DNA of 64,000 bases from a virus. Its lineage: Duplodnaviria > Heunggongvirae > Uroviricota > Caudoviricetes. This document shows positions 1 through 64,000 of this stretch, piece by piece. The position numbers and the translations under genes are program-made. The stretch lies in the IMG/VR virus record IMGVR_UViG_3300037851_000345, positions 124,067 through 188,066 of that record; one strand, 5' to 3'. Below the pieces are notes generated by a model that was not told the origin of the DNA, ran no database searches, and was given only the letters and a program-made list of their open reading frames with translations. Numbering within the stretch: position 1 is the first letter of the stretch; the number at the start of each line of letters is the position of its first letter.

Positions 1-340
1 TATATGATGAAAATAATAGGGAAAAGAAAAAATTATACTCAAAAATTTGGTATCAAAAAATAATGTAAAAAATATCGACAAAATAATACAGAAATAACAA
101 ATCAATATTTTTACAAACGGAAAAAACAGATATTAATTATAAACTTATTCGTAATTTAAGAAATTAGAAGGAGAATTAGGGTATTCACGAGTGGCATATC
201 AACCACATTCAACCTTTGAATTCTTTTAACCTAACGAACAGAGAAGAATTCCTAAAAGCCTGTAACTACACAAATCTTCAGCCTTTGTGGGCTGAAGAGA
301 ATTGGAAGAAAAATGATAAATCTCATAAATAGAGTAGAGA

Positions 341-1879
341 ATGGTGAAGTCAAAAGGAAGGAAGAAAAAATTCATGCCTTATTATCAAAGTGCTACAGGA
401 AAAGAAATTATTATCAAGTTAGGTAAAAACAAAAAAGAATTAAAAATTCCCATTTCCCCTGAGTTTTTTACCCAAGATAACCTAGACCTTATATTTCCCA
501 AGCACATCAAAAGAATAGATAGTGTCGATGACATCGTACGCAGGGAAATGATGAGGCAAATACCCCAATTCTTTCCAGAGCGATTTCTACAGGAATTCAT
601 TCCCACGGGAAGTTGGAAAGGGCAACGATGTTTCATTATCGGCGGCGGGCCATCTCTAACGGGTTTCAATTTTTCACAACTCCGCTACGAGAAGGTCATT
701 GCCATCAACAAGTCTTTCGTAGCCGCCCCCTTTGCTGAAATAGCCTTCGCTATCGATAGGCAGTTCCAAGATTGGGTAACAAATCCTGACAAGGGTGGTG
801 GTGTGATGGAAGAGGCTCAGAAAAAATGGGGAAATTTTGAAGGACACAAAGTATGGCTTAAAATCCCTGGGGAGATTTACCAAAGCGATATCGAGTTTGT
901 CCGGCTAGCTGGCCACGAAGGAATCAGTCAGTCTTTGGAAGAAGGAGTTTTTGACGGTTCCAATTCAGGCTATGCCGCAATCAATCTTGCCATTACCCTA
1001 GGCGCAAACCCAATTTACCTTTTGGGTTACGACATGAAGCATGATAAGGAAGGAAACTCCCATTTTCACGGCGGCTATCCTAAGCCCCAAGTTGAAAAGC
1101 AACTTGAAATGTTCGCAAGGAAATTTCCTGCTTTGGCAAAACAGGCCAAGGAAAAAGGCATCCAGATCATCAACTTAAACAAAGACTCCGCTCTAGAGTG
1201 TTTTGAGTTCGGAGACCTTCCTAAACTTAACAAAAATGAGTACACGAAGAAATGGATCGTTATCTCATTTTATACGAAGGGGACAAGTTACGAACAGGAA
1301 ATTGAAAAGTTAAGAGAATCCTTAGAAGAGTTCAAGGTTGATTACCATTTCTTCCCATTCGTCCCGCAGGGGACGTGGCGGAAAAATCTAAACTACAAAT
1401 CTGAATGTATCTTGAAGGCTTTCGATATGTTCCCAAATCAGGATATTGTTTTTATTGATGCAGATGGAATTATGCGGCAATATCCAATCCTGTTCAATGT
1501 CCTTTCCCGCCAAAAATATTTTGACGTAGCCGCATCATTCCGAAAATACTCACCGCGCTCAGGGGACGCTAACGAATTGCTATCAGGGACGTTATGGTTC
1601 CCTAACAATGAGCGGGGAAGAAACCTAGTTAGGAAATGGCACGAAGTTGGCTTACAGAGAGAAGACATCAGACACCAACAATGCCTGAGAATGGCAATAG
1701 AGCAATTGCAAGATAGCGGGACTGAAGTGAGGGTCTGTCGAATGCCATTTGAATACACTTATGTTTTCGACTACTCCTACCCTACAAAAAAAAAACCGAT
1801 AATCGAGCATTTTCAGGCATCAAGACGCTTTCGCAAGGAAGTGGGGTTTGGAACAACTCTGAAATGGGAGACAAAATGA
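341..1879 (+). CDS. putative two-domain glycosyltransferase (Maf/DUF115-like GxGPSL motif domain + nucleotide-sugar transferase-like C-domain)
   Basis: 512 aa ORF. The IIGGGPSL motif is typical of Maf/DUF115 family proteins. The C-terminal half has a DADG-containing Rossmann-like segment. Confidence 0.4.
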   Translation: MVKSKGRKKKFMPYYQSATGKEIIIKLGKNKKELKIPISPEFFTQDNLDLIFPKHIKRIDSVDDIVRREMMRQIPQFFPERFLQEFIPTGSWKGQRCFIIGGGPSLTGFNFSQLRYEKVIAINKSFVAAPFAEIAFAIDRQFQDWVTNPDKGGGVMEEAQKKWGNFEGHKVWLKIPGEIYQSDIEFVRLAGHEGISQSLEEGVFDGSNSGYAAINLAITLGANPIYLLGYDMKHDKEGNSHFHGGYPKPQVEKQLEMFARKFPALAKQAKEKGIQIINLNKDSALECFEFGDLPKLNKNEYTKKWIVISFYTKGTSYEQEIEKLRESLEEFKVDYHFFPFVPQGTWRKNLNYKSECILKAFDMFPNQDIVFIDADGIMRQYPILFNVLSRQKYFDVAASFRKYSPRSGDANELLSGTLWFPNNERGRNLVRKWHEVGLQREDIRHQQCLRMAIEQLQDSGTEVRVCRMPFEYTYVFDYSYPTKKKPIIEHFQASRRFRKEVGFGTTLKWETK

Positions 1880-2523
1880 ACGTATCGATAGTTGTTGTAA
1901 CCTATCGCCGCCTACAAGATATGGAATTGATTCTGAGTGGTTGGTTGAAGGAGACTCCTGATGTGTGGCTTTGCGACTGTAGCAAAGAGGGATTTAAGAC
2001 AAATCTTCCCATAAAAATTATCAGGGCAATCCCCGACCCAGGAAGTAAAATCCGACATGCCGTTGCAATGATGACGGATGGGGACTTGGTTATCAAGGCC
2101 GATGATGATATCGTCCCGCAATCAGGAATTGTCGCTGACTTTATTCAAGCCCATCAGCAAGTTGATGGCATTACAGGCATCCACGCACGAATGTTTAACG
2201 GTGAAGATTATTACAGGCAAACCAAATTGGTTCATCGCCCTCTTCCTGGCCAACAACCTATCCGAGTTGATTTTCTAGGCATCATCACCTGTGCCCCACG
2301 CAAATATTTGGCAATGGATCTGAAAGGATGTGAGTCTCCTGTGGAAGATTTGTTTTGGCACAATTGGGCATACCCAACCGCAGCGAAATACATCATCTCG
2401 ACCACCAAGTACACCAAATTACAGTCGAGTAAAGACCCGCAACGTCTTTGCGGTAATCCAGAGGCTCGTATAGTGCGACGAGCATTTTACAAAAAATGTT
2501 ACGAGAGGTTCTACAAAAAATGA
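1864..2523 (+). CDS. family 2 (GT-A fold) glycosyltransferase
   Basis: The N-terminal VSIVVVTYRR and a DDD motif match the GT2 signature. Start overlaps the upstream stop. Confidence 0.6.
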   Translation: MGDKMNVSIVVVTYRRLQDMELILSGWLKETPDVWLCDCSKEGFKTNLPIKIIRAIPDPGSKIRHAVAMMTDGDLVIKADDDIVPQSGIVADFIQAHQQVDGITGIHARMFNGEDYYRQTKLVHRPLPGQQPIRVDFLGIITCAPRKYLAMDLKGCESPVEDLFWHNWAYPTAAKYIISTTKYTKLQSSKDPQRLCGNPEARIVRRAFYKKCYERFYKK

Positions 2524-3224
2524 ACAGGAAATTAGTCTTTTGGACAGCATTTAACTCATATCAATCTTCAAAACTTTTACGAGGTAAACCTGAAGGAACT
2601 CCGCATCCCTGCACAACAGATACTTGGATTAACTCCCGAATTGCTCTGTTTAAATGGTTCAACTTACCAAGTATCCTACAACAGAAGTACGATGATTTTC
2701 TTTACATCGTCCTAATGGACCCGAAATCAAAAGAAAAGGTTGACGGGCTGATGCCGAAAGAGGATTCCCGTGTCCTCTACGTATACGAAGACAGCGAAGT
2801 ATTAGATAAACTGAAATCATACGATGAAATCGTCTATGCCTTAATCGATTCAGATGATATGTACTCCATCGATGCTGGCGAAATAATGATGGCTGAAAAG
2901 AATAAAGAATGGATGTATTTTAAATACGGATACGCCTACGATATCCTAAACAAAAAATTATATGGCTACGACACGATAGGTTCTGGACCATTTTTTGCCC
3001 ATCGCTTTAACCCTAAAAATATGAAGCATTTTGACAGGGAAAAACGCCATCCTACACACCCTGCGGTCATCAACTTTAAACCACAACAATTACCTGATAA
3101 TAATTTCTGTGTTTCAATTCACGATATCAATACATCAAGCCGTATTGGGATGAGATATATTCTAAGAAAAGAAGAAAAGAACGTGAATATTTTGAAAGAG
3201 AGGTTTGGATATGAAAATAAATAA
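2496..3224 (+). CDS. hypothetical protein (glycan cluster)
   Basis: 242 aa ORF co-directional and overlapping its neighbours; no recognisable motif. Confidence 0.4.
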   Translation: MLREVLQKMNRKLVFWTAFNSYQSSKLLRGKPEGTPHPCTTDTWINSRIALFKWFNLPSILQQKYDDFLYIVLMDPKSKEKVDGLMPKEDSRVLYVYEDSEVLDKLKSYDEIVYALIDSDDMYSIDAGEIMMAEKNKEWMYFKYGYAYDILNKKLYGYDTIGSGPFFAHRFNPKNMKHFDREKRHPTHPAVINFKPQQLPDNNFCVSIHDINTSSRIGMRYILRKEEKNVNILKERFGYENK

Positions 3225-4140
3225 AGTATTGATTTTATCAGAATTAAAATCAAGAAAACGAAGAGAAATTCCCAATGCTTTCCGTATTTATAAAGCATTT
3301 CAATTTCTAGGATATGAAACCACTTTTCTGAATCACTCTGAATTTACCATTCAATCAATTAAAAATTTTGACCTAATACTTTCCTTTGCTACGTTATTCG
3401 CTCCTGCCAATATCCAACAAGCAAAAATACTATTTGATAATAAATCAGTTAGTTCCCACTTAGCCTTGTGGTATTTTGACTTGTGTAATCCGAACTACGA
3501 TTCTAGAAAATTTGAAACCATAAAAAGGTCGTTGCTGTATGTAGATTGGCTTTTCACAACAGACCATTCTTATCCTTGGGAAAACCACATCCAAAACTAT
3601 CGACATTTAATGCAAGGAGTTGAACCCAATGATTTTGATTACAATATTCAGCCTACTGAACTTAGAAAAAGTGAAGTGGTCTTCACAGGAGCCTTTAATC
3701 ACAAATTTCCAGAAAGAATGAGACAGTTAGAACTTTTGAAATTAAACTTTTCAGTAGACGTATATGGTATACCAGCAAGTACTCGTATATATGGTCGTGA
3801 TTTTTTTGAAGCATATCAAAAGGCAAAAATAGGATTTGTACCCGCTCCATCGGCAGAAATGTCAAATAATTATTGGTCGAACAGGGTCTACGTGGCAACC
3901 GCAACAGGGACACCATGCGTAGTCGGATATGTCAAGGGATTGGAAAAACATTTTGAAAACAATAAGGAAGTCCTCTTTTATAATTCCGATGATGAGTTGA
4001 TAGATTGTGTCAGAAGATTACTCGCATCCCCTGAGTTGCGCAATTCGATAGGGCTAGCGGGCAGAATAAGAACCCTTACAGAACACACTTACGCTGAACG
4101 AGTAAAATATTTGGTTAAAGAAATAGAATCAGGAGAATAA
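3205..4140 (+). CDS. GT1/GT4-like glycosyltransferase
   Basis: C-terminal region resembles the GT-B fold nucleotide-sugar binding half of GT4 enzymes. Confidence 0.45.
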   Translation: MDMKINKVLILSELKSRKRREIPNAFRIYKAFQFLGYETTFLNHSEFTIQSIKNFDLILSFATLFAPANIQQAKILFDNKSVSSHLALWYFDLCNPNYDSRKFETIKRSLLYVDWLFTTDHSYPWENHIQNYRHLMQGVEPNDFDYNIQPTELRKSEVVFTGAFNHKFPERMRQLELLKLNFSVDVYGIPASTRIYGRDFFEAYQKAKIGFVPAPSAEMSNNYWSNRVYVATATGTPCVVGYVKGLEKHFENNKEVLFYNSDDELIDCVRRLLASPELRNSIGLAGRIRTLTEHTYAERVKYLVKEIESGE

Positions 4141-4141
4141 A

Positions 4142-4684
4142 ATGACAGCAGAAGAATATCTAGAAGGTCATTGGCTCAAAAAGCCACAAATTTACGATTA
4201 CAATATCAACAACAAAAACCACCACTACGAAAGGTTTAAAAATTGTACTAGCAGTTTAGTGGGTACAAAATTTATAGACGTAGGTTGTGCCTGCGGTCAT
4301 TCCACAAATATGCTTAAACAATTGAAAGATGGCGAATGGTCGGGTTTGGATTTTTACAAACCCGTTATCGAGAGAGCCAAGCAGAATTTTCCTGATATCT
4401 ATTTTTACTACTCTCCCGATTATAACTACAAAGAAATGGTGGGGCAGTATGACTCTGTAGTGTGTTCTGAGGTAATTGAACACATTCCCGATGATAAACT
4501 ATTCATCGAAAAGGTTATCGAAATAGCAAAGCAAAAAGTGATATTCACCACCCCCAACAAAGAGGTAGGCGACCCCGGCCATCTCCGACTTCACACCTTG
4601 GAATCTCTTTATGACCTTTTCGTAAAATATAATAGAAAAATAATATCCAAAGGTATATTTTTCTACATCACAATAACCAAATGA
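4142..4684 (+). CDS. class I SAM-dependent methyltransferase
   Basis: IDVGCACGHST matches SAM-binding motif I; VVCSEVIEHIPDD matches the post-I/II motifs. SD aggagaataaa lies upstream. Confidence 0.6.
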   Translation: MTAEEYLEGHWLKKPQIYDYNINNKNHHYERFKNCTSSLVGTKFIDVGCACGHSTNMLKQLKDGEWSGLDFYKPVIERAKQNFPDIYFYYSPDYNYKEMVGQYDSVVCSEVIEHIPDDKLFIEKVIEIAKQKVIFTTPNKEVGDPGHLRLHTLESLYDLFVKYNRKIISKGIFFYITITK

Positions 4685-5283
4685 TACACGCCATCGGAGA
4701 TAGCCACGCGGGGTCTTTTGAAAAAGTACCAAATTGCCAAATGTGGAGTACCAACCAACTCACGCTAGGTAAGGCTAGTCAAATAGAAGATACAGTCATT
4801 CCTCCAATTATCAAAAAGATGAAATTAACCAAAAATGATTTTGTCATTTTTTGTTTCGGTGAAATTGATATCAGGTGTTATGTCAAACCAACAGTAGAAC
4901 ATAGAAAATCTATCACTTTAGATGTCTTATTAGAAACTTGGGCAAAGAATTATTGCCACCGTATTTCTCTTCTTGATTTGAATAATGCTGGAATAGTAAT
5001 AATGAGCATCGTGCCGCCGAGCAGAAAAGTGAACCTCGGCTCATTCAAATGGCCTGTAGGTGGAAATGGAAAAGAACGGGCATTATACACCAAAACAATA
5101 AATCAATATTTGAAGAAAGAATGTGAAACGAGGAAATGGCTTTATCTAGATGTGTATTCTTATTACGTTGACGATGAAGGGATGTTGCCTTTGGATAAAA
5201 CAGACGATACAGTACACATCATTGACAAAGAACCCATAGCAATATTAATAAAGGAGTTATTATGTTGTCGAGACCAAATTTAA
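4681..5283 (+). CDS. SGNH/GDSL-like hydrolase
   Basis: N-terminal AIGDSHAG matches the GDS(L/H) block I with a nucleophilic Ser. Start overlaps upstream stop (ATGA). Confidence 0.4.
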   Translation: MIHAIGDSHAGSFEKVPNCQMWSTNQLTLGKASQIEDTVIPPIIKKMKLTKNDFVIFCFGEIDIRCYVKPTVEHRKSITLDVLLETWAKNYCHRISLLDLNNAGIVIMSIVPPSRKVNLGSFKWPVGGNGKERALYTKTINQYLKKECETRKWLYLDVYSYYVDDEGMLPLDKTDDTVHIIDKEPIAILIKELLCCRDQI

Positions 5284-6044
5284 ACCGGCAGTTCCCCTGT
5301 AAGATTAACAGGGAAACCCTGACCCAAGAAATAATAAATACACTTCCAAAATTTCTTATAATAGGAGCAGCCAAGTGTGGCACGACTAGTTTATGCGATA
5401 ATCTAAACCAACACTCTAAACTCTCTTTAGCATCTCTGAAAGAACCAAATTTTTTCGCAGGACAACGACATTATAGAATCGGTATTAATTGGTACATTAA
5501 CTTGTGGAAAAATACACCCAAAGAAAATTTGAAATTTGAAGGGTCAACTCTTACCATATTTGCACCCTGTCACGAAAGAATCAAAGGTCTAATTCCCGAT
5601 GTAAAAGCCATCTTGATGTTAAGAAACCCCGTAACAAGAGCATGGAGCCATTACGTCCCACGCTATGCTTTACCACCTTACAATTATCCGCTTTCTGTTT
5701 TAACAGACCCAAATTCGTCCGTCATCAATAGAGGAATTTATTTGTATCAAATAAAAAAATGGCATGAATATTTTCCAAAGGAAAATTTACTTATCATCCG
5801 AAGCGAAGATTATTTTGCAAATGAACTAGACATAATTAAAACAGTTGATAAGTTTCTTGGTGTGAATTATGAACCGCCTATGGAAATATCAAAACGAGAC
5901 CCGTGGAAAGAAGTCAAAGATAAAGTAGGGTATCCCCCGATTCCAAAGAATATTGAGAGATGGCTTTACGAATTTTATAAACCCCATAATGAAGCCCTAG
6001 AAGAATATTTGAACAGAAGTTTTAGATGGAATAAAGAGGTATAA
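5262..6044 (+). CDS. sulfotransferase
   Basis: IIGAAKCGTTSL matches the 5'-PSB PAPS-binding loop and LRNPVTRAWSHY the 3'-PB motif. Confidence 0.65.
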   Translation: MLSRPNLNRQFPCKINRETLTQEIINTLPKFLIIGAAKCGTTSLCDNLNQHSKLSLASLKEPNFFAGQRHYRIGINWYINLWKNTPKENLKFEGSTLTIFAPCHERIKGLIPDVKAILMLRNPVTRAWSHYVPRYALPPYNYPLSVLTDPNSSVINRGIYLYQIKKWHEYFPKENLLIIRSEDYFANELDIIKTVDKFLGVNYEPPMEISKRDPWKEVKDKVGYPPIPKNIERWLYEFYKPHNEALEEYLNRSFRWNKEV

Positions 6045-6530
6045 ATGCATCCATTAAGTATGGAAAACATGGTTTACAATTTGAACACGTATGCTTCCAA
6101 CGTGCCCCTCGGTTCTTACGTAGCCGACATCGGCTCACAGGATATTAATGGTAGTTACAAACCAATCGTTGAACCACGATGGCGTTACCACGGCTTTGAT
6201 GTTCAGGTGGGGAAGAATGTAGATGTAATAATGCCAGGAGAGTTCGACACAGGACTACCTGACAACACCGCCGATATCGTTCTAAGCGGACAATGCCTAG
6301 AACATTGTACCAACCCCTTCAAACTAGCTACCGAAATCATCAGGATAGCCAAATCCAAAGGATTGCTTTTTATCACAGCCCCTTTCAGCGTCCACGAGCA
6401 TCGCTACCCCATTGACTGTTGGCGATTCCTTCCTGACGGGATGAAACTGCTCTTCCCTGAGCCTCTCGTTACCTGTATCACGTCCTACCTAGTTGGGCCA
6501 GATTGTTGGTTCGTTGGACAAAAACACTAA
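6045..6530 (+). CDS. SAM-dependent methyltransferase (FkbM-like)
   Basis: VADIGSQDINGSY is a glycine-rich SAM loop and CLEHCTNPF is a typical downstream motif. Confidence 0.45.
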   Translation: MHPLSMENMVYNLNTYASNVPLGSYVADIGSQDINGSYKPIVEPRWRYHGFDVQVGKNVDVIMPGEFDTGLPDNTADIVLSGQCLEHCTNPFKLATEIIRIAKSKGLLFITAPFSVHEHRYPIDCWRFLPDGMKLLFPEPLVTCITSYLVGPDCWFVGQKH

Positions 6531-6548
6531 ATAGTTTTTGTAACACCT

Positions 6549-6559
6549 TGTGTTATAAT
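6549..6559 (+). promoter_or_regulatory. extended -10 promoter element TGTGTTATAAT
   Basis: 20 nt upstream of SD and the 6579 gene; same motif as at 22360. Confidence 0.45.
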
Positions 6560-6578
6560 AGATATTGGAGGAAAGAAA

Positions 6579-6956
6579 ATGAATATCTACACCGACAACG
6601 TGGAATTTTTCCAAAAACTTATCCACGTATCAAAACAAAAACTTCAGAAGAAGTACGGTTGTATTGCGAACTGCTCAGAAATGAGAGAGTACACTACATT
6701 AGTGTACTACGACAAGGTGAAGAAGGTTGCCCGTTTCGAAGTGGCAATCACTCATCCGAAGTTGGACAGGTTCAGCCGTAAGGAAGGTCGTGAGGAAGTT
6801 CTTCGCCACCTTGGAAACGAAAAACCGTTCATGCTCGTGGACATTGGTGAAATTGTAAAAGACCTTACTCCTGAGTTTGAGAAGAAAATCGTTTCTCACC
6901 TTTTGAGTGATTTCACACACGAAATCATTCCGAGAAAACTCTTCGGTAAAAAGTAA
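6579..6956 (+). CDS. hypothetical protein
   Basis: 125 aa ORF preceded by an extended -10 promoter (tgtgttataat) and SD ggaggaaag. Confidence 0.45.
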   Translation: MNIYTDNVEFFQKLIHVSKQKLQKKYGCIANCSEMREYTTLVYYDKVKKVARFEVAITHPKLDRFSRKEGREEVLRHLGNEKPFMLVDIGEIVKDLTPEFEKKIVSHLLSDFTHEIIPRKLFGKK

Positions 6957-6958
6957 AC

Positions 6959-8026
6959 TTGCAAAAACCAAAACTTGTTTATCTGATAGACCATATCTAC
7001 GATGATTTGGCACTTGAACAAGTGTGTCACGTCCACAACAAGGATTGGCTTAGTGAGTACTTTAACATCCTGTTTATCGTCAGGACGTTAAACCCCACCT
7101 TTGTCAAGAAACGAGCGGGGTTTAGTATTAAGGCATTTAACAGGAACATACCTTATGAGGAGATACGGGGTGAAATCGAAAGATTCAGCCCCGATATCAT
7201 CCAACTTTTCGGACCTTTGTTTCTTGGAGAGGCAAGGCGATTCGTCCAAGATTTCCACGGACGATGTAAGATTATTCAACGTTACGCAGGGGCTTACCCT
7301 GACGGATACGGTGGAGACTTCGTGGATTACCTTGTAATTGATGATGTTCACGCCCCCGCCTTTCAACACATTCCACCTGAAAAAAGAGTAGTTGCTAGGA
7401 TTTGCTCTGACTTAAATATCTACAGGCCGCTTCCCGAAGTGGAAAAGGTCTATGATGGCATTCAGGTCGGCGGCTTTTACTGCCGTAAGGGGCAAGACAT
7501 ACTTGTGAGAACCTTCGCAAAAGAACCTGTGCGCCTTCTGTTCATCGGGGCGCAAAAGTCCAACGAAGGAATTTACACGGACGAGTACCTGTACACCAAA
7601 CAACTTTACGAACAGACAAAAGACAAGTTGAGTGTGGACTTTGTAGATTTTGTACACCCGACGGAACTGCCGCTGATTTACAACAAGGCCAAAATCTTCC
7701 TGTGGGGAGCGCACGAATCCTACGAAAACCCAATCACCCTGACAAACCGCTCAGTCGCAGAAGCCGTTGCCTGTGGCTTGCCGATTGTCGGCTTCAATAA
7801 AACGTTTCAAAAATCCAATTTTGTGCTTGACGGCGAAAACGCATTTTTAGTGGACAGCGAGAACGAGTTCAAACTCGTAGTCCTTTTCCTTTTAAACAAC
7901 GAAAAAATCAGGCAAAAGATGGCTAATCGTAGCCGTGAAATTGCCATGGAAATGCTCGACTTTCAAAAATGGCACAACGAGTTTTTCTTCAATCTTTACA
8001 AGAGGATTTTAGATGCCCCAAAATAA
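6959..8026 (+). CDS. GT1/GT4-like glycosyltransferase
   Basis: The C-terminal GLPIVGF...ENAFLV segment resembles the GT-B donor-binding domain. Confidence 0.5.
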   Translation: MQKPKLVYLIDHIYDDLALEQVCHVHNKDWLSEYFNILFIVRTLNPTFVKKRAGFSIKAFNRNIPYEEIRGEIERFSPDIIQLFGPLFLGEARRFVQDFHGRCKIIQRYAGAYPDGYGGDFVDYLVIDDVHAPAFQHIPPEKRVVARICSDLNIYRPLPEVEKVYDGIQVGGFYCRKGQDILVRTFAKEPVRLLFIGAQKSNEGIYTDEYLYTKQLYEQTKDKLSVDFVDFVHPTELPLIYNKAKIFLWGAHESYENPITLTNRSVAEAVACGLPIVGFNKTFQKSNFVLDGENAFLVDSENEFKLVVLFLLNNEKIRQKMANRSREIAMEMLDFQKWHNEFFFNLYKRILDAPK

Positions 8027-8597
8027 GACTTTCAAAATTGGCAAAATGGAATTGAATTATTTGGAACCTGACCCTAGCACAGAAAGGCGATTTGAAGTTC
8101 CCCTGTTGGCGCATTTCATCCAACGTACCGACAAAGAGAAATTTATTGAAGTAGGAGCGGTATCTTGTAAGTACTTGCTGACCTTTCATCAAATTTTTGA
8201 CCCTACGGATGATGCAGCAACAAAAGAGTTTGCCGAAAATTTGGATTACGTTGGGAAGAACGTGATGTCGGTTTCAACGATTGAACACATCGGCAAAGCA
8301 GAATATGGCCTTCGTGCCACTTCACCTTATCGGGCAATCACAACCCTGAATAAGATGCTAGAGGCAAAGACGTACTTGATTACTTGGCCTATAGGCTACA
8401 ATTTACTTCTTGACCACTACGCTACTACCGTGGTTACAAGATTAAATGACAAAAACATTCTTACTCTCAACCGAGATGACCACAACAATTGGAAAGTTAC
8501 GAATCCTAGAAGTTTTGACTTTAAATATGGCCAGCCTTACCCTCATGGAAACGCCATCATTGTAATCACAAACCTAGAAGAGCTTTTAACTAAATAA
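8013..8597 (+). CDS. hypothetical protein
   Basis: 194 aa ORF overlapping the upstream gene end. Confidence 0.4.
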   Translation: MPQNKTFKIGKMELNYLEPDPSTERRFEVPLLAHFIQRTDKEKFIEVGAVSCKYLLTFHQIFDPTDDAATKEFAENLDYVGKNVMSVSTIEHIGKAEYGLRATSPYRAITTLNKMLEAKTYLITWPIGYNLLLDHYATTVVTRLNDKNILTLNRDDHNNWKVTNPRSFDFKYGQPYPHGNAIIVITNLEELLTK

Positions 8598-8601
8598 TAG
8601 T

Positions 8602-9321
8602 ATGAAGTTTCTCTTGGTAGAACGCTACATTACCTTGATTGCTCCTAAACAGAAAGAAAAGTACAAAGATGTTGTGTGGGATATTCTACAAAAATCCTAC
8701 AAGGATATTGGCGGCTTTTGGACGCATAAAAACCCTGAAGAGTTGATTCAATTCACGAGCATTTGGAAACTTGCAAAGAAAAATGGAGAGATTGTGGCAG
8801 CGGCGATATATCGGGATAAATTCGGGCGCAAGTGCATAGGCCTAGGTTCGAACGGAACTTTTATCGGTATCGAAGCCCTGATGGGGATAATGGCCGAAGA
8901 CCAAAACCCAAAACTCCGCAGGGCATGGATTGAGATTTCTCCCCGCTTGGAAAGAATGTGGAAGAAAATCGGCGGCAACCGTTTGAACACAAACGTTATC
9001 AAGACCTCGATGCGCTCTGCAGATATCCGCCCTGTGGATGAGTACCGCTACGAGCGGCACATTGCAGGGGTCGAACCCCAAGTTAAAAGTGCGTGGGGAT
9101 GGCCTCAATTGTCGATGGAATCTACCAAGTTTAAAGTACTGACTAACCCTTCCTACGATTGGAAGAAACGCCGCAAACCCAAAGCCCCGAAGGCCGAAAG
9201 GTCAATTCCTGACGGAGATTTACCAATGCAAAAGGGTAAATCTTATACGCAAGCCCTTAAAGCCGAACACGAATATCATTACGAAGGGCGCCCGTATGGT
9301 GTGGAAACCCCTCACGTATAG
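8602..9321 (+). CDS. hypothetical protein, MKF-heptapeptide family (MKFLLVE)
   Basis: 239 aa ORF whose N-terminus matches the recurrent M-K-F-x-[IL]-x-E start. Confidence 0.45.
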   Translation: MKFLLVERYITLIAPKQKEKYKDVVWDILQKSYKDIGGFWTHKNPEELIQFTSIWKLAKKNGEIVAAAIYRDKFGRKCIGLGSNGTFIGIEALMGIMAEDQNPKLRRAWIEISPRLERMWKKIGGNRLNTNVIKTSMRSADIRPVDEYRYERHIAGVEPQVKSAWGWPQLSMESTKFKVLTNPSYDWKKRRKPKAPKAERSIPDGDLPMQKGKSYTQALKAEHEYHYEGRPYGVETPHV

Positions 9322-9380
9322 ACCCTTTCCAACCCTTGACATTCAATTCAAAGTATGATATAATAATTGTAGGTGAAAAA

Positions 9381-9755
9381 ATGAGACTTCCGAAATTCGC
9401 CATTGGCAACATGTTTTTTGTGACTTACAGTCAGCAGGACGCGGAACTATATCTTGGTGAAAATAAAAAGGACAATTGCGGAAATTATACCCACATTCCC
9501 GCTGTCGGGATTATACGAGAAATTAAAATTACTAAAAAAGATATCATTTATGTTGTGGAAGAACGTTTTAAAACTAATGAAAAAGTGTTGACAAGGACAA
9601 TTGAGCAAAACGAAAATGAGGTCGAGAAAGGTTTTAACTCAGTACATACATTAATAGAAAAATTGGGTATCATTTTTAATGGTGCATTTGCTGAACTTAC
9701 AAGGGAAATCAACAAGGAAAAACTGACTGAAATATTGAATGGCGGCAAAGAATGA
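9381..9755 (+). CDS. small protein, tandem paralog A (MRLPKFAIGN... family)
   Basis: Start trimmed to the Met aligning with paralogs at 9987 and 10346. Shared motifs are PKFxIG[DN]xFFV and a C-terminal EVNKxKLxxxLNGG. Confidence 0.45.
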   Translation: MRLPKFAIGNMFFVTYSQQDAELYLGENKKDNCGNYTHIPAVGIIREIKITKKDIIYVVEERFKTNEKVLTRTIEQNENEVEKGFNSVHTLIEKLGIIFNGAFAELTREINKEKLTEILNGGKE

Positions 9756-10006
9756 CAACTAGGGGTATGTTCTACAAATTTTTAATTTGGAAAGCCCTAC
9801 ACCCCGAACCACGACCAGGTGTGTGTTATTATTGTAGTGCTAGAAATATCCATAGATGTATTGTTACTAAAAATGGTCAATTTTTAGACACATTTGCTAC
9901 ATTCAGACCACTAACTGTTGGTCAAAATGGTTTGAGGAAAGTCAAAAAGATATTCCTGAAAAGAAAAGACAGAAGTTGGGAAAATAATGAGAGAACCGAA
10001 GTTTAA
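9752..10006 (+). CDS. hypothetical small protein
   Basis: 84 aa ORF between paralogs; Cys/His-containing. Confidence 0.3.
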   Translation: MTTRGMFYKFLIWKALHPEPRPGVCYYCSARNIHRCIVTKNGQFLDTFATFRPLTVGQNGLRKVKKIFLKRKDRSWENNERTEV

Positions 10007-10343
10007 GATTGGTGATACGTTTTTCGTTTCTAGCAAACCTAACCAAAACAATGTCCCTACGTTACACCTTTACCTTTTTGTCCATCAACCCTCTGTTTAC
10101 GTTATCACAGAGATACATCAGACCAAAAAAGAAATTTCCTACACTTTAAAATGCTATAGGAAAGAGGTCAAGAGCTTCTCAGTTACCGAATCTGAGATGA
10201 CTGAAGATGAACTAGTAAAAAAGAATTACGCCCGAACCCTCACAGAAAAAATGGAACAGATTCACAACGAAATTATCGAGGAGTACAACGAGTTGATTAA
10301 AGAAGTCAACAAGAAAAAACTGATCGATGTACTGAACGCCTAA
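9987..10343 (+). CDS. small protein, tandem paralog B
   Basis: Starts MREPKFKIGDTFFV and ends ...EVNKKKLIDVLNA. Confidence 0.5.
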   Translation: MREPKFKIGDTFFVSSKPNQNNVPTLHLYLFVHQPSVYVITEIHQTKKEISYTLKCYRKEVKSFSVTESEMTEDELVKKNYARTLTEKMEQIHNEIIEEYNELIKEVNKKKLIDVLNA

Positions 10344-10345
10344 CA

Positions 10346-10717
10346 ATGAAAACGCCGAAATTTGATATTGGTGATAGGTTTTTTGTGTCGTATACTTTAC
10401 TCAACGCCGAAGTAGTATTCGACAACACCGAACGTGATACTGTAGGAACCTTCACTCATATTCCCACCGTAGCCGTAATTACCAAAATCTCAATTGATAG
10501 AAAGCAAATCGTTTACACCACGATGGAATATTCCAAAGGGGATAATAAAATCATCAAGCGGTCAATTGATAGAACTGAAAAAGAATTACAAACGCTTCAT
10601 CATTCCCTGACCAAACTTTTGAAAAGTTTGCTATTCTTGTATACGGACTCTTTCCAAAAGGTTGTGAAAGAAGTCAACAAGGAAAAATTGTCCGATGTTC
10701 TGAATGGAGGAAAATAA
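10346..10717 (+). CDS. small protein, tandem paralog C
   Basis: Starts MKTPKFDIGDRFFV and ends ...EVNKEKLSDVLNGGK. Confidence 0.5.
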   Translation: MKTPKFDIGDRFFVSYTLLNAEVVFDNTERDTVGTFTHIPTVAVITKISIDRKQIVYTTMEYSKGDNKIIKRSIDRTEKELQTLHHSLTKLLKSLLFLYTDSFQKVVKEVNKEKLSDVLNGGK

Positions 10718-11418
10718 TGAAAACTGTTGTAATTAAAAAGTTGTCGATTCCCGCCGTAGTCTGTCCCGTCTGCAATAAGAAGTTTATCAAAACTTCCTCA
10801 GTCATGGTAATCAAAAAGGACATCATCATTCACTCCGACTATCATTGTTGGACTAAGTATTATCAGGATATGCAGAATGGCCTTCCTGAAGAACAGCGAG
10901 AGCGCTTCTGGATACTCGATTTCGATTTTCGTTTCACCTCTGAGTACGAAAAGTCGGATAAAGCTGGCATCACCGAAGGACAGTTCAACGAGTACAAGAA
11001 GATGTTCAAACAAGTCTTTCTTCCTAGCGACCCGATGACGGTCAAGATAGCCATCCGCGATCGGATTTGGCTAGCCGTGGGTCGCAAGTACGCACAACAG
11101 TTGCAGATGATTCACGCCCTGAGCAGGGTTTACGACAAGAAGAAGGACACGTGGCGTTCCAATTTCAAAAAGACCTTTATCCCATCCGTCCTGAATCAGT
11201 TCCGTTCGAAGGGATACCTGAGCAAGAAACAATGGGACTTGGTAGACAGCCTTCTTCATCAGGAAGTTGAAGGAGAGGATAAAGCGTATTTCTATCAGGC
11301 AAAGACCAACGCTTGTGAAATTGAGAACCTTACTCTTCCTGACCGCCTTCGCCATATGCAGAGGAAAAAGAGTTTCATCAAGTGGTACAATAAAAAGAAC
11401 GGCATCGTAGAAGAGTAA
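10717..11418 (+). CDS. hypothetical protein with N-terminal zinc-ribbon (CPVCNKKF)
   Basis: 233 aa ORF overlapping its neighbours. Confidence 0.45.
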   Translation: MKTVVIKKLSIPAVVCPVCNKKFIKTSSVMVIKKDIIIHSDYHCWTKYYQDMQNGLPEEQRERFWILDFDFRFTSEYEKSDKAGITEGQFNEYKKMFKQVFLPSDPMTVKIAIRDRIWLAVGRKYAQQLQMIHALSRVYDKKKDTWRSNFKKTFIPSVLNQFRSKGYLSKKQWDLVDSLLHQEVEGEDKAYFYQAKTNACEIENLTLPDRLRHMQRKKSFIKWYNKKNGIVEE

Positions 11419-11684
11419 TGGATTTAACCGTTGAAGAAAAAAGAAGGCTCTGGAACAAGATACGATTTTTTCGTGTCATGCACCACAAAGCCGTACCACC
11501 TAGTTGTATCTCCTGCCCACACCAGGGTGATGCGGCGTGGGGGGCTTGTTACGGACGAAAGAAATTAACCTACTACGAAATAAAAAACTCTCAACTAGGA
11601 TGGATAGTACTGAAGAAACCTCGACATTGGGGAATAGAAAGAACCTACACAGTTTGCGAAACATTTTTCAAAAGCACTAAATAA
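11418..11684 (+). CDS. hypothetical protein
   Basis: 88 aa ORF. Confidence 0.35.
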   Translation: MDLTVEEKRRLWNKIRFFRVMHHKAVPPSCISCPHQGDAAWGACYGRKKLTYYEIKNSQLGWIVLKKPRHWGIERTYTVCETFFKSTK

Positions 11685-11691
11685 AAGTAGA

Positions 11692-12909
11692 ATGAAACTT
11701 ACAATTATTGAGAAACTTAAAAGACCCCTAACCAGGGAAACATCTTTATTTTCCTACATTGAGGAAAAACCCTTCGAACAAATTAAATCAGAATTGGGAG
11801 CGGAACCCCTGAACATCAAAGTCAACGACAAGGGAAATCTTTACATTTGTAAATACAGCCAAATCGACAGCGATTTCTCGTACAAAATCGTGCGTCAATG
11901 TAGAGGTATTATCCTTGAAAAAGGAACGAACAAAATCATGGCTTACCCTTTCGACAAGTTCTTCAACATTCAGGAAGGCCACGCGGATAAGGTAGATTTT
12001 GGAACGGCATCAATTCAGGAAAAGGTCGATGGTAGTATTATCAAGGTATACTATTATGACAACAAATGGAATGTCGCTACCAACGGGACAATAGATGCAA
12101 AAGATGCGGAGACTGCCGATTCCTTGACAGGAAAGAAGGCAAACTTTTACGACCTTTTCTTAGACGGCATCGAAGAGCAGGGAGTAACCTTTCCTGAACT
12201 AACTGCAAATCTGACTGCGGGACTGACCTACATCTTTGAACTCGTTCATCCCATTACCCGTATTGTTGTCAAATACGAAAAACCTGGCGTGTATTTAATT
12301 GGCATTCGTTGTAACAACACAGGAACAGAAATCGATATTTTTGACGAAAGCAACAAAGAGGTTAAAAAAATCACTTCGCTAGGAATCAAGAGACCCAAAA
12401 CCTTTCAGTTCGCTTCGACAGAGGAAATGATTGCCGCCGCAGAACAGTTGACGAAGGATGAAGAGGGTTATGTCGTTAGGGACAGCGAATTCCGCAGAGT
12501 AAAGGTCAAGTCACCGTTGTACTTGAAACTCCATTATCTCAAGTCCAACAACGAACTGACCCCGAAACATTTCATAGAACTCATTCAGAAAAATGAAACG
12601 GACGAATTCCTAGGAGCCTTCCCCGAATACAAGCCGAAGATTGACGAGATTCGGGAAAAGTTGAAAAAGTATATTTCCGAAGTTCAGAAAGATTGGAAAT
12701 TTTTGGAGAATGCTTTTCTGCTTCAACGCAAGTTTGATTCCAAAGACAGGAAAGAATTTGCCGAAGTTGCAAAGGAGACAATCAACTCAGGGGCCATGTT
12801 CAAGACTTTGGATATGTATTTGCGTGGAGAGAATAATCTACCGAAGTTTATCACTAAATATATTATGGAAATGCAATCGGATAAGTTGCTGATTGCGATA
12901 GGAGTGTAG
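11692..12909 (+). CDS. rnlA: RNA ligase, T4 Rnl1-like (tRNA repair ligase)
   Basis: The KVDGS motif I matches the Rnl1 KEDGSL adenylation lysine. N-terminal CRGIIL..FDKFFN is Rnl1-like. Starts with MKLTIIE, a variant of the MKF motif. Confidence 0.7.
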   Translation: MKLTIIEKLKRPLTRETSLFSYIEEKPFEQIKSELGAEPLNIKVNDKGNLYICKYSQIDSDFSYKIVRQCRGIILEKGTNKIMAYPFDKFFNIQEGHADKVDFGTASIQEKVDGSIIKVYYYDNKWNVATNGTIDAKDAETADSLTGKKANFYDLFLDGIEEQGVTFPELTANLTAGLTYIFELVHPITRIVVKYEKPGVYLIGIRCNNTGTEIDIFDESNKEVKKITSLGIKRPKTFQFASTEEMIAAAEQLTKDEEGYVVRDSEFRRVKVKSPLYLKLHYLKSNNELTPKHFIELIQKNETDEFLGAFPEYKPKIDEIREKLKKYISEVQKDWKFLENAFLLQRKFDSKDRKEFAEVAKETINSGAMFKTLDMYLRGENNLPKFITKYIMEMQSDKLLIAIGV

Positions 12910-12927
12910 AAATATGGAGGATGGTAG

Positions 12928-13191
12928 GTGGTCTGGACCCCCGACAAACAGAAGCGGTTACAAGCACTTGGATTTTCTTACAATGAAGATAATGACAAAT
13001 GGACTAAGGTTGAAAAAGACCACGATGAATTTGTTTGGTCTACTGCAAGTTTTTTGTATTGGTTTAGTGCCGAAACAACGAATGGTGGTAAAATCAGGGG
13101 AAGTAATAAATTCCCAATTATGGACTTCGATGCCCTCATCATTTTTCTCAGGGCAATTCAGGCGATGGAGAGGTTAGAAAATGAAATTTGA
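12928..13191 (+). CDS. hypothetical protein
   Basis: 87 aa ORF; the overlapping 12914 ORF is less plausible. Confidence 0.3.
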   Translation: MVWTPDKQKRLQALGFSYNEDNDKWTKVEKDHDEFVWSTASFLYWFSAETTNGGKIRGSNKFPIMDFDALIIFLRAIQAMERLENEI

Positions 13192-13531
13192 AGTAGTAGG
13201 ACAAACACCAGAAAGGTCAACCAAGGAAGAGTTACACAAACTCCACGACAACCTTGTACATTTGATAATCAAATACGGTAAGCGATTTGACAAAAAACAC
13301 GGCAACTGGATAAAGTTGGAATTGGAAGGAAAGAAATTTTTACAGTTGGACACTTGGAATAGCAATCCTCAACTTAAAATGGGTAGTGGAGAATACGAGT
13401 ATTGGACAGGGTTTGAGCCGAGAAAGGCCTTGATTAATTTCGGAATTGACTTCGGCGGGTCTCAAACTTATGCCTCCGAAAACCAATACATAGAAACCAT
13501 CAAGGATATTGAATCGTTATACGGAAAATGA
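13181..13531 (+). CDS. hypothetical protein, MKF family (MKFEVVG)
   Basis: The ATGA start-stop overlap chain with its neighbours suggests translational coupling. Confidence 0.45.
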   Translation: MKFEVVGQTPERSTKEELHKLHDNLVHLIIKYGKRFDKKHGNWIKLELEGKKFLQLDTWNSNPQLKMGSGEYEYWTGFEPRKALINFGIDFGGSQTYASENQYIETIKDIESLYGK

Positions 13532-13977
13532 AATTCCAAATTGTAGAAACCATTTTAAAACAAGGGGTAGAAAAACCCACCTTTAAAATAGTTCACAAAC
13601 AGGAACGTCCAATTTCAGGAACTGATAGTGATTATGATGTTATTAGTTATAAAATGGAAATGTATATATCGGGGCAAAAAATTGGACAGGTAATATCGGG
13701 ATATAATGAAGAAGAAGAGCAACCAGAATCAGACGTAGATATTATCGAAAGCCAAAGAAACAAAGGATACGGTAAAATATTACTGTTAAAAAAAATACAA
13801 ATGGATTATGAATTATTGGGTAGACATTCCATGGATGCTAGAGGATTAACCGAAGACATGGGTAGAGTATACAACTCATTAGAAAGAGACGGATATATAC
13901 AGTCAAAATTTTTCGGTATTTATGAATTGACTCCAAAAGGTCAAAAGTATTTAGATAGGGAATATCCAGAAATATGA
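13528..13977 (+). CDS. hypothetical protein, MKF family (MKFQIVE)
   Basis: NKGYGKILL resembles an acyl-CoA-binding GNAT motif, but weakly. Confidence 0.45.
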   Translation: MKFQIVETILKQGVEKPTFKIVHKQERPISGTDSDYDVISYKMEMYISGQKIGQVISGYNEEEEQPESDVDIIESQRNKGYGKILLLKKIQMDYELLGRHSMDARGLTEDMGRVYNSLERDGYIQSKFFGIYELTPKGQKYLDREYPEI

Positions 13978-14462
13978 AATTTAAAATAGCAGAAAAAGTT
14001 TTGACGACATATACAGGTTGCGCGGGATATTCAACGACAAATGAAACTTATATAATTTATAAAAATCCATCTGTAAGTGATTTACAAGCCAAGGACGAAA
14101 CAAAAGATAATCGAGGAATTATTGATAGTAAGGGAAATCTTTTTGTAGAGGCCATGTGGATAAAAGAAGGTGGCAATCCCGAAACGGATTTCTCTAATAT
14201 GTTACACGGAAGTTTGTTACGAGTTCTACATAAAAATGGGGAATGTTTAGATTTGATAGACGGCGACCTAAGAGGGATTCATAATTCTTCTGGATTAAAA
14301 AACGGATTATTTGTTATAAAAAACTTTGGAAATTCCAAGAAATTTTACATTGCTGAATATGATGAAGATGTTCTTAATAACCCTAAAAGTAAAAAATTAA
14401 TCAGAAAACATTTCGATAAGTGTAAAAAGAAAAACCCCCACTTTGTTTTTTTAGTAACATGA
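13974..14462 (+). CDS. hypothetical protein, MKF family (MKFKIAE); paralog of minus-strand 39306..39791
   Basis: Shares YIIYKNPS, NRGIIDSKGNLFVEAMWI and KKKNP blocks with the 39306 ORF. Confidence 0.5.
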   Translation: MKFKIAEKVLTTYTGCAGYSTTNETYIIYKNPSVSDLQAKDETKDNRGIIDSKGNLFVEAMWIKEGGNPETDFSNMLHGSLLRVLHKNGECLDLIDGDLRGIHNSSGLKNGLFVIKNFGNSKKFYIAEYDEDVLNNPKSKKLIRKHFDKCKKKNPHFVFLVT

Positions 14463-14620
14463 AATCTAAAACCCTAACCGATTACAAAATCCTGTACTAT
14501 TCATTAGTGGAACGATACGGCAAAAAAATTGCGGACGAAAAAATAAAAAAATTGATAAAAACGAACAAACAGAAAAATAACGAAAATCATAAATAGAAAC
14601 ACAGGAGAAAAATAAATTAA

Positions 14621-15724
14621 ATGTTCAGAACAGAAATTTCTACACCACAAACGAAGGAGGAGTCGCCTGATGGCGAGCCGCCGCTTGTTAAAGATTGGAA
14701 CGATTGGACTTGGCAAATTAAGAACTCTATAACTTCATTAGAAGAATTATCCAAATACATTACCCTGACGGACGAAGAAAGGCAGTCAGGTAATCTTCCA
14801 CTCCGAATCACGCCTTACTACGCACGACTGCTTTCAAATCCCGCAATCCGAAAGTGCATCGTGCCGACTGCAAGGGAATTGGAAATTTCCCTTTGCGAAC
14901 AAGAGGATTCCTTGGCTGAAGAAAGGGACAGAAAAACTGAACACATCATCCACCGCTACCTCGACAGGGTTCTCTTTCTCACTACCAACATCTGCGCTAG
15001 CAACTGCCGCTACTGCACCCGCAGTCGGCTTGTCGAGAACAGCGACCACTCCATCAGCCACTCTTGGGGCGAAAGTTTGGAGTACATCAAGAACCACTCC
15101 GAAATCAGGGACGTTCTGCTTTCAGGCGGCGACCCCTTGCTCTTGAACGATTCGCAACTCACTTACCTTTTGGAAAAACTCTACGAAATCAAGCACGTAG
15201 AAATGGTCAGGATTGGGACAAAGGTTCCTGTCGTGCTTCCGCAAAGAATCACGAAACGTCTTGCTGATATCCTGTCTAGGTACAGCCCCCTTTACATCAG
15301 CATCCACTTTACACACCCTGCCGAACTGACCGTGGAGACGAGACAGGCCTGTAGGATGCTCACGCACGAAGGCCACGCTTTCCTAGGGAGTCAGACGGTT
15401 TGTTTAAACGGCGTAAATGACAACCCCGAAGTGCTGGGGATGTTGTTCAAGCAACTTTTAACTGTGGGGGTTAAACCCTACTACTGCTACGCTTGTGACT
15501 TGGTTCCAGGCTCTAGCCACTTTCGTGTGCCGATGGGAAGGATGTTAGGAATCATCGACAATTTAAGAGGTTGGATTTCAGGCTACGCCATCCCGCACTT
15601 TGTAATTGACGGCCCAGACGGTAGGGGAAAGACCCCGATTTTACCTGATTACTTTATCGGGCAGACAGCCGAAAATTACCTTTTCAGAAACTACAAAGGC
15701 GAAAAGTTCACCTACCCCGCATAA
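14621..15724 (+). CDS. KamA-family radical SAM aminomutase (lysine 2,3-aminomutase-like)
   Basis: CASNCRYCTRS is the CxxxCxxC cluster in KamA context. LSGGDPLL and the PLP/Zn-binding region layout are KamA-like. Confidence 0.7.
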   Translation: MFRTEISTPQTKEESPDGEPPLVKDWNDWTWQIKNSITSLEELSKYITLTDEERQSGNLPLRITPYYARLLSNPAIRKCIVPTARELEISLCEQEDSLAEERDRKTEHIIHRYLDRVLFLTTNICASNCRYCTRSRLVENSDHSISHSWGESLEYIKNHSEIRDVLLSGGDPLLLNDSQLTYLLEKLYEIKHVEMVRIGTKVPVVLPQRITKRLADILSRYSPLYISIHFTHPAELTVETRQACRMLTHEGHAFLGSQTVCLNGVNDNPEVLGMLFKQLLTVGVKPYYCYACDLVPGSSHFRVPMGRMLGIIDNLRGWISGYAIPHFVIDGPDGRGKTPILPDYFIGQTAENYLFRNYKGEKFTYPA

Positions 15725-16207
15725 TCACCACGGATTGACTACTAGAAGGTGGTTTTTTGGTGGGTTTCAGGCCCGTGGTGGCGTTTTTATCCCTGCCCCC
15801 ACTATTTTTTATTATCAGTTCTGTAACAAGTCGTGTTATATAATTTATTTAAAGGAGAAATAAATGGAAAAGAAGAATTTATGTTTCACAAGGGTTGCCC
15901 CCTTTCCAACAAGCACAAACTGTACCTTGTCTTACACGCCGAAATGTGCAGTCAAGTTGAAGATAATCTCTTCACTAGAGATGCCAAGCTAAATTCAGCC
16001 AAAATGAAAGAAGATTGGATTTCTTTAAACTCTACAAATCCGTACAAATTTCCCGATTGCGCAAATTGTACCTTGAATGTGATATGAGGATATTCGGGTT
16101 GGTCAGGATATTCATGCCGTACAGCGGAAGCCTATCGCAAGCCCAATGTTCTTGATAAATTCAAGAATTGGGTGCGATATATGCGCCATGTATTTTAAAA
16201 CAAACGC

Positions 16208-16220
16208 TGTATGGTATAAT
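16208..16220 (+). promoter_or_regulatory. extended -10 promoter element TGTATGGTATAAT
   Basis: Upstream of the 16261 gene. Confidence 0.4.
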
Positions 16221-16260
16221 ATTAGTGTAAGTAAATTTTATCTTGGAGGATAAAAGAAAA

Positions 16261-16506
16261 ATGACAAAAACGATTACGAGCAAGGTGATTGAGGCCATCA
16301 TCAGCGCACCAAAGGCAAAGGTCAATCGCAGAACGATGCACGTTCTCGACCATGCTGAGATTCTGGGTCTTTCGAAATCCGAAGATTCGGCTACCCGCAG
16401 ACTTCGTGAGAAGGCAAACCAGTTTGGTGGCTACGCCTACGAACTGAAGGACAACAGGTATCTGATTGACCCGCAGTTCGTGAAGTGGCTGAAGAAGAAT
16501 CAGTAA
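16261..16506 (+). CDS. hypothetical small protein
   Basis: Start moved to the Met after SD ggaggataaaag. Preceded by an extended -10 element and followed by a strong terminator. Confidence 0.45.
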   Translation: MTKTITSKVIEAIISAPKAKVNRRTMHVLDHAEILGLSKSEDSATRRLREKANQFGGYAYELKDNRYLIDPQFVKWLKKNQ

Positions 16507-16530
16507 TTCTTTTTCAGTTAAATTGGGTCA

Positions 16531-16561
16531 GGGGCGGTCATCATGACCGCCCCTTTTTTTA
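16531..16561 (+). terminator. rho-independent terminator
   Basis: GGGGCGGTCA-tca-TGACCGCCCC stem followed by TTTTTTT. Confidence 0.65.
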
Positions 16562-16574
16562 AGGATAAAGTCAG

Positions 16575-16841
16575 ATGACAGATGAAAAATTGCTGAAGAA
16601 ATTAAAACTATACAGCATTTTACACGGAAACAAAACTATAACAGATTGTCAAAAAACCTCTTGTCGTCATTTTCAATTTGGTCGATGCTTTTTTAAAGGA
16701 TACCGAAGATATTTTTATTATCAATCTCACGATGGTGGTAAAACAATAGGAACAATCGATGGGGTATACGATGAAACCCACAAACCTAAATTTATATACT
16801 TTGGAAGTTGTATTGAATTTTTAAATAAGGATAATAAATAG
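16575..16841 (+). CDS. hypothetical Cys-rich small protein
   Basis: 88 aa ORF. Confidence 0.35.
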   Translation: MTDEKLLKKLKLYSILHGNKTITDCQKTSCRHFQFGRCFFKGYRRYFYYQSHDGGKTIGTIDGVYDETHKPKFIYFGSCIEFLNKDNK

Positions 16842-16848
16842 AGGTAGA

Positions 16849-17268
16849 ATGAAATTTAGAATCGTGGAATCTTTGGAACAGGAAGCCTTGCAATTTGATA
16901 TGCCTGAAGACTTCGTAAAAAGTTTTCCGAAAGTCTATCACGGCACAAATACCGAATTTCGAAAGTTCAACCCGAAGAAGGGTGCGCAGGGAACCATTTG
17001 GTTCACGAATGATAAGGACACAATCATCAGAGGGGAGTCGGGTGCGCAAGGGACGAAGTACGTAATGGAGAGGTATCTCACAGGGAAAAATTGGGCAGGA
17101 TGGAATGAGTACGACAAATACATGATAGTCCAATTAATACAAATGGGATACGATGGGGTCAAACTTCCCGCAGGGGAACACAACGACTATATGCTTTTTG
17201 ATAACAAAAATATTTACACGGAAAAAGAATTGATTAATCTTTGGAAGAAGGTACGAAATGGAATTTAA
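16849..17268 (+). CDS. hypothetical protein, MKF family (MKFRIVE)
   Basis: 139 aa ORF. Confidence 0.45.
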   Translation: MKFRIVESLEQEALQFDMPEDFVKSFPKVYHGTNTEFRKFNPKKGAQGTIWFTNDKDTIIRGESGAQGTKYVMERYLTGKNWAGWNEYDKYMIVQLIQMGYDGVKLPAGEHNDYMLFDNKNIYTEKELINLWKKVRNGI

Positions 17269-18646
17269 AAACTTTGGAGACATCCCGCCGCAAGCCCTTG
17301 AAATTGCGCAACTTTTTAATGACGCAGGACACGAAGCCTACCTTGTAGGCGGCTGTGTCAGAGACATCATGCTGGGCAGACAGCCGAAGGATTGGGATTT
17401 TACAACCGATGCTCTTCCTAGAGAGACGGAAAAAATCCTGACCGATGCGGGAATCAAGAATTACCCCAAAGGCGAAGATTATGGCACGTGGGCGGCAATC
17501 ATGGACAAAGAAGAGTTTGAAATCACCACCTACAGGCTTGAAGCAGACTACTCCGATGCCCGTAGGCCGAAAGCCGTATCGTTCTCCAAAGACCTGAAAG
17601 AAGATTTGGCTCGTAGGGACTTGACAATCAATGCAATGGCGTTCGATCCGTTGACAGGTGAACTTGTTGACCCCTTTGGCGGTCAGGAAGATTTGGAAAG
17701 CGGCACGTTGAAAGCAGTAGGCCGTCCTGAAGAACGCTTCCACGAGGACGCACTCAGGCTGATGCGGATAATCCGCTTCGCAAGCCGCTACGGGTTTAAA
17801 CTAGACCCAGACACGGAAAAGGCAATCAAACGCAACGCCGAAAGATTACGCTACGTTTCGTCTGAAAGAATCAAGGACGAACTTGACGGAATCCTGTTGA
17901 CCCCGAAGCCGTCTGTAGGAATCCAAATGCTTCACGACCTTGGACTGCTAAAAATAATTCTACCTGAAGTAGACGTTCTTGACAGCGTTCCACAACAAAG
18001 TCCGTGGCATCACAAGAACGTTTTCGGACACACGATGGACGTGGTTGACGGCACACCCGCACGTCTAGATGTTCGTTGGGCAACCTTGCTCCACGACATC
18101 GGCAAGGAGAAGGCAAGGGTCAGGGACGTGACGGGACGAGACCGCTTCATCGGACACGACAAAATCTCCGCAGAGTTGACAGAACCTATTCTACGCCGCC
18201 TGAAATTCAAAAATGAAGCAATCAAGAAAATCGTCAGGATGATTCTGTTGCATCAAGCCGAACCTGAGAAGCGCAACAAAATCAAGCACTTCATCAGGCA
18301 CTTGGGCGTGGACTACTTGGAAGATTGGAAGGCGATGCGCCTGGCGGATATCGGTGCGCACAAGCCTGAGAAAATTGCGGCGGGGATGGAGAAGTACGAG
18401 TCTAGAGCCGCACAGATTGACGATATCCTAGCCAAGAAAGAGCCGTACATGATTTCCCAACTCGACATCAGCGGTGATGATTTACAAGAGGTCGGAGTCC
18501 CGAAAGGCGTAATCATCGGCAAAGTGCTGAGAGGCTTACTCGACCTAGTGATAATGAACCCTGAAAAGAACAAGAAGGAGTTCTTGAAGCGTTGGGCGCA
18601 AAACAACTGGAAGCGGATTGAAAAAGAAATAAATAACAGTAGATGA
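17258..18646 (+). CDS. cca: CCA-adding tRNA nucleotidyltransferase with C-terminal HD phosphohydrolase domain
   Basis: GGCVRD..DWDF and RRDLTINAMA are class II nucleotidyltransferase motifs. HD..HDIGK is an HD domain. Confidence 0.85.
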   Translation: MEFKNFGDIPPQALEIAQLFNDAGHEAYLVGGCVRDIMLGRQPKDWDFTTDALPRETEKILTDAGIKNYPKGEDYGTWAAIMDKEEFEITTYRLEADYSDARRPKAVSFSKDLKEDLARRDLTINAMAFDPLTGELVDPFGGQEDLESGTLKAVGRPEERFHEDALRLMRIIRFASRYGFKLDPDTEKAIKRNAERLRYVSSERIKDELDGILLTPKPSVGIQMLHDLGLLKIILPEVDVLDSVPQQSPWHHKNVFGHTMDVVDGTPARLDVRWATLLHDIGKEKARVRDVTGRDRFIGHDKISAELTEPILRRLKFKNEAIKKIVRMILLHQAEPEKRNKIKHFIRHLGVDYLEDWKAMRLADIGAHKPEKIAAGMEKYESRAAQIDDILAKKEPYMISQLDISGDDLQEVGVPKGVIIGKVLRGLLDLVIMNPEKNKKEFLKRWAQNNWKRIEKEINNSR

Positions 18647-19143
18647 AATTTAAATTGATGCATCCTACATTCTATATGGCAGTTGGAATCAGCGGCTCAG
18701 GTAAAAGTACAATTCTCGACAAAGTGTTTGAACGAGAAGTAATCGTTGAACCCGATGCAATCCGCAAAGAACTTACAGGTTCGGTCAGCGATCAAAGCAA
18801 AGACTTTGTGGTGTGGAAAATAACAGCAGACAGAATAAAGAAAAATCTCGAAACAATGGGTCTTGCGGTTCTAGATGCCACCAACACCAAGTCTTTCCTG
18901 CGCAATCAATTCCTGAAGAACATTCCCGCAGGAGTCCACAAGGTAGCCATCATCTTTCAGCCGCAAGGTACGGACGAGGAAATCGTGGACAAACTCTACG
19001 GAAGAGTGCAGGGTGATTTAACAAGTGGCAAAGACAGAAGCGCAGTACCGAAAGAAGTAATTGCACGACAACTAACTCAGTTTAAGAACGGTTTACAAAA
19101 TATTGAATCCCAGTTCGATGAGGTACAAACAATTCCTTCGTGA
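18643..19143 (+). CDS. P-loop kinase, polynucleotide 5'-kinase-like
   Basis: AVGISGSGKST is a Walker A motif at the N-terminus. Its size and tRNA-repair context fit a T4 Pnk kinase domain. Starts MKFKLM. Confidence 0.5.
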   Translation: MKFKLMHPTFYMAVGISGSGKSTILDKVFEREVIVEPDAIRKELTGSVSDQSKDFVVWKITADRIKKNLETMGLAVLDATNTKSFLRNQFLKNIPAGVHKVAIIFQPQGTDEEIVDKLYGRVQGDLTSGKDRSAVPKEVIARQLTQFKNGLQNIESQFDEVQTIPS

Positions 19144-19144
19144 T

Positions 19145-19155
19145 GTGGTATAATA
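19145..19155 (+). promoter_or_regulatory. extended -10 promoter element TGTGGTATAAT
   Basis: Upstream of the 19172 ORF. Confidence 0.4.
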
Positions 19156-19171
19156 AGGGTAGGAGTAAAGA

Positions 19172-19357
19172 ATGAAAGTTGAAATAAGATATGAGATGAT
19201 TGGTGACGCCCTGAAAAATTCGTTTGTAAAACCCTTTGCCCCTTTAAAAAGGAAAAAGACATATGTAGCCTCTGCGTATTGTGTAAAGGATTGTAAAAAA
19301 TTTCATAGTATAGATGAAAAGAGTAAAATTTTATATTGCAACGGGGGTAAAGAATGA
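19172..19357 (+). CDS. hypothetical small protein
   Basis: 61 aa ORF downstream of a tgtggtataat promoter. Confidence 0.3.
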   Translation: MKVEIRYEMIGDALKNSFVKPFAPLKRKKTYVASAYCVKDCKKFHSIDEKSKILYCNGGKE

Positions 19358-19790
19358 AAAATATTATAGGAATAAAACTATGAATTTTGAAAACAGAATA
19401 ACTCCAGAAAAAATTATCGAATTAAAAGAAAACGAAATTTTTATTTTCGGTTCAAATTTATCAGGACGGCACGGAAAGGGCGCGGCCAAGACAGCCCTGA
19501 ACAAGTTTGGAGCCAAGTGGGGCCGAGCGGCAGGATTACAGGGACGGAGTTATGGTATCCCGACAAAAGACCGCAGTATGAATGTCCTGAACTTGAACGA
19601 AATAGGACATTATGTAGAGAAGTTCATCAAGACGGCCAAGGCCAACCCGCAACTCACTTTCCTTGTTACGGAAATCGGTTGTGGATTGGCTAGGTTCTCC
19701 CCCAAGCAAATTGCTCCTTTGTTCGAAAAGGCAAAGGATGTCCCGAACATCCACCTTCCCAAACGCTTTTGGGAACAACTCAATAAATAA
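19314..19790 (+). CDS. hypothetical protein with Gly-rich motif FGSNLSGRHGKGAAKTA (possible macro-like or SLOG-type nucleotide-binding fold)
   Basis: Motif arrangement is a hydrophobic strand followed by a Gly-rich loop. Start may be the internal Met at 19380. Confidence 0.35.
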   Translation: MKRVKFYIATGVKNEKYYRNKTMNFENRITPEKIIELKENEIFIFGSNLSGRHGKGAAKTALNKFGAKWGRAAGLQGRSYGIPTKDRSMNVLNLNEIGHYVEKFIKTAKANPQLTFLVTEIGCGLARFSPKQIAPLFEKAKDVPNIHLPKRFWEQLNK

Positions 19791-19834
19791 CTTCCCCAAC
19801 TCTCTAAATCAATAAATATCTTTAGAGGTGACCT

Positions 19835-20938
19835 ATGAAACTAACCAAAGAAGATATCCAAAAATTTGCAACCGAAGACGAGAAGAAATCTTTAAAAGAA
19901 GATAAATTCAAGCCCGAAGATTGGTTTGCGGCAGACAGGGACAGAGTACATAATATGGAACTGCTCAAACAGGATATCGCTCTTGCGAAAAAGAAAATCA
20001 TCACCCACCACAAACGCCACGGAGCGCACGAAATGGGCGTAAGAAGTTGGGTTGATAAACTAGTTGGTAAATTGGAAGACAAGTGGAGAATAAATGACTT
20101 GGTGTACAGCGGATATCAACTAGAAAGAAAAATGGCTGAACTCCTTAAAGACTTTTGGACTTGGGCAGTTAATTACGAAGGTGGGCCTAATGGTGTTAAC
20201 CCCGAAGAATATTACAAAGTAAAAGAATCCAAGGAATTATCCGAACGCCGAAGAGGATATATCCCCCTTTACATCAAGCAGAAAAAAATTATAGATAGAT
20301 TCATCGAAGAGCATTATCACGATATCAAGCGTAGAAGTCTTTGGTTCAACGTTGATGATTGGCCTGAACTCTACGATGAAGTTGCCACTATCCGTGAAAC
20401 AGAAACCCTTTACCAAGACATCAATCGCTATGTCAGCGATAAACTGTCGGAAATGCCTAGAAGGGAATGGGAAGAAAATTTCGATCCATACATAACTGAT
20501 GAAGAGAGGGAATCATTACTAGAGGCAAACAATTACGACGAGAGGACATCTTTGAAGGAGTCTCTTGCTAATAATATAGCAATGAAACATATCGAAGATT
20601 CACAAAGGGATTTGGATATTTGGGAAGATGATATTCGTAAAATGTCCCCTGAAGAATTGGATGAAACCGAATTTGAATTCAAGTCAGCACGAGATAATAT
20701 AACTTGGAAAATTCAAAAATGGACAATTCCAGGAGAGCATCGTGAAGGCTTGAAAAACAAAAGAAAATTGTATCAGAAATATTTGAATAGATTGCGTAAA
20801 GTTAAAAAAGAAATAAAACTTTCTAATCCCGTTTTTTCTAAGAAAGACCCGCTTGGTTTTGGCAAGGCTATAAATTCAGACAGAATCAAAAATATGTCGG
20901 ATGAAGAATCCGAAATGATTTTAAAAATGTTCAAGTAA
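19835..20938 (+). CDS. hypothetical protein (charged, helical)
   Basis: 367 aa ORF with SD gaggtgacctatg. Confidence 0.45.
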   Translation: MKLTKEDIQKFATEDEKKSLKEDKFKPEDWFAADRDRVHNMELLKQDIALAKKKIITHHKRHGAHEMGVRSWVDKLVGKLEDKWRINDLVYSGYQLERKMAELLKDFWTWAVNYEGGPNGVNPEEYYKVKESKELSERRRGYIPLYIKQKKIIDRFIEEHYHDIKRRSLWFNVDDWPELYDEVATIRETETLYQDINRYVSDKLSEMPRREWEENFDPYITDEERESLLEANNYDERTSLKESLANNIAMKHIEDSQRDLDIWEDDIRKMSPEELDETEFEFKSARDNITWKIQKWTIPGEHREGLKNKRKLYQKYLNRLRKVKKEIKLSNPVFSKKDPLGFGKAINSDRIKNMSDEESEMILKMFK

Positions 20939-21391
20939 TTGGGGGTAACTACCATGACTGAAAATTTCGACAAGATAATGGAGTTTGTATTTAAGTGGGA
21001 AGGTTGGAAATCCAATGACCCTGATGATGCTGGCGGCAGAACAGTTTGGGGTATTGCAGAAAAATATTACCCCGAAGATGTGGAACTGATGTGGAACATG
21101 ACCAAAAAGGATTCACAGGAATATGCCAAGAAGATTTTCCATCGGGATTATTGGGATAGATGTAATTGTAACCACATACAGAAAGGCACTGACGCAATCG
21201 TGATGGACACTTGCGTAAACATGGGACATATCTTTGCTGAGAAGTTAAAAGGATATGATCCCTGCACCGCTGTCATCGAACGTATCAAGCGATACACGGA
21301 AATTGCTGCCGTAGGCAACAATATTAAGTTCTTGCGGGGGTGGATTCGCAGAGCCGTTGACCTGTACTACTTCGTGAAACTGAATTTTTAA
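20939..21391 (+). CDS. GH108-family lysozyme-like protein (endolysin candidate)
   Basis: FKWEGWKSNDPDDAGGRTVWGIAE matches the GH108 N-terminal EGGYxxDPxDxGGxTxxGI motif. Confidence 0.55.
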   Translation: MGVTTMTENFDKIMEFVFKWEGWKSNDPDDAGGRTVWGIAEKYYPEDVELMWNMTKKDSQEYAKKIFHRDYWDRCNCNHIQKGTDAIVMDTCVNMGHIFAEKLKGYDPCTAVIERIKRYTEIAAVGNNIKFLRGWIRRAVDLYYFVKLNF

Positions 21392-21403
21392 AATTATATA
21401 AAA

Positions 21404-22177
21404 ATGAAATTTATATTATTAGAAATACAAAGTAGACAAGAATATTTAAAAAATCCTAAACTTTGTAAATTTTGTCAGAAACCACTCCCGTATGAACATC
21501 ATACTGTTAAACAATTTTGTAGTAAATCGTGCGCGGCACAATTTAACAATAGTAACAGGATATTCAACCCAAAGGAAGATAAGCGAACAAAATACATTCC
21601 TTGTACTAGATGTGGGAAAACAACACTTATTAATATAAGAACTAATCCTAATAAGTCCTTTTGCCCTGATTGTAAAGAAATAATGAAACAACAAAAAAGA
21701 ACTAGAAAAAATACAAAACGGTTCAAACACACGTGTGCTTCTTGTGGTCGGGATTTTTTATCTTCTAAACAGAATACCAAATATTGTAGTGTATCCTGTG
21801 GGGCTAAACATATGATGTCTACAGGGAAAATAAAGTCTTGGAGTACGAGAAATATAAAAAGTTATCCCGAAAAATTCTTTGAAAGAGTATTACAAAATAA
21901 TAATCTATCTTATGAAATGAATAAGCCTGTTACTTTTAATGGTAAAACTTATTTTTTGGATTTTTATTTTGCTGATAAAAATATAGATTTAGAAATTGAT
22001 GGTAAACAGCACGATTATCCTGATAGAATTACTAGTGATTTAATTAGGGATAAGATTTTAAAGAAAAATGGGATAAAAGTGTTTAGAATTAAATGGAAAT
22101 CCATAAATACAGAAGATGGTAAGAACGAAATAAGAAAGAATATTCAAAACTTTTTGGATTTTTACAAAAATGATTGA
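21404..22177 (+). CDS. homing-endonuclease-like protein: Cys-rich zinc fingers + C-terminal DUF559/Vsr-like PD-(D/E)XK nuclease domain
   Basis: C-terminal YFLDFYF..LEIDGKQH..D..RD..L...G..V.R fits the DUF559 restriction-endonuclease-like fold. Paralogous to 29556 and 26653. Starts MKFILLE. Confidence 0.55.
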   Translation: MKFILLEIQSRQEYLKNPKLCKFCQKPLPYEHHTVKQFCSKSCAAQFNNSNRIFNPKEDKRTKYIPCTRCGKTTLINIRTNPNKSFCPDCKEIMKQQKRTRKNTKRFKHTCASCGRDFLSSKQNTKYCSVSCGAKHMMSTGKIKSWSTRNIKSYPEKFFERVLQNNNLSYEMNKPVTFNGKTYFLDFYFADKNIDLEIDGKQHDYPDRITSDLIRDKILKKNGIKVFRIKWKSINTEDGKNEIRKNIQNFLDFYKND

Positions 22178-22220
22178 CAAATGAAACACAATATGATATA
22201 ATATTTTTGGTAGTTTATTT

Positions 22221-22297
22221 GGGGATGTTGGCTAATTGGTAAGCCACTGCGTTTGGGTCGCAGTCATTTGGGGGTTCAAGTCCCTTCATCCTCACCA
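22221..22297 (+). tRNA. tRNA-Pro (anticodon TGG), CCA encoded
   Basis: Acceptor GGGGATG/CATCCTC, anticodon loop TTTGGGT and T-arm GGGGG-TTCAAGT-CCCTT folded by hand. Confidence 0.7.
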
Positions 22298-22341
22298 GAA
22301 TGAAGGGCTGTTTTGGATTTTCAAAAAAATTCCAAAAGGGC

Positions 22342-22370
22342 TTGACAGATACAACAACCTGTGTTATAAT
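22342..22370 (+). promoter_or_regulatory. sigma70-type promoter TTGACA-17-TATAAT with TGn extension
   Basis: cTTGACAgatacaacaacctgtgtTATAAT lies upstream of the tRNA array. Confidence 0.55.
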
Positions 22371-22627
22371 AGGTTATATTGACTCGTAGGCTACGAGTCT
22401 TAGGGTGTTTGACATTTTTGGTTTTGTGGCTTTTTGAAGTGGGGGTGATATTCCTTCGGCTTTCGGACTGTGGGTAATATTGCCCCCGCTTCTTTCTTAT
22501 CTCAATGGTAGTTTAATTTGGTTAGAACCCCATAACAGAGAGCATAAGTAATTATGCCGCTCACAACAGGCGATCTCGGTTCGAATCCGACCTAGCGAGA
22601 CAGCAATATTATATCTTTTTAATTAAT

Positions 22628-22700
22628 GGGGCCGTGGCACACAAGTAGGCGCGCCACGTTGTCAGCGTGGAATATGCGGGGGCAGTACCCGTCGGTCCCG
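22628..22700 (+). tRNA. tRNA-Asp (GTC); non-canonical T-loop GGCAGTA
   Basis: Acceptor GGGGCCG/CGGTCCC, anticodon arm CCACG-TTGTCAG-CGTGG and T-arm GCGGG-GGCAGTA-CCCGT. Confidence 0.6.
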
Positions 22701-23289
22701 CCATGCTTTTTTATGAGTCGGACTATCCAACGACAGAGAGCCGTCATTCCACTCTATGAGTAGCCTTGTAGACGTGCAGGTTCAGCGTTCATGCCGCAGA
22801 GGGTTGGCTCAACTCCTAGCAATTTTATTGTGGTGTTTTTCTTCGTATTCTTCTCCACCAAGATTAAAAAGAAGAAGTAGCAATTTTTTGGGACTGAACA
22901 TAGGCATTTCCTATTAAGTAGGCCCCTTTTGGCTGTTTACCAAGTGTAAGCGGTGCATAGAGGTTTCCTTCGCTGAACCATTTTGAAAAATCAGCGGAGT
23001 GGCGGGGTGATGGTCATTAGACCGTCCCAATTGAATCTAGTATGACCTAAAGTATCCCATGAAATTCGGCGGTCAGAAAGATTTTTATTGAGGTTAGTGG
23101 TGAGCCGTGGGGAGTGGTACTCGGAAGTCGTATCCTAGTTCCTATACTCAAAAAACCACCAAGGTAAATGGATGTAGTATTTCGTATTGAGTGTATTAAT
23201 AGATGTATCGCAGGAGGGAGGTCAATATCTCAGATGGTTTCATATGCCATCTTAAAATCGTGTAACTCGATTTCCTGCTACCATTCTTT

Positions 23290-23364
23290 CGCAGGATATC
23301 CTAGAGGCAAGGAACAAGTTTCATAAACTTGAAGCCGAAGGTTCGAGTCCTTCTCCTGCGACCA
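23290..23364 (+). tRNA. tRNA-Met/Ile2 (CAT), CCA encoded
   Basis: Acceptor CGCAGGA/TCCTGCG, anticodon arm CAAGT-TTCATAA-ACTTG and canonical T-arm GAAGG-TTCGAGT-CCTTC. Confidence 0.7.
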
Positions 23365-23376
23365 AAGCCATTTTAT

Positions 23377-23450
23377 GGCCCTATCGTCTAATAGCAGGAC
23401 AATGGTTTTTCAAGCCATGAACGTCGGAGCGTAACCGGCTAGGGCTACCA
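23377..23450 (+). tRNA. tRNA-Glu (TTC); non-canonical T-loop AGCGTAA, CCA encoded
   Basis: Acceptor GGCCCTA/TAGGGCT and anticodon arm ATGGT-TTTTCAA-GCCAT. Confidence 0.55.
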
Positions 23451-23459
23451 AGAAATATT

Positions 23460-23533
23460 TTCTCCATCGTCTAATATAATAGGACAGCGGCGGATATTTG
23501 CCGTCAATCCCTGAGTATCACAGGGTGGAGATT
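23460..23533 (+). tRNA. tRNA-like gene, atypical (8-nt anticodon loop GGATATTT; identity unresolved)
   Basis: The acceptor has 6 bp, the D-arm GTCT/GGAC, the T-arm CCCTG-AGTATCA-CAGGG. The anticodon stem GCGGC/GCCGT encloses 8 nt. Confidence 0.3.
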
Positions 23534-23554
23534 TTTTGTTGCTGTAGAGTAATT

Positions 23555-23626
23555 GGCCCTGTCGTCTAACGGTCAGGATGAAAGACCCTCAATCTTTAGG
23601 TCGGGTTTCGATTACCCGCAGGGCTA
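23555..23626 (+). tRNA. tRNA-Glu (CTC) with C33
   Basis: Acceptor GGCCCTG/CAGGGCT perfect, anticodon arm AAAGA-CCCTCAA-TCTTT and T-arm CGGGT-TTCGATT-ACCCG. Confidence 0.5.
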
Positions 23627-23868
23627 CTTTTGATTAGTAATGATATTAATAATATGGGTGCGATAGGGTTGGTAAGAAATCCAACAAGTACTCTAGTAGA
23701 TAGGAACTGACAATCTGAAGGGCTAGAATTACTGAAAAAAGAGTTTGTCACTTTGCTGGTGGAATTCCAGCCGCACCCAGCCGAAATTTTAAGCTCATTT
23801 AGTTCAATAAGAGAACTGGCGCCCGACAATCGTCGGACGGCGGGGCAGTACTATCATCGAGCATGTAT

Positions 23869-23953
23869 GCCGTTGTTGGGCAGTGTAGTGAGCCTAGCGC
23901 GCTGTAAACGCGTCCACCGCAAGGTGTTGGTAGTGCAATTCTACTCAGCGGCA
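23869..23953 (+). tRNA. tRNA-Tyr (GTA), type II with variable-arm hairpin
   Basis: Acceptor GCCGTTG/CAGCGGC, anticodon arm GCGCG-CTGTAAA-CGCGT, variable arm CACC-GCAA-GGTG and T-arm GGTAG-TGCAATT-CTACT. Confidence 0.55.
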
Positions 23954-24540
23954 CATTTTGTTCTTAGGTTTAAAGCATCCCTTAGAAGAATAGGATGCTA
24001 CCTTAGAATCCGTTGGCAGAAATAAATCTTCGACCTTCCACGACCAAGGCCGGAGATTTAGGTCGACGGACATAAAAATTAAAATTAGATGGAACTCAAA
24101 GGCAACGGGTTGTCGTGGAACCTGTTAGCCTCTGAGTAAGGTTCGATTTTAAGTCAGCCACCCTGCGAAATTATGTGACTTATATAATGGGACAGGGGTG
24201 GTGCTTTTAATACAGTTAGCGGAACCATTCTCAATCGCACAGAGATTTGGAACAATTCCGTTAGCGGTCAGTATAGTATAATATGGCAGAGAAAGAGAAT
24301 CGTCAGAAATTCGTTGGTGGTGCGACATTCGCAGATTTCTGTAGGTTCAAATTGGAGTGTTTAAAAAGTGTGCGGAAGGTCAGGCTGTTGGTAATACTGT
24401 TTGACCACGGTATTACCGATGGTCTCGCACCAAGATTGACTTAGGTTAAGGCAAAGTAGGCCAATTATACGAGCCTACATCTGCCTAAGTACTGCCCTCA
24501 TGCGTCAAGTCTCTGTCGGCAGTCATCCATTATAACTTTT

Positions 24541-24568
24541 GGGGTGGGATCACCCACCCCGCATTTTT
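24541..24568 (+). terminator. rho-independent terminator-like hairpin
   Basis: GGGGTGGG-atca-CCCACCCC stem followed by gcaTTTTT. Confidence 0.5.
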
Positions 24569-24650
24569 CTAGTTTCGATTTAAGACGTTAACCCCCGCCA
24601 GCAAAGTGCGGGGAATCCAACTTAAATTTCACCCGAAAGGGTGAACAGAT

Positions 24651-24721
24651 TGCCGTGTAACTCAATAGCAGAGTATTCGCCTTATAAGCGAAAAACGGTG
24701 GGGCAGTACCACCCACGGCAA
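24651..24721 (+). tRNA. tRNA-Ile (TAT); T-loop GGCAGTA
   Basis: Acceptor TGCCGTG/CACGGCA perfect, anticodon arm TTCGC-CTTATAA-GCGAA perfect. Confidence 0.6.
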
Positions 24722-24755
24722 GTTTCCCTGAATTTATATAAGTTCGGAGAGGAAT

Positions 24756-24831
24756 TGTGCTAATGGTGTAGGCTGGATAAACACACTCGCCGTCAAAGCG
24801 GGAGACTTGGGTTCAAATCCCAACGGCACAT
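24756..24831 (+). tRNA. tRNA-like gene with putative anticodon TCA (would read UGA); tentative
   Basis: Canonical T-arm TTGGG-TTCAAAT-CCCAA and acceptor TGTGCTA/CGGCACA at 6 of 7 bp. Anticodon arm CTCGC-CGTCAAA-GCGGG has an unusual G33. Confidence 0.35.
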
Positions 24832-25076
24832 GTGAAAGAAAAAGAATCTTATCATTCTAGACAAGATAAGGTTTTGAATTATTTCCCCTCTCCGTTATTT
24901 TGCAATAATTAAGAGGCAACCATTGGTGTACGGATGCACGTCCCTTGGCGGGGACAGAGAGGTTCAACTCCTCATTGGTGAGAATAGGGATTATTTCATT
25001 CATCTAGAAGGGTGGATAAAAACGATTTCTCAGCCTCTAAGCAATATTTCTTTAACACAATAACCCCTTTTATTAT

Positions 25077-25146
25077 GGGGCTATAGTATAACGGGAGTAC
25101 GACTGGCCTGCAACCAGTAAATCGGGGTTCGATTCCCCGTAGAAAT
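25077..25146 (+). tRNA. tRNA-like, anticodon arm reads TGC (Ala) but acceptor stem unresolved
   Basis: D-arm GTAT/GTAC, anticodon arm ACTGG-CCTGCAA-CCAGT and canonical T-arm CGGGG-TTCGATT-CCCCG. The 3' flank does not pair with the 5' GGGGCTA. Confidence 0.3.
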
Positions 25147-25174
25147 TTTTCAATTTTAAATTAACTATAAATAT

Positions 25175-25247
25175 GCCGCCGTATCTCAATTGGCAGAGGG
25201 TCAGTTTTGTAAACTGAATGTTGGAGGTTCGATGCCTCTCGGCGGCT
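25175..25247 (+). tRNA. tRNA-Thr (TGT)
   Basis: Acceptor GCCGCCG/CGGCGGC perfect, anticodon arm TCAGT-TTTGTAA-ACTGA and T-arm GGAGG-TTCGATG-CCTCT. Confidence 0.7.
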
Positions 25248-25251
25248 TTTC

Positions 25252-25323
25252 GCCTACTTAGTTCAATCAGCAGAATGAGAGTTTCGTAAACTTTAGACAG
25301 CGGAGCATAACCGTTAGTAGGCT
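25252..25323 (+). tRNA. tRNA-Thr (CGT); non-canonical T-loop AGCATAA
   Basis: Acceptor GCCTACT/AGTAGGC perfect and anticodon arm AGAGT-TTCGTAA-ACTTT. Confidence 0.6.
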
Positions 25324-25373
25324 GCTTACCTAATGAAGCGTCCAACGCTACGATACGTAAAGGGGATTAATTT

Positions 25374-25625
25374 ATGAATAAAAAATTAAAAGAATGGTTT
25401 GATGCTCACCCTAAAGAATGGCATGGTTGTCTGATTTGCTCACATTGGAATAAATATTCTTACTGTTATTATGCGTTCACTTCAAAAAGTGAAACCTGTG
25501 ATTTTTTTCTCAGAAAAGAAAAGGATATACCAAAAGAAAGATTGTGGAGATTTGGGAAAACCAAAAACAAAAGAAAGTTAGCATTGGTCAGAAAACAAAG
25601 TTTGCACGAATTGGCTTGTAAATAG
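25374..25625 (+). CDS. hypothetical small Cys-rich protein
   Basis: 83 aa ORF in a tRNA-free gap; CLICSHW...CYYAF...CDFF. Confidence 0.35.
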   Translation: MNKKLKEWFDAHPKEWHGCLICSHWNKYSYCYYAFTSKSETCDFFLRKEKDIPKERLWRFGKTKNKRKLALVRKQSLHELACK

Positions 25626-25626
25626 T

Positions 25627-25698
25627 GCCGCTGTAGTTTAAATAGCAGAATGAGGACTTGGTAAGTCTTAGACGGTGGGGCAGTACCACTCTGCGGCT
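25627..25698 (+). tRNA. tRNA-Thr (GGT); T-loop GGCAGTA
   Basis: Acceptor GCCGCTG/CTGCGGC at 6 of 7 bp, anticodon arm AGGAC-TTGGTAA-GTCTT. Confidence 0.55.
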
Positions 25699-25930
25699 TA
25701 TCGCTTATCTCATCTACCAAGTGTAGAAGGAGTTGGGCCATCGTTATGCGTTGGCCTTTCTGATAACCTAACCGCTAGCGGCGTGGAAGGACACCGCATT
25801 GTAGCGAAAGCCTATGTCCTCAATTGGACAAAACCCGTAACCCGAAAGACCAGGGTGGCAAGCGATACGGTTAAACTACAATGGCTAAATAACGGTCAGC
25901 GGGAATCAAGCCCCGCCTAGCGGTATTGTG

Positions 25931-25997
25931 CCCTATGATGTAATGGAAAGCAACAATCGCTTCAAACGATTGAGAAAGGGTTCGAATCCTTTTAGGG
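25931..25997 (+). tRNA. tRNA-like gene with canonical anticodon loop CTTCAAA (anticodon TCA, reads UGA); acceptor and D-stem weak
   Basis: The anticodon stem CAATCG/CGATTG is 6 bp and the T-arm AAGGG-TTCGAAT-CCTTT is canonical. The acceptor is approximate. Confidence 0.35.
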
Positions 25998-26009
25998 GTG
26001 CGAATTTCT

Positions 26010-26080
26010 GCGGGTTTGGTGTAATAGTAGCACCTGACGTTGCCAACGTTAGAGTATCGGGGCAGAGTCGATAATCCGCT
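26010..26080 (+). tRNA. tRNA-Gly (GCC); T-loop GGCAGAG
   Basis: Acceptor GCGGGTT/AATCCGC and anticodon arm TGACG-TTGCCAA-CGTTA. Confidence 0.55.
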
Positions 26081-26085
26081 TTTGT

Positions 26086-26168
26086 GGAGAGATGTCAGAG
26101 TGGTCTATCGTGGCGGTTTCGAAAGCCGTTCCCCGAAAGGGGCGCAAGTTCGAATCTTGCTCTCTCCG
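26086..26168 (+). tRNA. tRNA-Ser (CGA), type II
   Basis: Acceptor GGAGAGA/TCTCTCC perfect, anticodon arm GCGGT-TTCGAAA-GCCGT, variable hairpin CCCC-GAAA-GGGG and T-arm GCAAG-TTCGAAT-CTTGC. Confidence 0.6.
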
Positions 26169-26173
26169 TGTAG

Positions 26174-26244
26174 GACGGCGTGGCCGAACAGTCAGGCAGC
26201 GGTCTGCAAAACCGTCTAAATGGGTGCGACTCCCTTCGCCGCCT
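26174..26244 (+). tRNA. tRNA-Cys (GCA)
   Basis: Acceptor GACGGCG/CGCCGCC at 6 of 7 bp, anticodon arm GCGGT-CTGCAAA-ACCGT and T-loop TGCGACT. Confidence 0.5.
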
Positions 26245-26257
26245 TTTGAAATCTTAT

Positions 26258-26329
26258 GCGGGTTTGGTGTCAATAGTAGCATAAAAGTCTTCCAAACTTT
26301 AGGTACGGGAGCAAAGCCCGTAACCCGCT
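26258..26329 (+). tRNA. tRNA-Gly (TCC); T-loop AGCAAAG
   Basis: Acceptor GCGGGTT/AACCCGC perfect and anticodon arm AAAGT-CTTCCAA-ACTTT perfect. Confidence 0.6.
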
Positions 26330-26652
26330 CCAAAAATATGAGAGGTAAAAATAGAACAAGATAAACATGAATGTGAGTACAACAAAAGTCTTTTTTTAGT
26401 GGAAAAAAACTTCAGACTTTTCAGACACAAGAAAGTCTACTTTACTTGGGCGAAGGCTCTTGACGGGTGTATTGAATTTGGCTCCCATTTGACCTTTGCC
26501 AAAAATAATCGCAGATTTGAGATTTATTTTGACTTAGGACTTTTACGAAGAGTAATTATTATCAATATGCACGATGTTAGAGTGGGGGTGTAGTTTAGCG
26601 TATTTTTGATAACGGATGTCTCCGAAAACAATAAATAGTAGTAGGAGACAAA

Positions 26653-27375
26653 ATGTATTATTGTAAAATATGTGGAAAAGGATTTGAAATCAAACAACAA
26701 TTGGGTGGACATCGGGCTACCTGTGGAACTGTAAGGAAAAAAGGATATAAAAAAAGAACATATAGGGGCTTACCCATTAAATCCAAACCACCCAAAAATC
26801 CATTTGGAAAATGTAAATTTTGTGGGGAACAAGTAGGAAGAAGTATTTATCACCATGTCCCTGTGTGCATCAAAAATCCCAATAGAGAAAAAAATATTGA
26901 AGCACATCTTAAAAATCTAAAAAGAGGAAAAGACAATTCTTCCTCTAATCCTGAAATCAGACAGAAAATAGCAGAAACAGCAAAAAGAAAAATATTAGAA
27001 GGAACATGGCACAATTCATTTTCAAGAGCAAGAACCCATATTTACAAAGGTATTCATTTTTATGGCACTTGGGAACTGAAGTATGCAAAATATTTAGACA
27101 AAAAGAAAGTTAAATGGATAAAAAATAAAAAGACATTTCCTTATACCTATGAAGGAGAAGAACATAGATATACTCCTGATTTTTACTTGGAAAAAGAAGA
27201 TTCTTATGTGGAGATAAAAGGATACCCAACAGAAAAAGACAGAGCAAAATGGAGAGATTTTCCACACCCTTTAAAAGTTCTTTTTGGTAAAGATTTATTT
27301 GAAATGAATATTATTAATTGTTATAGAGATTTAGAAACTAAAAAAGATGTAAGGCGTGGGAGTGTGGCGCAATAG
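26653..27375 (+). CDS. homing-endonuclease-like protein (C2H2-type zinc finger N-terminus + PD-(D/E)XK-like C-terminal domain)
   Basis: CKICGKGF..GGHRATC is a C2H2-like finger. C-terminal YTPDFYLEKEDSYVEIKGY resembles the PD..E.K core shared with 21404 and 29556. Sits inside the tRNA array. Confidence 0.5.
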   Translation: MYYCKICGKGFEIKQQLGGHRATCGTVRKKGYKKRTYRGLPIKSKPPKNPFGKCKFCGEQVGRSIYHHVPVCIKNPNREKNIEAHLKNLKRGKDNSSSNPEIRQKIAETAKRKILEGTWHNSFSRARTHIYKGIHFYGTWELKYAKYLDKKKVKWIKNKKTFPYTYEGEEHRYTPDFYLEKEDSYVEIKGYPTEKDRAKWRDFPHPLKVLFGKDLFEMNIINCYRDLETKKDVRRGSVAQ

Positions 27376-27427
27376 GATAACGCGGCATCCCGTTAAGTTG
27401 AAGATTGGTGGTTCGAGTCCATCCACT
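27358..27427 (+). tRNA. tRNA-like gene, CCA encoded; anticodon unresolved (8-nt loop CGGCATCC)
   Basis: Acceptor GGGAGTG/CACTCCC perfect and T-arm GGTGG-TTCGAGT-CCATC canonical. The middle region does not give a standard anticodon arm. Confidence 0.35.
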
Positions 27428-27432
27428 CCCGC

Positions 27433-27524
27433 CATTTTTGTTGCGGTGGGGAAATTGGTAGACCCGCTACTTTGAGGTGGTAGTGCAGTAATGCATGAGA
27501 GTTCGACCCTCTCCCGCAACACCA
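27433..27524 (+). tRNA. tRNA-Leu (GAG), type II, CCA encoded
   Basis: Acceptor GTTGCGG/CCGCAAC perfect, anticodon arm CTACT-TTGAGGT-GGTAG, variable hairpin TGCA-GTAA-TGCA and T-arm GAGAG-TTCGACC-CTCTC. Confidence 0.65.
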
Positions 27525-27535
27525 ACGCAATTTTT

Positions 27536-27640
27536 GAATGAATGTTGAAAGCAAAGGTTACTAGGTCGCACCTGAGTGAGTTCGATTCTCCAAATCGCCG
27601 CGGTCGGCGTGGAGTTCGATTCCCTAATCAACATTCATTC
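27536..27640 (+). repeat. 13-bp inverted repeat (GAATGAATGTTGA / TCAACATTCATTC) enclosing about 79 nt with two direct copies of a T-arm-like GAGTTCGATTC motif
   Basis: The two arms are a perfect reverse complement. The interior carries tgagtgagttcgattctcc and gtggagttcgattccct. Confidence 0.5.
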
Positions 27641-27647
27641 TTTTTAT

Positions 27648-27723
27648 GGCAAGGTCGCTTACGTGGTCAGAGCATCCGCCTGAAGCGCGGAAAATGGGTG
27701 TTCGATTCACCCCCTTGCCACCA
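27648..27723 (+). tRNA. tRNA-Phe (GAA), CCA encoded
   Basis: Acceptor GGCAAGG/CCTTGCC perfect, anticodon arm TCCGC-CTGAAGC-GCGGA and T-arm GGGTG-TTCGATT-CACCC. Confidence 0.7.
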
Positions 27724-27736
27724 TTTGAATTATTAT

Positions 27737-27820
27737 GCCTAGGTGGTGGAATTGGGATACCGTGCGGACTTAAAATCCGTTGGCCTTCGGGCCATGTGGG
27801 TTCGAACCCCACCCTAGGCA
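27737..27820 (+). tRNA. tRNA-Leu (TAA), type II
   Basis: Acceptor GCCTAGG/CCTAGGC perfect, anticodon arm GCGGA-CTTAAAA-TCCGT, variable hairpin GGCC-TTCG-GGCC and T-arm GTGGG-TTCGAAC-CCCAC. Confidence 0.65.
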
Positions 27821-27827
27821 GTTTTGT

Positions 27828-27901
27828 GGGGTCGTAATTCAACGGCAGAATAGTTGACTTTTAATCAATCTATAGAAGTTCGATTCTTCTCGGCCCCACC
27901 A
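27828..27901 (+). tRNA. tRNA-Lys (TTT), CCA encoded
   Basis: Acceptor GGGGTCG/CGGCCCC, D-arm ATTC/GAAT, anticodon arm GTTGA-CTTTTAA-TCAAT and T-arm AGAAG-TTCGATT-CTTCT. Confidence 0.65.
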
Positions 27902-28070
27902 TTTTTTGCAATTTTAACCGACAGCGGTGTGGATAGAGTACACACTATCGTTTGCGTGTTTTCTAGAGGAATACTAGACAGATGGACGATTCCTGCACCT
28001 AATCTAGAAGGTAAAGATACGATGTAAAAGTAGGAAAGTTGGAATATAAATTCCAACCTGTCGGTTTTAT

Positions 28071-28142
28071 GGGTCTATATGTCAACGGCTAGACGAACTG
28101 ACTCTTAATCAGTAGATGGAGATTCGATTTCTCCTAGACCCA
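28071..28142 (+). tRNA. tRNA-Lys (CTT)
   Basis: Acceptor GGGTCTA/TAGACCC perfect, anticodon arm ACTGA-CTCTTAA-TCAGT perfect and T-arm GGAGA-TTCGATT-TCTCC. Confidence 0.7.
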
Positions 28143-28148
28143 CTTTGC

Positions 28149-28222
28149 GCCCTGTTAGTTCAACGGATTAAGAATATGGTGCTACGAACGCCAAGATGGA
28201 AGTTCGATTCTTCCACGGGGTA
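28149..28222 (+). tRNA. tRNA-Arg (ACG)
   Basis: Acceptor GCCCTGT/ACGGGGT with 2 G-U pairs, D-arm GTTC/GAAT, anticodon arm TGGTG-CTACGAA-CGCCA and T-arm GGAAG-TTCGATT-CTTCC. Confidence 0.6.
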
Positions 28223-28238
28223 CTTTGAATTTTTAGAT

Positions 28239-28312
28239 AGGGGATTATGTTAACGGTAGACTACTTCGTTTACACCGAAGGAGCGCGGGTTCGATTCCTG
28301 CATCCCCTACCA
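28239..28312 (+). tRNA. tRNA-Val (TAC), CCA encoded
   Basis: Acceptor AGGGGAT/ATCCCCT perfect, anticodon arm CTTCG-TTTACAC-CGAAG perfect and T-arm GCGGG-TTCGATT-CCTGC. Confidence 0.65.
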
Positions 28313-28322
28313 TTTTATTTTT

Positions 28323-28415
28323 GGATGCGTCAAACGTAATTGGTAACGTCCCGGTCTTGAAAATCGGTCGCGGGGTTAACTACTTCGCGTGGGAGTTCAA
28401 GTCTCTCCGCATCCG
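28323..28415 (+). tRNA. tRNA-Ser (TGA), type II
   Basis: Acceptor GGATGCG/CGCATCC perfect, anticodon arm CCGGT-CTTGAAA-ATCGG, long variable hairpin and T-arm GGGAG-TTCAAGT-CTCTC. Confidence 0.6.
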
Positions 28416-28418
28416 CAT

Positions 28419-28503
28419 GGAAGTTTGACAGAGTAATAATGTGCCGACCTGCTAAGTCGTGGCCTACGTAACAGTAGCGTGTGTGCGACCCACACAACTT
28501 CCG
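28419..28503 (+). tRNA. tRNA-Ser (GCT), type II
   Basis: Acceptor GGAAGTT/AACTTCC perfect, anticodon arm CCGAC-CTGCTAA-GTCGT at 4 bp and T-arm GTGTG-TGCGACC-CACAC. Confidence 0.5.
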
Positions 28504-28561
28504 AATTGAATTTTTATTGTTTTGATATTATAAATACCGCCATAGTATTTGGGGGTGTAAA

Positions 28562-28804
28562 ATGTCAGAACAAAACAAAGTAGAAGTAAGCCACATGGGA
28601 CGTTACGCAGACAACTTGCAAAATGTGTTGGACAAACTAGGAGCCGTGAAATTGTTGAGAGCAGACTACGAGAATGACTACCAAGGCCACGTAGACGTAG
28701 ACGTATTATTGGGGGACGGCAAGGTGTTCAGTTACAACTACTCCTACGGGAGTTGTAGTGGTTGCGATGAGTGGGAAGATAGGTCTTATCAGACGGAGAG
28801 GTAG
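28562..28804 (+). CDS. hypothetical small protein
   Basis: 80 aa ORF with SD gggggtgtaaaatg in a gap of the tRNA array. Confidence 0.4.
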   Translation: MSEQNKVEVSHMGRYADNLQNVLDKLGAVKLLRADYENDYQGHVDVDVLLGDGKVFSYNYSYGSCSGCDEWEDRSYQTER

Positions 28805-28943
28805 AGGCTGTGATGTTAGAGGAAGCAACCATTTTCGCAAATTGGCACGACTACAGTTTATTCATCAACAAGGCAAGGCTGAAAAACGTTCTAGGTGTTG
28901 AATAGGGGGCTGAAAGGCTCTCTTCTTCTACAAGCAATTTTAT

Positions 28944-29015
28944 GTCCCCGTGGTGTAACGGATAGCGCAAGGGTCTTCTAAATCCTTAGTAGGGGTTCAA
29001 TTCCCTTCGGGGATG
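28944..29015 (+). tRNA. tRNA-Arg (TCT)
   Basis: Acceptor GTCCCCG/CGGGGAT, anticodon arm AGGGT-CTTCTAA-ATCCT and T-arm AGGGG-TTCAATT-CCCTT. Confidence 0.6.
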
Positions 29016-29020
29016 CATAT

Positions 29021-29091
29021 AGCCGTTTGGTGAAATAGTATCACACAGGGCTTTGAACTCTGAGGCGGTGGGGCAGAACCATCAACGGCTG
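29021..29091 (+). tRNA. tRNA-Gln (TTG); T-loop GGCAGAA
   Basis: Acceptor AGCCGTT/AACGGCT perfect, D-arm GTGA/TCAC and anticodon arm CAGGG-CTTTGAA-CTCTG. Confidence 0.6.
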
Positions 29092-29153
29092 AAGAATTAA
29101 TACTGACAGCGGCATGAAGAAATCGTAAACACGAGCATCCGGCAGGCCAAGTG

Positions 29154-29176
29154 AAAAAATTAAGGCCTAATTTTTT
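29154..29176. terminator. AU-rich palindromic hairpin (possible bidirectional terminator)
   Basis: aaaaaattaaggcctaatttttt is near-perfectly palindromic around GGCC. Confidence 0.25.
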
Positions 29177-29359
29177 CGTAAAGTTTAGCGGAGATTGGAA
29201 AACCTTTTGTATCCTGTATCATTCAAATATGCGTCTCTAATGAATTTGAATGTTGAGATACATTTGCGAATGGCAAGCCACCGATGAACACATCTAGATG
29301 TGTTTATTAGTAGTCATCCAATTTAGTTGGGGTAACGTCCAACCTGTCAATTTATATAT

Positions 29360-29431
29360 TGGGTGGTAAGTCAATAGAAGACGGCTGGCGTCGGAAGCCA
29401 GAAGTTGTGGGTGCAAGTCCCACCCACCTAA
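29360..29431 (+). tRNA. tRNA-Pro (CGG)
   Basis: Acceptor TGGGTGG/CCACCTA, anticodon arm CTGGC-GTCGGAA-GCCAG perfect and T-arm GTGGG-TGCAAGT-CCCAC. Confidence 0.5.
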
Positions 29432-29438
29432 TTTTTAT

Positions 29439-29514
29439 GGGGTTAGTGGTGTTAATAGTAGCACAACTGATTGTGACTCAGTAGGACAGGATGCAAATTC
29501 CTGCTATCCCTCCA
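29439..29514 (+). tRNA. tRNA-His (GTG) with genome-encoded G-1 and CCA
   Basis: An extra 5' G precedes the acceptor GGGTTAG/CTATCCC. D-arm GTGT/GCAC, anticodon arm ACTGA-TTGTGAC-TCAGT perfect and T-arm CAGGA-TGCAAAT-TCCTG. Confidence 0.6.
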
Positions 29515-29555
29515 AAATTTGAACTCAAAACTTATCAAAAACAATAAATAATAGT

Positions 29556-30476
29556 ATGAAGGTTCAACTCACTAAAATATGTTTGGAATGTGGTAAGTCT
29601 TTTATTTTTAAAGATAAGAGACAAAAATTTTGTAATAATTCTTGCTCTGCCAAATACAGCAACAAACACAGAAATTACAATCCATCAGATGATAAAAGAA
29701 CAAAGCAAATGAATTGTTCGGGTTGTGGTAAAAAAATTCTGGTCGATATTAGGGCAGGTCAAAATGTTAAATGTAAAAAATGTAATGAACTGCGAAGAAA
29801 AAAATATTCCTCACGATATATAATTAAAAATGATAAATTAATATGTAAATATTGTGGACAAGAAAAATGTTTGCGGCCTGATGTGTGTAGAAAACACCAA
29901 ATATTTCCCACATTAATAAACTATTTTGGATTTGATAAAACCAAAATAGGAACAATAAAAATTTATGAAGAATTTGACCGAATAAAAAATAAAATTATTG
30001 AAGATTATTGGAATAAAAAATTAAGTACTTTAGATTTATCAAAAAAATATATGTATTCCTCAAATAATATACGACATTTTTTAAAGGAAATGAATATTTC
30101 TTTAAGAAATTTATCTTCATCAATAAGAAATGCTGTTTTAAATGGTAAAAATATATCACACGGAATAAACCAATATAAATGCGGTTGGCACACTACTTGG
30201 GATAATAAACAGGTTTTTTATCGAAGTTCTTACGAATTGAATTATGCCGAAGAATTGGATAAACAAAAAATAGAATATGAAATGGAAAAATTAAGAATAC
30301 TTTATTGGGACACACAAAAACAAATACAAAGAGTAGCCATTTCTGATTTTTATATTCCATCTCAAAATAAAATAATAGAAATTAAATCTCCTTATACTTT
30401 AAATGAACAAAATATGAAAGATAAAGAAAAAGCATATAAAGAACACGGATATAAATTTGAATTAATTGTTATGTAA
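29556..30476 (+). CDS. homing-endonuclease-like protein (Cys-rich zinc fingers + PD-(D/E)XK-like C-terminus); paralog of 21404
   Basis: The N-terminal FCNNSCSAKYSNKHRNYNPSDDKRTK..C.GCGKK aligns with the 21404 protein. C-terminal DFYIPSQNKIIEIK resembles a D..E.K core. Confidence 0.55.
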   Translation: MKVQLTKICLECGKSFIFKDKRQKFCNNSCSAKYSNKHRNYNPSDDKRTKQMNCSGCGKKILVDIRAGQNVKCKKCNELRRKKYSSRYIIKNDKLICKYCGQEKCLRPDVCRKHQIFPTLINYFGFDKTKIGTIKIYEEFDRIKNKIIEDYWNKKLSTLDLSKKYMYSSNNIRHFLKEMNISLRNLSSSIRNAVLNGKNISHGINQYKCGWHTTWDNKQVFYRSSYELNYAEELDKQKIEYEMEKLRILYWDTQKQIQRVAISDFYIPSQNKIIEIKSPYTLNEQNMKDKEKAYKEHGYKFELIVM

Positions 30477-30477
30477 A

Positions 30478-30565
30478 CGCTAGCGTGTTGGAACTGGTAT
30501 TCATCGTGCGCTTAGAACGCACGGCCTGAAAAGGATTGGGGGTTCGAATCCCTTCGCTAGCACCA
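30478..30565 (+). tRNA. tRNA-Leu (TAG), type II, CCA encoded
   Basis: Acceptor GCTAGCG/CGCTAGC perfect, anticodon arm GTGCG-CTTAGAA-CGCAC perfect and T-loop TTCGAAT. Confidence 0.65.
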
Positions 30566-30590
30566 AGTATTTAATTTTAGGAAAGATAAA

Positions 30591-31373
30591 ATGAAGAAAG
30601 ATGACATTGGAAATAGGATGAAATCGAACTACGAGGACAGGACACGAATTTGTCTGCCCCGTAGGACGCACACCATTATCCGAATTGACGGCAAGGCCTT
30701 TCACACGTACACGCGTGGGCTTACCCGCCCGTTCGATGATGGGTTCATCGAAGATATGGACGCAACTGCGGCCTATCTCTGCAAGAACATTCAAAACGCC
30801 AAGTTTGCCTACGTGCAGTCTGATGAGATTTCTATTCTTCTTTCAGATTACGATAAGATTACAACGGATGCTTGGTTCGACAACAACATTCAAAAAATGG
30901 CAAGCGTGTCGGCAAGTATGGCAACGAGGGCTTTCAATGAGGCAAGGACGAAGAGGCTTATTTATGACGAAAGTCCATTAGTTCCTGCACACGAAGTTCC
31001 TATCCGAATGAAGTGGGCAGAGTTCGACAGCAGGGTGTTTCAAATCCCTGAGTGGACTGAGGTTGAGAACTACTTCATTTGGCGACAACAGGATTGCGTT
31101 TGCAACAGTATCCTTTCAGTTGCACAATCTCTCTACTCGCACAAGGAAATGAACGGTAAGAACACTTCAGAACTTCAAGAAATGATTTTTCAGAAAGGAA
31201 CGAATTGGAACGACTTTGCTCCCAAGTACAAGAGGGGTAGAGTTATCAGGAAAGACCATACCGTTGTCGGTGAAACGGTACGTAGTAAATGGATTTCCGT
31301 TGAGCCACCGTCATTTACGCAAGAGCGGCAAATTATGTGCTTCTACGTGGAGAAGGCGGGGCAAGTATTTTAA
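30591..31373 (+). CDS. Thg1-like protein (tRNA-His guanylyltransferase family; 3'-5' nucleotidyltransferase, tRNA 5'-end repair)
   Basis: IRIDGKAFHTYTRGL and YVQSDEISILL match the Thg1/TLP catalytic motifs. Confidence 0.7.
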   Translation: MKKDDIGNRMKSNYEDRTRICLPRRTHTIIRIDGKAFHTYTRGLTRPFDDGFIEDMDATAAYLCKNIQNAKFAYVQSDEISILLSDYDKITTDAWFDNNIQKMASVSASMATRAFNEARTKRLIYDESPLVPAHEVPIRMKWAEFDSRVFQIPEWTEVENYFIWRQQDCVCNSILSVAQSLYSHKEMNGKNTSELQEMIFQKGTNWNDFAPKYKRGRVIRKDHTVVGETVRSKWISVEPPSFTQERQIMCFYVEKAGQVF

Positions 31374-31374
31374 T

Positions 31375-31461
31375 GCTAAGGTGCTGGAACTGGTATTCAA
31401 TGCGGTCTCAAAAGCCGTAGCCGGTAACGGATTGTGGGTTCGAATCCCACCCTTAGCACCA
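31375..31461 (+). tRNA. tRNA-Leu (CAA), type II, CCA encoded
   Basis: Acceptor GCTAAGG/CCTTAGC perfect, anticodon arm GCGGT-CTCAAAA-GCCGT, variable hairpin CCGG-TAA-CGG and T-arm GTGGG-TTCGAAT-CCCAC. Confidence 0.6.
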
Positions 31462-31462
31462 C

Positions 31463-31538
31463 GGGTCAGTCGGTTAATTGGATAAACCATTGGTCTCCAA
31501 AACCAAGACTGGGGGTTCAACTCCCTCCTGACCCGCCA
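31463..31538 (+). tRNA. tRNA-Trp (CCA), CCA encoded
   Basis: Acceptor GGGTCAG/CTGACCC perfect, D-arm GGTT/AACC, anticodon arm TTGGT-CTCCAAA-ACCAA perfect and T-arm GGGGG-TTCAACT-CCCTC. Confidence 0.7.
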
Positions 31539-31575
31539 TGTTTTTCGTGCCACAAAACCAAAAATGCAACACTCT

Positions 31576-31586
31576 GTGGTATAATT
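31576..31586 (+). promoter_or_regulatory. extended -10 promoter element TGTGGTATAAT
   Basis: Located 28 nt upstream of SD aggagg and the band-7 gene start. Confidence 0.45.
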
Positions 31587-31613
31587 AAAGTAAGAGCGAA
31601 GGAGGCTCAAAGA

Positions 31614-32576
31614 ATGGGCGGTATTGTTGTATTGGCCTTAGCGGTCATAGGTCTTATTGTTATGTGGATTGGTAAGGGCATTCGCGCCGAGGCAATCAAG
31701 GGGCATGATGAGGAATCAGCCAATGCGGGACGCATGGGGTATTTCGTTGGTCTGTGTATGCTCATTGTATTTGGGCTTGGTTTTCTGTCTCGCTGTATCA
31801 CTACAGTCGATGCGAGTGAGGTTAAAGTCCAAATCATGTTCGGTAAGGTACTCGATAATGTGCTGACAGAGGGTATCAACTTTAAGAGTCCGTTTGCCTC
31901 CACTGTTACGTACAATGTGCAATTGCGGGAGACCACGATGGATATTAAGGACGGCAACTATCTTCAGGCATTGACTTCCGACAAGTTGGCGGTCAAGGTT
32001 GACGCTACGATTTGGTGGAAGATTCTTAAAAATCAAGTGAAGATGATTCGGCGTGATATATCCGCAACGGAGAGCGATATTGACGATATGATTACGTTCC
32101 CCGCAATTCGTTCAGCCGTCAGGGACGCTTCGGTTTATTACACCTTTGAAGAGATTACGTCCGTGAAAGGTCGTACCGAATTGACAAAAAAGATTGACGA
32201 AATCCTAATTAAACTAACACACGACAAGGGTGTAGTCATCGACACGGTTATGATTCGGAATGTAGTTCCCGAAGACCAAAGGGTTACTGCCGCTATCGGT
32301 ATGAAACTTGAACAGCAACAGCAACTTCAGGCCAAGGAGTACGAGTTGAAAAAGTCCGAAATGGATGCAAAGATTCGTATTATGAACGCCGAAGGTATTG
32401 CGAAGGCTCAGGACATTATTCATCAGACCTTGACCCCGCAGTACTTGCAGTTTGAGGCCATTCAGATGATGAAGGACGTTGCTCACTCCAAGAACTCCAC
32501 CTTCGTCTTCGTGCCGACAAGTTCAAGTCAGGTCGGTATACCAATGGTCTATTCGTTGAAGGATTTTCAGAAGTAA
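31614..32576 (+). CDS. SPFH/band-7 (prohibitin/HflK/C-like) membrane protein
   Basis: An N-terminal TM helix is followed by the SPFH-domain layout and an AEG(IV)A..Q region. Start set to the Met after SD; the 31434 N-terminal extension in the ORF track overlaps tRNA-Trp. Confidence 0.65.
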   Translation: MGGIVVLALAVIGLIVMWIGKGIRAEAIKGHDEESANAGRMGYFVGLCMLIVFGLGFLSRCITTVDASEVKVQIMFGKVLDNVLTEGINFKSPFASTVTYNVQLRETTMDIKDGNYLQALTSDKLAVKVDATIWWKILKNQVKMIRRDISATESDIDDMITFPAIRSAVRDASVYYTFEEITSVKGRTELTKKIDEILIKLTHDKGVVIDTVMIRNVVPEDQRVTAAIGMKLEQQQQLQAKEYELKKSEMDAKIRIMNAEGIAKAQDIIHQTLTPQYLQFEAIQMMKDVAHSKNSTFVFVPTSSSQVGIPMVYSLKDFQK

Positions 32577-32579
32577 GGC

Positions 32580-32888
32580 GTGAGCCAAAAAAAGATTTCG
32601 CAGGGGGCTTCTTCGGAAGCCCCTTTGCATTTTAAATCCCTAACAGATGCGCAAAGGGATAAACTTTTGCGCAAGGCTACGTCGTGGGCAACGTTGCACA
32701 ACGAAGATATTGAAGGAGAAACCCAAAATAAAATTTGTTCGGATTTGAAATGTAAGAACCGTACCCTGTGTAAACACTCAGGAGAGACGGAAGCGTGGTT
32801 CCAAAGCGAATTTCTCTTACCTTCAATTCACTCTTACCTTTGTTTTGGTTGGATGTATCCTGATAAATTAGAAGTACTTGACAAGTGA
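32580..32888 (+). CDS. hypothetical protein
   Basis: 102 aa ORF. Confidence 0.35.
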   Translation: MSQKKISQGASSEAPLHFKSLTDAQRDKLLRKATSWATLHNEDIEGETQNKICSDLKCKNRTLCKHSGETEAWFQSEFLLPSIHSYLCFGWMYPDKLEVLDK

Positions 32889-32893
32889 ATTAA

Positions 32894-34051
32894 ATGCACA
32901 TCTTACTAGTTGAAGCCGATGTGAAGCGCATCGCCCCGAATTTAGCGATGTTAAAATGGGCTACTTATGCTGACCAGCGAAGTGATAGTTTTCAATATGT
33001 AATTGGTAAAAAAAATTTTCTGAAACAAACCCCTGACCTGATTCTTATGAGTTGCATATTCTCGTTCTACTCTGAAGAATACAGACAACTACTTGTGCAT
33101 TATAAACGACTGTTTCCAAAGGCAAGAGTGATGGTCGGCGGCGCATTTCCTACTTTAAATCCCGAATGGTTTAAACAGAATTTACCATTCGCAGATGTCC
33201 ATGAGGGAATACACTCCGATATCGAAAATTTGCCGTTGAAGTATTCCATCGCTCCGTGGTCGAAGAAAATTGTCGGCTACGCAAGTCGTGGTTGCACGAA
33301 CGCTTGTAAGTACTGCGCCGTTTCGAAACTAGAGGGGCGTATGCGTTCGTTCCCGTCCATCAGGCCGATGATCGACAACGGCTTGAATGAAATCAAAGAC
33401 CCGTCAGGAATTGTCCTCTACGACAACAACTTTACGGAGCATGAGTACTTCGACAAAATCTGTGATGAATTGGAAGAGTATGGCTTGCCGATTGACATTC
33501 ACGGCCTTCACGTTTCGTCCTTTACTGACCACCAGGCCGAAAGGTTTGCACGATTGAAGTGGGGCGCACAACACGAAGCAGGAACGTCCTACATGAGATT
33601 CTCGTTCGATTTTGTGGGATATCAGGCACACATTCTAAGGGCTTTGAAACTCGCTGAGAAGCACCAAATCAAGGCAGGATTCTTCTGTTATATGCTTTTC
33701 AATTGGGTTGACAGCCCTGATGATTTTTGGAAGCGTATTGTGATGGCTCAGGAAATGACGGACGAGGTAGGGCGCACGATATTCCTGTTCCCGCAGCGGT
33801 TCGAACCGCTAGACGCTCTGACCCGTAACAACTACATCGGGGCAAAGTGGGACAAGGACTTGGTAACGGGGATGGTGCGCCTCTACACCTTCATGCACGG
33901 CTTTCTGCCTGTAACCACGAGCCACAACATTTTTAATTGGATTGGCCACACCAAGGAAGAGTTCCTAGACAACGCAAGAAAGTTTGCAACCGTTAAAAAG
34001 TTCCGACTAGAGAAGAAAAATTGCCCACCACCAAAAGTTTTACAAATGTAG
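32894..34051 (+). CDS. radical SAM protein with N-terminal B12-binding-like domain
   Basis: GCTNACKYCAV is a CxxxCxxC motif. The N-terminal 120 aa form a Rossmann-like, cobalamin-binding-type region. Confidence 0.55.
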   Translation: MHILLVEADVKRIAPNLAMLKWATYADQRSDSFQYVIGKKNFLKQTPDLILMSCIFSFYSEEYRQLLVHYKRLFPKARVMVGGAFPTLNPEWFKQNLPFADVHEGIHSDIENLPLKYSIAPWSKKIVGYASRGCTNACKYCAVSKLEGRMRSFPSIRPMIDNGLNEIKDPSGIVLYDNNFTEHEYFDKICDELEEYGLPIDIHGLHVSSFTDHQAERFARLKWGAQHEAGTSYMRFSFDFVGYQAHILRALKLAEKHQIKAGFFCYMLFNWVDSPDDFWKRIVMAQEMTDEVGRTIFLFPQRFEPLDALTRNNYIGAKWDKDLVTGMVRLYTFMHGFLPVTTSHNIFNWIGHTKEEFLDNARKFATVKKFRLEKKNCPPPKVLQM

Positions 34052-34056
34052 TTTTT

Positions 34057-34067
34057 TGTGGTATAAT
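34057..34067 (+). promoter_or_regulatory. extended -10 promoter element TGTGGTATAAT
   Basis: Followed only by ORFs under 50 aa before the minus-strand block. Confidence 0.35.
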
Positions 34068-34242
34068 TAAGACATGAAAGTTATTAATTTTGTTTGGGGA
34101 TGGTCACTGATGATTGAGTGTTATTTGTGGAGTATATTACAAGACTATCTTCCCAAAGGAAAAATTAAGGATAAATGCGGCGAACGTGCTTGCCATTTGG
34201 GTATTTTCGCAATAAATCGCCTTACGAATGGCAGAGCTTTCT

Positions 34243-34635
34243 CTATTTAGAAGTCGCAAATGCCCCTTTATAAAGGCCCCCCTCTCTTATTTTTAAAGCA
34301 TTTTTAAATTCTTCTAAATATTCATTTGCTTCTGGACTTTCATTTATCCATTTACTTAAAGAGTTATTTCGAAAATGGGCCATAATAATTTCTAATTCTT
34401 TTTTAAATTGTTTTTCTAAATCAGAATATTTATGTAAGGCCCTTACAACATTAAGATATTCGGCCGCGAGACCACCAATCATTTCTGTAAGAAATTCAAT
34501 CTCTTCACGTGTGCCGTATTTATAAATATCTTCTCTAGTAAGAGAATTAAATATCTCCCCTGTGCCTGTACCCGTAAGACTTTTAAATTCTTTATTCATA
34601 ATCGAAAAATCATTTGCTAGTTTTTCTGTTGACAT
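34243..34635 (-). CDS. hypothetical protein
   Basis: 130 aa ORF downstream of the terminase on the minus strand. Confidence 0.4.
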   Translation of the reverse strand: MSTEKLANDFSIMNKEFKSLTGTGTGEIFNSLTREDIYKYGTREEIEFLTEMIGGLAAEYLNVVRALHKYSDLEKQFKKELEIIMAHFRNNSLSKWINESPEANEYLEEFKNALKIREGGLYKGAFATSK

Positions 34636-34654
34636 TTTACACTCCTACTCATAT

Positions 34655-36577
34655 TTATCGTTTTCTAGTAATGCGCCCGAAAGGTTTCCACATCGAAGTA
34701 ACATCCCCCATATCCTTGATGCTAATTTCGTTGTACAAGAGAGGGACTTCTCCTTCCGTCTTCAACTCTTCCATATTCTCTTTCTGCATCTGTTTGCGGA
34801 AGGATTCGTATGCGTTCCTAGAAATGTTTGCCCCTAGAATGGCTTCTAAGTATTGCTGTTCTCTAGATATCAAGCCATCTATCAAAGGAGTAATTGACAT
34901 AACGTCCTTCATTCGACTCCTGTCCGACATCATCCACGTTGCGAACTTCAAGGCAGTAATCAGGTCAAAGTGACTCGTGCCGTCATATCGTGGATGACTA
35001 ATATTTTCCTTACCCTTCCTATCTTCAAATAGCCGCATTTCTTCAAGCAAGAATTCGTCCACGACAGACACCATCCCCTTATCCACAACTGTCTTCAAGT
35101 TGTTTTTTAGGTCGATATTGTTCTTCCTGTCGGACTTAAATCCCCACGGGATGTAACCACGCCTCTTTGCCCCGCCAAGGGAACGAAATACCCGTCTCAC
35201 TAGGTAGTTGACCATCTTCTCATTGTCCCCTGAAAACTTATCCACCAAGAACTGCTTGAACATATCGTTCTTCTTGGAAAACTCGTTAGTGGTGATTTCC
35301 TCAATCAAGTTTTCGAAACGGACTGAGAACGTGCGCCCAACATCGTTCAATTCAAAAATCAGGAACCACTTGTCGTTCAATTGAGTCAGTAAGAAGATGA
35401 ACAGGAAGTTAAAGAAGTCATCGGGTAAAGTGTTTGCGTTCATGAACTGAAACGCTTGCTTAACCGCGAATGTTTCGAGGCTTGTCTCTCCCTGAAGTTT
35501 TATCTTACGCACGGAGAGGCCTATTACGGTGGAAAAGTTAAGTCCCTTGCCTTCGGAAATATCAATGCCGACCAAAAACGACTGGTCCCCAACAGTATCG
35601 TAAATCTTCATCGGTTCGCCTGTGTAGTTCTTATTTGGAACCCATTCGAACAGCGGCGGTTGGTATTGAAACCTAGCGATTACGTCAGGGTTAAAGAATC
35701 GAGCAACACCCGCCTGAATCTCAAACGAGTTGTCAAATTCCTGAGCGAATCGTTCCTCTCCGTTCTTGCCGCCGACGGCAAGGTCGCGGATAGTTTGCTC
35801 TCTCCACTTTTCATCCCTGCCTTTGCCTCTTGGGTCAACGTCCTTCCAATGAATCTGTTCCAAAATCCACTTCGGGTCGTAGAACGGGTTCGGCTCTCCT
35901 TTTATTGTCTTTTGAGTTTTACGCCACAGGTCGTAGAAGAGTTCTTTGCCGTTCGGGGTCGAACTAACAATCAAGCCGCCGTCCATCGATTGCATGATAG
36001 GGTAGTTAGAAGTCCAAAACTCACTCTGCAATTCAGGTGTAGGCAACCACGCAAATTCGTCCAAGTACAGAAGCGTCAAAGATTCCGAACGCAAACCTGA
36101 CTTGCTCGTCGCGGCACAGAATACGATGGTTCCGTCTTCCAATTCCAATTCAAACTTGCTGTCGCTTGTTGAACTTGATAGCCTGAACATATCAGGAAGT
36201 TTTTCATACATCCCGCTGAATCTGCGGAATATTTTTCTTGCGTTATCCTTCTTGTTTGCAAGGATGCCGATATTGGAAGAGGACGTGAAAGTAATAAGCC
36301 ACAGGATGAATACTAGAACAAGCGTGGTCTTTGAAGACTGACGGGGAGAGAGTAGGACAACATACTTGTTCTTCCAATTGTTCTGTAAGTCTACGAGTAT
36401 CTTTTTTTGCTTCGGATAGATAACATCAGATAGCCGCAACGTTCCCCTTGCAGGGTTGTATATTTTAACGTGTTCGACGAATTTCAAAATATCCTGAGAA
36501 CACTCGTAGAAAGTCTTCAATTCATCAACTGTCAAGGTCGGCAAGGGGGCGCGAACTTTTGTTGCTATTTTAGCCAT
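34655..36577 (-). CDS. terL: terminase large subunit (TerL)
   Basis: VVLLSPRQSSKTT is a Walker A-like P-loop and LLYLDEFAW a Walker B. The 640 aa size and the C-terminal nuclease-domain acidic residues fit TerL. Confidence 0.65.
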   Translation of the reverse strand: MAKIATKVRAPLPTLTVDELKTFYECSQDILKFVEHVKIYNPARGTLRLSDVIYPKQKKILVDLQNNWKNKYVVLLSPRQSSKTTLVLVFILWLITFTSSSNIGILANKKDNARKIFRRFSGMYEKLPDMFRLSSSTSDSKFELELEDGTIVFCAATSKSGLRSESLTLLYLDEFAWLPTPELQSEFWTSNYPIMQSMDGGLIVSSTPNGKELFYDLWRKTQKTIKGEPNPFYDPKWILEQIHWKDVDPRGKGRDEKWREQTIRDLAVGGKNGEERFAQEFDNSFEIQAGVARFFNPDVIARFQYQPPLFEWVPNKNYTGEPMKIYDTVGDQSFLVGIDISEGKGLNFSTVIGLSVRKIKLQGETSLETFAVKQAFQFMNANTLPDDFFNFLFIFLLTQLNDKWFLIFELNDVGRTFSVRFENLIEEITTNEFSKKNDMFKQFLVDKFSGDNEKMVNYLVRRVFRSLGGAKRRGYIPWGFKSDRKNNIDLKNNLKTVVDKGMVSVVDEFLLEEMRLFEDRKGKENISHPRYDGTSHFDLITALKFATWMMSDRSRMKDVMSITPLIDGLISREQQYLEAILGANISRNAYESFRKQMQKENMEELKTEGEVPLLYNEISIKDMGDVTSMWKPFGRITRKR

Positions 36578-36582
36578 TTATT

Positions 36583-37335
36583 TTACTTCCTTTTTAATTT
36601 GTCTTCCAACTCTTTTTTCAGGTTCATATATAAACCATATAATCGTTTCTTAATTTTTTGTTGATTTTTTGGAGTTAAATTTTCAAAAAATTCTTTAAAT
36701 GTACCACTAGTATATTTTTTAAAATCTTTCATGAAACTATCGAACGTTTCTAAATAAGTTTCATAAAAATCTTGTTCCTTATCTTTGTTATATAATTCTA
36801 AGGTGTAATAAAAAATGTCTTCATAATTTGAAACTGCCTGTTGATAATAAGCATTCAATTCTAATGGATGATTAACATATTTAAATATACCTTCGCGCTT
36901 GAAAATTTTCTCCGTACCTAATGCGGCATGAAGAGTTTTTTTATTCTTAAATCGTTTAAGGTCTAAATAATGTATAAATTCATGAATAAATGACTCTTCT
37001 ATCCACCCATCTTTATTATCTTTTTGTACTTGTCTTATTAAATCTGGTTTATTAGGAAGAAAAATTTTAATTGTCGTTGTTTCATCCTCTAAATTATCTA
37101 CATCTTTCTCTGCTACGGCCTGATACCATTTTTTTGGATTTTTAGATGGGAATATTTGTAAAATCAAATCAGAATATTCACCATCAATATCTTTAATCTC
37201 TAATTCGTTTCCAGATGCATTAGAATATTTATACCATTTTTCTTTTGGAGTTTTAATAATTTTTTTCCAAAGGTCGAAAGCCTTCTGTCTATAAATTCTG
37301 TCTTGATTTATAGACTCCATTACCCTGAATTTCAT
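36583..37335 (-). CDS. hypothetical protein, MKF family (MKFRVME)
   Basis: 250 aa ORF. Confidence 0.45.
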   Translation of the reverse strand: MKFRVMESINQDRIYRQKAFDLWKKIIKTPKEKWYKYSNASGNELEIKDIDGEYSDLILQIFPSKNPKKWYQAVAEKDVDNLEDETTTIKIFLPNKPDLIRQVQKDNKDGWIEESFIHEFIHYLDLKRFKNKKTLHAALGTEKIFKREGIFKYVNHPLELNAYYQQAVSNYEDIFYYTLELYNKDKEQDFYETYLETFDSFMKDFKKYTSGTFKEFFENLTPKNQQKIKKRLYGLYMNLKKELEDKLKRK

Positions 37336-37667
37336 TTTTTAGCACCTTCCAACAATTTAAGGATTGATTCTTTCGACCCTTGAAATTCATCAACCTTCGT
37401 GCTGTGCTGATTCTCTTCCAATTCCAATAGGGAGTTAATCTCGTTTTCGATCATATTGCGGGTCGTGAGCATCTCGTTGATTTTAGAAAGCAGTTGGGCA
37501 ATTCCTGAAAGGGTCTGCTTGCCATCTATCTTTCCATTGTTGGCTTTAAACAATGCCCCGAACTCAGACGTGGTGATGTCGTACAACGACATCGACTTGG
37601 TAAGAGTGTCGTTTATCTCGTCTAGTGTTTTCCGTTTTTCGTCAATCTTTTCCTGAACTGATTTCAT
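37332..37667 (-). CDS. hypothetical coiled-coil protein
   Basis: 111 aa ORF. Confidence 0.4.
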   Translation of the reverse strand: MKSVQEKIDEKRKTLDEINDTLTKSMSLYDITTSEFGALFKANNGKIDGKQTLSGIAQLLSKINEMLTTRNMIENEINSLLELEENQHSTKVDEFQGSKESILKLLEGAKK

Positions 37668-37668
37668 T

Positions 37669-38058
37669 TTATACCTTCATTGAATTTTCTTTGTCCTCTT
37701 TTTCATTTTCATTTTCATTTTCGGATTCATCTTCGTCATCTTTTTCGTCCTTTTCATCACCCTCTTCTTCTTTTTCCTCTTCGCTATCTTCGGCTTCCTT
37801 TTCGCCTTCCTTTTTAGCCTTGTCTTCCATTTTCTTCAGGCGGGTATAGTAGTCCTTGATTTTGGCAAGGTGGTCAAGAGCAATCTTCTTGGCAATATCT
37901 TTGTTTACTGTGTGTTCCATTTCAACATTGATACCCATTTCCAACTGTTCGGCGTCTACATCTTTTTCTGTTAACTTTTTTTCATAAGACCTGCCGGCAT
38001 TGGTAAAATCAGTCCCAAAGTTGAACGTTGATAATTCTTCAGCAATTTTAAATTTCAT
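37669..38058 (-). CDS. hypothetical protein, MKF family (MKFKIAE) with extremely acidic C-terminal tail
   Basis: C-terminal DSEEEKEEEGDEKDEKDDEDESENENENEKEDKE is a DNA-mimic/Ocr-like charge pattern. Confidence 0.5.
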   Translation of the reverse strand: MKFKIAEELSTFNFGTDFTNAGRSYEKKLTEKDVDAEQLEMGINVEMEHTVNKDIAKKIALDHLAKIKDYYTRLKKMEDKAKKEGEKEAEDSEEEKEEEGDEKDEKDDEDESENENENEKEDKENSMKV

Positions 38059-38153
38059 TTTACACCCCTAATATTAATACTCACTCGGTAATTAGTACCC
38101 CATATCTCTAATAATATCCGTTACATCATTAGAGTCCAATTCAATAGCATCCT

Positions 38154-38681
38154 TTAACATGGATTTTTTACGTCTGCAATATCAAGCAAAGATACATGAC
38201 TACGCATTTCATATTCATCCAATGCGTTATCAATCCTGTAAGCATCTTTTTTCTTCTTAATAATTCCCCAAACTTCTTTATTTTCCGTGTCTATTAAAAC
38301 CCGCGGGCCTGTTTCATAATTCTCTTTGATTTTACCTTTATGTTTTAAAATATTTCTAGCCATCTCTTCTCCTTCAGGGGTCATTTCTGGTAATTCATAT
38401 TTAGTCAAATATTCTAACGGAACCCACACACTATATTTTGACATTTCAGGGTCGCTAGAAGATATAGAAATAAATGCCCTGTCTTCATCTATCTCATCCA
38501 AATTCCATATAGCATCATAATAAATTTCAGGTAGGAGTTCTTCTGAATCAGTATCAAAATTAAAATAAGTAATTTCATCACCCTCATCTTCCATCATCCA
38601 AAGCATAGCGGGGATGAATTTTACTTTACTACCAATATTTAAAGACTCTTTCAATTTCATATTCCTACCCCTAATATTCAC
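38154..38681 (-). CDS. hypothetical acidic protein
   Basis: 175 aa ORF; internal Met gives MKLKESL. Confidence 0.4.
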   Translation of the reverse strand: MNIRGRNMKLKESLNIGSKVKFIPAMLWMMEDEGDEITYFNFDTDSEELLPEIYYDAIWNLDEIDEDRAFISISSSDPEMSKYSVWVPLEYLTKYELPEMTPEGEEMARNILKHKGKIKENYETGPRVLIDTENKEVWGIIKKKKDAYRIDNALDEYEMRSHVSLLDIADVKNPC

Positions 38682-39063
38682 TTGGTAACATAATCACCCA
38701 CAACTCACCATCGTAAGACAGGTAGAGTCTTAGGTCGTAGGTTAAGTCCGTGTAAGGGATATCTTGGGTAACGTAAATCTTGCCGCTTCCATTATCGACT
38801 GTGAATTGACAGCCAGTTTTTTCCTTTCTAGTAACTTTGACGGTGAAAAAGGAATCCTTATCCCTCAGTCTAGGGAGATACGATGCAACAATATCCATCA
38901 CCCAAAAGCATTTTAACTTTTGACACATCTCTACAACGCCATCCGTGGCTACGAAGGTTCTGAACAGCGCAGAGACACGATGATAACTTTCCGTGCCTGA
39001 AGATTGCGGGTCTTTGTAAACATTATCCTGTTTGATTTCTTTTTCTGTTAGTTTAAATTTCAT
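38671..39063 (-). CDS. hypothetical protein, MKF family (MKFKLTE)
   Basis: 130 aa ORF. Confidence 0.45.
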   Translation of the reverse strand: MKFKLTEKEIKQDNVYKDPQSSGTESYHRVSALFRTFVATDGVVEMCQKLKCFWVMDIVASYLPRLRDKDSFFTVKVTRKEKTGCQFTVDNGSGKIYVTQDIPYTDLTYDLRLYLSYDGELWVIMLPSEY

Positions 39064-39064
39064 A

Positions 39065-39316
39065 TTAAGACTCCTTTAAATCACATCCACCCGTGGAAGA
39101 AACTGATGGGGTGAATCCATTAGGCCATCCTTTTTGGGGTGGAACTCTATTTTGGGGTGGAACTCTATTTTGGGGATGTTCCCACCAGCCGCCATCAGTA
39201 TTAATCTTTGTTTTTAAATATTTACATTGTTTAGGGAATGTACAGGTTTCTTCTTGATTTGGGTTTCTACCACCTGTTGTAAATCCTTCTACAACTTCAA
39301 CAATTTTAAATTTCAT
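39065..39316 (-). CDS. hypothetical protein, MKF family (MKFKIVE) with PQNRVP tandem repeat
   Basis: 83 aa ORF. An 18-nt direct DNA repeat at about 39113-39165 encodes PQNRVPPQNRVPPQ. Confidence 0.4.
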   Translation of the reverse strand: MKFKIVEVVEGFTTGGRNPNQEETCTFPKQCKYLKTKINTDGGWWEHPQNRVPPQNRVPPQKGWPNGFTPSVSSTGGCDLKES

Positions 39317-39791
39317 TGTGTCGTACTCCTAATATATTTCTAAAATAAAAACCCAAATAAGGGTTCTTCTTTTTTGCCTTCTTAAAAACTTCATTCACCG
39401 CATCCTCGTCCAAAAGTAATTCACTTTCATAAGACTCTGCCAAATAAAAATCATTACTAGTACCCTGACGTTGTACACAAACCATATATTTAGTAGAATC
39501 TGAACAGCCTTTCCACCAGTCCTCATCAATATTAGATAATTTACCATGTTCTTGTAATCGATTTATTAAGTGGTTATGTATGATGTTAGAATAAGATTCA
39601 TACTCTTCAGAACTGTCGCCTATCCATTTGGCTTCCATATATAAATCACCATTTATATCGATAATGGCTCGATTATTTTTTGAATCCTCTTTAGAGTTTA
39701 ATTCCTGACTTGTTGGATTTTTGTAAATATAATAAGTTTTATTACCCCATCCGAAAGAAGTAAAAACACTTTCAAGTAGTTTGAATTTCAT
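39306..39791 (-). CDS. hypothetical protein, MKF family (MKFKLLE); paralog of 13974..14462
   Basis: Shares YYIYKNPT, NRAIIDINGDLYMEAKWI and KKKNPY blocks with the 13974 ORF. Confidence 0.5.
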   Translation of the reverse strand: MKFKLLESVFTSFGWGNKTYYIYKNPTSQELNSKEDSKNNRAIIDINGDLYMEAKWIGDSSEEYESYSNIIHNHLINRLQEHGKLSNIDEDWWKGCSDSTKYMVCVQRQGTSNDFYLAESYESELLLDEDAVNEVFKKAKKKNPYLGFYFRNILGVRHNEI

Positions 39792-40492
39792 TAGTAATTT
39801 CCAAACGGGTTATCCCCTGGCGTGTAGGTATGTTGTTCTTCACACTTCTGTTCGATTCCTGCCGTTATACCCACAGGGTTGCCGTTCGCATCAGTTGCAC
39901 CTGGTGGATTCGATTTGCCTAGGATGTATTGTACTGGCAAACCCTGCTCGTCAGGAGCCCAGCCAGGCTCGGTGATATCTTCCGTAACCCTCTCGTCTTC
40001 GCCGCTGTCTTGCCAAATCTTCGCCGTCAATTTCCAAGTCAACTTGTTGCCCCAAAAGTTTGCATCGCTGTCAACGAGGTTTACGACTTCAAACATCAAC
40101 TTAACGTGTTCGATGTAAAAGAGGTCTCCGATGGAAGGAGATAAAGTTTTCGTAGTGTCCTTCCAATATGTCTTTTCGATAATCAGGTTGACTTCATCGA
40201 TGATTTGATTTCCGTATCTTTGGTTCTCAATCATTTCCTCTAGGTATTGGAACACGGCTTTGATTGCGATAGGTCTGCACCATTTCTTGTTTGCCTTCTC
40301 CAAGAAAACAGGGTCCATTCCCATTTCAGCATCTTGGAGCCTGTACCAATAGACAAAGAGACCGCCGATTTTATTGTATTCTTGGAGAAAACTAATCATG
40401 GTTTTCGTATCGACATTTTCGTTGATATGGAAGTAATCCATATCCAATGGCTTCTCGGTGTCAAACGAATCAGGACGGTTTTCGAAAGGCAT
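39791..40492 (-). CDS. hypothetical protein
   Basis: 233 aa ORF. Confidence 0.45.
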   Translation of the reverse strand: MPFENRPDSFDTEKPLDMDYFHINENVDTKTMISFLQEYNKIGGLFVYWYRLQDAEMGMDPVFLEKANKKWCRPIAIKAVFQYLEEMIENQRYGNQIIDEVNLIIEKTYWKDTTKTLSPSIGDLFYIEHVKLMFEVVNLVDSDANFWGNKLTWKLTAKIWQDSGEDERVTEDITEPGWAPDEQGLPVQYILGKSNPPGATDANGNPVGITAGIEQKCEEQHTYTPGDNPFGNY

Positions 40493-40500
40493 TATGTCCC

Positions 40501-40860
40501 CTACTTAATAGCAAAATAAGACATCTTATCAACAAGGTCTCTCAAGTGGTTGGATACTCTGACTATATCGGCCTCTATTCTTGTTTCTGTAGCCTTGACT
40601 GTCAACATCTCAGATTTTAATTCTTCCAGCGATGTCCTGCATTGATTTATTTTTCTTTGAATATCATCAAAAGTCTCCTTATCAAATGGCATTTCAATTT
40701 TTACAGGCTCAGGTTCCTTTTTACTTTCTTTTTTTAACCAAAGCCAAATCAATCCAAATCCTGCGATGATAATAGAGGCTAAAAAAATAAGCCCGGGCCA
40801 ATTCATAGTTTGGACGGTTTGCGTAGCAGTATCAACGGTTGCAGGGTCAACAATGGGCAT
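40501..40860 (-). CDS. membrane protein (single TM helix + C-terminal coiled coil)
   Basis: GLIFLASIIIAGFGLIWLWL is a hydrophobic helix, followed by a Lys-rich stretch and a heptad-like region. Confidence 0.45.
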   Translation of the reverse strand: MPIVDPATVDTATQTVQTMNWPGLIFLASIIIAGFGLIWLWLKKESKKEPEPVKIEMPFDKETFDDIQRKINQCRTSLEELKSEMLTVKATETRIEADIVRVSNHLRDLVDKMSYFAIK

Positions 40861-42410
40861 TATTTTTCTCCTCTACTTGTCATATTTTTTAAATCCGCAC
40901 CAATGCGGGATAAGGCTTTCTGGAACTCATCCTTTAATTTATCTTCGACTGCTTTTTTCTCTCTCTTTTTCATCTCTTCATCGGTAACATCACGAGCTAC
41001 CATATACGTCTTTGTCCCGCTACCATTCATGAATGCAATTCGCCATTGAATATTTAAAATCCTAATTTTACCTGATTTAGTTATGAAATCACAAATCGTA
41101 CTGTGAATAGAAGTATCTTTTTTTCTTAAAGAGTCTGAATGAACTTTATCACATTTTTCAATCGACTCTTCCGTAAAATAAGATTGTATTTGTGTACCTA
41201 TTAGTTCTTCTGCCATAAATTCTGTTATATTATAAACACCTTTATTTGCAAAAGTAATGATAAAATTTTTATCCATTTCCATGACAATTTCGGAAATGTT
41301 TTCAACAATATCTCTGAACTTTTCCTGATTGAATTTGAGTTCCCTGTTCATCTTTCTCAAATCAGTAATATTGCGGATAATCGAAACAAAGTAATGTTGC
41401 CCATTAATTTCCATAATTTCACCTGAAACAATAGCATCAATTATTCCATGTTTTGTCCTAAATTTTGCTTCATAATTAGTAATTTGTTTTTCTGTCAATA
41501 ATTTTTGAATATATTTACTTCTTTCTTCTATATCAAACCAAAATTCCATTTCGATCGTGGTCTTTCCTAACATCTCATTCAAGGTATATCCCGTAAGGGC
41601 AATTCCCGCCTCATTAACATCAAGAATTTTTCCATCCACAACAGAAGTGAGTAGAATGGCATCAGGGCTCGTCTTGAAAATCTTTTTAAATTTTTGTTCG
41701 CTTTCCGTCAACTTACCAACCATCTCTATCTTGTCGGTAACGTCCCTGACAATAGCCATTACTGTATGGTCGAAATCGAAAATCAATCGTGATTCAAAAT
41801 ATCTCTTGCTGCCGTACAAAACCAATTCGTACTCAAAACTTCTAGGTTCCTTTGTTTCAATAACTTCTCTGATTAATTTATATACCCCTTCAGCAATTTC
41901 TTTCGGTAGGACTTCCTCTAGTTTTTTTCCGATAAATACATCCTTTGGTTGAATAAGAAGTTTTGGGTTGCTAGTCCAACAATCCAAATATGTGCCATCT
42001 TGCCCAAACCTAAAAAATAAATCAGGAAGTGCTTTAATGATAGAAGCGTTTTTAATCTCTACTGTTTTCTCTTCTGTGCGGTCATAATAAATATTAACGA
42101 TTTCACCTGTCTTTGCCTTGTAAACAAAATTTTCACGCCATCCTGAAATGCGCTCGTCCTGATAAAATGAAGTAGGATGTTGTTCGGCTTTGCCTGTCCT
42201 GCAGACATTTCGCATCGTGGTAAGCAGACTAAAACTTTCTATCCCAGGCCAAATCTCTGTTATCAGTTTCCCAATAGCGTCTTCCTTTTTTAGTTTTTCT
42301 ATTTTTAAAGCTTCAGGATTGATATCCTTGATAATAAAATTATTTCCGTCGTCGACAGGGGTTGTAATCACAATCCCATTGTTGGAATATTCAAAAAGGC
42401 TTTGAAACAT
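40860..42410 (-). CDS. multi-PAS-domain protein (no recognisable output domain)
   Basis: There are 3-4 tandem repeats of about 110 aa with PAS-fold signatures, e.g. ILLTSVVDGKILDVNEAGIALTGYTLNEMLGK...YEAKFRTKHG...VSIIRNITD. Confidence 0.5.
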   Translation of the reverse strand: MFQSLFEYSNNGIVITTPVDDGNNFIIKDINPEALKIEKLKKEDAIGKLITEIWPGIESFSLLTTMRNVCRTGKAEQHPTSFYQDERISGWRENFVYKAKTGEIVNIYYDRTEEKTVEIKNASIIKALPDLFFRFGQDGTYLDCWTSNPKLLIQPKDVFIGKKLEEVLPKEIAEGVYKLIREVIETKEPRSFEYELVLYGSKRYFESRLIFDFDHTVMAIVRDVTDKIEMVGKLTESEQKFKKIFKTSPDAILLTSVVDGKILDVNEAGIALTGYTLNEMLGKTTIEMEFWFDIEERSKYIQKLLTEKQITNYEAKFRTKHGIIDAIVSGEIMEINGQHYFVSIIRNITDLRKMNRELKFNQEKFRDIVENISEIVMEMDKNFIITFANKGVYNITEFMAEELIGTQIQSYFTEESIEKCDKVHSDSLRKKDTSIHSTICDFITKSGKIRILNIQWRIAFMNGSGTKTYMVARDVTDEEMKKREKKAVEDKLKDEFQKALSRIGADLKNMTSRGEK

Positions 42411-42454
42411 TTTTCAGACCACTCCTACACATATTTATTGTTTTATTACAACTT

Positions 42455-42465
42455 GTAGTATAATT
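42455..42465 (+). promoter_or_regulatory. extended -10 promoter-like element TGTAGTATAAT
   Basis: Lies at the strand-switch region upstream of a 53-aa basic ORF (42482..42643) and the lipoprotein gene. Confidence 0.35.
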
Positions 42466-42693
42466 AAGATGGAGAGGAACTATGGCGAAACATAAGACGC
42501 TTACTAAAAACATCGTAATCAAACAGACGCCTCGGCTCTACAAGTACAGCATCAAGATGATTCAAAAAGTCAAACCCAACACCAAGAAAGATTACCGTCG
42601 CAAGTACGAAAAACAGAACTTGTCCAAGAATCAGAACATTTAACCTCTAAAATCTTGGCATCTGATTTGCATATAATATGGAGGAGGTGAAAG

Positions 42694-43407
42694 ATGAAAA
42701 AGATTCTTTTCACAATTGTGTTTGTATTAACAGCACTACTGACTACGGGGTGTTCGATAGTGTTCGCACAGCCACAATACGACTACGAAGAAGAATACAG
42801 AGCAGACTACGCATGCTTGGACAACTACGCTCAGGTAGATTGGTCTATCGCTGACTACGATATTCTCTATAGTTATTACGACAGCGTCAGGGTATTCCTA
42901 GTGATTTTCGGCAATCACATTTACATCATCCCCTACGACTATTTCTACCACTACATTGTACCACGATTCAAAGGGCGCATTATTTGGCGTTCCTACGATT
43001 GGTTCTGTAATTCTTGGGGATACAGCTACTACAACAGCCTGTGGAGCTATTGGTATTACCACCACAATCGTCCGCACTGGAGACCACACTACGATTACTA
43101 CTATCAACACAGGAACAGCGGCCACGATCAGCCCTTTATCATCCTCAAGGACAGTCTGAAACGACCTCGCCGATACCGCCGCCAGATACCCGTACAGCCA
43201 CGTAGGGACACGATGAGGGTAATTCCCCGAAATGAGCGCAAAATCGTACCTAGAGACAATTTCCCACGCAGTTTTAACCCTTCTAGACGGGAATATCGGA
43301 CTACAGTTGTTCCTCATGAACCAACAATTACACCTTACTACAATTTAACACCACCAACGACACCCGTAAAACACGATGATGGTGACTCCGCAAGAAAAAA
43401 AAGATAG
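42694..43407 (+). CDS. Tyr/Trp/His-rich secreted lipoprotein
   Basis: A signal peptide with a lipobox (LLTTGC) is followed by an aromatic-rich, low-complexity body with YDY repeats and a Pro/Arg-rich C-terminus. SD ggaggaggtgaaag. Confidence 0.5.
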   Translation: MKKILFTIVFVLTALLTTGCSIVFAQPQYDYEEEYRADYACLDNYAQVDWSIADYDILYSYYDSVRVFLVIFGNHIYIIPYDYFYHYIVPRFKGRIIWRSYDWFCNSWGYSYYNSLWSYWYYHHNRPHWRPHYDYYYQHRNSGHDQPFIILKDSLKRPRRYRRQIPVQPRRDTMRVIPRNERKIVPRDNFPRSFNPSRREYRTTVVPHEPTITPYYNLTPPTTPVKHDDGDSARKKR

Positions 43408-43420
43408 TTTCGTAACAAAA

Positions 43421-43431
43421 TGTGGTATAAT
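43421..43431 (+). promoter_or_regulatory. extended -10 promoter element TGTGGTATAAT
   Basis: Upstream of small ORF 43441..43639. Confidence 0.4.
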
Positions 43432-43440
43432 AAGGGAGAT

Positions 43441-43639
43441 GAAGACAGCATCTCCCTTTTCTGTTTGCGGGGATGATAAAGGATATTGGATTAACGAAAT
43501 CGAAGAGGTAAGTACTGTCCCACGAGCAACTATCGTCAAGGTTCTGGACTGTGTGAAGAAGTCCGAATTTAAACGGAAATTATCGCCGATTGCCACGATG
43601 CCGATGATACAAACGCTTTGGTGGCTTGACAAGCAGTAA
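43441..43639 (+). CDS. hypothetical small protein
   Basis: 66 aa ORF using the internal Met of the 43376 ORF, after SD taagggag. Confidence 0.3.
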
Positions 43640-43674
43640 AAATTGTGATAAGATACTAAGACAAGGAGTGTCCA

Positions 43675-44496
43675 ATGAAGAAAATTAAAAAGGCTAAAAA
43701 AGCCAAGAAAATCAAGACCAAGAAACTCGTTGCAGTTGTGCCAAAGAAAAAGAGAGGCAGACCCCGCAAGGAAAAGGTCGCTGTTGCCCCGAAGAAAAGA
43801 GGCAGACCCCGCAAGGTCGAGAAGGCCGGGAAGGGAACCAAGAAGGAAAAACTTCACAAGATTGCGAAACTCGGAAAGCGTAAATATAAGAAGGCAGTGG
43901 AAGAGATGGCGATGACAAAAATTGGCAAAAAGATGCGGCGCAAGAACAGCATCGGCAACGGTGCTTCTCACGGCGATACCGTTTCTAGCAGGGACGGAAT
44001 CAACTACAGCAAGTACAGCCCGATTGCGGCCGGGCCGAATCAACTCCCTGTCGGGGTTAATAGCTCTTCAGATAAGAAAGATGCAATTGCAAAAACACCC
44101 GTTCGACCTATCTTAGACAGAATCAAGAACCGTCTGATTGAAAAAGGATACAAGTGGAAAGAGTCCACGTTCAAGGTTGTCGAGAAAACTGCGACAATGT
44201 GGGCGGTGGAGTTCGTTGACAAAAAACAGGGCGAAATCACGAGTTTCGCCAAGGTCGATGACTTGAAGAAGGCTCAGGAGATTGAGGAAAGGATTGCGAA
44301 TGGCCAAGCCACCAAGCCGCCGAAACTGTCGAAGATAGAGTTGAATCGCTACGTCAAAAAACTCGTAGAGCGAGGACTTCACCCGACCAATATCAAAGTC
44401 ATTGAGAACACGCCTGAGTATTTCAAAATTGAGTTCAACGATGGCAATAACGGCTCGGTTGTTACATGCGGACACGTGAAAACCTGGGACTTATGA
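43675..44496 (+). CDS. AT-hook DNA-binding protein (basic, histone-like N-terminus)
   Basis: Two KRGRPRK AT-hook motifs sit in a Lys-rich N-terminal 70 aa. SD aaggag. Confidence 0.5.
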   Translation: MKKIKKAKKAKKIKTKKLVAVVPKKKRGRPRKEKVAVAPKKRGRPRKVEKAGKGTKKEKLHKIAKLGKRKYKKAVEEMAMTKIGKKMRRKNSIGNGASHGDTVSSRDGINYSKYSPIAAGPNQLPVGVNSSSDKKDAIAKTPVRPILDRIKNRLIEKGYKWKESTFKVVEKTATMWAVEFVDKKQGEITSFAKVDDLKKAQEIEERIANGQATKPPKLSKIELNRYVKKLVERGLHPTNIKVIENTPEYFKIEFNDGNNGSVVTCGHVKTWDL

Positions 44497-44771
44497 ACTT
44501 GACAAAATATATTTTTAGTAAATGGGAGAAGGAAGCGGAAAAGGTTGACAAGTTTAAAGTAAACTTTAAAACACTTGTTGATTCTAGTTTCTCAGCAATT
44601 TGTACGACACAGGGTCTGGTTTCTTTTTTAAACCTGAAAAATACACTCTTATCTACTCTTATTGTTATTATATGTTTCGTAGGGTATTTTCATGCCTTCC
44701 ATCTATGGCATATTGGTAATGTTTTAATCGGGATTGACCCCGAAGATGCCAAGAAAAATGTCAAAACTTAA
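44466..44771 (+). CDS. hypothetical small membrane protein
   Basis: 101 aa ORF with one hydrophobic helix. Confidence 0.35.
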   Translation: MRTRENLGLMNLTKYIFSKWEKEAEKVDKFKVNFKTLVDSSFSAICTTQGLVSFLNLKNTLLSTLIVIICFVGYFHAFHLWHIGNVLIGIDPEDAKKNVKT

Positions 44772-44931
44772 AACCATCAAACGGGCTAAGTGGTGGTGCG
44801 ACTGCTGTGATGGAGCCATCGTAGCAGTTGGTAAAAAATGCCCTAGATGCGGCAGAAAAAACAGGCAAATGAAGCCTGGCCGACTTGACAAAAGCGAAAA
44901 AATGGAGTATAATAAGGTTAATGAAGAATAA
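44734..44931 (+). CDS. zinc-ribbon small protein
   Basis: CDCCDG...CPRCGRKN. Confidence 0.3.
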   Translation: MTPKMPRKMSKLKTIKRAKWWCDCCDGAIVAVGKKCPRCGRKNRQMKPGRLDKSEKMEYNKVNEE

Positions 44932-45514
44932 AATAATGGTTTCGGATATCTGCAAAGCGTTCAACGACAAAGCTGTTGGCAGCAAAATCCTGCTCAATTT
45001 CAGAGCGAATTTTTGGCTTGAATTGGACAAGGCCATCGAAGCCCACGACTTTTCAACGGGCTTGGTCAAAGGCCAGGCCGTTATCGACCTTCCCAAAAAG
45101 GTCAACGATTGGGTGTCCGCAGGGACTTGGAAGCGTGGTAGCAAAGACCCGAAAGACTACGTGCTTCGGCAATATCGGGGCGAGGTCGGAATGTACCTGA
45201 AACGCCGCCCTGAAATGAAGAGTGTTCGAGTGCGTTGCGTTGTGTACACCACGGACGCTTACAAGAAAGACCCCGATTTCACTAAGGACGAGGCTCGGCA
45301 GTTGAAGAAATTCTTCGGCAAGGAAGAAGGCTACGTCCTAGTGGCCGTCCTTGGCGACCCCGACAGAAATCTTTCCACGGTTTCCTATTCCCGCTTCGTC
45401 AAGAATCTTGCGGGTGCTAACAACGAGTACAAGGTAATGAGCAAGGACGAAGTTGTGGCCTTGGCTCAGAAGGTTGTCGATTATCGTAGCAAGTACATGG
45501 GAGTGGCAGACTAA
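44885..45514 (+). CDS. hypothetical protein
   Basis: 209 aa ORF. Confidence 0.4.
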   Translation: MTKAKKWSIIRLMKNKIMVSDICKAFNDKAVGSKILLNFRANFWLELDKAIEAHDFSTGLVKGQAVIDLPKKVNDWVSAGTWKRGSKDPKDYVLRQYRGEVGMYLKRRPEMKSVRVRCVVYTTDAYKKDPDFTKDEARQLKKFFGKEEGYVLVAVLGDPDRNLSTVSYSRFVKNLAGANNEYKVMSKDEVVALAQKVVDYRSKYMGVAD

Positions 45515-45515
45515 A

Positions 45516-45704
45516 ATGAAAGCCCCTTTAAGAATTGAATTTCTGTGTGATAATGCCTTGGAAGTTGTTGATGCAAATGGTTGCTCTATTTTTGAGTTAA
45601 TGGTAGAAGATTACTCAATTCCTAGAGAAACTGTTGCTGACCTTCAAGAAATACTCAATGTTTATAACAAGGCAAAAAAAGAAAACAAAACGGAGCAAAA
45701 ATGA
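45516..45704 (+). CDS. hypothetical small protein
   Basis: The internal Met of the 45453 ORF (MKAPLRIEF) follows the stop of the upstream gene. Confidence 0.3.
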   Translation: MKAPLRIEFLCDNALEVVDANGCSIFELMVEDYSIPRETVADLQEILNVYNKAKKENKTEQK

Positions 45705-46918
45705 TAAACCTAATCAAGTCCCTAGAGAACGAGCCGAGCATCAACAACAAGATGGAACTGCTCAAGCAGTTCAAGGACAAGGCTCTGTTGAAAGAGGTCT
45801 TGTTCTACACGCTCAATCCCGAATTTAACTACTACATCAAGAAACTGCCTGAAATGCAAACGGGAAAAATAAGTTTTGAAAATGGTTGGTCGATAATTAA
45901 ACTCAATCTCGACTATCTGAACCAAAGAAAATACACAGGGCATGAGGCTATTGAGAGGACAGTTTTTGTTCTTGAACAACTCAATCCCGAAGCCCAAGAC
46001 ATTGCCAAGCGCATCCTGTTTCGTGATTTACGTTGTAACGTCAGCGACAGTATCGTAAACAAGGTTTTCCCGAAACTGATTCCTGAGTTCAAGGTGCAGT
46101 TGGCGAACAAGTACGACCCCGACAAAAAGTATAAGAATCAAATGTGGGCCGCTTCAAGAAAAATGGATGGCCTTCGATGTGCCTTTGTCAACGGCAAACT
46201 CTACACCCGCAACGGAAAGGAAGTTTTCGGGTTCGACCACATCGTAGAGGAACTGAACACCCTAGGAACGTATGACCTGATTGACGGAGAACTGTACAGC
46301 CCCGAAATTCCGTTTCAGGAAATTCAGGGCTACGTGATGCGGAAGAAAAATGTTGTCGAAGAGGACAAGAAGAAAATCTTCTACAATATTTTTGTGATGT
46401 TAGATGGTGGAATGACAACTACACAAAAAATGATTGATAAAATGGAATTGACATCCCATTGGTCAAAAACTTGGCCTTTTCAATATCTCCGCTTCGTGGA
46501 GTACGAAATCATTCCCAACGATTTCGACAAAATCAAGGAACTGAATGACAAGTATGTTGCCGAAGGCTACGAGGGCGTGATGCTTCGGAGCATGAATCAG
46601 GTCTACGATTGGAAACGAAGCGATGCCCTTTTGAAATACAAATCCTTTAAAGAATCCGATTTAAAAATCGTTGATATGGTTGAAGGGGAAGGTAAATACA
46701 AAGGGATGCTTGGTGCTTTTGTTTGTGAAGGAAAAGTTGAAGGACACAAAGTTAAAACAGAAGTTGGTAGTGGTTTTAATGACGAACAAAGAGAAGAATT
46801 TTGGAAGGAAAAGAAAACGATAATTGGCACTCTTGCCGAAATTAAATATCAAAATTTATCCGATGATAACTCTTCTTTACGGTTCCCGATTTTTTTGAAA
46901 TTCAAGTTGGATAGATAA
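45701..46918 (+). CDS. lig: ATP-dependent DNA ligase
   Basis: KMDGLR is motif I, EGVMLR motif IV and LLKYK motif V. The C-terminal OB-like region fits as well. Confidence 0.7.
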   Translation: MINLIKSLENEPSINNKMELLKQFKDKALLKEVLFYTLNPEFNYYIKKLPEMQTGKISFENGWSIIKLNLDYLNQRKYTGHEAIERTVFVLEQLNPEAQDIAKRILFRDLRCNVSDSIVNKVFPKLIPEFKVQLANKYDPDKKYKNQMWAASRKMDGLRCAFVNGKLYTRNGKEVFGFDHIVEELNTLGTYDLIDGELYSPEIPFQEIQGYVMRKKNVVEEDKKKIFYNIFVMLDGGMTTTQKMIDKMELTSHWSKTWPFQYLRFVEYEIIPNDFDKIKELNDKYVAEGYEGVMLRSMNQVYDWKRSDALLKYKSFKESDLKIVDMVEGEGKYKGMLGAFVCEGKVEGHKVKTEVGSGFNDEQREEFWKEKKTIIGTLAEIKYQNLSDDNSSLRFPIFLKFKLDR

Positions 46919-47025
46919 GTGAAATCAATAAATAGTAGTGAGGGACAGGGTTCGCCACCTTTTCAAAACACCCCTAATGTTTTGAATAACCTCACTATTA
47001 TTTTAGTTTTTAGGGGGAACCAAAA

Positions 47026-47592
47026 ATGATTATCTATCAAATCCAAAACAAAATAACAAAAAAACTTTACATCGGATATTCTACCAAATTTAATTCTAAT
47101 GAAGAACTACAAAAAAGCAGATATTGGGGTAGTGGTATTCATATCAAAAACGCAGTTAAAAAATACGGAATAAATAATTTTGAACGACTAGTTTTGGTAG
47201 AAAATATTTGTGATTTTGAAGAGTTGAAAAATAATGAAATTTTATGGATAACAAAGAAAAACACAAAACACCCCAATGGATATAATTTAACAGATGGCGG
47301 TGGGGGTAAATGGGGTTGGAAAGCATCTGAAAAAACAAAAGAAAAATTAAGACTAAGTTTAACAAATAACCCAAAAGTAAAAAGGGCTTGGACTCCTGAG
47401 AGAAGAAAACAACAGGCTATAAGAGCAAAAGAAAGACTAGAAAAATACAGAAATAATTATAAAGGGGAAAACAACCCAATGTACGGGGTTCATCGTTTCG
47501 GAAAAGACAACCCGATGTACGGGGTTCATCGTTTCGGAAAAGATAATCCAAATTATAGACACGGAAAATATTCTACGAAAGAGGACAGGTAA
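47026..47592 (+). CDS. GIY-YIG homing endonuclease with duplicated NUMOD3-like motif
   Basis: KLYIGYS.., GYNLTDGGGG and a tandem NPMYGVHRFGKD repeat (a 30-nt DNA repeat at about 47463-47532). Confidence 0.7.
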   Translation: MIIYQIQNKITKKLYIGYSTKFNSNEELQKSRYWGSGIHIKNAVKKYGINNFERLVLVENICDFEELKNNEILWITKKNTKHPNGYNLTDGGGGKWGWKASEKTKEKLRLSLTNNPKVKRAWTPERRKQQAIRAKERLEKYRNNYKGENNPMYGVHRFGKDNPMYGVHRFGKDNPNYRHGKYSTKEDR

Positions 47593-47594
47593 AA

Positions 47595-47921
47595 ATGGCA
47601 AAAATAACAACGGCAAACTGTAAACAAGCGATTGTGGATTACGTTCTAGCACACCCTGCTGAATGGACAACCCCAAATGCCTTAGCAGGTTTTAAAATGT
47701 ACGGCGGCTCTGTTGCTGCTATGATGCAACCAAAAAATTGGGTGCGTATCAACAAAGAAACGGTCAACTCTCCGCAGAATTGGTTTGATGGAAAACCGAT
47801 GCAGATGGGTGATATCGTGAGAACATTTAACTGCATCCCTAGTCAATTTGACGAATCTATTCAAGGCGAAGTCCTAGAAAGTAACGGGCAAATTGTCGGG
47901 GTTTACGTGGGGGTAGGATAA
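47595..47921 (+). CDS. hypothetical protein
   Basis: 108 aa ORF. Confidence 0.4.
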   Translation: MAKITTANCKQAIVDYVLAHPAEWTTPNALAGFKMYGGSVAAMMQPKNWVRINKETVNSPQNWFDGKPMQMGDIVRTFNCIPSQFDESIQGEVLESNGQIVGVYVGVG

Positions 47922-49265
47922 ATGGAACAGGTAATTAAAACACTTATGCAATATTTCTTGAAGGCTAAGAAATGGTTCAGGGATTTAATTAACGACACGG
48001 ACGAACAGTTTGTCGTGGGAACGGCAATCGTTATAATTCTAACGATAACCCTGCTCATCTTTCTTCCGAATGAAATCCGACACGCCAAGTTGATTCCGCT
48101 CGGCTTCTCCGAAATCGAACAGATTGAACTTGATGCAGAACGGAACCACAAGTCCGTTGACCCTATCACCGAATACTACGCCAAGATGAGCGATGTCACC
48201 AACAAGGTTTTTGAGTGTTGGAATACCTCTCTTGAGTTTGGTTTAATCGGGGCTAACGAAGCGTTCGCTAGGGAATTAGACGCTAGAAAAAACAAGATTT
48301 ACAAGTACGAGTTCGACCTGTTAGACACCTTGCCAACAACGATTAACAAGGTGCTAGCCACGTTAAAAAAGTATATCGCCCTGACCCCTACTTTACGAAA
48401 TGTAGAAATCCAATTTGGCGAGGCGTGGGACGAAAAACACGATGATGAGTACAGGACGGAAATTTATTTCACAACCTCAACCGATTCCAACGGGAATACG
48501 CACACCGAAATGCACACTCGACAGGTTTACGACCACACCGACCATTCCTATTGGTATCACAAGCCGCAGGGCGAGAAAGCCTATCAGAGCGGCATACGGA
48601 TGTTAAAATATTTCTACCGCTTGGATTGGCCAGGAAATTTAATGCGGCCTTCTAGAACAAACGCCGAAGGTGAATATGCCGCCGACAAGAGCCGCAGAGT
48701 GGAGCGACACGACAGGGCTTCCCTGATGGAAATTGCAACGATGTGGAACACGGGTTCACTCTACAACAATCTCAGGGACGATATCCTAGCCTACAACGGG
48801 ATGTACGGACTGATGAAAGTGTGGGAAAAGGACAAGGACACGGCACACGATGATTCTTACAGTACAGGCTCCTCTAGCGACCCTGGCCCCAAAGAATATC
48901 AGTCCGTTGAGAATATCAGGGACTTGGCAAACAGGGTTATTCAGGCCATCAACCAGCTTGTTTTCTCGCTCCAAACCACAAGAGGAGAACTGCCGATTCT
49001 GAAAAGTAAAATTGAGGAATATATTGCTGTAGTGTTAAATGGCAAAAAAGGTAATGCAAACTCTCTGCGGCGGGAAATTATTTCGATGTCAGAGAAAATG
49101 TATGACCGCAATTTCCCGCACGGAATCAACCACAATACCTTCAGAGTAGGGTTGTTAATCCTGTGGGTTGTGATAGCACTTATCCTAGGATTCCTAATCG
49201 GCTGTGGTTTAAAGGCTTGGAGCGATACTTATGATTATACCGAACACGCAACTGCCCCCTATTGA
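47922..49265 (+). CDS. hypothetical protein with N-terminal and C-terminal TM helices
   Basis: 447 aa ORF. Confidence 0.45.
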   Translation: MEQVIKTLMQYFLKAKKWFRDLINDTDEQFVVGTAIVIILTITLLIFLPNEIRHAKLIPLGFSEIEQIELDAERNHKSVDPITEYYAKMSDVTNKVFECWNTSLEFGLIGANEAFARELDARKNKIYKYEFDLLDTLPTTINKVLATLKKYIALTPTLRNVEIQFGEAWDEKHDDEYRTEIYFTTSTDSNGNTHTEMHTRQVYDHTDHSYWYHKPQGEKAYQSGIRMLKYFYRLDWPGNLMRPSRTNAEGEYAADKSRRVERHDRASLMEIATMWNTGSLYNNLRDDILAYNGMYGLMKVWEKDKDTAHDDSYSTGSSSDPGPKEYQSVENIRDLANRVIQAINQLVFSLQTTRGELPILKSKIEEYIAVVLNGKKGNANSLRREIISMSEKMYDRNFPHGINHNTFRVGLLILWVVIALILGFLIGCGLKAWSDTYDYTEHATAPY

Positions 49266-49290
49266 CAAATCGCTAAAATTGTGATATAAT
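49263..49290 (+). promoter_or_regulatory. sigma70-type promoter TTGACA-16-TGnTATAAT
   Basis: aTTGACAaatcgctaaaattgTGaTATAAT lies upstream of the nucleotidyltransferase gene. Confidence 0.55.
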
Positions 49291-49298
49291 TTTAAAGA

Positions 49299-50249
49299 AT
49301 GAATGAGAAACTTTTTGCTGAAAAGGGAAAAATTCTTGAATACAGGGTAGGTTCCCATTTGTACGGCACTAACACCCCGACCTCTGACGAAGACTTCAGC
49401 GGCATGTTCGTGGCTCCCGAAGAGTACTACCTTGGGCTGAATGCTGTCGAAGAGGTTGACCTTTCCGTTGTGTCGAAAGGTAAGGACGGCAAGAACAACC
49501 CTGACGCTGTTGACCGCAAACTCTACGAGTTCCGTAAGTTCGTGCGGTTGTCCCTAGAGAACAACCCGAACGTGGTGGAGCAATTGTTTGTGAACAAGCC
49601 GAACGTGATGTATATGAACGAAATGGGTCTGAAACTTTTGGACAACCGTCATCTGTTTTTGCATCGGGGCTTGAAGCACAAGTTTTTGGGCTACGGCTTT
49701 TCGCAAAAGCACAAAATGGTAATCAGGACTGACAAGTTCTACGAACTGAAAAATGCTCTTGATTGGATGGTGGAGTTTAACAAACCTGAGACTTACATGG
49801 TGGAGTTGAAGGACAAGAATCTGCCGTTTATGATGTTCAAGCAAAAGCACGTAACTATCGGAGACTTGGACTTCGAACTGACCCGTCAACTCAGGTGGGT
49901 TGTTAAAAAGATAAGCGAACGCCTAGATAAAGTAGGCAACCGCAAGGAACTCTACCTAAGCAAAGGATACGATACCAAGTTCGCTTCGCATTTCCTGCGG
50001 CTTTTGATAGAAGGGATGGAACTGCTTGAAACGGGAGATTTGCAATTCCCGTTGAAGGACAGGCAACTCATTCTAGAGGTCAAGGAGGGTAAGTGGAAAC
50101 TCAACGAGGTTTTGAAACTCGGAGAGGAATTGGAAAAGTGGGTGGAAAAGATGAGCAAAAAATCGCCGCTTCCTTCCCAGCCCCGCTACGAAGAGGTCAA
50201 TCGCCTCGTGGTTGAAATGCTAAAAGAGCATTTCAGTTACGGGGTGTGA
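49299..50249 (+). CDS. Pol-beta-superfamily nucleotidyltransferase domain protein
   Basis: VGSHLYGTNTPTSDEDF matches the hG[GS]x(9-13)D.[DE] nucleotidyltransferase signature. The C-terminal half is helical. Confidence 0.5.
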   Translation: MNEKLFAEKGKILEYRVGSHLYGTNTPTSDEDFSGMFVAPEEYYLGLNAVEEVDLSVVSKGKDGKNNPDAVDRKLYEFRKFVRLSLENNPNVVEQLFVNKPNVMYMNEMGLKLLDNRHLFLHRGLKHKFLGYGFSQKHKMVIRTDKFYELKNALDWMVEFNKPETYMVELKDKNLPFMMFKQKHVTIGDLDFELTRQLRWVVKKISERLDKVGNRKELYLSKGYDTKFASHFLRLLIEGMELLETGDLQFPLKDRQLILEVKEGKWKLNEVLKLGEELEKWVEKMSKKSPLPSQPRYEEVNRLVVEMLKEHFSYGV

Positions 50250-50316
50250 TATAATGAAAGGAATGGTATTTTTGTGATTGAGGATAAGAAAATCAAAATC
50301 AAGGAGAACGAGGATT

Positions 50317-50484
50317 ATGAAAACTGTTAAAAAAGGTAAGAACGTCAAGCGAGTGAAGGACAAGGCCGCTGTCAAAATGGTGGCAACTGAGGGATGGAAG
50401 TACTGCCCCAAGTCGGAGTACAAGGACTTGGTAAAGGGATGCACCGAAGTGGCCATGGCCGAATTGAACAAGGAGACCGAGTAA
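50317..50484 (+). CDS. hypothetical small protein
   Basis: Start trimmed to the Met after SD aggagaacgagg. Confidence 0.3.
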   Translation: MKTVKKGKNVKRVKDKAAVKMVATEGWKYCPKSEYKDLVKGCTEVAMAELNKETE

Positions 50485-50586
50485 TGTGTTTCAATACGGC
50501 AGCGACCATCATGACGTGCGCGCTCATGGTAGCCGTGGTCATCCTCTGTACTCTCAAGATGATACTAGATTACAAGGAAAGAAAAA

Positions 50587-50820
50587 ATGGACAACGAAAA
50601 GGTTAAACAGCCGATAGACGAGGAAACCGTCCTGTCGAAGATGACCCCTGCGCAGAAAGAGCAACTTGAAAAATTGAAGGCTCTTTACGAAGACCAAGCA
50701 GCAAAAATTCGCTTCAAGGCCAATCTGCGGAATCAACAACTCCAAAAGAGACAGGCGAAGACGGCGAAGGCGGCGAAGGTCGCTAGGAAACAGAGAAAGG
50801 TTAATAGGAGACGCAAATGA
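50587..50820 (+). CDS. hypothetical basic coiled-coil small protein
   Basis: 77 aa ORF, Lys/Arg-rich. Confidence 0.35.
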   Translation: MDNEKVKQPIDEETVLSKMTPAQKEQLEKLKALYEDQAAKIRFKANLRNQQLQKRQAKTAKAAKVARKQRKVNRRRK

Positions 50821-51011
50821 TAATGTCGTTGAATGAAATCGAAGAGAAGCAGACTGAACTTCTTAAAAAGGTTCAGGTTCTCTTTACCAATAAGAACAGA
50901 ACGCAGAGGGATATGGATGCCCTGTACGATGAAATTCGTACATTTGAAAAGGAACGAAATTCTCTCATAGTTAGTAAAGTCTTTGGAGAAAGCGAAGTCG
51001 ACGACGTCTGA
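50817..51011 (+). CDS. hypothetical small protein
   Basis: 64 aa ORF. Confidence 0.3.
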   Translation: MIMSLNEIEEKQTELLKKVQVLFTNKNRTQRDMDALYDEIRTFEKERNSLIVSKVFGESEVDDV

Positions 51012-51041
51012 TAAATCTATAGACTAAACTAGAGGTAAAAA

Positions 51042-51683
51042 ATGGACGAAAATAACAAAACGATAGAGCAAGAGTTGGAAGAGCAGAAGCGGACTGTATG
51101 GAACAGTTTTAAAGAACTCGACTATGAGAGCCTTACGCCTGGGCAGAGAAAACAACGAGCGCAGGAACTTGTCGAAACGCTCTCTTTGTACCCGATCCCG
51201 CCCGAACTTGATGTCCCCTACGACTTTTGGAAGGACTACGAGGGCACGGACGAGATTAAGGACGTTAATCGGTTCGTGAGATGGGTGTCCGATACGCTTA
51301 CCCAAGTTAAGAAAATGCAAACACCGCCGACCAAGGGTTCTTGGCTCGATAAGGACAGAGGCATCATCCCGAATATGAAGCGGGAGTGGAAAACGAAACT
51401 CGACCCGTTCACGAACGAACGAACGGTCAGGAAAATGTTGGAAAAGAAACTGAACGAAATTATCAATCTTCCTGAGAACAAAGACAATCCTTTCAGCGTC
51501 AACTTTCCCAACATTATGCAGAAGGCTCTTGACAACATCGAAGAGACGGTCTACAAGCCCGTAAGAACGAAAATTGATGAGATTGAGACTGAGATTTACA
51601 ATCGCCTTGGTCTGCCTCAGCCAAAGCGTTTCGTGCCGCCTGTCAAGAAAGCGATTGAAGATGGAACTCTAGACGCTGTATAA
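51042..51683 (+). CDS. hypothetical protein
   Basis: 213 aa ORF with SD gaggtaaaaaatg. Confidence 0.45.
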   Translation: MDENNKTIEQELEEQKRTVWNSFKELDYESLTPGQRKQRAQELVETLSLYPIPPELDVPYDFWKDYEGTDEIKDVNRFVRWVSDTLTQVKKMQTPPTKGSWLDKDRGIIPNMKREWKTKLDPFTNERTVRKMLEKKLNEIINLPENKDNPFSVNFPNIMQKALDNIEETVYKPVRTKIDEIETEIYNRLGLPQPKRFVPPVKKAIEDGTLDAV

Positions 51684-51711
51684 TCTAGACAATGTTTTCT
51701 ACGCCGTCGGC

Positions 51712-52245
51712 GTGACGGGAATTGTTACTGTTTGGTCTATCAACAATATTCTGACCTCGGCTGTAGGCCACAAGATAGTCTACGAAATGAAACAGGCTAC
51801 AACTGGAGCGATTACCACGCTGACCGAGGCGCAATTGCAGACTAGGGTGGATAACAGGCAGATAGTGCGCAACACCGATAATCTGCGGAGCGTCCTAGAA
51901 GAAACGTTTAAAAAGATTACGGACGATTCCATCACGAAAGCGGAGAAAACCAAGAGCAAGTTCTTAAAGGAAAAGTTGGAACGGACGCTAAACGGAAACA
52001 AGCGCAAGGCTGAAACGTCCCTAAAATCCATGAAAAGGAAACTAGAGAACAAAGAGAATGAGATAGACCCTAGTGAAGCAATCGAAGATGACCTGAACAA
52101 AGCCCAAAGAGTTCCAGATGAAATTTACAAGGCTAAGACTGATAGGTGGTCTTTAGAAGACAAACTGAATTGGAAGAAAAAGTTAAAAGGTAATCACCAA
52201 ACTTGGAATAGTTACGAAAAAGATAAGTACGAATCCCCGTTCTGA
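51712..52245 (+). CDS. hypothetical protein
   Basis: 177 aa ORF. Confidence 0.4.
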   Translation: MTGIVTVWSINNILTSAVGHKIVYEMKQATTGAITTLTEAQLQTRVDNRQIVRNTDNLRSVLEETFKKITDDSITKAEKTKSKFLKEKLERTLNGNKRKAETSLKSMKRKLENKENEIDPSEAIEDDLNKAQRVPDEIYKAKTDRWSLEDKLNWKKKLKGNHQTWNSYEKDKYESPF

Positions 52246-52258
52246 ATAAATACAAGTG

Positions 52259-52774
52259 ATGAAATTTAAAAAACTCCCCCGCAAGTTGCGCATCTTCGAT
52301 TTTGACGATACGTTGGCAACTACCGATGCTAAAATCAGAATCTCGAACAAAGGCCTATCCTTATCGACACAGGAATTTGCCGATTACAAAGTCGAACCTG
52401 ACGATAAAATTGACTTTTCTGATTTTGAGCAAGGGGGATTGATTAATCCGAAACCTACCAATTTTCTGAAGACCGCCTTCCGCAAAATAGTGGCCGGTGA
52501 TTCGGATATTATGATTTTAACCGCTAGACCTAACACAAGTGGAATACGAGAGTTCCTGTCGAAGTGGGTTGACCCTAACCGCCTGATAATCGTGGGGGGA
52601 AGAAAGAAAGCCAGGGGCGAGGAATTAGCAAAATTAAAAAAGAACGCAATTCTGTCCCGATTAGATGATTACGATGATGTGCGGTTTTACGATGATAGCG
52701 AAAGAAATATTGAATCCATTAAATCGTTGGAAAGTCCGAAAATCAAAACACAACTAGTTGTCGTTAAAAAGTAA
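52259..52774 (+). CDS. HAD-superfamily phosphatase (candidate polynucleotide 3'-phosphatase)
   Basis: RIFDFDDTLATTD is HAD motif I (DxDxT). Begins MKFKKL. Could be the phosphatase partner of the 18643 kinase. Confidence 0.5.
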   Translation: MKFKKLPRKLRIFDFDDTLATTDAKIRISNKGLSLSTQEFADYKVEPDDKIDFSDFEQGGLINPKPTNFLKTAFRKIVAGDSDIMILTARPNTSGIREFLSKWVDPNRLIIVGGRKKARGEELAKLKKNAILSRLDDYDDVRFYDDSERNIESIKSLESPKIKTQLVVVKK

Positions 52775-52775
52775 A

Positions 52776-53054
52776 TTATTTAGCGGCGGGTTGTTTCTGT
52801 GCAGGAGCCTGAGCAGGAGCCGCCTGTGTGGGTTTTTGACCAGGAGCGGGTTGCTTGGCAGGAGCGACAGGGGCTTTTGGCTGTGCCTGTTTCAAAGCAT
52901 CCTGAATCGTCTTTTGGATAATTGGCGTTATGATTTTAACGATTAAATCCACCATCGCCTGTGCCTGTTTTGGGTCTGCCTGTGCAGGGGCTTGTTGGGC
53001 AGGAGCGGCCTGTGTAGGGGCATTTGCTTCTCTCAATATCTTTGCTTTTAACAT
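52776..53054 (-). CDS. Ala/Pro/Gln-rich low-complexity small protein (doubtful)
   Basis: Only minus-strand ORF in this region; its low-complexity, GC-rich content could be incidental. Confidence 0.25.
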   Translation of the reverse strand: MLKAKILREANAPTQAAPAQQAPAQADPKQAQAMVDLIVKIITPIIQKTIQDALKQAQPKAPVAPAKQPAPGQKPTQAAPAQAPAQKQPAAK

Positions 53055-53095
53055 AGTTCTGAACTCCTACTAGTATTTATTGTTTTGCTTCAAGG

Positions 53096-53146
53096 TGTGG
53101 TATAATATAAACAGGGTTTGACAAACACGAAAAAATGTGCTAAAAT
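53096..53146 (+). promoter_or_regulatory. tandem promoters: TGTGGTATAAT followed by TTGACA-17-TGcTAAAAT
   Basis: They lie upstream of the 53153 gene. Confidence 0.5.
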
Positions 53147-53152
53147 AGGATT

Positions 53153-53590
53153 ATGAGTAAAAGATTATTGAACGAAGCAGAGGCTCTGAAAAAGATTGAA
53201 CTTTCCCTGAAATTACAGGGTAAGTCTTTTAAATCGGAATTTCTCAATTGTTATAATTGTAAATTCTATTGGGGGAATATCATTGGTGGCCGGCCAGTAT
53301 ATTCGCATAACATCAACGGTCAAGCAAATCCTAACCCTGCGCCTGAGAAATGGCATTGGTATTGTTTCCAGTACAAAGGAATTCCCTATCACGCCTACCT
53401 GAGATTTAACGTAATCAGGCATGATGCAAACGGGAAAGAAATTCAGGCAGCGGGCAGACGGCTAGCCAATGGCACGTTTACAACTGACCCGCCTGAGGGG
53501 TGCAAAGACACGCTCGTGCTGAGACAGTCAGGGACTAAGTGGCAATATTCCGTCTGCCGTAGGTTCGAATCGGCTCCTAGGATTAAATAA
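53153..53590 (+). CDS. hypothetical protein
   Basis: 145 aa ORF. Confidence 0.4.
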   Translation: MSKRLLNEAEALKKIELSLKLQGKSFKSEFLNCYNCKFYWGNIIGGRPVYSHNINGQANPNPAPEKWHWYCFQYKGIPYHAYLRFNVIRHDANGKEIQAAGRRLANGTFTTDPPEGCKDTLVLRQSGTKWQYSVCRRFESAPRIK

Positions 53591-54027
53591 TGACTAACAG
53601 TCCTTTTAATCCGCATGGTGCTTGGGGTTCGGAAGATATCGAAGACTTGGAAAAGCGCAGGAAAAACACCTTTCGTAAGGATAAGGAAATCAACGACCTA
53701 ATCAAAGAGATGCAGAGAATCGGGATCAAGCGTTTCCGTGAAATGTTTGGTCTTGAAATCTACAACGATATTAAAGAGTTGGCCAACCGTGAGCGGAAAC
53801 TCTTTCCGTTGAAGGAGAAAATCCGCTTGCAGTCGAAGTTAAAGCACGACCTGCCGATGTGCGAAAAGTGCGTCAATTGGAACGGCATTCGCCCTAATTC
53901 GAAGCCCTGCCCGTTCGACAACGAAAACTACGAAAAGAATATTACGTTTGAATCTAACGAATTATTTCACGAGTCCCTGCCTACTGAGGTTTGCGACAAA
54001 TTCGTTTGGAAAAAAGATGATAAGTAA
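53590..54027 (+). CDS. hypothetical protein (Cys-containing)
   Basis: 145 aa ORF. Confidence 0.4.
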   Translation: MTNSPFNPHGAWGSEDIEDLEKRRKNTFRKDKEINDLIKEMQRIGIKRFREMFGLEIYNDIKELANRERKLFPLKEKIRLQSKLKHDLPMCEKCVNWNGIRPNSKPCPFDNENYEKNITFESNELFHESLPTEVCDKFVWKKDDK

Positions 54028-54334
54028 GCAAGACAAGCAAAGACTGTTGAACAAGTTCAAGTTCATTGAAAAGATGAATGGCTACAGTGGCAAAGCGTGG
54101 TGGCGAGATACTGACTGCACCTGTCAACGTTGCCAACTCAATTTTCTTTTGAACGAAGAAGGAGAAACATCCAAGTGCCAAAACCTGAGAAAGCGGCTTT
54201 GCTACGACTTTAAAATCGATGACATCAACGAAAAAGACCACAATTTGAACGGCTACGAAGGCCCAGCCTGTGTGGAATTTCTTAGAAGACCTATATTAAA
54301 GGATAATTTAGGTACAAAAACCCTTGACAAGTAG
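54017..54334 (+). CDS. hypothetical Cys-rich protein
   Basis: Start trimmed to the internal Met. Confidence 0.3.
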   Translation: MISKQDKQRLLNKFKFIEKMNGYSGKAWWRDTDCTCQRCQLNFLLNEEGETSKCQNLRKRLCYDFKIDDINEKDHNLNGYEGPACVEFLRRPILKDNLGTKTLDK

Positions 54335-54352
54335 GGGGTTATTGGTTATAAT
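54324..54352 (+). promoter_or_regulatory. sigma70-type promoter TTGACA-17-TATAAT
   Basis: cTTGACAagtagggggttattggtTATAAT lies upstream of the vWA gene. Confidence 0.55.
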
Positions 54353-54379
54353 ATAAGTGATGATAAAGGAGACGAAATA

Positions 54380-55666
54380 ATGGCTAATATGACCGTGACT
54401 GAGAAAATCACGTACGCCAAATGCCGTCTGTTAATTCGGCATCGGCTGTTTGGTGGGCTTCTGTTGGAGTTCCCTATTGAGGAAACCACTCGCCCTGACA
54501 TCGACACGATGGCAACCGACAACGTGAAAATTATGTACAACAAGGGTTTCGTTGAAAAGTTAAACAAGAATCAGGTCATGACATGCCTTCTGCACGAACT
54601 TCAGCACATCCTCTTCAAACACTTCATGCGCTTTAACATCCACAACAGCATCAAGAATGAGGCTGACCGCAAGCAGTTGAACTTCGCTCTCGACTACGCC
54701 ATCAATTCCATCATCATCAACGAAATGGCTACCAAGGACAACCTGTTGGAGTTCCCGAAGGGCATCCTGTACGATGAGGCCTTCAAAGGCATGAACGCCG
54801 AGAAAATTCTTTCCCTTCTGAAAGAAGAGCAGAAGAAAAACCCTAGCAAGTACGATCAGCGGATGCAGAGTAACGCAGGGGATTTCGGTCAGTTCGACAA
54901 CCATGGTGCGAGTTCAGAAATGACGGGCGATGGTGTTGCTAGTACCAAGAAAAAGACGGGCAAAAGTTTACAAGACCAAATGAACGATATCGACAAGAAA
55001 ATCTTCAAGACCGCTTCGAGTCTGAGGGAAAAGGAAAAGGGCGATGTTCCTGCCGAAATACAGAGGCTCATTGACGAATACATGGAAGAGTTGGAAGGTC
55101 ATATCAATTGGAAGCGCTTCATCAAGCGCAAGATTCAGGAAATCGGGCGTGGGCAATACACTACTGCCAAGGTCAACCGCGCCTACCTTCCTTATGGCCT
55201 GTATCTACCAGGGCAGACGGGTTCGAAGGCCAAGGTTGCTCTTGCTCTTGACACGTCAGGCTCAATCTCTCAGGAAGATATCATTGAGTTCGTCGGTGAA
55301 CTGAAATCGATGCTCAGGATGATGCCATTCTTAGAGATCATTCTGTACGGTTGCGATTCCATAATTCACGGGAAGACCCGTATCAAGGGTTTGAAGAATT
55401 TCCGCAATGATGTCAACAAGGTGCTGACAGGCGGCGGCGGTACGTCTTTCATTCCCGTTTTCGAAGACTTGGCGAAGCACAAGGACAAGGACATCAAGGC
55501 TCTGTTTTACTTCACGGACGGCTACGGGGACCAGAACCAAATCGAACAGGCTGTCGGCAAGTTCAATTGGGAAACCTTTTGGGTCTTGCAAAAGGGCAAC
55601 AGGGAAATAGAGTTCCCGTTCGGCCAGAAAATCATCATGTGGAATGATGAGAAGGAAAGGGAATAA
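54380..55666 (+). CDS. vWA-domain protein with N-terminal HExxH putative metallopeptidase domain (DUF2201-like architecture)
   Basis: LHELQHILFKH is an HExxH motif. ALDTSGSIS is a MIDAS DxSGS motif, with FYFTDGYGD further on. Confidence 0.55.
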   Translation: MANMTVTEKITYAKCRLLIRHRLFGGLLLEFPIEETTRPDIDTMATDNVKIMYNKGFVEKLNKNQVMTCLLHELQHILFKHFMRFNIHNSIKNEADRKQLNFALDYAINSIIINEMATKDNLLEFPKGILYDEAFKGMNAEKILSLLKEEQKKNPSKYDQRMQSNAGDFGQFDNHGASSEMTGDGVASTKKKTGKSLQDQMNDIDKKIFKTASSLREKEKGDVPAEIQRLIDEYMEELEGHINWKRFIKRKIQEIGRGQYTTAKVNRAYLPYGLYLPGQTGSKAKVALALDTSGSISQEDIIEFVGELKSMLRMMPFLEIILYGCDSIIHGKTRIKGLKNFRNDVNKVLTGGGGTSFIPVFEDLAKHKDKDIKALFYFTDGYGDQNQIEQAVGKFNWETFWVLQKGNREIEFPFGQKIIMWNDEKERE

Positions 55667-55668
55667 AA

Positions 55669-56388
55669 ATGAAGAACAAAAAGGTGGTGAAGGAACAATC
55701 ACTTTGGAAATGTATCCCCGAGAATTTCAAAAGCAACGGCCACAAGTGGGAGATTGGCAAATGGTTCCACATGGACGACGAAGTTAAACTGTGCAAGCGA
55801 GGTTTCCATGCATCGCCGACTATTCTGGATGCCATGATTTACGTTGTTCCGGGTTGGATATGCCGCGTGAGGGTCAAGGGACAGTCCGATGTGTCGGATG
55901 ATAAGTCCTGCCATTCCGACATGATGATCATCGAGCGCAGGGCGTGGACGAAAGAAATGTCAGTCAAACTGGCCATCTATGCAGCCGAACTGTGCATAGA
56001 TAACTACGAAAGAAAATATCCCAACGATGATAGACCCAGAAAAGCAATCGAAGCGGCAAAAGCCTGGCTGAAAAATCCGTGTGACGAAACAGAGAACACG
56101 GCGAGTGCGACGTGGAGCGCGGCGTGGAGCGCGGCGAGTGCGACGTGGAGCGCGACGAGTGCGACGTGGGGCGCGGCGTGGAGCGCGGCATGGTGCGCAG
56201 AGAGCGCGGCGAGTGCGACGTGGAGCGCGGCGAGTGCGACGTGGAGCACGGCGTTGAGCGCGGCGTTGAGCGCGACGGGGTGCGCGGCGAGTGCGGCGGC
56301 GAAACAAAAAACACTGAACAAAATCGAAAAGAAAATAAAAGAATTATGCGGAATAAAAAATGCAAATATCTACAAAATCTTCGATTAA
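55669..56388 (+). CDS. hypothetical protein with SA(A/T)WSA tandem-repeat region
   Basis: The C-terminal third is encoded by a GC-rich tandem DNA repeat. It ends with a KTLNKIEKKIKEL motif shared with the 58215 ORF. Confidence 0.45.
   Translation: MKNKKVVKEQSLWKCIPENFKSNGHKWEIGKWFHMDDEVKLCKRGFHASPTILDAMIYVVPGWICRVRVKGQSDVSDDKSCHSDMMIIERRAWTKEMSVKLAIYAAELCIDNYERKYPNDDRPRKAIEAAKAWLKNPCDETENTASATWSAAWSAASATWSATSATWGAAWSAAWCAESAASATWSAASATWSTALSAALSATGCAASAAAKQKTLNKIEKKIKELCGIKNANIYKIFD
56101..56303 (+). repeat. GC-rich tandem repeat (unit about 15-21 nt, GCGAGTGCGACGTGGAGCGCG)
   Basis: About 10 imperfect direct copies, far more GC-rich than the surroundings. A short second copy lies at about 58405-58449. 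Confidence 0.7.
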
Positions 56389-56397
56389 TACTGCTTT

Positions 56398-56781
56398 TTG
56401 CAAGGAGGAAAAATGAACAAATACTGCCCTGCAGGGAAGTGTGAGTGTGAGAAATTTATTACCGTAAATGTTTGGAGTAAATTTCTTGGTGCTTGTAAAG
56501 CAATAAATCCAGTAGGTGATATAAGTGCAGTACGCTATGAGGTCTGCCCCTACCCCAGCCGTCAAGTGCGTCTTGAAAACAAATCACTGTGGATGAGTCT
56601 AATGATCGATGCAAACACGCAGAATTGTTTCAATTCCGGTCGCACCGCTGGCATTGATGCGGCGATAGGGGCGGTAAAGAATGTTTGTGAAAAAATATTC
56701 AAATCGAATGTTATTTACGGGCCATTTGCGGCATTAGATGAATCCGTCGCCGCCATCTCTGCGCTGAAGGAGGAATTGTGA
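56398..56781 (+). CDS. hypothetical Cys-rich protein
   Basis: 127 aa ORF with SD aggaggaaaaatg. Confidence 0.35.
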   Translation: MQGGKMNKYCPAGKCECEKFITVNVWSKFLGACKAINPVGDISAVRYEVCPYPSRQVRLENKSLWMSLMIDANTQNCFNSGRTAGIDAAIGAVKNVCEKIFKSNVIYGPFAALDESVAAISALKEEL

Positions 56782-57062
56782 TATTTTTGCCTTGCTATTC
56801 GCTAATAAAAAACGATTGTCACGGTGAATGCCAAGGCCAAGGTTCTTGTCCGTGGTGCCATAATTTTTATTCTGACAAAGAAAGCAGAATAAAAAAAATA
56901 ACGCGACGGAGGGTTGTTTGGTTTGTTGTTAGCAAAAACATACCAGCAGAAATTGCTTGTAAATGGAAATTTTTTATTCATCGAAAAGAAATAAAAAAAT
57001 TAGTTAAAGATTGCTGCGATGTTATTGAGCAAAAAAGGAGGAAGCATGACACCGGATCGTGA
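56778..57062 (+). CDS. hypothetical Cys-rich protein
   Basis: 94 aa ORF with CHGECQGQGSCPWCHN. Confidence 0.3.
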   Translation: MIFLPCYSLIKNDCHGECQGQGSCPWCHNFYSDKESRIKKITRRRVVWFVVSKNIPAEIACKWKFFIHRKEIKKLVKDCCDVIEQKRRKHDTGS

Positions 57063-57209
57063 AAAAAAAAATCAATGGTAGGTTGATTGAAGAATACTAC
57101 TGGGCTGGAAAATGGGTTGTGTATGTTGACAACCGCGCAGTGAGCGATACGTTCGAGCAGGTGCTCGACCTAATCCTTCACGGACAAGAGCCCAATTGGG
57201 AGGGGAAGC

Positions 57210-57719
57210 GTGAGCGTTGAATTGAAGACGTGTGTGTGGACTGCGAATAAAGTAAAAGAAGCACTCTTTGAAATGGCAAATTATCATGGGGTGTATATCA
57301 ATGAATTTACATATGGCAGACTTCGGCTTGACGCAATTATTATTGATGTTGCACATAGATGGATTCGTGGGTTTGAAATCAAAGTTAGCAGGGCCGACTT
57401 CTTGTCAGACACAAAATGGGTTGAATATTCACAGGTGGTTTCCTCTTTAAGTATTGTTTGTCCAGATGGATTAATTGACAAGTCGGAAATCGAAAGTCCA
57501 TTCGGCTTACTTTACGTTTCAAAAAATAAATACAATCACTATCAATATCAATGGGTTAAAAGGCCGAAATGTTTTGAACGCCGAAACTCCCTATCATGGC
57601 TTTACACCTACACAAAAGTAATTGAAGCTGAATTGCCACGCATGAACGCCGAAATTGGCAGGCTTATTGGTAAAATTAAATATTTAAACACCCGCGCCAG
57701 CGGTGAGGAGGAGAAATGA
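57210..57719 (+). CDS. PD-(D/E)XK nuclease-like protein
   Basis: RLDAIIIDVAHRWIRGFEIKVSRADF resembles a D..(D/E).K core. Tentative. Confidence 0.35.
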   Translation: MSVELKTCVWTANKVKEALFEMANYHGVYINEFTYGRLRLDAIIIDVAHRWIRGFEIKVSRADFLSDTKWVEYSQVVSSLSIVCPDGLIDKSEIESPFGLLYVSKNKYNHYQYQWVKRPKCFERRNSLSWLYTYTKVIEAELPRMNAEIGRLIGKIKYLNTRASGEEEK

Positions 57720-57982
57720 AAAACGAACCCGCATTCCCGTATTTTTGTAGCTACAAAGACTTGAATGACAATCAATATTCAGAAGGACATCACGGCATGA
57801 CCCTGCGAGATTGGTTTGCTGGGCAGGCGTTGAATGGAATGATGGGCACATACGATCCAACGGATGGTGTTGCCACGTGCAATCCAACAGATGGTGTTGT
57901 GTGGGAACCGGATGAAGCTAAATTCATTGCCCAAAAATGTTACTTGTTTGCCGATGCCATGCTAAAGGAGCGCGAAAAATGA
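57716..57982 (+). CDS. hypothetical protein
   Basis: 88 aa ORF. Confidence 0.3.
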   Translation: MKNEPAFPYFCSYKDLNDNQYSEGHHGMTLRDWFAGQALNGMMGTYDPTDGVATCNPTDGVVWEPDEAKFIAQKCYLFADAMLKEREK

Positions 57983-58218
57983 AACAGCCATGCGTATGTG
58001 CTGGAGTTTGCGAAGATATGAATTGCGGCAACTGTAATCCGGATAACTGTTACTACTACACTCCCGACCTACTGCCGATGCTGAAAAGATGGAGAACAGT
58101 TTGTCTTGAAAGAGCGAATAGGCTTAAAAATAAATCGGAAATAAGCAAGGCGGCAATTTTACTTGGCAAATGCGAAGCGATAAGGAAAATTATCGCCCAC
58201 ATGGAGCGTAAAAAATGA
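57979..58218 (+). CDS. hypothetical Cys-rich small protein
   Basis: Start trimmed to MKQPCVC. Confidence 0.3.
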   Translation: MKQPCVCAGVCEDMNCGNCNPDNCYYYTPDLLPMLKRWRTVCLERANRLKNKSEISKAAILLGKCEAIRKIIAHMERKK

Positions 58219-58505
58219 CCCGACGCCTTAAAATGAACTTACTGCTTGCAGTGATTATCGTGATCCAATGCGCCGTGTACGCCATGCTGGTCATGGTGTC
58301 ACTCGACGTTCGCCAAAAACTGAAATACAGCCGAGATACAGTTCGCTACCTCGCCCAGGAGATCAGCTGGCAACGGATCCTTTCGGTCATCCAGGCCCGC
58401 CAGGGACGCGACCTGGAGTGCGGCGTGGAGCGCGGCGGGGAGTGCGGCCAAAAAAGAACACTGAACAAAATCGAAAACAAAATAAAACAGTTGGTCGGGC
58501 TTTAA
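58215..58505 (+). CDS. hypothetical membrane protein with short GC-rich repeat and C-terminal KTLNKIENKIKQL motif
   Basis: Has an N-terminal TM helix. The C-terminus is paralogous to the end of the 55669 protein. Confidence 0.35.
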   Translation: MTRRLKMNLLLAVIIVIQCAVYAMLVMVSLDVRQKLKYSRDTVRYLAQEISWQRILSVIQARQGRDLECGVERGGECGQKRTLNKIENKIKQLVGL

Positions 58506-58658
58506 AAGAGTAAAAAATGGAAATCAAAAACTTAACCAAAAAAGACAAAAAACGTAAAATCATTTACACTTATTCCAAAGTCAAAAAGGGGCAAAATGAA
58601 TTTGAAAAAAGTGGTGATTATTATACCGAGATTTGTGAAAAATAAAGGAGAAATAAAA

Positions 58659-58910
58659 ATGTCTATTAGTTACGATGTGTATGTGGATATTTGGTGCAGT
58701 CGTTGCACTAATCCAATTGACAACGAAGATGATGTCATCTGCAAGTCTTGCCACGAGAAAGATATCAAGGAAAAGTTGCAGGAAGCAAACGAAGCCCTAG
58801 AATTGCTTCGTCCCTACGTGAGCGAGGCCACGCTGATGAAGCCTGTCGAGATTTCGGGCGAGGTTGCCTTTAAACTGAAGGAAGCGATTCGCAGTATTAC
58901 GGGGTGTTAA
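58659..58910 (+). CDS. hypothetical small Cys-containing protein
   Basis: Start set to the Met after SD aaaggagaaataaaaatg. Confidence 0.35.
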   Translation: MSISYDVYVDIWCSRCTNPIDNEDDVICKSCHEKDIKEKLQEANEALELLRPYVSEATLMKPVEISGEVAFKLKEAIRSITGC

Positions 58911-59321
58911 ATGAGCAGTTCACAACTAGGATTGGGTGTGATGATTCGAATGTTGGGCGGGAACGAGGAAACTATTAACGCCCTAAAGGGAGCCATCGGC
59001 AAGAAAATCACGAAGGCCGAATGGGACGGTGATTACATCAAGATTTGGTTCAGCAAGGACAAAGGGATTCAGATTTGGGATGGCGGTCAGAGTTGTTGTG
59101 AACACCGCTACATCACCACGGACGATAACCCTGCCGGCCTTGTGGGGAAGAAACTGACGAACATCGAAATCGCTGATGCGCCTGACGTTGAGGACGGCGG
59201 CGAGTGCCATGAAGTTCAATTCCTTCGGATTCATGCCGAAGATGAAACTGTCGTGTTTGAAACCCACAACGAACACAATGGCTACTACGGCGGATTTTGG
59301 ATTCAGGTCAAGGAGATTTAA
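58911..59321 (+). CDS. hypothetical protein
   Basis: 136 aa ORF. Confidence 0.4.
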   Translation: MSSSQLGLGVMIRMLGGNEETINALKGAIGKKITKAEWDGDYIKIWFSKDKGIQIWDGGQSCCEHRYITTDDNPAGLVGKKLTNIEIADAPDVEDGGECHEVQFLRIHAEDETVVFETHNEHNGYYGGFWIQVKEI

Positions 59322-59528
59322 AATGAGTGAAGAACAAAAAGGCCTAAAATTAAAGTAATGATTACTCTTTGGGACGAGAGTAAAGTTGAAATGATGATTA
59401 CTTCAGACAACCCAAATTCAGATGTTAAAATAATGATGAAGAGCGTCATCCGAGACGGCTTATTTTCTGAGGACGGTCAGAAAATTATGCGGGTCAATGA
59501 AATCGAAATAATCGATTAGGAAATTAAA

Positions 59529-60569
59529 ATGTTAGCATCAATTCAAAAAATTATCGACATTCAGCCGATTGAAAATGCCAATGCCATCGAAAAAGCCTAC
59601 GTGCTTGGGTGGCAAGTGGTAGCCAAGAAGGGTGAGTTTAAAGTTGGTGATATGGTAGTCTATATTCAAATCGATACCGTCGTTCCCGACAAGCCTGAGT
59701 TCGCTTTTCTTGCGAAGGAAAAATTTCGCATCAAAACGATTAAACTCCGTGGAACACTTTCACAGGGGATTATTTTCCCGCTGTCAATTCTGCCTGTTGA
59801 ACCTTACGTCAAAGGAGAAACAGAACAAACACACACAATCTCACTCGCAAGGGATTGGAAAGAGGGTGATGATGTTTCTAAAGTCTTAGAGGTTACTCAC
59901 TACGAGAAACCCGTTCCTGGTGGTTTTAACCAAGGTGATACCAAGGGAAGTTTCCCGCGGCTGTTTCCAAAAACGGACGAAGAACGGATTCAGAACGTCC
60001 CCGAAGTTCTTAATGAACTGCGTGGTAAGTCCTACTACATTTCGACAAAGTGCGATGGGACGAGTTGCACGATTTATTTTAACCGTGGCAAGTTCGGGGT
60101 CTGCTCACGCAATATGGAGAAGAAGGACAGTGAAGGCTCTGTCTATTGGCAGATGGCTCGTAAATACGACTTGGAAAAGAAAATGCGGGAGTGGGGTGCG
60201 AACATCGCCATTCAGGGCGAGATTTGCGGCCCGGGCATCCAAAAAAACAAATTGGGTTTAACCGAATACACGCTTTTCGTTTTCGATGTGTACGACATTG
60301 ATGATGGAAAGTATCTGCCCGTTTCTAGGATGTTTCAGCTCGTTACAATGTTTGACCTGAATCGTGTCCCGTTGGTACAAATGGGCGAGGGCTTCCTTTA
60401 CAACCAAGAGCAACTCTTGGAAATGGCAAAGGGTAAGTACATCGGAACAGAGAACGACAGGGAAGGTATCGTGGTCAGAGCCATGAACGGAGACTTTTCC
60501 GAAAAATTACGGAACCGTATCAGTTTTAAGGTGCTGAATAACGACTTTCTGCTGAAGGAGAAAGAATGA
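59529..60569 (+). CDS. ATP-dependent polynucleotide ligase, second RNA-ligase candidate (Rnl2/Rnl5-like)
   Basis: TKCDGTS is motif I (KxDG), AIQGEICG is motif III-like and EGIVVR is motif IV. The N-terminal extra domain is as in DraRnl-type ligases. Confidence 0.5.
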   Translation: MLASIQKIIDIQPIENANAIEKAYVLGWQVVAKKGEFKVGDMVVYIQIDTVVPDKPEFAFLAKEKFRIKTIKLRGTLSQGIIFPLSILPVEPYVKGETEQTHTISLARDWKEGDDVSKVLEVTHYEKPVPGGFNQGDTKGSFPRLFPKTDEERIQNVPEVLNELRGKSYYISTKCDGTSCTIYFNRGKFGVCSRNMEKKDSEGSVYWQMARKYDLEKKMREWGANIAIQGEICGPGIQKNKLGLTEYTLFVFDVYDIDDGKYLPVSRMFQLVTMFDLNRVPLVQMGEGFLYNQEQLLEMAKGKYIGTENDREGIVVRAMNGDFSEKLRNRISFKVLNNDFLLKEKE

Positions 60570-60838
60570 AATTAAAACTAAAGATTTTTTCGGCCTTGTG
60601 TTCTGCCAAGGTTTTCGAAATCAACGACATCCCTGCTGACACGAGCGACTTTGGAGAATCCTATGATGCCAGCCCCGAAGAGGCCAAACGTTACGCTTGC
60701 GGGAATAGAGTGTTCGAAAGAATACCGTCCACTAAGCAAATTTTAAAAAAGTACAAAATAAATCAAAAGGAATATGACGAAATCGCTAGCGAACTTGAAG
60801 AGAAACTCTCTTGGGGTTCGTGCGGTTGGTGCGTCTAG
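60566..60838 (+). CDS. hypothetical small protein
   Basis: 90 aa ORF. Confidence 0.3.
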   Translation: MKLKLKIFSALCSAKVFEINDIPADTSDFGESYDASPEEAKRYACGNRVFERIPSTKQILKKYKINQKEYDEIASELEEKLSWGSCGWCV

Positions 60839-60847
60839 GGAGAAAAA

Positions 60848-61117
60848 ATGAATTGGTTAATTCGTAAATATCGGATTTGGAAAATCAAACGCAACACTAT
60901 GCAGGGGATGAAAGATATGTCCTACCTGAAACATATAAGTCGTGTATTTTTCATCAGCTCGACCATCGGCTTCATCGACAGCACTCTTCATTCCTTTCCT
61001 GAACTTACCAAAAGGATTTTGATTATCGTTGCTCTTGCCGCTGTATCAGGTGTTTTCATCGTGCAGACGATCAACTACTTGAGGGCCTCTTTCAAGAAGG
61101 AAGTTCTTTACAAATGA
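60848..61117 (+). CDS. hypothetical small membrane protein
   Basis: 89 aa ORF with 2 hydrophobic helices. Confidence 0.3.
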   Translation: MNWLIRKYRIWKIKRNTMQGMKDMSYLKHISRVFFISSTIGFIDSTLHSFPELTKRILIIVALAAVSGVFIVQTINYLRASFKKEVLYK

Positions 61118-61365
61118 CGATTCCCCAAAGAATAAATATTGTTAAGGAGGGGCCAATGACGATAAAGGAGTTAATCAAGGTTCTAAAAACCTACAACCAA
61201 AATGCTGAAGTTCGGGTAATCGCTGACCGCCAAAGGGGAGACACTTGCCCCGCAACGCTGATTCGGGAATTAAACGAACATGCCGCTTCCAGAGTGGGCT
61301 TTGCCGCAAGAATGATTGACGAGGAAAAGGAAAAGAAGAAAACCAAACGGGTTGTGATAGGATAG
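61114..61365 (+). CDS. hypothetical small protein
   Basis: 83 aa ORF. Confidence 0.3.
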   Translation: MTIPQRINIVKEGPMTIKELIKVLKTYNQNAEVRVIADRQRGDTCPATLIRELNEHAASRVGFAARMIDEEKEKKKTKRVVIG

Positions 61366-61368
61366 AAT

Positions 61369-61581
61369 ATGAGAGTTATCAGACACGTTTTGTACGAGGA
61401 AATCGAAGACTACGATGCCTACGAGTTTTTCCTGATGAAGTACAAATGCACTTGCGAAAAAGAATTTAAAACCATTGGGATTCAGAAAGGGTGCAATGAA
61501 ATCAAGAAGGAATTCAAGCAGTTAATTCCGACCAATAACATCCACCAAAAACAAGTCGTGGCAATTTACTTAGAGGAATAA
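61369..61581 (+). CDS. hypothetical small protein
   Basis: 70 aa ORF. Confidence 0.3.
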   Translation: MRVIRHVLYEEIEDYDAYEFFLMKYKCTCEKEFKTIGIQKGCNEIKKEFKQLIPTNNIHQKQVVAIYLEE

Positions 61582-61860
61582 ATGGCAACTTACAGCAACA
61601 AGGGAGAAAAGAAATCGTTGGGTGATTGCATTATCACCGCAGTAGCCGACTTCGGAGAGGACTTAATATACGCATCCGAAATCGAATTTATCAACCTAGA
61701 AAATCTGAAGGGCACTTCCAATTTACCCGTACAGTTCTTCCTTATCAATCTGAGCATCGACAAGGTGCTGATATCGATAAAGGAACGCCTTCCTGATTTG
61801 CTCCCGCCATTCAAAGAGTACAGGAAAACACGAGAAAATAAAAAAGAAAATAAAGACTAA
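61582..61860 (+). CDS. hypothetical small protein
   Basis: 92 aa ORF. Confidence 0.3.
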   Translation: MATYSNKGEKKSLGDCIITAVADFGEDLIYASEIEFINLENLKGTSNLPVQFFLINLSIDKVLISIKERLPDLLPPFKEYRKTRENKKENKD

Positions 61861-61914
61861 ACGAAAAAATTTAAGAATGAATAAGAAAGGATTTACATTT
61901 ATTGAGGGTTTAAT

Positions 61915-62190
61915 TTGTATTTGTGGTCCATCATTTTCTTACTTGTAATTTCCAATTATATCGACTCTATAGAGAAGGCAAGAGCGGAGAAACACGATGA
62001 CTACACAATGCCCGTTCAGGAAGTCAAGGAACAGGTCAGGTCGAACCGCATCAGCATCAGCGGGGTCGGGGAAGCAGGGTCTATCACTTATTACATCGTG
62101 AAAGACCTGAACAACGGACAGGAATATTTGGTAGGGAAACTAATCTACTTTGACAAGGCAGGAGTTTCAATCACAAGGATGGAGAGATAA
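61915..62190 (+). CDS. hypothetical small membrane protein
   Basis: 91 aa ORF with an N-terminal TM helix. Confidence 0.3.
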   Translation: MYLWSIIFLLVISNYIDSIEKARAEKHDDYTMPVQEVKEQVRSNRISISGVGEAGSITYYIVKDLNNGQEYLVGKLIYFDKAGVSITRMER

Positions 62191-62192
62191 GA

Positions 62193-62579
62193 ATGATATC
62201 AGAGTTTTTTAAAATCAAGAAGAGAAAAGCGGAAGAAGAACGTATCGAAAAATTGGAAAAGGCTAGGGACTTGTGGCTTAACTACCAAATCCATTACATC
62301 ATCTACAACATCCATCACAAAGACCCGATAACGGGAAAAGTGAAAATTTTTAAATTCCCGAAGGAAATTTCCCGCAAAACACAACAAGAGGCTTATAAAA
62401 AAGATAAAACCACTTGGCAAACAATTGTCATCAAAGAAGGACATAGTTTACTGAGCAAAAATGTGGGATATTGGATTGGGGGGAGTGCCAACAGAGGAAC
62501 AGTTATACAAGAACCCCTTGATGTTGATTTTAAGGAAATCGACAAGGCCGAGTTCGTCAAAACAGAAACAAAGAGATGA
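62193..62579 (+). CDS. hypothetical protein
   Basis: 128 aa ORF. Confidence 0.35.
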   Translation: MISEFFKIKKRKAEEERIEKLEKARDLWLNYQIHYIIYNIHHKDPITGKVKIFKFPKEISRKTQQEAYKKDKTTWQTIVIKEGHSLLSKNVGYWIGGSANRGTVIQEPLDVDFKEIDKAEFVKTETKR

Positions 62580-62863
62580 TTCCTGACAAGTACACGCTTT
62601 GGAAAACCCTACACCCTGATGAATGGCATTGTAAGTATTGCCGCAAGGCATTAGGGGTAAATATTTGTGTGGATTTTCTTTTTGCCGATGATGGATACGA
62701 CAAAGACTGTAGGCGGTTCCTAGAAGAAGGGAATTATACGACCCCCGTTGTGGAAGAAAGAATAATCGCCCACCTAAAAAGAATAGAAAATGATACCCAA
62801 GACCTGTCCCCTGAGCGACAAGTACAAACTACAAACCACGCTCCAAAACATATGCGCCATTAA
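62576..62863 (+). CDS. small Cys-containing protein, tandem paralog 1 of 5 (MIPDKYTLWKTLHPDEWHCKYC)
   Basis: First member of a five-gene tandem array with overlapping start-stop junctions. Confidence 0.4.
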   Translation: MIPDKYTLWKTLHPDEWHCKYCRKALGVNICVDFLFADDGYDKDCRRFLEEGNYTTPVVEERIIAHLKRIENDTQDLSPERQVQTTNHAPKHMRH

Positions 62864-63080
62864 AGAGTACTCAAAAGGTGCTGAAGATTGCAAGGATTGC
62901 CAATACGGGAAAGATGCGCAATTGGAGCGTGAGAAAGGAGAACTTAGAAGAAGATTAGCGGAAATGAAAAAGGACTTGGAAAGAAAGAGGAAGGTAGAAG
63001 AAATTAAAAGGGATATAATGAAACAACAGGGAATCCCTACATACCATTATGATACCGAATATTTGCCCCCTAAGCGATAA
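62790..63080 (+). CDS. small Cys-containing protein, tandem paralog 2 (MIPKTCPLSDKYKLQTTL...CKDCQY)
   Basis: N-terminal 25 aa nearly identical to paralogs 3 and 4. Confidence 0.45.
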   Translation: MIPKTCPLSDKYKLQTTLQNICAIKEYSKGAEDCKDCQYGKDAQLEREKGELRRRLAEMKKDLERKRKVEEIKRDIMKQQGIPTYHYDTEYLPPKR

Positions 63081-63288
63081 GTATAAATTACAAACTACGC
63101 TCAAAACCGAGTGTCTGTTGGAAAAGGCCTCTTCAATATTGAACTTCTGTAAGGAATGTCCTTACAGCGCAGAGAACAAGAAAGCAAAAATCGCTACCGC
63201 AAATTACGAAAACGAATTAATATATTGGCTTAAATTAGCAGGAATATTAGATAACGATGATACCAAAAACGTGTCCGATAAGCGATAA
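63049..63288 (+). CDS. small Cys-containing protein, tandem paralog 3 (MIPNICPLSDKYKLQTTL...CKECPY)
   Basis: As above. Confidence 0.45.
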   Translation: MIPNICPLSDKYKLQTTLKTECLLEKASSILNFCKECPYSAENKKAKIATANYENELIYWLKLAGILDNDDTKNVSDKR

Positions 63289-63466
63289 GATGAAACTGCA
63301 CGAAACCCTAAACGGGGAGTGTAGTTTTGCTCTTTTCATCCCTGATAAATTCTGCTTCGGCTGTTCCTTTTACGAAGCAGAACTGCGGAAAAGGACAGAG
63401 GAAAGCAAGAGAAACCAAGAACAAGGGATGCTGGACGGTTGGAAAGCGGATGATAGAGGGTGGTAG
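63257..63466 (+). CDS. small Cys-containing protein, tandem paralog 4 (MIPKTCPISDKMKLHETL...CFGCSFY)
   Basis: As above. Confidence 0.45.
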   Translation: MIPKTCPISDKMKLHETLNGECSFALFIPDKFCFGCSFYEAELRKRTEESKRNQEQGMLDGWKADDRGW

Positions 63467-63718
63467 ATGTTACTGAAGTCGCGCGAACTCTCCAACAAGG
63501 AAAAACTGAGAGTGGTGCTGAACCATTTCTGCTATTCCTACATCGACCCCGAAGAGGCAAAAAAGTGCAAGGGATGTTCCTATTACACCCCCTTTTACCA
63601 CATGATCATGGAAGCAAGCGACAGGATAAAAGCCGCCCCCCGCAGGGGCAGGGTAAACTACATTATTGTCGCTCCCGAAGTTGCCGCAAAGATAAAAGAA
63701 CTCCTGAAAAATGAATAA
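63467..63718 (+). CDS. small Cys-containing protein, tandem paralog 5 (diverged; ...KCKGCSYYTPF)
   Basis: Keeps the ...KLxxxLxxxC...C.GC.YY layout. Preferred over the overlapping 63460 frame. Confidence 0.4.
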   Translation: MLLKSRELSNKEKLRVVLNHFCYSYIDPEEAKKCKGCSYYTPFYHMIMEASDRIKAAPRRGRVNYIIVAPEVAAKIKELLKNE

Positions 63719-63726
63719 ATATATAT

Positions 63727-64000
63727 ATGAGAATCAAATTTAAGTTTCCCGCAATCATCCTTTACGTGAACAAAGTTCAAAAAGGCAAAGGTTATGTAGT
63801 CCGTGGCAAAGCCGCGGCATTCCTTGTAATAATAGGTAACTCCTACGCCCGCGACCTAGGCCTTCTTGCCCACGAACTCACACACGTTAAGGAGTGGTGG
63901 ATACACGGCTTACTTATACACAATATCCTCTATGGGGCCATCCGCTCCTACCGCCTTCGTTCTGAATGCAAGGCCTATGCCGAACAATGGAAATATAACC
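63727..64000 (+). CDS. partial ORF (runs off window) with HExxH motif (LAHELTHVKEW); possible metallopeptidase
   Basis: Open frame from ATG 63727 to the window end, not in the supplied track because no stop falls inside the window. Confidence 0.3.
   Translation, partial: MRIKFKFPAIILYVNKVQKGKGYVVRGKAAAFLVIIGNSYARDLGLLAHELTHVKEWWIHGLLIHNILYGAIRSYRLRSECKAYAEQWKYN

What the first reader, a model, noticed from the sequence alone, without database searches (positions are those of the whole stretch)
11692..31373. Complete tRNA repair and maturation toolkit co-located with a roughly 33-gene tRNA array (probable counter-defence against anticodon nucleases)
The window encodes a T4 Rnl1-like RNA ligase (11692) and a second KxDG polynucleotide ligase (59529). 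It also encodes a P-loop Pnk-like kinase (18643) with a separate HAD phosphatase (52259). Further there is a CCA-adding enzyme fused to an HD phosphohydrolase (17258), and a Thg1-like 3'-5' nucleotidyltransferase (30591) embedded in the tRNA array next to a tRNA-His with encoded G-1. In T4, Pnkp plus Rnl1 reverse PrrC anticodon-nuclease cleavage of tRNA-Lys. This phage adds CCA-end repair, 5'-end repair (Thg1-like proteins in bacteria repair tRNA 5' ends) and its own tRNA supply. Together they make a multi-layered answer to host tRNA-targeting defences such as PrrC, RloC, VapC-like toxins and CCA-trimming systems. The kinase and phosphatase are split here, unlike the fused T4 Pnkp.
Basis: partly seen in the sequence, partly recalled or inferred. 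Interest (0 to 1): 0.8.

Follow-up and report, generated by a model that had tools for sequence, protein, structure and literature searches.

The report
Jumbo phage tRNA array with repair enzymes
An uncultivated giant phage carries about 33 of its own tRNA genes together with a full set of enzymes that finish, heal and re-join tRNAs; the genes are real, but this combination has already been described for giant phages, so it is a rich new example and not a new kind of system.

Summary
Profile and structure searches confirm six named genes. They are an Rnl1-family RNA ligase (11692), a DraRnl/NgrRnl-type (Rnl5) RNA ligase (59529) and a Pnk-type 5' kinase (18643). The others are a class II CCA-adding enzyme with an HD domain (17258), a bacterial-type Thg1-like protein (30591) and a stand-alone HAD phosphatase (52259). 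The HAD model's nearest solved folds are Pnkp 3'-phosphatase domains. The array holds 33-34 tRNA genes.

Corrections:
- The set is two clusters (11.7-31.5 kb and 49-60.6 kb) split by a packaging block.
- CCA+HD is the ordinary bacterial architecture.
- tRNA-His has G at -1 but U73, not C73. It lies 1 kb from Thg1 because a homing-endonuclease-like gene was inserted.

Twenty of the 34 tRNA genes lack encoded CCA, so maturation of phage tRNAs explains the CCA enzyme as well as repair does.

The interpretation matches a published model (Iyer et al. 2021; Anantharaman et al. 2010). No activity was tested here and the host is unknown.

Verdict: new member of a known kind, modest interest. An unexplained variant tRNA elbow in about a third of the array is the most unusual by-product.

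The parts
11692..12909 (+). Rnl1-family ATP-dependent RNA ligase (T4 gp63/RnlA-like)
   Evidence: PF09511 at 87 bits. phrog_562 at E 1e-55. T4 Rnl1 2c5u at E 1e-12, with K112 (KVDG) and other essential residues aligned. It falls below the NCBIfam equivalog cut-off (95.6 against 242). It is 76% identical in relative L064.
16530..16554 (+). Strong terminator-like hairpin preceding the ART-CCA-kinase-Macro unit
   Evidence: An 11-bp stem with 8 GC pairs followed by a T run. This is a consensus scan only.
16849..17268 (+). Stand-alone ART-PolyVal ADP-ribosyltransferase domain; its end overlaps the start of the CCA gene
   Evidence: PF18760 at E 9e-7, just under the cut-off. There are 854 hits in the representative library, many as one domain within very long proteins (up to about 4,200 aa). 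It is present only in the window and the closest relative L067, so it is an accessory gene and not part of the core.
17258..18646 (+). Class II CCA-adding enzyme with an HD phosphohydrolase domain
   Evidence: PF01743 at E 2e-40, PF12627, PF01966 (HD) and PF13735. The best NCBIfam hits are CCA enzymes at 279 and 276 bits, against PcnB at 165. The GG...DWD, EDALR and HD (LLHDIGK) motifs are visible in the sequence. It is 93% identical in L067 and 79% in L068.
18643..19143 (+). Pnk-type polynucleotide 5'-kinase; its start overlaps the CCA stop codon (ATGA)
   Evidence: AAA_33 at E 9e-14. TIGR04075 kinase segment at E 6e-11. CthPnk 4jst at E 7e-6, with GSGKST, D38 and R41 aligned. phrog_505 'polynucleotide kinase'. 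It aligns to the N-terminal half of kinase-HD fusion proteins next to Thg1 in other phages.
19380..19790 (+).
22174..22370 (+). Two perfect sigma-70 consensus promoters flanking the first tRNA gene
   Evidence: TTGACA-17-TATAAT with TG extension at 22174-22202 and 22342-22370. There are six perfect matches in the window against 0.02 expected.
22221..31538 (+). Array of 33-34 tRNA genes covering 19 amino acids (none for Asp), interrupted by endonuclease-like ORFs and the Thg1-like gene
   Evidence: ARAGORN finds 24. Rfam finds 31 at or above gathering. Ser-UGA 28323 and Tyr 23869 come from ARAGORN only, and Met 23209 is a weak candidate. Gene order is syntenic with L002, L003 and L004. Fourteen of the 34 encode CCA.
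29439..29514 (+). tRNA-His(GUG) with encoded G-1, discriminator U73 and encoded CCA
   Evidence: ARAGORN at relaxed threshold and Rfam at 48.4 bits. The flanking sequence was read directly. Relatives carry G-1/C73 (L002, XacN1) or G-1/A73 (L031).
29556..30476 (+). Homing-endonuclease-like ORF inserted between tRNA-His and tRNA-Leu(UAG)
   Evidence: Endonuclease and HNH PHROGs, and DUF7487. It is absent at this site in L002, where His and Leu(UAG) are 3 nt apart. L004 has two paralogues at 58-60% identity elsewhere in its array.
30591..31373 (+). Bacterial-type Thg1-like protein (3'-5' nucleotidyltransferase) embedded between tRNA-Leu(UAG) and tRNA-Leu(CAA)
   Evidence: PF04446 at E 1e-28. phrog_4717 at E 1e-81. 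BtTLP 4kgk at E 2e-58. D33 and D78/E79 are present. The position of the eukaryotic HINNLYN motif reads VCNSILS. The gene sits 26 nt after one tRNA and ends 2 nt before the next.
49262..50249 (+).
   Evidence: PF10127 at 73.6 bits against a cut-off of 23. phrog_388 at E 7e-65. The promoter is at 49262-49290. It is 83-95% identical in four relatives.
52259..52774 (+). Stand-alone HAD (DxDxT) phosphatase whose nearest solved folds are Pnkp 3'-phosphatase domains
59529..60569 (+). DraRnl/NgrRnl-type (Rnl5) RNA ligase with an N-terminal OB domain
   Evidence: TIGR02306 at 185.7 bits, above its cut-off. PF21189 and PF09414. NgrRnl 5cot at E 2e-51. phrog_968 at E 5e-76.

Best explanation
This is the translation-support module of an uncultivated jumbo phage (source contig about 223 kb). 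It does two linked jobs.

1. Supply and maturation.
- An array of 33-34 tRNA genes begins with two perfect sigma-70 consensus promoters.
- Because of those promoters, the array is probably read early by host RNA polymerase (inferred).
- Twenty of these genes lack an encoded 3' CCA, so the phage's own CCA-adding enzyme completes them.
- The embedded Thg1-like protein checks or rebuilds tRNA 5' ends.
- That may include the G-1 of the phage tRNA-His, which has U73 in place of C73.

2. Heal-and-seal repair of broken tRNAs.
- The Pnk-type kinase phosphorylates the 5' end.
- RlaP replaces a lost 3' nucleotide where needed.
- The Rnl1-type ligase seals breaks in the anticodon loop.
- The Rnl5-type ligase seals nicks in duplex regions.
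- The CCA enzyme restores trimmed 3' ends.
- The Macro protein probably removes ADP-ribose-type adducts or by-products.

What is shown here: the family memberships, intact catalytic motifs, gene order and its conservation. What is inferred from characterised homologues: every substrate, the order of steps, and the role against host tRNA nucleases.
For: - Family and motif evidence for every enzyme comes.
- The CCA stop and kinase start overlap (ATGA). The core unit CCA/HD, kinase, Macro is conserved in two relatives at 67-93% identity, while flanking genes differ.
- Gene-fusion evidence links the kinase and HD domains. phrog_6931 matches both the HD region of the CCA enzyme and the kinase. Six other phage loci carry a single ORF of about 300 aa with an N-terminal kinase and a C-terminal HD domain.
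- Neighbourhood evidence ties Thg1 to repair. In 62 viral Thg1 loci (+-10 kb), 17 carry at least one of CCA/HD, Pnk, Rnl5, RlaP or Rnl1. In L020, L022, L025 and L026 the kinase-HD ORF ends 27 nt before Thg1, with an Rnl5 or Rnl1 ligase upstream.
- tRNA genes lie within 10 kb of Thg1 in 31 of the 62 loci.
- Fourteen of the 34 tRNA genes encode CCA.
- Perfect sigma-70 promoters precede the array and RlaP.
- Published biochemistry supports the assigned activities. T4 Pnkp plus Rnl1 counteract PrrC (PMC2610378). The E. coli CCA enzyme's HD domain removes 2',3'-cyclic phosphate (PMC6961547, citing Yakunin 2004). HD-Pnk is an end-healing enzyme (PMC6097658, citing Munir and Shuman 2017). RlaP adds 1-2 nucleotides to damaged RNA 3' ends and restores aminoacylation (PMC12776372). 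TLPs repair 5'-truncated tRNAs by templated addition (PMC4820378).
Against: - No activity, substrate or expression data exist for this phage, and the host is unknown.
- The genes do not form one operon. RlaP, HAD and Rnl5 lie 18-28 kb from the array, beyond a packaging block, and near an ATP-dependent DNA ligase. They could therefore act on DNA or on other RNAs.
- The Rnl1 homologue scores far below the T4 RnlA equivalog cut-off.
- The CCA enzyme is below the equivalog cut-offs, so its exact specificity (CCA, CC or A) is not settled.
- tRNA-His is within 10 kb of Thg1 in only 3-4 of 62 loci. In relative L004 no tRNA-His was detected beside Thg1, although Thg1 is retained.
Confidence: 0.7

Rival explanations
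1. Maturation only. The CCA enzyme and the Thg1-like protein exist to process the phage's own, partly unusual tRNAs. This would make translation independent of a host whose enzymes are limiting or shut off. They are not there to undo host nuclease damage, and the ligases and kinase serve unrelated tasks.
For: - Twenty of the 34 tRNA genes lack encoded CCA.
- About a third of the tRNAs have a variant elbow that host enzymes may handle poorly.
- tRNA-His has U73, so retention of G-1 by RNase P is uncertain.
- Thg1 lies inside the array, and the order His, Leu, Thg1 is conserved in L002 and L003.
Against: - This reading does not explain two RNA ligases, a Pnk-type kinase, a Pnkp-like phosphatase and RlaP. 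None of these has a role in ordinary bacterial tRNA maturation.
- In other phages Thg1 sits directly beside kinase-HD fusions and RNA ligases, often with no tRNA genes within 10 kb.
Confidence: 0.15
2. Mixed bag. The distal genes (RlaP, HAD phosphatase, Rnl5 ligase) belong to DNA or general nucleic-acid end processing together with the neighbouring ATP-dependent DNA ligase. Only the left-hand cluster concerns tRNA, so the 'complete toolkit' is a coincidence of annotation.
For: - The DNA ligase at 45701-46918 lies 2.4 kb upstream of RlaP.
- T4 Pnkp-type phosphatases also act on DNA 3'-phosphates (established knowledge).
- The two clusters are separated by a minus-strand packaging block.
Against: - RlaP acted only on RNA among E. 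coli macromolecules in the one biochemical study (PMC12776372).
- The 59529 protein passes the equivalog cut-off for RNA ligase of the DraRnl type. It matches NgrRnl, which requires an RNA 3'-OH strand (established knowledge).
- In other phages RlaP is adjacent to CCA, and Rnl5 to kinase-HD and Thg1.
Confidence: 0.1
3. ADP-ribosylation conflict module. The ART, CCA/HD, kinase and Macro unit mainly writes and erases ADP-ribose marks, on host targets or on phage nucleic acids attacked by DarT-like or RNA-ADP-ribosylating toxins. tRNA end repair would be secondary.
For: - An ART-PolyVal gene heads the unit.
- The protein after the kinase has a Macro fold closest to the DarG antitoxin macrodomain.
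Against: - The ART gene is missing from the 239-kb relative, while CCA, kinase and Macro are retained.
- Macro domains are already known partners of Thg1-PNK neighbourhoods and of RNA-repair by-product removal (PMC2904730, PMC7824862).
Confidence: 0.05

Closest known systems
Jumbo phage RNA-repair plus tRNA-provisioning systems (Iyer, Anantharaman, Krishnan, Burroughs and Aravind 2021, Viruses 13:63, section 3.4.9; based on Burroughs and Aravind 2016)
   Same: - The components match: phage tRNAs, Rnl1/Rnl2-type ATP-dependent ligases, polynucleotide kinase, HAD or HD phosphatases (including stand-alone HAD), RlaP, CCA-adding enzyme, Thg1 and Macro domains.
- The proposed purpose is the same: countering host attacks on tRNA.
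   Different: - This phage is not among the isolates analysed there. It is a divergent uncultivated lineage: TerL is about 26% identical to T4-like phages and there is no nucleotide match in GenBank phages.
- It combines nearly all the optional parts in one genome. The paper calls Thg1 only sporadically present.
- Its Thg1 gene sits inside the tRNA array.
T4 Pnkp (PseT) plus Rnl1 (gp63) repair of PrrC-cleaved tRNA-Lys
   Same: - It has an Rnl1-family ligase with the essential residues conserved, a P-loop 5' kinase with the Asp/Arg active-site pair, and a DxDxT phosphatase with the T4 Pnkp phosphatase fold.
- It carries its own tRNA-Lys(UUU) and tRNA-Lys(CUU) genes.
   Different: - The kinase and phosphatase are separate genes 33 kb apart.
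- The kinase is closer to the bacterial Pnkp (C. thermocellum) kinase than to T4 PseT, and it is coupled to an HD-containing CCA enzyme.
- The ligase is only distantly related to T4 Rnl1, well below the equivalog cut-off.
Thg1-PNK-(Macro)-(RNA ligase) gene neighbourhoods (Anantharaman, Iyer and Aravind 2010, Biol Direct 5:43) and bacterial Thg1-like proteins such as BtTLP
   Same: - The Thg1-like protein matches BtTLP at E 2e-58, and the eukaryotic tRNA-His anticodon-recognition motif is absent.
- A Pnk kinase, a Macro-fold protein and RNA ligases are in the same genome.
- Tight Thg1, kinase-HD and ligase operons occur in other phage contigs.
   Different: In this phage Thg1 is 11.5 kb from the kinase-Macro pair and is flanked by tRNA genes instead.
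HD-Pnk end-healing enzyme of Runella slithyformis (Munir and Shuman 2017) and the E. coli CCA enzyme HD domain (Yakunin et al. 2004)
   Same: An HD phosphoesterase domain is paired with a Pnk kinase. The two are fused in phrog_6931 and in six phage loci found here.
   Different: - Here the HD domain is part of a full CCA-adding enzyme and the kinase is a separate, translationally coupled gene.
- In the phage fusions seen here the order is kinase then HD, the reverse of Runella.
Xanthomonas jumbo phage XacN1 (AP018399)
   Same: - It carries the closest Thg1 homologue in GenBank phages at 49% identity.
- It has an RNA ligase 4 kb away, a large tRNA array 13 kb away, and a tRNA-His with encoded G-1.
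   Different: - Thg1 is outside the array.
- tRNA-His has the canonical C73.
- No variant-elbow tRNAs were seen.

Membership tests
Rnl1 family RNA ligase (T4 RnlA type) | Covalent nucleotidyltransferase motifs, including the KxDG lysine and the Rnl1-specific essential residues | tested here: met
   PF09511 at 87 bits against a cut-off of 28.3. K112, R71, K89/F91, E183, E258/G259 and K271/K273 align to T4 K99, R54, K75/F77, E159, E227/G228 and K240/K242. The T4 residue numbers come from my own knowledge.
Rnl1 family RNA ligase (T4 RnlA type) | Equivalog-level similarity to T4 RnlA, including the tRNA-specific C-terminal domain | tested here: inconclusive
   TIGR02308 scores 95.6 bits against a cut-off of 242. 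The alignment reaches model position 334 of 373, so part of the C-terminal domain aligns.
Rnl1 family RNA ligase (T4 RnlA type) | Seals breaks in the tRNA anticodon loop | not testable with these tools
   Needs biochemistry.
Rnl5 (DraRnl/NgrRnl) RNA ligase | N-terminal OB domain followed by a nucleotidyltransferase domain, at equivalog-level score | tested here: met
   PF21189 at residues 2-85 and PF09414 at 168-335. TIGR02306 at 185.7 bits, above the cut-off of 151.15. NgrRnl 5cot at E 2e-51 across 326 residues.
Polynucleotide 5'-kinase (Pnk; bacterial Pnkp kinase module) | P-loop GxxGxGKS/T plus the catalytic Asp and Arg (D38/R41 in CthPnk) | tested here: met
   GISGSGKST, D38 and R41 align with CthPnk GSSGSGKST, D38 and R41. 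TIGR04075 kinase segment at E 6e-11.
Polynucleotide 5'-kinase (Pnk; bacterial Pnkp kinase module) | Phosphorylates 5'-OH polynucleotide ends and not small molecules | not testable with these tools
   AAA_33 also includes small-molecule kinases. Support is contextual only: fusion with HD, and adjacency to the CCA enzyme, Thg1 and ligases.
T4 Pnkp-type polynucleotide 3'-phosphatase (HAD/DxDxT) | DxDxT nucleophile motif and HAD motifs II-IV | tested here: met
   D14-x-D16-x-T18, T88, K127 and D145/D146 are invariant or nearly so in 38 homologues.
T4 Pnkp-type polynucleotide 3'-phosphatase (HAD/DxDxT) | Specific relationship to Pnkp phosphatase domains as opposed to generic HAD phosphatases | tested here: inconclusive
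Class II CCA-adding enzyme (bacterial, HD-containing) | Pol-beta head domain with GG...DxD, the EDxxR nucleotide-selection motif, an RNA-binding domain and an HD domain | tested here: met
   PF01743, PF12627, PF01966 and PF13735. GGCVRD, DWD, EDALR and LLHDIGK are seen in the translation.
Class II CCA-adding enzyme (bacterial, HD-containing) | Full CCA specificity, as opposed to CC-adding, A-adding or poly(A) polymerase activity | tested here: inconclusive
   The best models are CCA enzymes (279.5 and 276.4 bits) but both are below their cut-offs (438.8 and 290). PcnB scores 165. Relative L068 carries a second paralogue next to it.
Thg1-like protein (TLP, bacterial type) | Thg1 palm domain with the metal-binding carboxylates | tested here: met
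   PF04446 at 99.9 bits against a cut-off of 29.2. D33 in RIDGKAF and D78/E79 in QSDEIS. BtTLP 4kgk at E 2e-58 over residues 4-249.
Eukaryotic-type Thg1 (tRNA-His specific G-1 addition opposite A73) | HINNLYN motif that reads the tRNA-His anticodon | tested here: not met
   The aligned segment reads DCVCNSILS, where Candida Thg1 has DCHINNLYN. The protein is therefore filed as a TLP and not as a bona fide Thg1.
RlaP nucleotidyltransferase | PF10127 domain above the gathering score | tested here: met
   73.6 bits against a cut-off of 23, covering residues 15-142.
RlaP nucleotidyltransferase | Adjacent to an RNA ligase gene (the property that gave the family its name) | tested here: not met
   Its nearest ligase-type gene is the ATP-dependent DNA ligase 2.4 kb upstream. 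The RNA ligases are 9 kb and 36 kb away. In four other phage loci RlaP abuts the CCA enzyme instead.
Macro domain | Macro fold | tested here: met
Macro domain | Sequence-level membership of Pfam Macro (PF01661) | tested here: not met
   One of 26 homologues hits PF01661, at E 0.12.
Bacterial tRNA-His identity set | Encoded G-1 paired with C73 | tested here: not met
   G is at -1 but the discriminator is U73. Relatives L002 and XacN1 have G-1:C73, and L031 has A73.

The most novel reading that the evidence does not exclude
About a third of the tRNAs in this phage lineage have a rebuilt elbow. The T-loop reads N54-G55-C56 where U-U-C is normal, and this is strictly coupled to a D-loop that lacks the G18-G19 pair.

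The phage's own CCA-adding enzyme, Thg1-like protein and repair enzymes may be specialised to process and maintain these non-standard tRNAs. Host maturation enzymes, and perhaps host tRNA-targeting nucleases, would then recognise them poorly.

On this reading the toolkit and the array form a semi-orthogonal tRNA system, and not merely a spare-parts kit.
Probability: 0.12. Interest if true: 0.65.

Novelty: new member of a known kind. Interest (0 to 1): 0.3.

Why it matters
If the inferred functions hold, this genome is one of the fullest natural collections of tRNA end-repair activities in a single phage. It has two RNA ligase types, a kinase, two candidate 3' phosphoesterases, RlaP, a CCA enzyme, a 3'-5' polymerase and a Macro protein, all beside a near-complete tRNA set.

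That makes it a convenient source of enzymes for testing two things. The first is how the repair steps are ordered. The second is which host tRNA nucleases they counter.

It does not change the current picture, which already predicts such combinations in jumbo phages.

The variant-elbow tRNAs are unexplained. They could be worth a separate study of how tRNA-processing enzymes read the elbow.

Tried and rejected
1. UGA recoding. ARAGORN called two 'tRNA-SeC(TCA)' genes.
   - TGA ends 29 of 98 likely genes, including the CCA enzyme and kinase genes.
   - The 25931 gene is an orthologue of tRNA-Arg(UCG) in relatives, with a G36-to-A change and a damaged acceptor stem.
   - Recoding is rejected.
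2. Thg1 needed because G-1 is not encoded. All tRNA-His genes found near Thg1 homologues have G at -1, so this is rejected as a general rule. Only the discriminator base varies (C, U or A).
3. The ART gene as a Tpt1/KptA-type RNA 2'-phosphotransferase.
   - It belongs to ART-PolyVal, a domain that often occurs within very long multidomain proteins.
   - It has no PDB sequence match and is absent from one relative.
   - It was not pursued further.
4. The 447-aa ORF upstream of RlaP (47922-49265) as a hidden ligase. It has no family hit, has hydrophobic (possibly membrane-spanning) stretches at both ends by inspection, and no KxDG motif was noticed by eye. Rejected.
5. Nucleotide search against GenBank phages gave nothing.
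6. An exact-sequence look-up of the Thg1 protein found no record. The source contig was found through the HAD and ART proteins instead.
8. The paper by Burroughs and Aravind 2016 could not be read. Its content is cited only through PMC7824862.
9. Host identification was not achieved.

Full report
**What the window is**

GC content is about 41%. The window has no nucleotide match in 50,697 GenBank phage records. It encodes a large terminase on the minus strand (34655-36577) that is only about 26% identical to T4-like terminases.

Proteins identical to two of its ORFs come from a contig of 222,974 bp. It is therefore part of an uncultivated jumbo phage.

Three IMG/VR contigs are relatives with the same gene order:
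- IMGVR_UViG_3300037461_000469 (168.8 kb)
- IMGVR_UViG_3300014204_000109 (239 kb)
- IMGVR_UViG_3300029288_000336

Identities to them are 82%, 74% and 78% for Thg1, 93% and 79% for the CCA enzyme, 76% for Rnl1, and 83-95% for RlaP.

**Checking the observation**

- **11692-12909, Rnl1-family RNA ligase.** PF09511 scores 87 bits, phrog_562 gives E 1e-55, and T4 Rnl1 2c5u gives E 1e-12. The KxDG lysine and the other essential Rnl1 residues align. The protein is far below the T4 RnlA equivalog cut-off.
- **59529-60569, DraRnl/NgrRnl (Rnl5) RNA ligase.** It passes the equivalog cut-off, has the N-terminal OB domain, and matches NgrRnl at E 2e-51.
- **18643-19143, Pnk-type kinase.** Its best solved relative is the kinase module of C. 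thermocellum Pnkp. The P-loop, catalytic Asp and Arg all align.
- **17258-18646, class II CCA-adding enzyme with HD domain**. This is the ordinary bacterial architecture and not a special fusion. The E. coli HD domain removes 2',3'-cyclic phosphate (PMC6961547, citing Yakunin et al. 2004).
- **30591-31373, bacterial-type Thg1-like protein.** It matches BtTLP at E 2e-58 and keeps both carboxylate motifs. It lacks the eukaryotic anticodon-reading motif.

**The tRNA array**

- ARAGORN at default settings finds 24 tRNAs.
- Rfam with permissive filters finds 31 at or above the gathering score.
- Ser(UGA) and Tyr are ARAGORN-only, giving 33. One weak Met candidate gives 34. 'Roughly 33' is correct.
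- Nineteen amino acids are covered, and there is none for Asp.
- Three genes look degenerate: 24757, 25081 and 25931.
- Gene order is syntenic with the relatives.
- Two perfect sigma-70 consensus promoters flank the first tRNA gene. The window has six perfect matches where 0.02 are expected, and one of them lies 9 nt before the RlaP start codon.
- Only 14 of the 34 genes encode the 3' CCA.

**tRNA-His and Thg1**

- tRNA-His(GUG) is at 29440-29514.
- In the closest relative the order is Pro(CGG), His, Leu(UAG), Thg1, Leu(CAA), Trp, with 3 nt between His and Leu.
- In the window a 964-nt insertion carrying an endonuclease-like ORF (29556-30476) separates His from Leu(UAG).
- In the 239-kb relative no tRNA-His was detected at that site, yet Thg1 is kept.
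- Near other Thg1 homologues, tRNA-His genes also have G-1, with C73 or A73.
- Thg1 is therefore not explained by a missing G-1 in the gene.

1. **RlaP at 49299-50249** (PF10127 at 73.6 bits). This family adds one or two nucleotides to damaged RNA 3' ends (PMC12776372).
2. **A Macro-fold protein at 19380-19790**, directly after the kinase.
   - It has no Pfam hit.
   - It follows the kinase in both relatives that cover this region.
3. **A stand-alone ART-PolyVal gene (16849-17268)** heads the same unit, but only in the window and its closest relative.

The conserved core is therefore CCA/HD, kinase, Macro. The CCA stop codon and kinase start codon overlap.

**Evidence that the parts work together**

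- phrog_6931 matches both the HD region of the CCA enzyme and the kinase.
- Among 62 viral loci holding Thg1 homologues, six have one ORF of about 300 aa with an N-terminal kinase and a C-terminal HD domain.
- In four of those loci this ORF ends 27 nt before Thg1 and follows an Rnl5 or Rnl1 ligase.
- Four further loci have Thg1, then RlaP abutting the CCA enzyme.
- In all, 17 of the 62 loci have at least one repair gene within 10 kb of Thg1, and 31 of the 62 have tRNA genes.
- Many of these loci are related to one another, so the counts are not independent events.

**How it most likely works**

See the best explanation. The module supplies and matures phage tRNAs and also heals and seals broken ones. 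The families, motifs, gene order and conservation are shown here. The substrates, the order of steps and the counter-defence purpose are inferred from characterised homologues.

**Comparison with what is known**

- Iyer et al. 2021 (PMC7824862, section 3.4.9) describe jumbo phages as combining tRNAs with Rnl1/Rnl2/RtcB ligases, polynucleotide kinases, and HAD phosphatases either fused to the kinase or stand-alone.
- The same paper lists HD-like phosphatases, RlaP, CCA-adding enzymes, sporadic Thg1 and Macro domains, all as answers to host attacks on tRNA.
- Anantharaman et al. 2010 (PMC2904730) had already reported Thg1-PNK-(Macro)-(RNA ligase) neighbourhoods and proposed a repair role, including in large DNA viruses.
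- Thg1 homologues are annotated in 162 GenBank phage records.
- XacN1 has Thg1, an RNA ligase and a tRNA array within 20 kb.

The finding is therefore a new and unusually complete member of a known kind.

**Limits**

- No activity or expression data exist.
- The host is unknown.
- The genes form two clusters, not one.
- The exact specificities of the Rnl1 homologue, the CCA enzyme and the HAD phosphatase are unsettled.

**By-product**

About a third of the array's tRNAs have T-loops reading N-G-C in place of T-T-C, together with D-loops that lack GG.

- Across the window and its three relatives the coupling is 27 of 27 for N-G-C without GG, against 77 of 79 for T-T-C with GG.
- Only 3 such T-loops occur among about 200 tRNAs in the other Thg1 loci.
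- I found no description of this in one literature search. It remains unexplained.

Noticed in passing
window 23377-29514 (e.g. 23377, 24651, 25252, 25627, 26010, 26258, 29021, 29360, 29440, 26174, 23869, 28419); also L002, L003, L004: Twelve to thirteen of the 33-34 tRNA genes have T-loops N54-G55-C56 (TGCAAAT, AGCATAA, GGCAGTA) in place of T-T-C. Their D-loops have a single G ('ATAG' or 'CAG') in place of GG. In the window and three relatives the coupling is 27 of 27, against 77 of 79 for T-T-C with GG. Only 3 such T-loops were seen among about 200 tRNAs in other Thg1 loci, and none in XacN1. This suggests a compensated change of the G18:U55 elbow contact. ARAGORN at default settings misses most of these genes.
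   Followed up: partly
window 25929-26001 and 24756-24831: Two genes were called 'tRNA-SeC(TCA)'. The first is the orthologue of tRNA-Arg(UCG) in L002 and L004, with anticodon G36 changed to A and two acceptor-stem mismatches. The second has normal acceptor, D and T arms but an odd anticodon loop (CGTCAAA), and its L002 orthologue has a different loop (GCAGAA). TGA is a normal stop codon here (29 of 98 ORFs), so there is no recoding.
   Followed up: partly
window 9336, 22174, 22342, 44885, 49262, 54324 (+ strand): Six perfect TTGACA-N16-18-TATAAT promoters occur where 0.02 are expected by chance. Most have a TG extension. They precede the tRNA array, RlaP, the metallopeptidase/VWA gene and others. 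They are probably early promoters read by host sigma-70 polymerase.
   Followed up: partly
window 19380-19790: This is a highly conserved family of about 134 aa (over 3,300 homologues at 60-85% identity, phrog_2072, no Pfam model). It folds as a Macro domain closest to DarG and TARG1. The family appears to lack a sequence-level annotation in Pfam and PHROGs.
   Followed up: yes
window 16849-17268: A stand-alone ART-PolyVal ADP-ribosyltransferase domain overlaps the start of the CCA enzyme gene. Homologues often occur as one domain within very long multidomain proteins. Its target is unknown.
   Followed up: partly
window 14621-15724: A KamA-family radical SAM lysine 2,3-aminomutase homologue (TIGR03820 at 383 bits, below its equivalog cut-off; also similar to EF-P beta-lysylation EpmB) lies between Rnl1 and the CCA operon. 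It is 85% identical in the closest relative and was not found in the part of the 239-kb relative that was fetched.
   Followed up: no
window 21404-22177, 26653-27375, 29556-30476: Three endonuclease-like ORFs lie at or inside the tRNA array: a DUF559/Vsr-like protein, a C2H2 zinc finger plus endonuclease I-like protein, and a DUF7487/HNH-like protein. The last one has two paralogues at other sites in the array of L004, which is consistent with mobile homing endonucleases.
   Followed up: partly
window 40860-42410 (- strand): A 516-aa protein with three PAS domains and no recognised output domain is encoded beside head and packaging genes. A sensor-type protein is unexpected in this position in a phage.
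   Followed up: no
window 341-8026: This is a glycan-modification cluster. It contains a sialyltransferase-like protein, group 1 glycosyltransferases, a sulfotransferase, two methyltransferases and a GDSL-like hydrolase.
   Followed up: no
window 31541-34051: An SPFH/Band 7 protein and a B12-binding radical SAM protein directly follow the last tRNA gene. Both are conserved in L002 and L004. The listed GTG start at 31434 overlaps two tRNA genes and is probably too far upstream.
   Followed up: no
L068 5386-6270 (IMGVR_UViG_3300014204_000109): The 239-kb relative has a second, shorter CCA-enzyme paralogue (37% identity) between the CCA enzyme and the kinase. This may be a split of CC-adding and A-adding activities.
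   Followed up: no
window 54380-55666: A DUF2201 metallopeptidase plus VWA-like protein, a type usually paired with a MoxR ATPase, is preceded by a perfect sigma-70 promoter.
   Followed up: no

Follow-up and report, generated by a model that had tools for sequence, protein, structure and literature searches.

A probable leader peptide for packaging of phage proteins

Phage proteins that are injected together with the DNA act before phage gene expression and are prime candidates for counter-defence; to our knowledge, only a handful of them have been characterised. In phage T4, each of the internal proteins Ip1-3 is an inhibitor of GmrSD-type restriction enzymes, and Alt targets the host RNA polymerase, which it modifies. 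The internal proteins of T4 and the T-evens (Ip1-Ip3, with Ip4-13 in relatives) are unrelated to one another and carry a short N-terminal leader ending in I/L-x-E; IPII and IPIII begin MKTYQEFIAE/A (cleavage sites are marked by a slash). Leaders of 6-10 amino acids ending in [IL]xE are also found on Alt (MELITE) and on the core proteins gp67 (MEGLIE), gp68 (MLLIPE), gp22 (MLKEQLIAE) and gp24 (MAKINELLRE). Targeting of IPIII involves two aromatic residues, at positions 4 and 7, a pattern that is missing from the starts of Alt, gp67 and gp68. Cleavage in T4 follows the rule L/I-X-E and removes leaders that range from 7 to 65 residues, and the leader of Alt, a packaged ADP-ribosyltransferase, comprises 6-7 aa (PMC9026906). 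In the giant phages phiKZ, 201phi2-1 and SPN3US, many head-internal proteins are cut after Glu by a gp21-related protease (PMC9026906). There the cleavage motif is S/A-X-E, and the propeptides are long and do not form a uniform shared tag, unlike in the system described here.

The DNA analysed here, a 64-kb stretch referred to as the window, is from an uncultured, distant T4-like phage. At least 11 of its genes begin with a heptapeptide, MKF[K/R][I/L/V]xE or a close variant, which is probably this clade's version of the capsid-targeting, protease-removed leader found on the internal, Alt and core proteins of T4. As in the T-evens, the leader ends in I/L-x-E and precedes unrelated proteins, a gp21-family protease is encoded (here read in the relative L041), and the tagged genes look like late, non-essential cassettes in variable hotspots, with leader and cargo separable. 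The leader differs in sequence and is shorter (7 residues, as against 10 in the T4 internal proteins), and it has one aromatic residue (Phe3, replaced by Leu or Ile in some orthologs) rather than the two of the IPIII leader. T4 has 3 such genes, compared to the 11 or more in 64 kb here, and the T-even cargo consists of small basic inhibitors, whereas the predicted tagged proteins of the window are 8-46 kDa in size with pI values of 4.5-9.8 and include enzyme-like ones. The T4 internal-protein leader system being already known, the novelty is likely to lie in the different leader and in an unusually large cargo set with enzymes.

The heptapeptide tag

A first-pass annotation had listed 14 tag-like N-termini, ascribed the motif to at least 12 unrelated proteins, and put the number expected by chance at well under one. 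All 14 were reproduced by translation (ORFs are named by their first coordinate). The strict pattern M-K-F-[KR]-[IL]-x-E occurs in six ORFs (13974, 16849, 37669, 38671, 39065 and 39306), and the relaxed pattern M-K-[FL]-x-[ILV]-x-E in 11, adding 8602, 11692, 13528, 21404 and 36583. Three degenerate variants lack Glu7 (13181, MKFEVVG; 18643, MKFKLMH; 52259, MKFKKLP), and a minority of the tags have Val at position 5. All-against-all blastp upholds the mutual non-relatedness of the tagged proteins, with a single related pair (13974 and 39306, 34% identity), and so rules out common ancestry for all but these paralogs; the figure of 12 is too generous, as it takes in weak variants as well as the paralog pair. 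Blastp also joins the tagged 21404 with an untagged protein, 29556.

The expectation of rarity was borne out. Of 105 called genes (an approximate total from a simple longest-ORF heuristic; the earlier count was about 110), 11 have K-[FL]-x-[ILV]-x-E directly after Met1, while 0.012 N-terminal cases are predicted from its frequency at internal positions (2 of 17,632). At the DNA level, the window matches the pattern ATGAARTTYNNNNTNNNNGAR at 10 places, every one an ORF start, compared to 0.08 in shuffled sequences (maximum 2), and ATGAAATTY has 17 matches where 5.0 are expected. Glu7 is present in 10 of 13 MKF starters and in 8 of 93 other genes (Fisher p = 3e-7; the MKF starter 52259 was called in this test from an upstream GTG and reads MMKF). 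Position 5 is I, L or V, with codons ATT, CTA, TTA and GTA that differ at the first base, while position 6 is unconstrained, with eight different residues. The constrained residues are thus F3, I/L/V5 and E7, and constraint reaches residues 7 and 9. The earlier argument for peptide-level selection, made from Glu7 and the hydrophobic residue at position 5, is borne out by these numbers.

One further candidate, the radical-SAM gene 32894 (MHILLVE), was rejected. Phe3 is missing, and the L001 ortholog lies directly behind an early-type TGnTATAAT promoter, so this N-terminus is taken to be a native first strand.

The tagged genes and their relatives

The tagged genes and variants on the plus strand are as follows.

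8602..9321, plus strand: tagged (MKFLLVE), 239 aa, basic, no family match; late-promoter-like cTAAATAA 12 nt upstream (8590-8597)
11692..12909, plus strand: weaker tag (MKLTIIE), T4-type RNA ligase 1, 405 aa; late-like motif at 11677-11684
13181..13531, plus strand: degenerate tag (MKFEVVG, Gly for Glu7), 116 aa; stop overlaps the next start
13528..13977, plus strand: tagged (MKFQIVE), 149 aa, no family match
13974..14462, plus strand: tagged (MKFKIAE), 162 aa; the paralog of 39306
16849..17268, plus strand: tagged (MKFRIVE), 139 aa, ADP-ribosyltransferase-like; ATAAATA 9-15 nt upstream (16834-16840)
18643..19143, plus strand: degenerate tag (MKFKLMH), P-loop kinase (AAA_33); ATAAATA at 18629-18635
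21404..22177, plus strand: tagged (MKFILLE), 257 aa, zinc ribbon and DUF559/Vsr-like endonuclease
52259..52774, plus strand: degenerate tag (MKFKKLP), 171 aa; ATAAATA 7-13 nt upstream (52246-52252)

The three genes 13181, 13528 and 13974 lie back to back, in that order. An RNA ligase had been claimed for the tagged set, and 11692 is indeed one; its ortholog in L050 begins MQFEILE. Against Pfam ART-PolyVal, ORF 16849 scores 30.1 bits where the cut-off is 31.2; protein P0010, which is identical to it, has a precomputed PF18760 assignment. Orthologs of 16849 begin MKLRIVE and MRIRLIE.

On the minus strand, a variable cassette slot lies between a neck-like gene and the large terminase gene.

39791..40492, minus strand: untagged neck-like gene, weak T4_neck-protein match; upstream border of the slot
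39306..39791, minus strand: tagged (MKFKLLE), 161 aa; absent from L001, whose homology stops at the ATG of this gene
39065..39316, minus strand: tagged (MKFKIVE), 83 aa; absent from L001
38671..39063, minus strand: tagged (MKFKLTE), DUF6876, 130 aa
38154..38660, minus strand: inserted cassette, likely start MKLKE; absent from L001
37669..38058, minus strand: tagged (MKFKIAE), 129 aa, DUF5661 domain and acidic tail
36583..37335, minus strand: tagged (MKFRVME), 250 aa, HEFIH motif; between a small-terminase-like gene and TerL
34655..36577, minus strand: untagged T4-type large terminase (TerL); downstream border of the slot

Protein 37669 had been described as Ocr-like, a label that its make-up does not support. 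Its layout is that of T4 gp67 (leader, small helical part, acidic tail); no homology to gp67 is detectable, hhalign of the DUF5661 profile against gp67 giving a probability of 1.3%. PHROGs returned no match for ten proteins (nine tagged or tag-variant proteins and ORF 19835), and Pfam none for six of these ten. The sole fold match of the DUF6876 model was 2r41, whose function is unknown, and the DUF5661 model had none; a literature search found no mention of either family.

The window phage has no close cultured relatives. Megablast of window positions 13000-20000 against INPHARED found no match among cultured phages, and the nearest cultured TerL is 26% identical. The tag is found on at least nine metagenomic contigs, with tagged genes in L001-L004, L015, L026, L030 and L050; the family of 13974 is also in L003, L004 and L015, and in L030 tags are present on 9 of 16 genes. 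A scan of IMG/VR for the 21-mer coding MKFKI[AV]E returned only 35 stretches. By these sequence comparisons, the tag is a trait of the clade that sits on changing cargo.

Other lineages have other shared starts. Around gp13-gp15 of L046 and L048, MDLxxKYLxE or MRFKxYLxE opens about 11 of 17 genes; the Asp at codon 2 of the former is not what an expression-optimised start would have. Twenty-six distant DUF5661 proteins from other T4-like lineages begin M-x-K/T-F-x-x-F/Y-I/L-x-E, similar to T4 IPIII.

Separation of tag and cargo

Comparison with untagged homologs indicates that the tag is added onto its cargo. DUF6876 homologs outside the clade (P0006-P0009) start about 7 residues later, without the tag, and DUF5661 cores start at 'GRAxEK' after many different leaders. 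Within the window, the alignment of tagged 21404 with its untagged paralog 29556 begins at residue 19 of the former and residue 7 of the latter, so that the tag lies on 12 additional N-terminal residues. The tag of the kinases is located ahead of the first strand and the P-loop. AlphaFold2 models of the DUF6876 and DUF5661 proteins likewise place the tag outside the folded domains: pLDDT is below 50 over residues 1-14 of the former, while the latter has a weak predicted helix at residues 3-10 (mean pLDDT 63 over residues 1-10) ahead of a domain with pLDDT of 94-97.

Prohead protease and cleavage rule

The window phage has a 223-kb genome with its head module outside the window, and the protease and capsid genes were read in L041, a relative with 97% TerL identity. 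Its head module encodes a portal protein, a protease, a scaffold-like protein and a gp23-type capsid protein. The protease (L041:2015-2656) matches Peptidase_S77 with E = 3.4e-25, and its alignment with T4 gp21, which spans the GELDHP and SSRGLG blocks, shows 43% identity; the protease itself begins MSKQVLME. The first-pass annotation had called for a search for such a protease, and for [IL]xE sites in the capsid and scaffold proteins, and both are present in L041. In silico, the sequence L-R-E/S of the major capsid protein aligns exactly with the T4 gp23 cleavage site L-T-E/A, and the 304-aa scaffold-like protein, encoded at L041:4153-5067, contains 18 [IL]xE sites. The tag ending also agrees with the T4 gp21 consensus, as had been proposed, with I, L or V at position 5 (P3), a free position 6 (P2) and Glu7 (P1).

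The capsid, portal and scaffold proteins of L041 start without the tag (MYGTGEQ, MARMTKE and MKKKSTE, respectively). No small protein of the head module has the MKF tag, and two of them share a different motif. A search for contigs encoding the first window gene found none, and the right flank (L039) contains small ORFs only and no head genes.

Late-promoter context

Going upstream from any of the 11 tagged genes of the window, the first promoter-like motif encountered is of the late type, as judged from its position and its resemblance to the T4 sequence TATAAATA. The same motif (aATAAATA) precedes the portal, protease and scaffold genes and the neck operon, at -26/-27 of their starts, and the genes of the interleaved early-type TGnTATAAT units are untagged. 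The minus-strand slot belongs to one such late unit, in which five tagged genes lie between the neck and terminase genes:

42432..42438, minus strand: late-promoter-like ATAAATA, context aacaATAAATAtgtgtAGGAG; heads the unit ending in TerL, in the order PAS protein, 119 aa, neck-like, five tagged cassettes, TerS-like, tagged gene, TerL

These motifs suggest that the tagged genes are expressed late, concurrently with prohead assembly. In the AT-rich contig L030, the motif is too frequent to be diagnostic. A scan of window positions 1-20000 for the sigma-70 consensus gave counts barely above those of shuffled sequences and was left unused.

Alternative explanations

The first-pass annotation had also considered an AT-rich start preference or a module boundary, and part of this holds, since synonymous sites in the tag are A/T-rich and breakpoints do fall at tags; the Glu7 preference is left unexplained. 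Three codons are used more often in the tag than in the genome (AAA, 85% vs 66%; TTT, 90% vs 62%; GAA, 95% vs 76%), and this A/T bias together with Lys-Ile at codons 4-5 argues that an RNA or translation component is also present. In E. coli reporters, the highest yields came from K/N-I at codons 4-5 (AAVAUU) and KFS at codons 3-5 (PMC6920384), and with the general ramp motif, K/N-Y/I at codons 3-5 (Verma et al. 2019, PMC6920384), the tag shares Lys-Ile at 4-5 and A/U-rich codons. Furthermore, the late motif of several tagged genes is only 5-9 nt from the ATG, which would leave little or no room for a leader or Shine-Dalgarno sequence. One might then expect the tag to be nothing but a portable translation-start module, a seven-codon expression ramp (AAA at codon 2, Lys-Ile at 4-5, A/U-rich unstructured RNA) that carries no peptide signal and either comes along with newly gained accessory genes or is grafted onto them. 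This seems improbable. The ramp covers codons 3-5 only, in any gene class, and predicts neither a Glu7 preference next to a free position 6 nor an aliphatic-only position 5. A ramp should be favoured on highly expressed genes, but the abundant late capsid, portal and scaffold proteins have no tag, and neither do the terminase genes. Genes 341 and 29556 are untagged despite equally close late motifs, many tagged genes have ordinary AGGAG sites, and the sister lineage with MDLxxKYLxE keeps [FY]-L-x-E behind an Asp codon.

The breakpoints raise a different possibility, that the tag is only a recombination handle, 20-27 nt of microhomology for cassette shuffling between co-infecting phages, with peptide conservation as a by-product. 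The window and L001 differ by an indel whose two ends are the ATGs of successive tags, and the 175-aa gene insertion is bordered by a duplicated junction (flanking cassette 38154, 'LPSEY*', a ribosome-binding site and ATGAAATT). In L050, a perfect 49-nt repeat ends exactly at the GAA of Glu7. The neck-to-TerL slot has different contents in the window, L001, L002, L015 and L030, its breakpoints lying at tags, and the slot after RNA ligase 1 differs between the window and L050. However, DNA identity between tags is only 78-96% over 23-27 nt, and the substitutions are mostly synonymous or conservative, a pattern that marks selection on the peptide. The tag is also retained on conserved orthologs that do not shuffle (DUF5661, DUF6876 and the gene between TerS and TerL); for this last gene, 36583, homology to L001 spans the tag and then disappears. 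The T-even ip loci shuffle in a like manner, there because their leader is functional (PMC12373910), and a role as handle alone is very unlikely. With the constraint acting on the peptide, the signal could still have another reader, for example as a degron, as a chaperone or membrane tag, or in docking to the tail, baseplate or neck. The predicted helix at residues 3-10 in one model would suit such a reader, as would the different shared motif of the head-module proteins and the clustering of tagged genes by neck and terminase genes rather than head genes. On the other hand, nothing identifiable could serve as that reader, the one protease specificity known for this phage family is matched by the [ILV]-x-E ending, and the same ending is found on three leader types and on all of the T4 core proteins, so that another reader is an unlikely explanation.

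A probable leader for capsid targeting and its implications

The reading of the tag as a capsid-targeting, protease-removed leader is supported by the computational tests able to refute it, all of which favoured it. According to this model, the tagged genes would be transcribed late, at one time with those for head, neck and terminase. As the prohead assembles, the protein would be held on its scaffolding core by the leader, which probably forms a short amphipathic helix anchored by the hydrophobic Phe3, and the gp21-type protease would then cut after Glu7. The mature protein would be kept inside the capsid and would enter the next host together with the DNA, where the cargo may act against host defences. 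Because leader and cargo are separable, recombination at or beside a resident leader could swap in new cargo genes and so give rise to the variable cassette slots.

Some features of the cargo speak against packaging or differ from T4. The list is unusually long, at 11 or more in 64 kb, and RNA ligase 1, the kinase and the endonuclease could work equally well from the cytoplasm; T4 RNA ligase 1 is not packaged. The tagging of an ADP-ribosyltransferase-like protein parallels the short leader on T4 Alt and speaks for the model; the protein here has 139 aa, compared to 682 aa for Alt, and the two have no sequence homology.

It is a more tentative proposition, and a nearly even call, that uncultured T4-like phages pack a larger and more enzymatic cargo than T4, with a minimal 7-residue leader and lineage-specific 'dialects'. 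If so, a dozen or more proteins per 64 kb would be delivered, among them an ADP-ribosyltransferase, RNA ligase 1, a kinase, a nuclease and a metallopeptidase-like protein, and this would include enzymatic cargo (RNA repair, ADP-ribosylation, nuclease) that T4 does not deliver in this way. The T4 leader mechanism would extend to distant lineages in shortened forms, with MKFKIxE as the dialect here, MDLxxKYLxE/MRFKxYLxE in another lineage and MKTYQEFIAE in the T-evens. A 7-residue tag would also be attractive as a minimal means of loading foreign proteins into engineered capsids. If the tag is a packaging leader, it would provide a simple sequence handle for listing the injected proteins of uncultured phages, and repertoires of injected effectors could be read from metagenomes by way of the lineage's leader on late genes.

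A shared N-terminal heptapeptide

Translation confirmed all 14 N-terminal sequences from which the first-pass annotation had proposed a shared tag, M-K-F-[KR]-[IL]-x-E. This strict form is matched by 6 of the 14 listed ORFs and the relaxed form M-K-[FL]-x-[ILV]-x-E by 11 of 14; ORFs 13181, 18643 and 52259 (named by coordinate) have the MKF start without glutamate at residue 7 (Glu7). Among 105 window genes, called heuristically, K-[FL]-x-[ILV]-x-E directly follows Met1 in 11, compared with 2 of 17,632 internal positions, and Glu7 is present in 10 of 13 MKF starters versus 8 of 93 other genes (p = 3e-7). The DNA pattern ATGAARTTYNNNNTNNNNGAR occurs 10 times in the window (shuffles expect 0.08), always at an ORF start. 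The further claim that the tagged proteins are unrelated held for nearly all of them, the exception in an all-against-all blastp being the linked pair 13974/39306. Mature sizes of the tagged cargo run from 8 to 46 kDa and pI from 4.5 to 9.8, and the family matches are diverse.

Family matches among tagged or tag-variant proteins
11692: RNA ligase 1 (Rnl1)
16849: ART-PolyVal-like
21404: DUF559/Vsr-like endonuclease
37669: DUF5661
38671: DUF6876
18643: P-loop kinase, degenerate tag

Tagged gene 39065-39316 contains a perfect 18-nt tandem duplication (39132-39167) that yields the repeated peptide PQNRVP-PQNRVP.

The phage and its relatives

The window encodes a T4-type large terminase (TerL; 34655-36577, minus strand), a weak match to a T4 neck protein, 24 tRNA genes, a CCA-adding enzyme and a DNA ligase. 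TerL has its nearest cultured counterparts in Caulobacter phage Cr30 and cyanomyophages, at about 26% identity, and a megablast of positions 13000-20000 gave no nucleotide match in INPHARED. Proteins identical to window ORFs were found on a 222,974-bp metagenomic contig, and IMG/VR supplied several further relatives on shorter contigs besides the following.

Main IMG/VR relatives
168.8-kb contig (loci L001, L040, L041): TerL 97% identity
43-kb contig (L002): TerL 79% identity
239-kb contig (L050): Rnl1 76% identity

Two tRNAs of the 24-gene array (22221-31538), at 24756-24831 and 25929-26001, have the anticodon TCA and a tRNA-SeC call, which makes them possible UGA-reading suppressors; the window ORFs appear intact under code 11. 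Auxiliary genes encode a lysine-2,3-aminomutase-like radical SAM enzyme (14621-15724) and a B12-binding radical SAM enzyme (32894-34051). Three tandem small paralogs at 62790-63466 (+), 37-55% identical, start MIP[KN][TI]CP[LI]SDK, and similar CPxxDK starts recur in L001 and L024. A flagellin-like gene lies amid tagged cassettes in another relative (L026:3604-4434).

The tag is a clade trait on changing cargo. L001 and L002 have other genes in the slot that runs from the neck-like gene to TerL, yet these start MKFKIAE, MKFTVVE, MKFIVLE or MKFKIVE. In all of IMG/VR only 35 stretches matched the 21-mer encoding MKFKI[AV]E, and those belonging to relatives have several tagged genes apiece. On one 9.25-kb contig (L030), 9 of 16 genes are tagged; the tagged starts of L050 are MQFEILE (Rnl1), MKLRIVE (twice), MKFKLLE and MEFTLLE.

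The tag as an add-on to changing cargo

The tag is an N-terminal add-on to the cargo domains. Clade DUF6876 orthologs retain MKF-x-L-x-E, while four homologs outside the clade (P0006-P0009, 37-52% identity) start about seven residues later, without it. DUF5661 cores begin with a conserved GRAxEK, preceded by many different leaders. The alignment of tagged endonuclease 21404 with its untagged in-window paralog 29556 begins at residue 19 of the former and residue 7 of the latter, and in the kinases the first strand and P-loop come after the tag. In the AlphaFold2 model of the DUF6876 protein, residues 1-14 score below 50 in pLDDT and adjoin a domain near 90; in that of the DUF5661 protein, a low-confidence helix at residues 3-10 (mean pLDDT 63 over residues 1-10) precedes a domain at 94-97.

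Two zinc-ribbon endonuclease-like paralogs of 21404 lie inside the tRNA array, each directly preceded by a late-type motif, and are probably homing endonucleases:
26653-27375 (+)
29556-30476 (+)

Homology between the window and L001 ends at the ATG of tagged 39306 and restarts at the ATG of tagged 38671. A 175-aa window-only gene (38154-38681, minus strand) has on both sides a duplicated junction consisting of LPSEY stop, a ribosome-binding site and ATGAAATT; this gene and the upstream DUF6876 gene end in identical LPSEY-stop codons (38154-38681, minus strand, and 38058-38100), and the duplication marks an insertion. In the gene between the small terminase gene (TerS) and TerL, homology with L001 runs through the tag and then diverges. 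In L050, an 80-aa cassette is bracketed by a perfect 49-nt direct repeat that ends with the GAA of Glu7. Such breakpoints and repeats at tags argue that cargo bodies are swapped behind a resident leader, as has also been proposed for the T-even ip loci. We read cassette exchange as a consequence of leader modularity and not as the tag's primary function.

Predicted late expression

The T4 late promoter is TATAAATA. In L041 a similar motif, aATAAATA, lies 26-27 nt ahead of the start codons of the portal, protease and scaffold genes. The motif also precedes the neck operon and, in L015 from another clade member, TerL; other genes have TGnTATAAT extended -10 promoters. For all 11 tagged window genes, the nearest upstream promoter-like element is the late-type motif. 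Five tagged genes lie within a late unit that begins with a PAS protein gene, includes the neck-like gene and extends to TerL. In the left arm, late-type units led by a tagged gene (8602, 11692, 16849, and 18643 with its degenerate tag) alternate with early-type units that have no tag (6579-8597, 9752-11684, 16243-16841 and 19172-19790). Going by these motifs, the tagged genes would be expressed late, a precondition for prohead incorporation.

In some genes just 5-9 nt separate the late-promoter-like ATAAATA from the ATG (window 8590-8604, 29543-29558 and 52245-52261; L001 about 11912-11935); if transcription began there as it does at T4 late promoters, the resulting mRNAs would have little or no 5' leader. 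The neck-to-terminase unit opens with a gene (40860-42410, minus strand) for a 516-aa protein that contains three or four PAS domains and is conserved in L001, L002 and L015; a sensor-type domain within a structural operon is unusual.

The prohead protease and T4 leaders

Walking along the 168.8-kb relative to L041 located the head module.

Head module of L041
T4 portal
Peptidase_S77 prohead protease (E = 3.4e-25)
166-aa protein
3160-3531: SpeD, S-adenosylmethionine decarboxylase
179-aa protein
304-aa scaffold-like protein, 18 [IL]xE sites
gp23-type capsid protein (E = 3.6e-81)

A gp21-like protease and [IL]xE sites in capsid and scaffold, both suggested as searches by the first-pass annotation, are thus present in L041. 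Over 127 residues that take in the GELDHP and SSRGLG blocks, the protease shares 43% identity with T4 gp21, and its start, MSKQVLME, is close to gp21's MNEPQLLIE. The capsid protein has an LRE|S site: by BLASTP, S-L-R-E|S-T aligns with F-L-T-E|A-E of T4 gp23, the known maturation site. In the T4 genome, every prohead-core protein begins with a leader of 6-10 residues that ends in [IL]xE.

Leaders of T4 prohead proteins
IPII, IPIII: MKTYQEFIAE
Alt: MELITE
gp67: MEGLIE
gp68: MLLIPE
gp22: MLKEQLIAE
gp24: MAKINELLRE

T4 leaders span 7 (Alt) to 65 (gp23) residues, and cleavage follows the rule L/I-X-E (PMC9026906), which tag positions 5-7 fit, as had been claimed. In IPIII, residues 4 and 7 are targeting determinants and residues 8 and 10 processing determinants (PMC9026906). 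By analogy, Phe3 of the tag would be the hydrophobic determinant, with Ile5 as P3, position 6 as a free P2 and Glu7 as P1; the clade tag has a single aromatic residue where IPIII has determinants at two positions.

The head module's own small proteins have a different motif from the tag. A second shared motif, (MKLT)[KR]EDIQK[FY][AG]T..EKK.L.E, also ending L-x-E, occurs at window 19835-20938 (+), L041:2660-3160, L041:3522-4061 and L002:6365-8137. It is N-terminal in the window's 367-aa acidic late protein and in the 166-aa protein that the relative encodes between its protease and scaffold genes; in two further proteins it is internal. It may represent a second, longer propeptide class.

Selection on peptide or RNA

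An AT-rich initiation preference had been offered as one alternative explanation, and an RNA-level A/T signal does exist. At synonymous sites the tag has a higher A/T content than the genome (AAA 85% versus 66%, TTT 90% versus 62%, GAA 95% versus 76%; ATC 7% versus 29%), and in E. coli Lys-Ile at codons 4-5 has been documented to give high yields (PMC6920384). A pure expression feature nevertheless fails as an explanation, because abundant late proteins lack the tag, untagged genes exist with equally close promoters, the constraint reaches residues 7 and 9, and a sister lineage's leader has Asp at codon 2.

Among 39 tagged starts from seven loci, pre-selected for F3, I/L/V/M5 and E7, position 2 is mostly Lys and position 4 mostly Lys or Arg. 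Position 5, where the filter allowed I/L/V/M, is Ile in 27, Leu in 9 and Val in 3, with codons ATT, ATA, CTA, TTA, GTA and others; position 6 holds eight different residues, and Val, Ile or Leu occupies position 9 in 56%. In orthologs of the ART-like protein, position 3 is Leu or Ile. Conservative first-base changes at position 5 and a free position 6 beside a near-constant Glu7 indicate peptide-level selection.

Parallel leaders in other T4-like lineages

Among 120 listed DUF5661 proteins, 19 carry the clade heptapeptide and 26 start M-x-[KT]-F-x-x-[FY]-[IL]-x-E (e.g., MSKFKNYITE, MRTFRNFITE, MKKFREYLTE), matching T4 IPIII in residue type at positions 4, 7, 8 and 10; in another 14, an [IL]xE ends within residues 5-12. 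The three classes together make up 49%; among internal 12-mers from these proteins the figure is 17%. A second uncultured T4-like lineage (L046 and L048; TerL 38% identical to cyanomyophages) has two such DUF5661 genes flanked by gp13 and gp15 homologs, and about 11 of 17 neighbouring genes start MDL[IV][ED]KYLxE or M[RK]F[KR]xYLxE, a parallel leader dialect (L046:7662-16106 and L048:2001-7787). Three lineages thus have in common that many late proteins, otherwise unrelated, carry a short leader with the ending aromatic-[IL]-x-E.

The small-to-large terminase slot of a cultured cyanomyophage, Synechococcus phage S-SRM01 (L044, 5830-9749), likewise holds inserted genes; one encodes a 609-aa protein that includes a DUF5661 domain, and the annotation of another is virion structural protein.

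Meaning of the tag

The tag is probably a shortened, 7-residue counterpart of the T4 leaders that target proteins to the capsid and are then removed by a protease. The proteins would bind the core, be cleaved after Glu7, be retained in the virion and be injected. Confidence stops short of certainty because the head module described is that of a relative, the cargo set is large and enzyme-rich, the tag has only one aromatic residue, the head module's small proteins carry their own motif, and the A/U bias at synonymous sites is real. The chief use of the tag would be as a sequence handle for finding injected proteins in uncultured T4-like phages.
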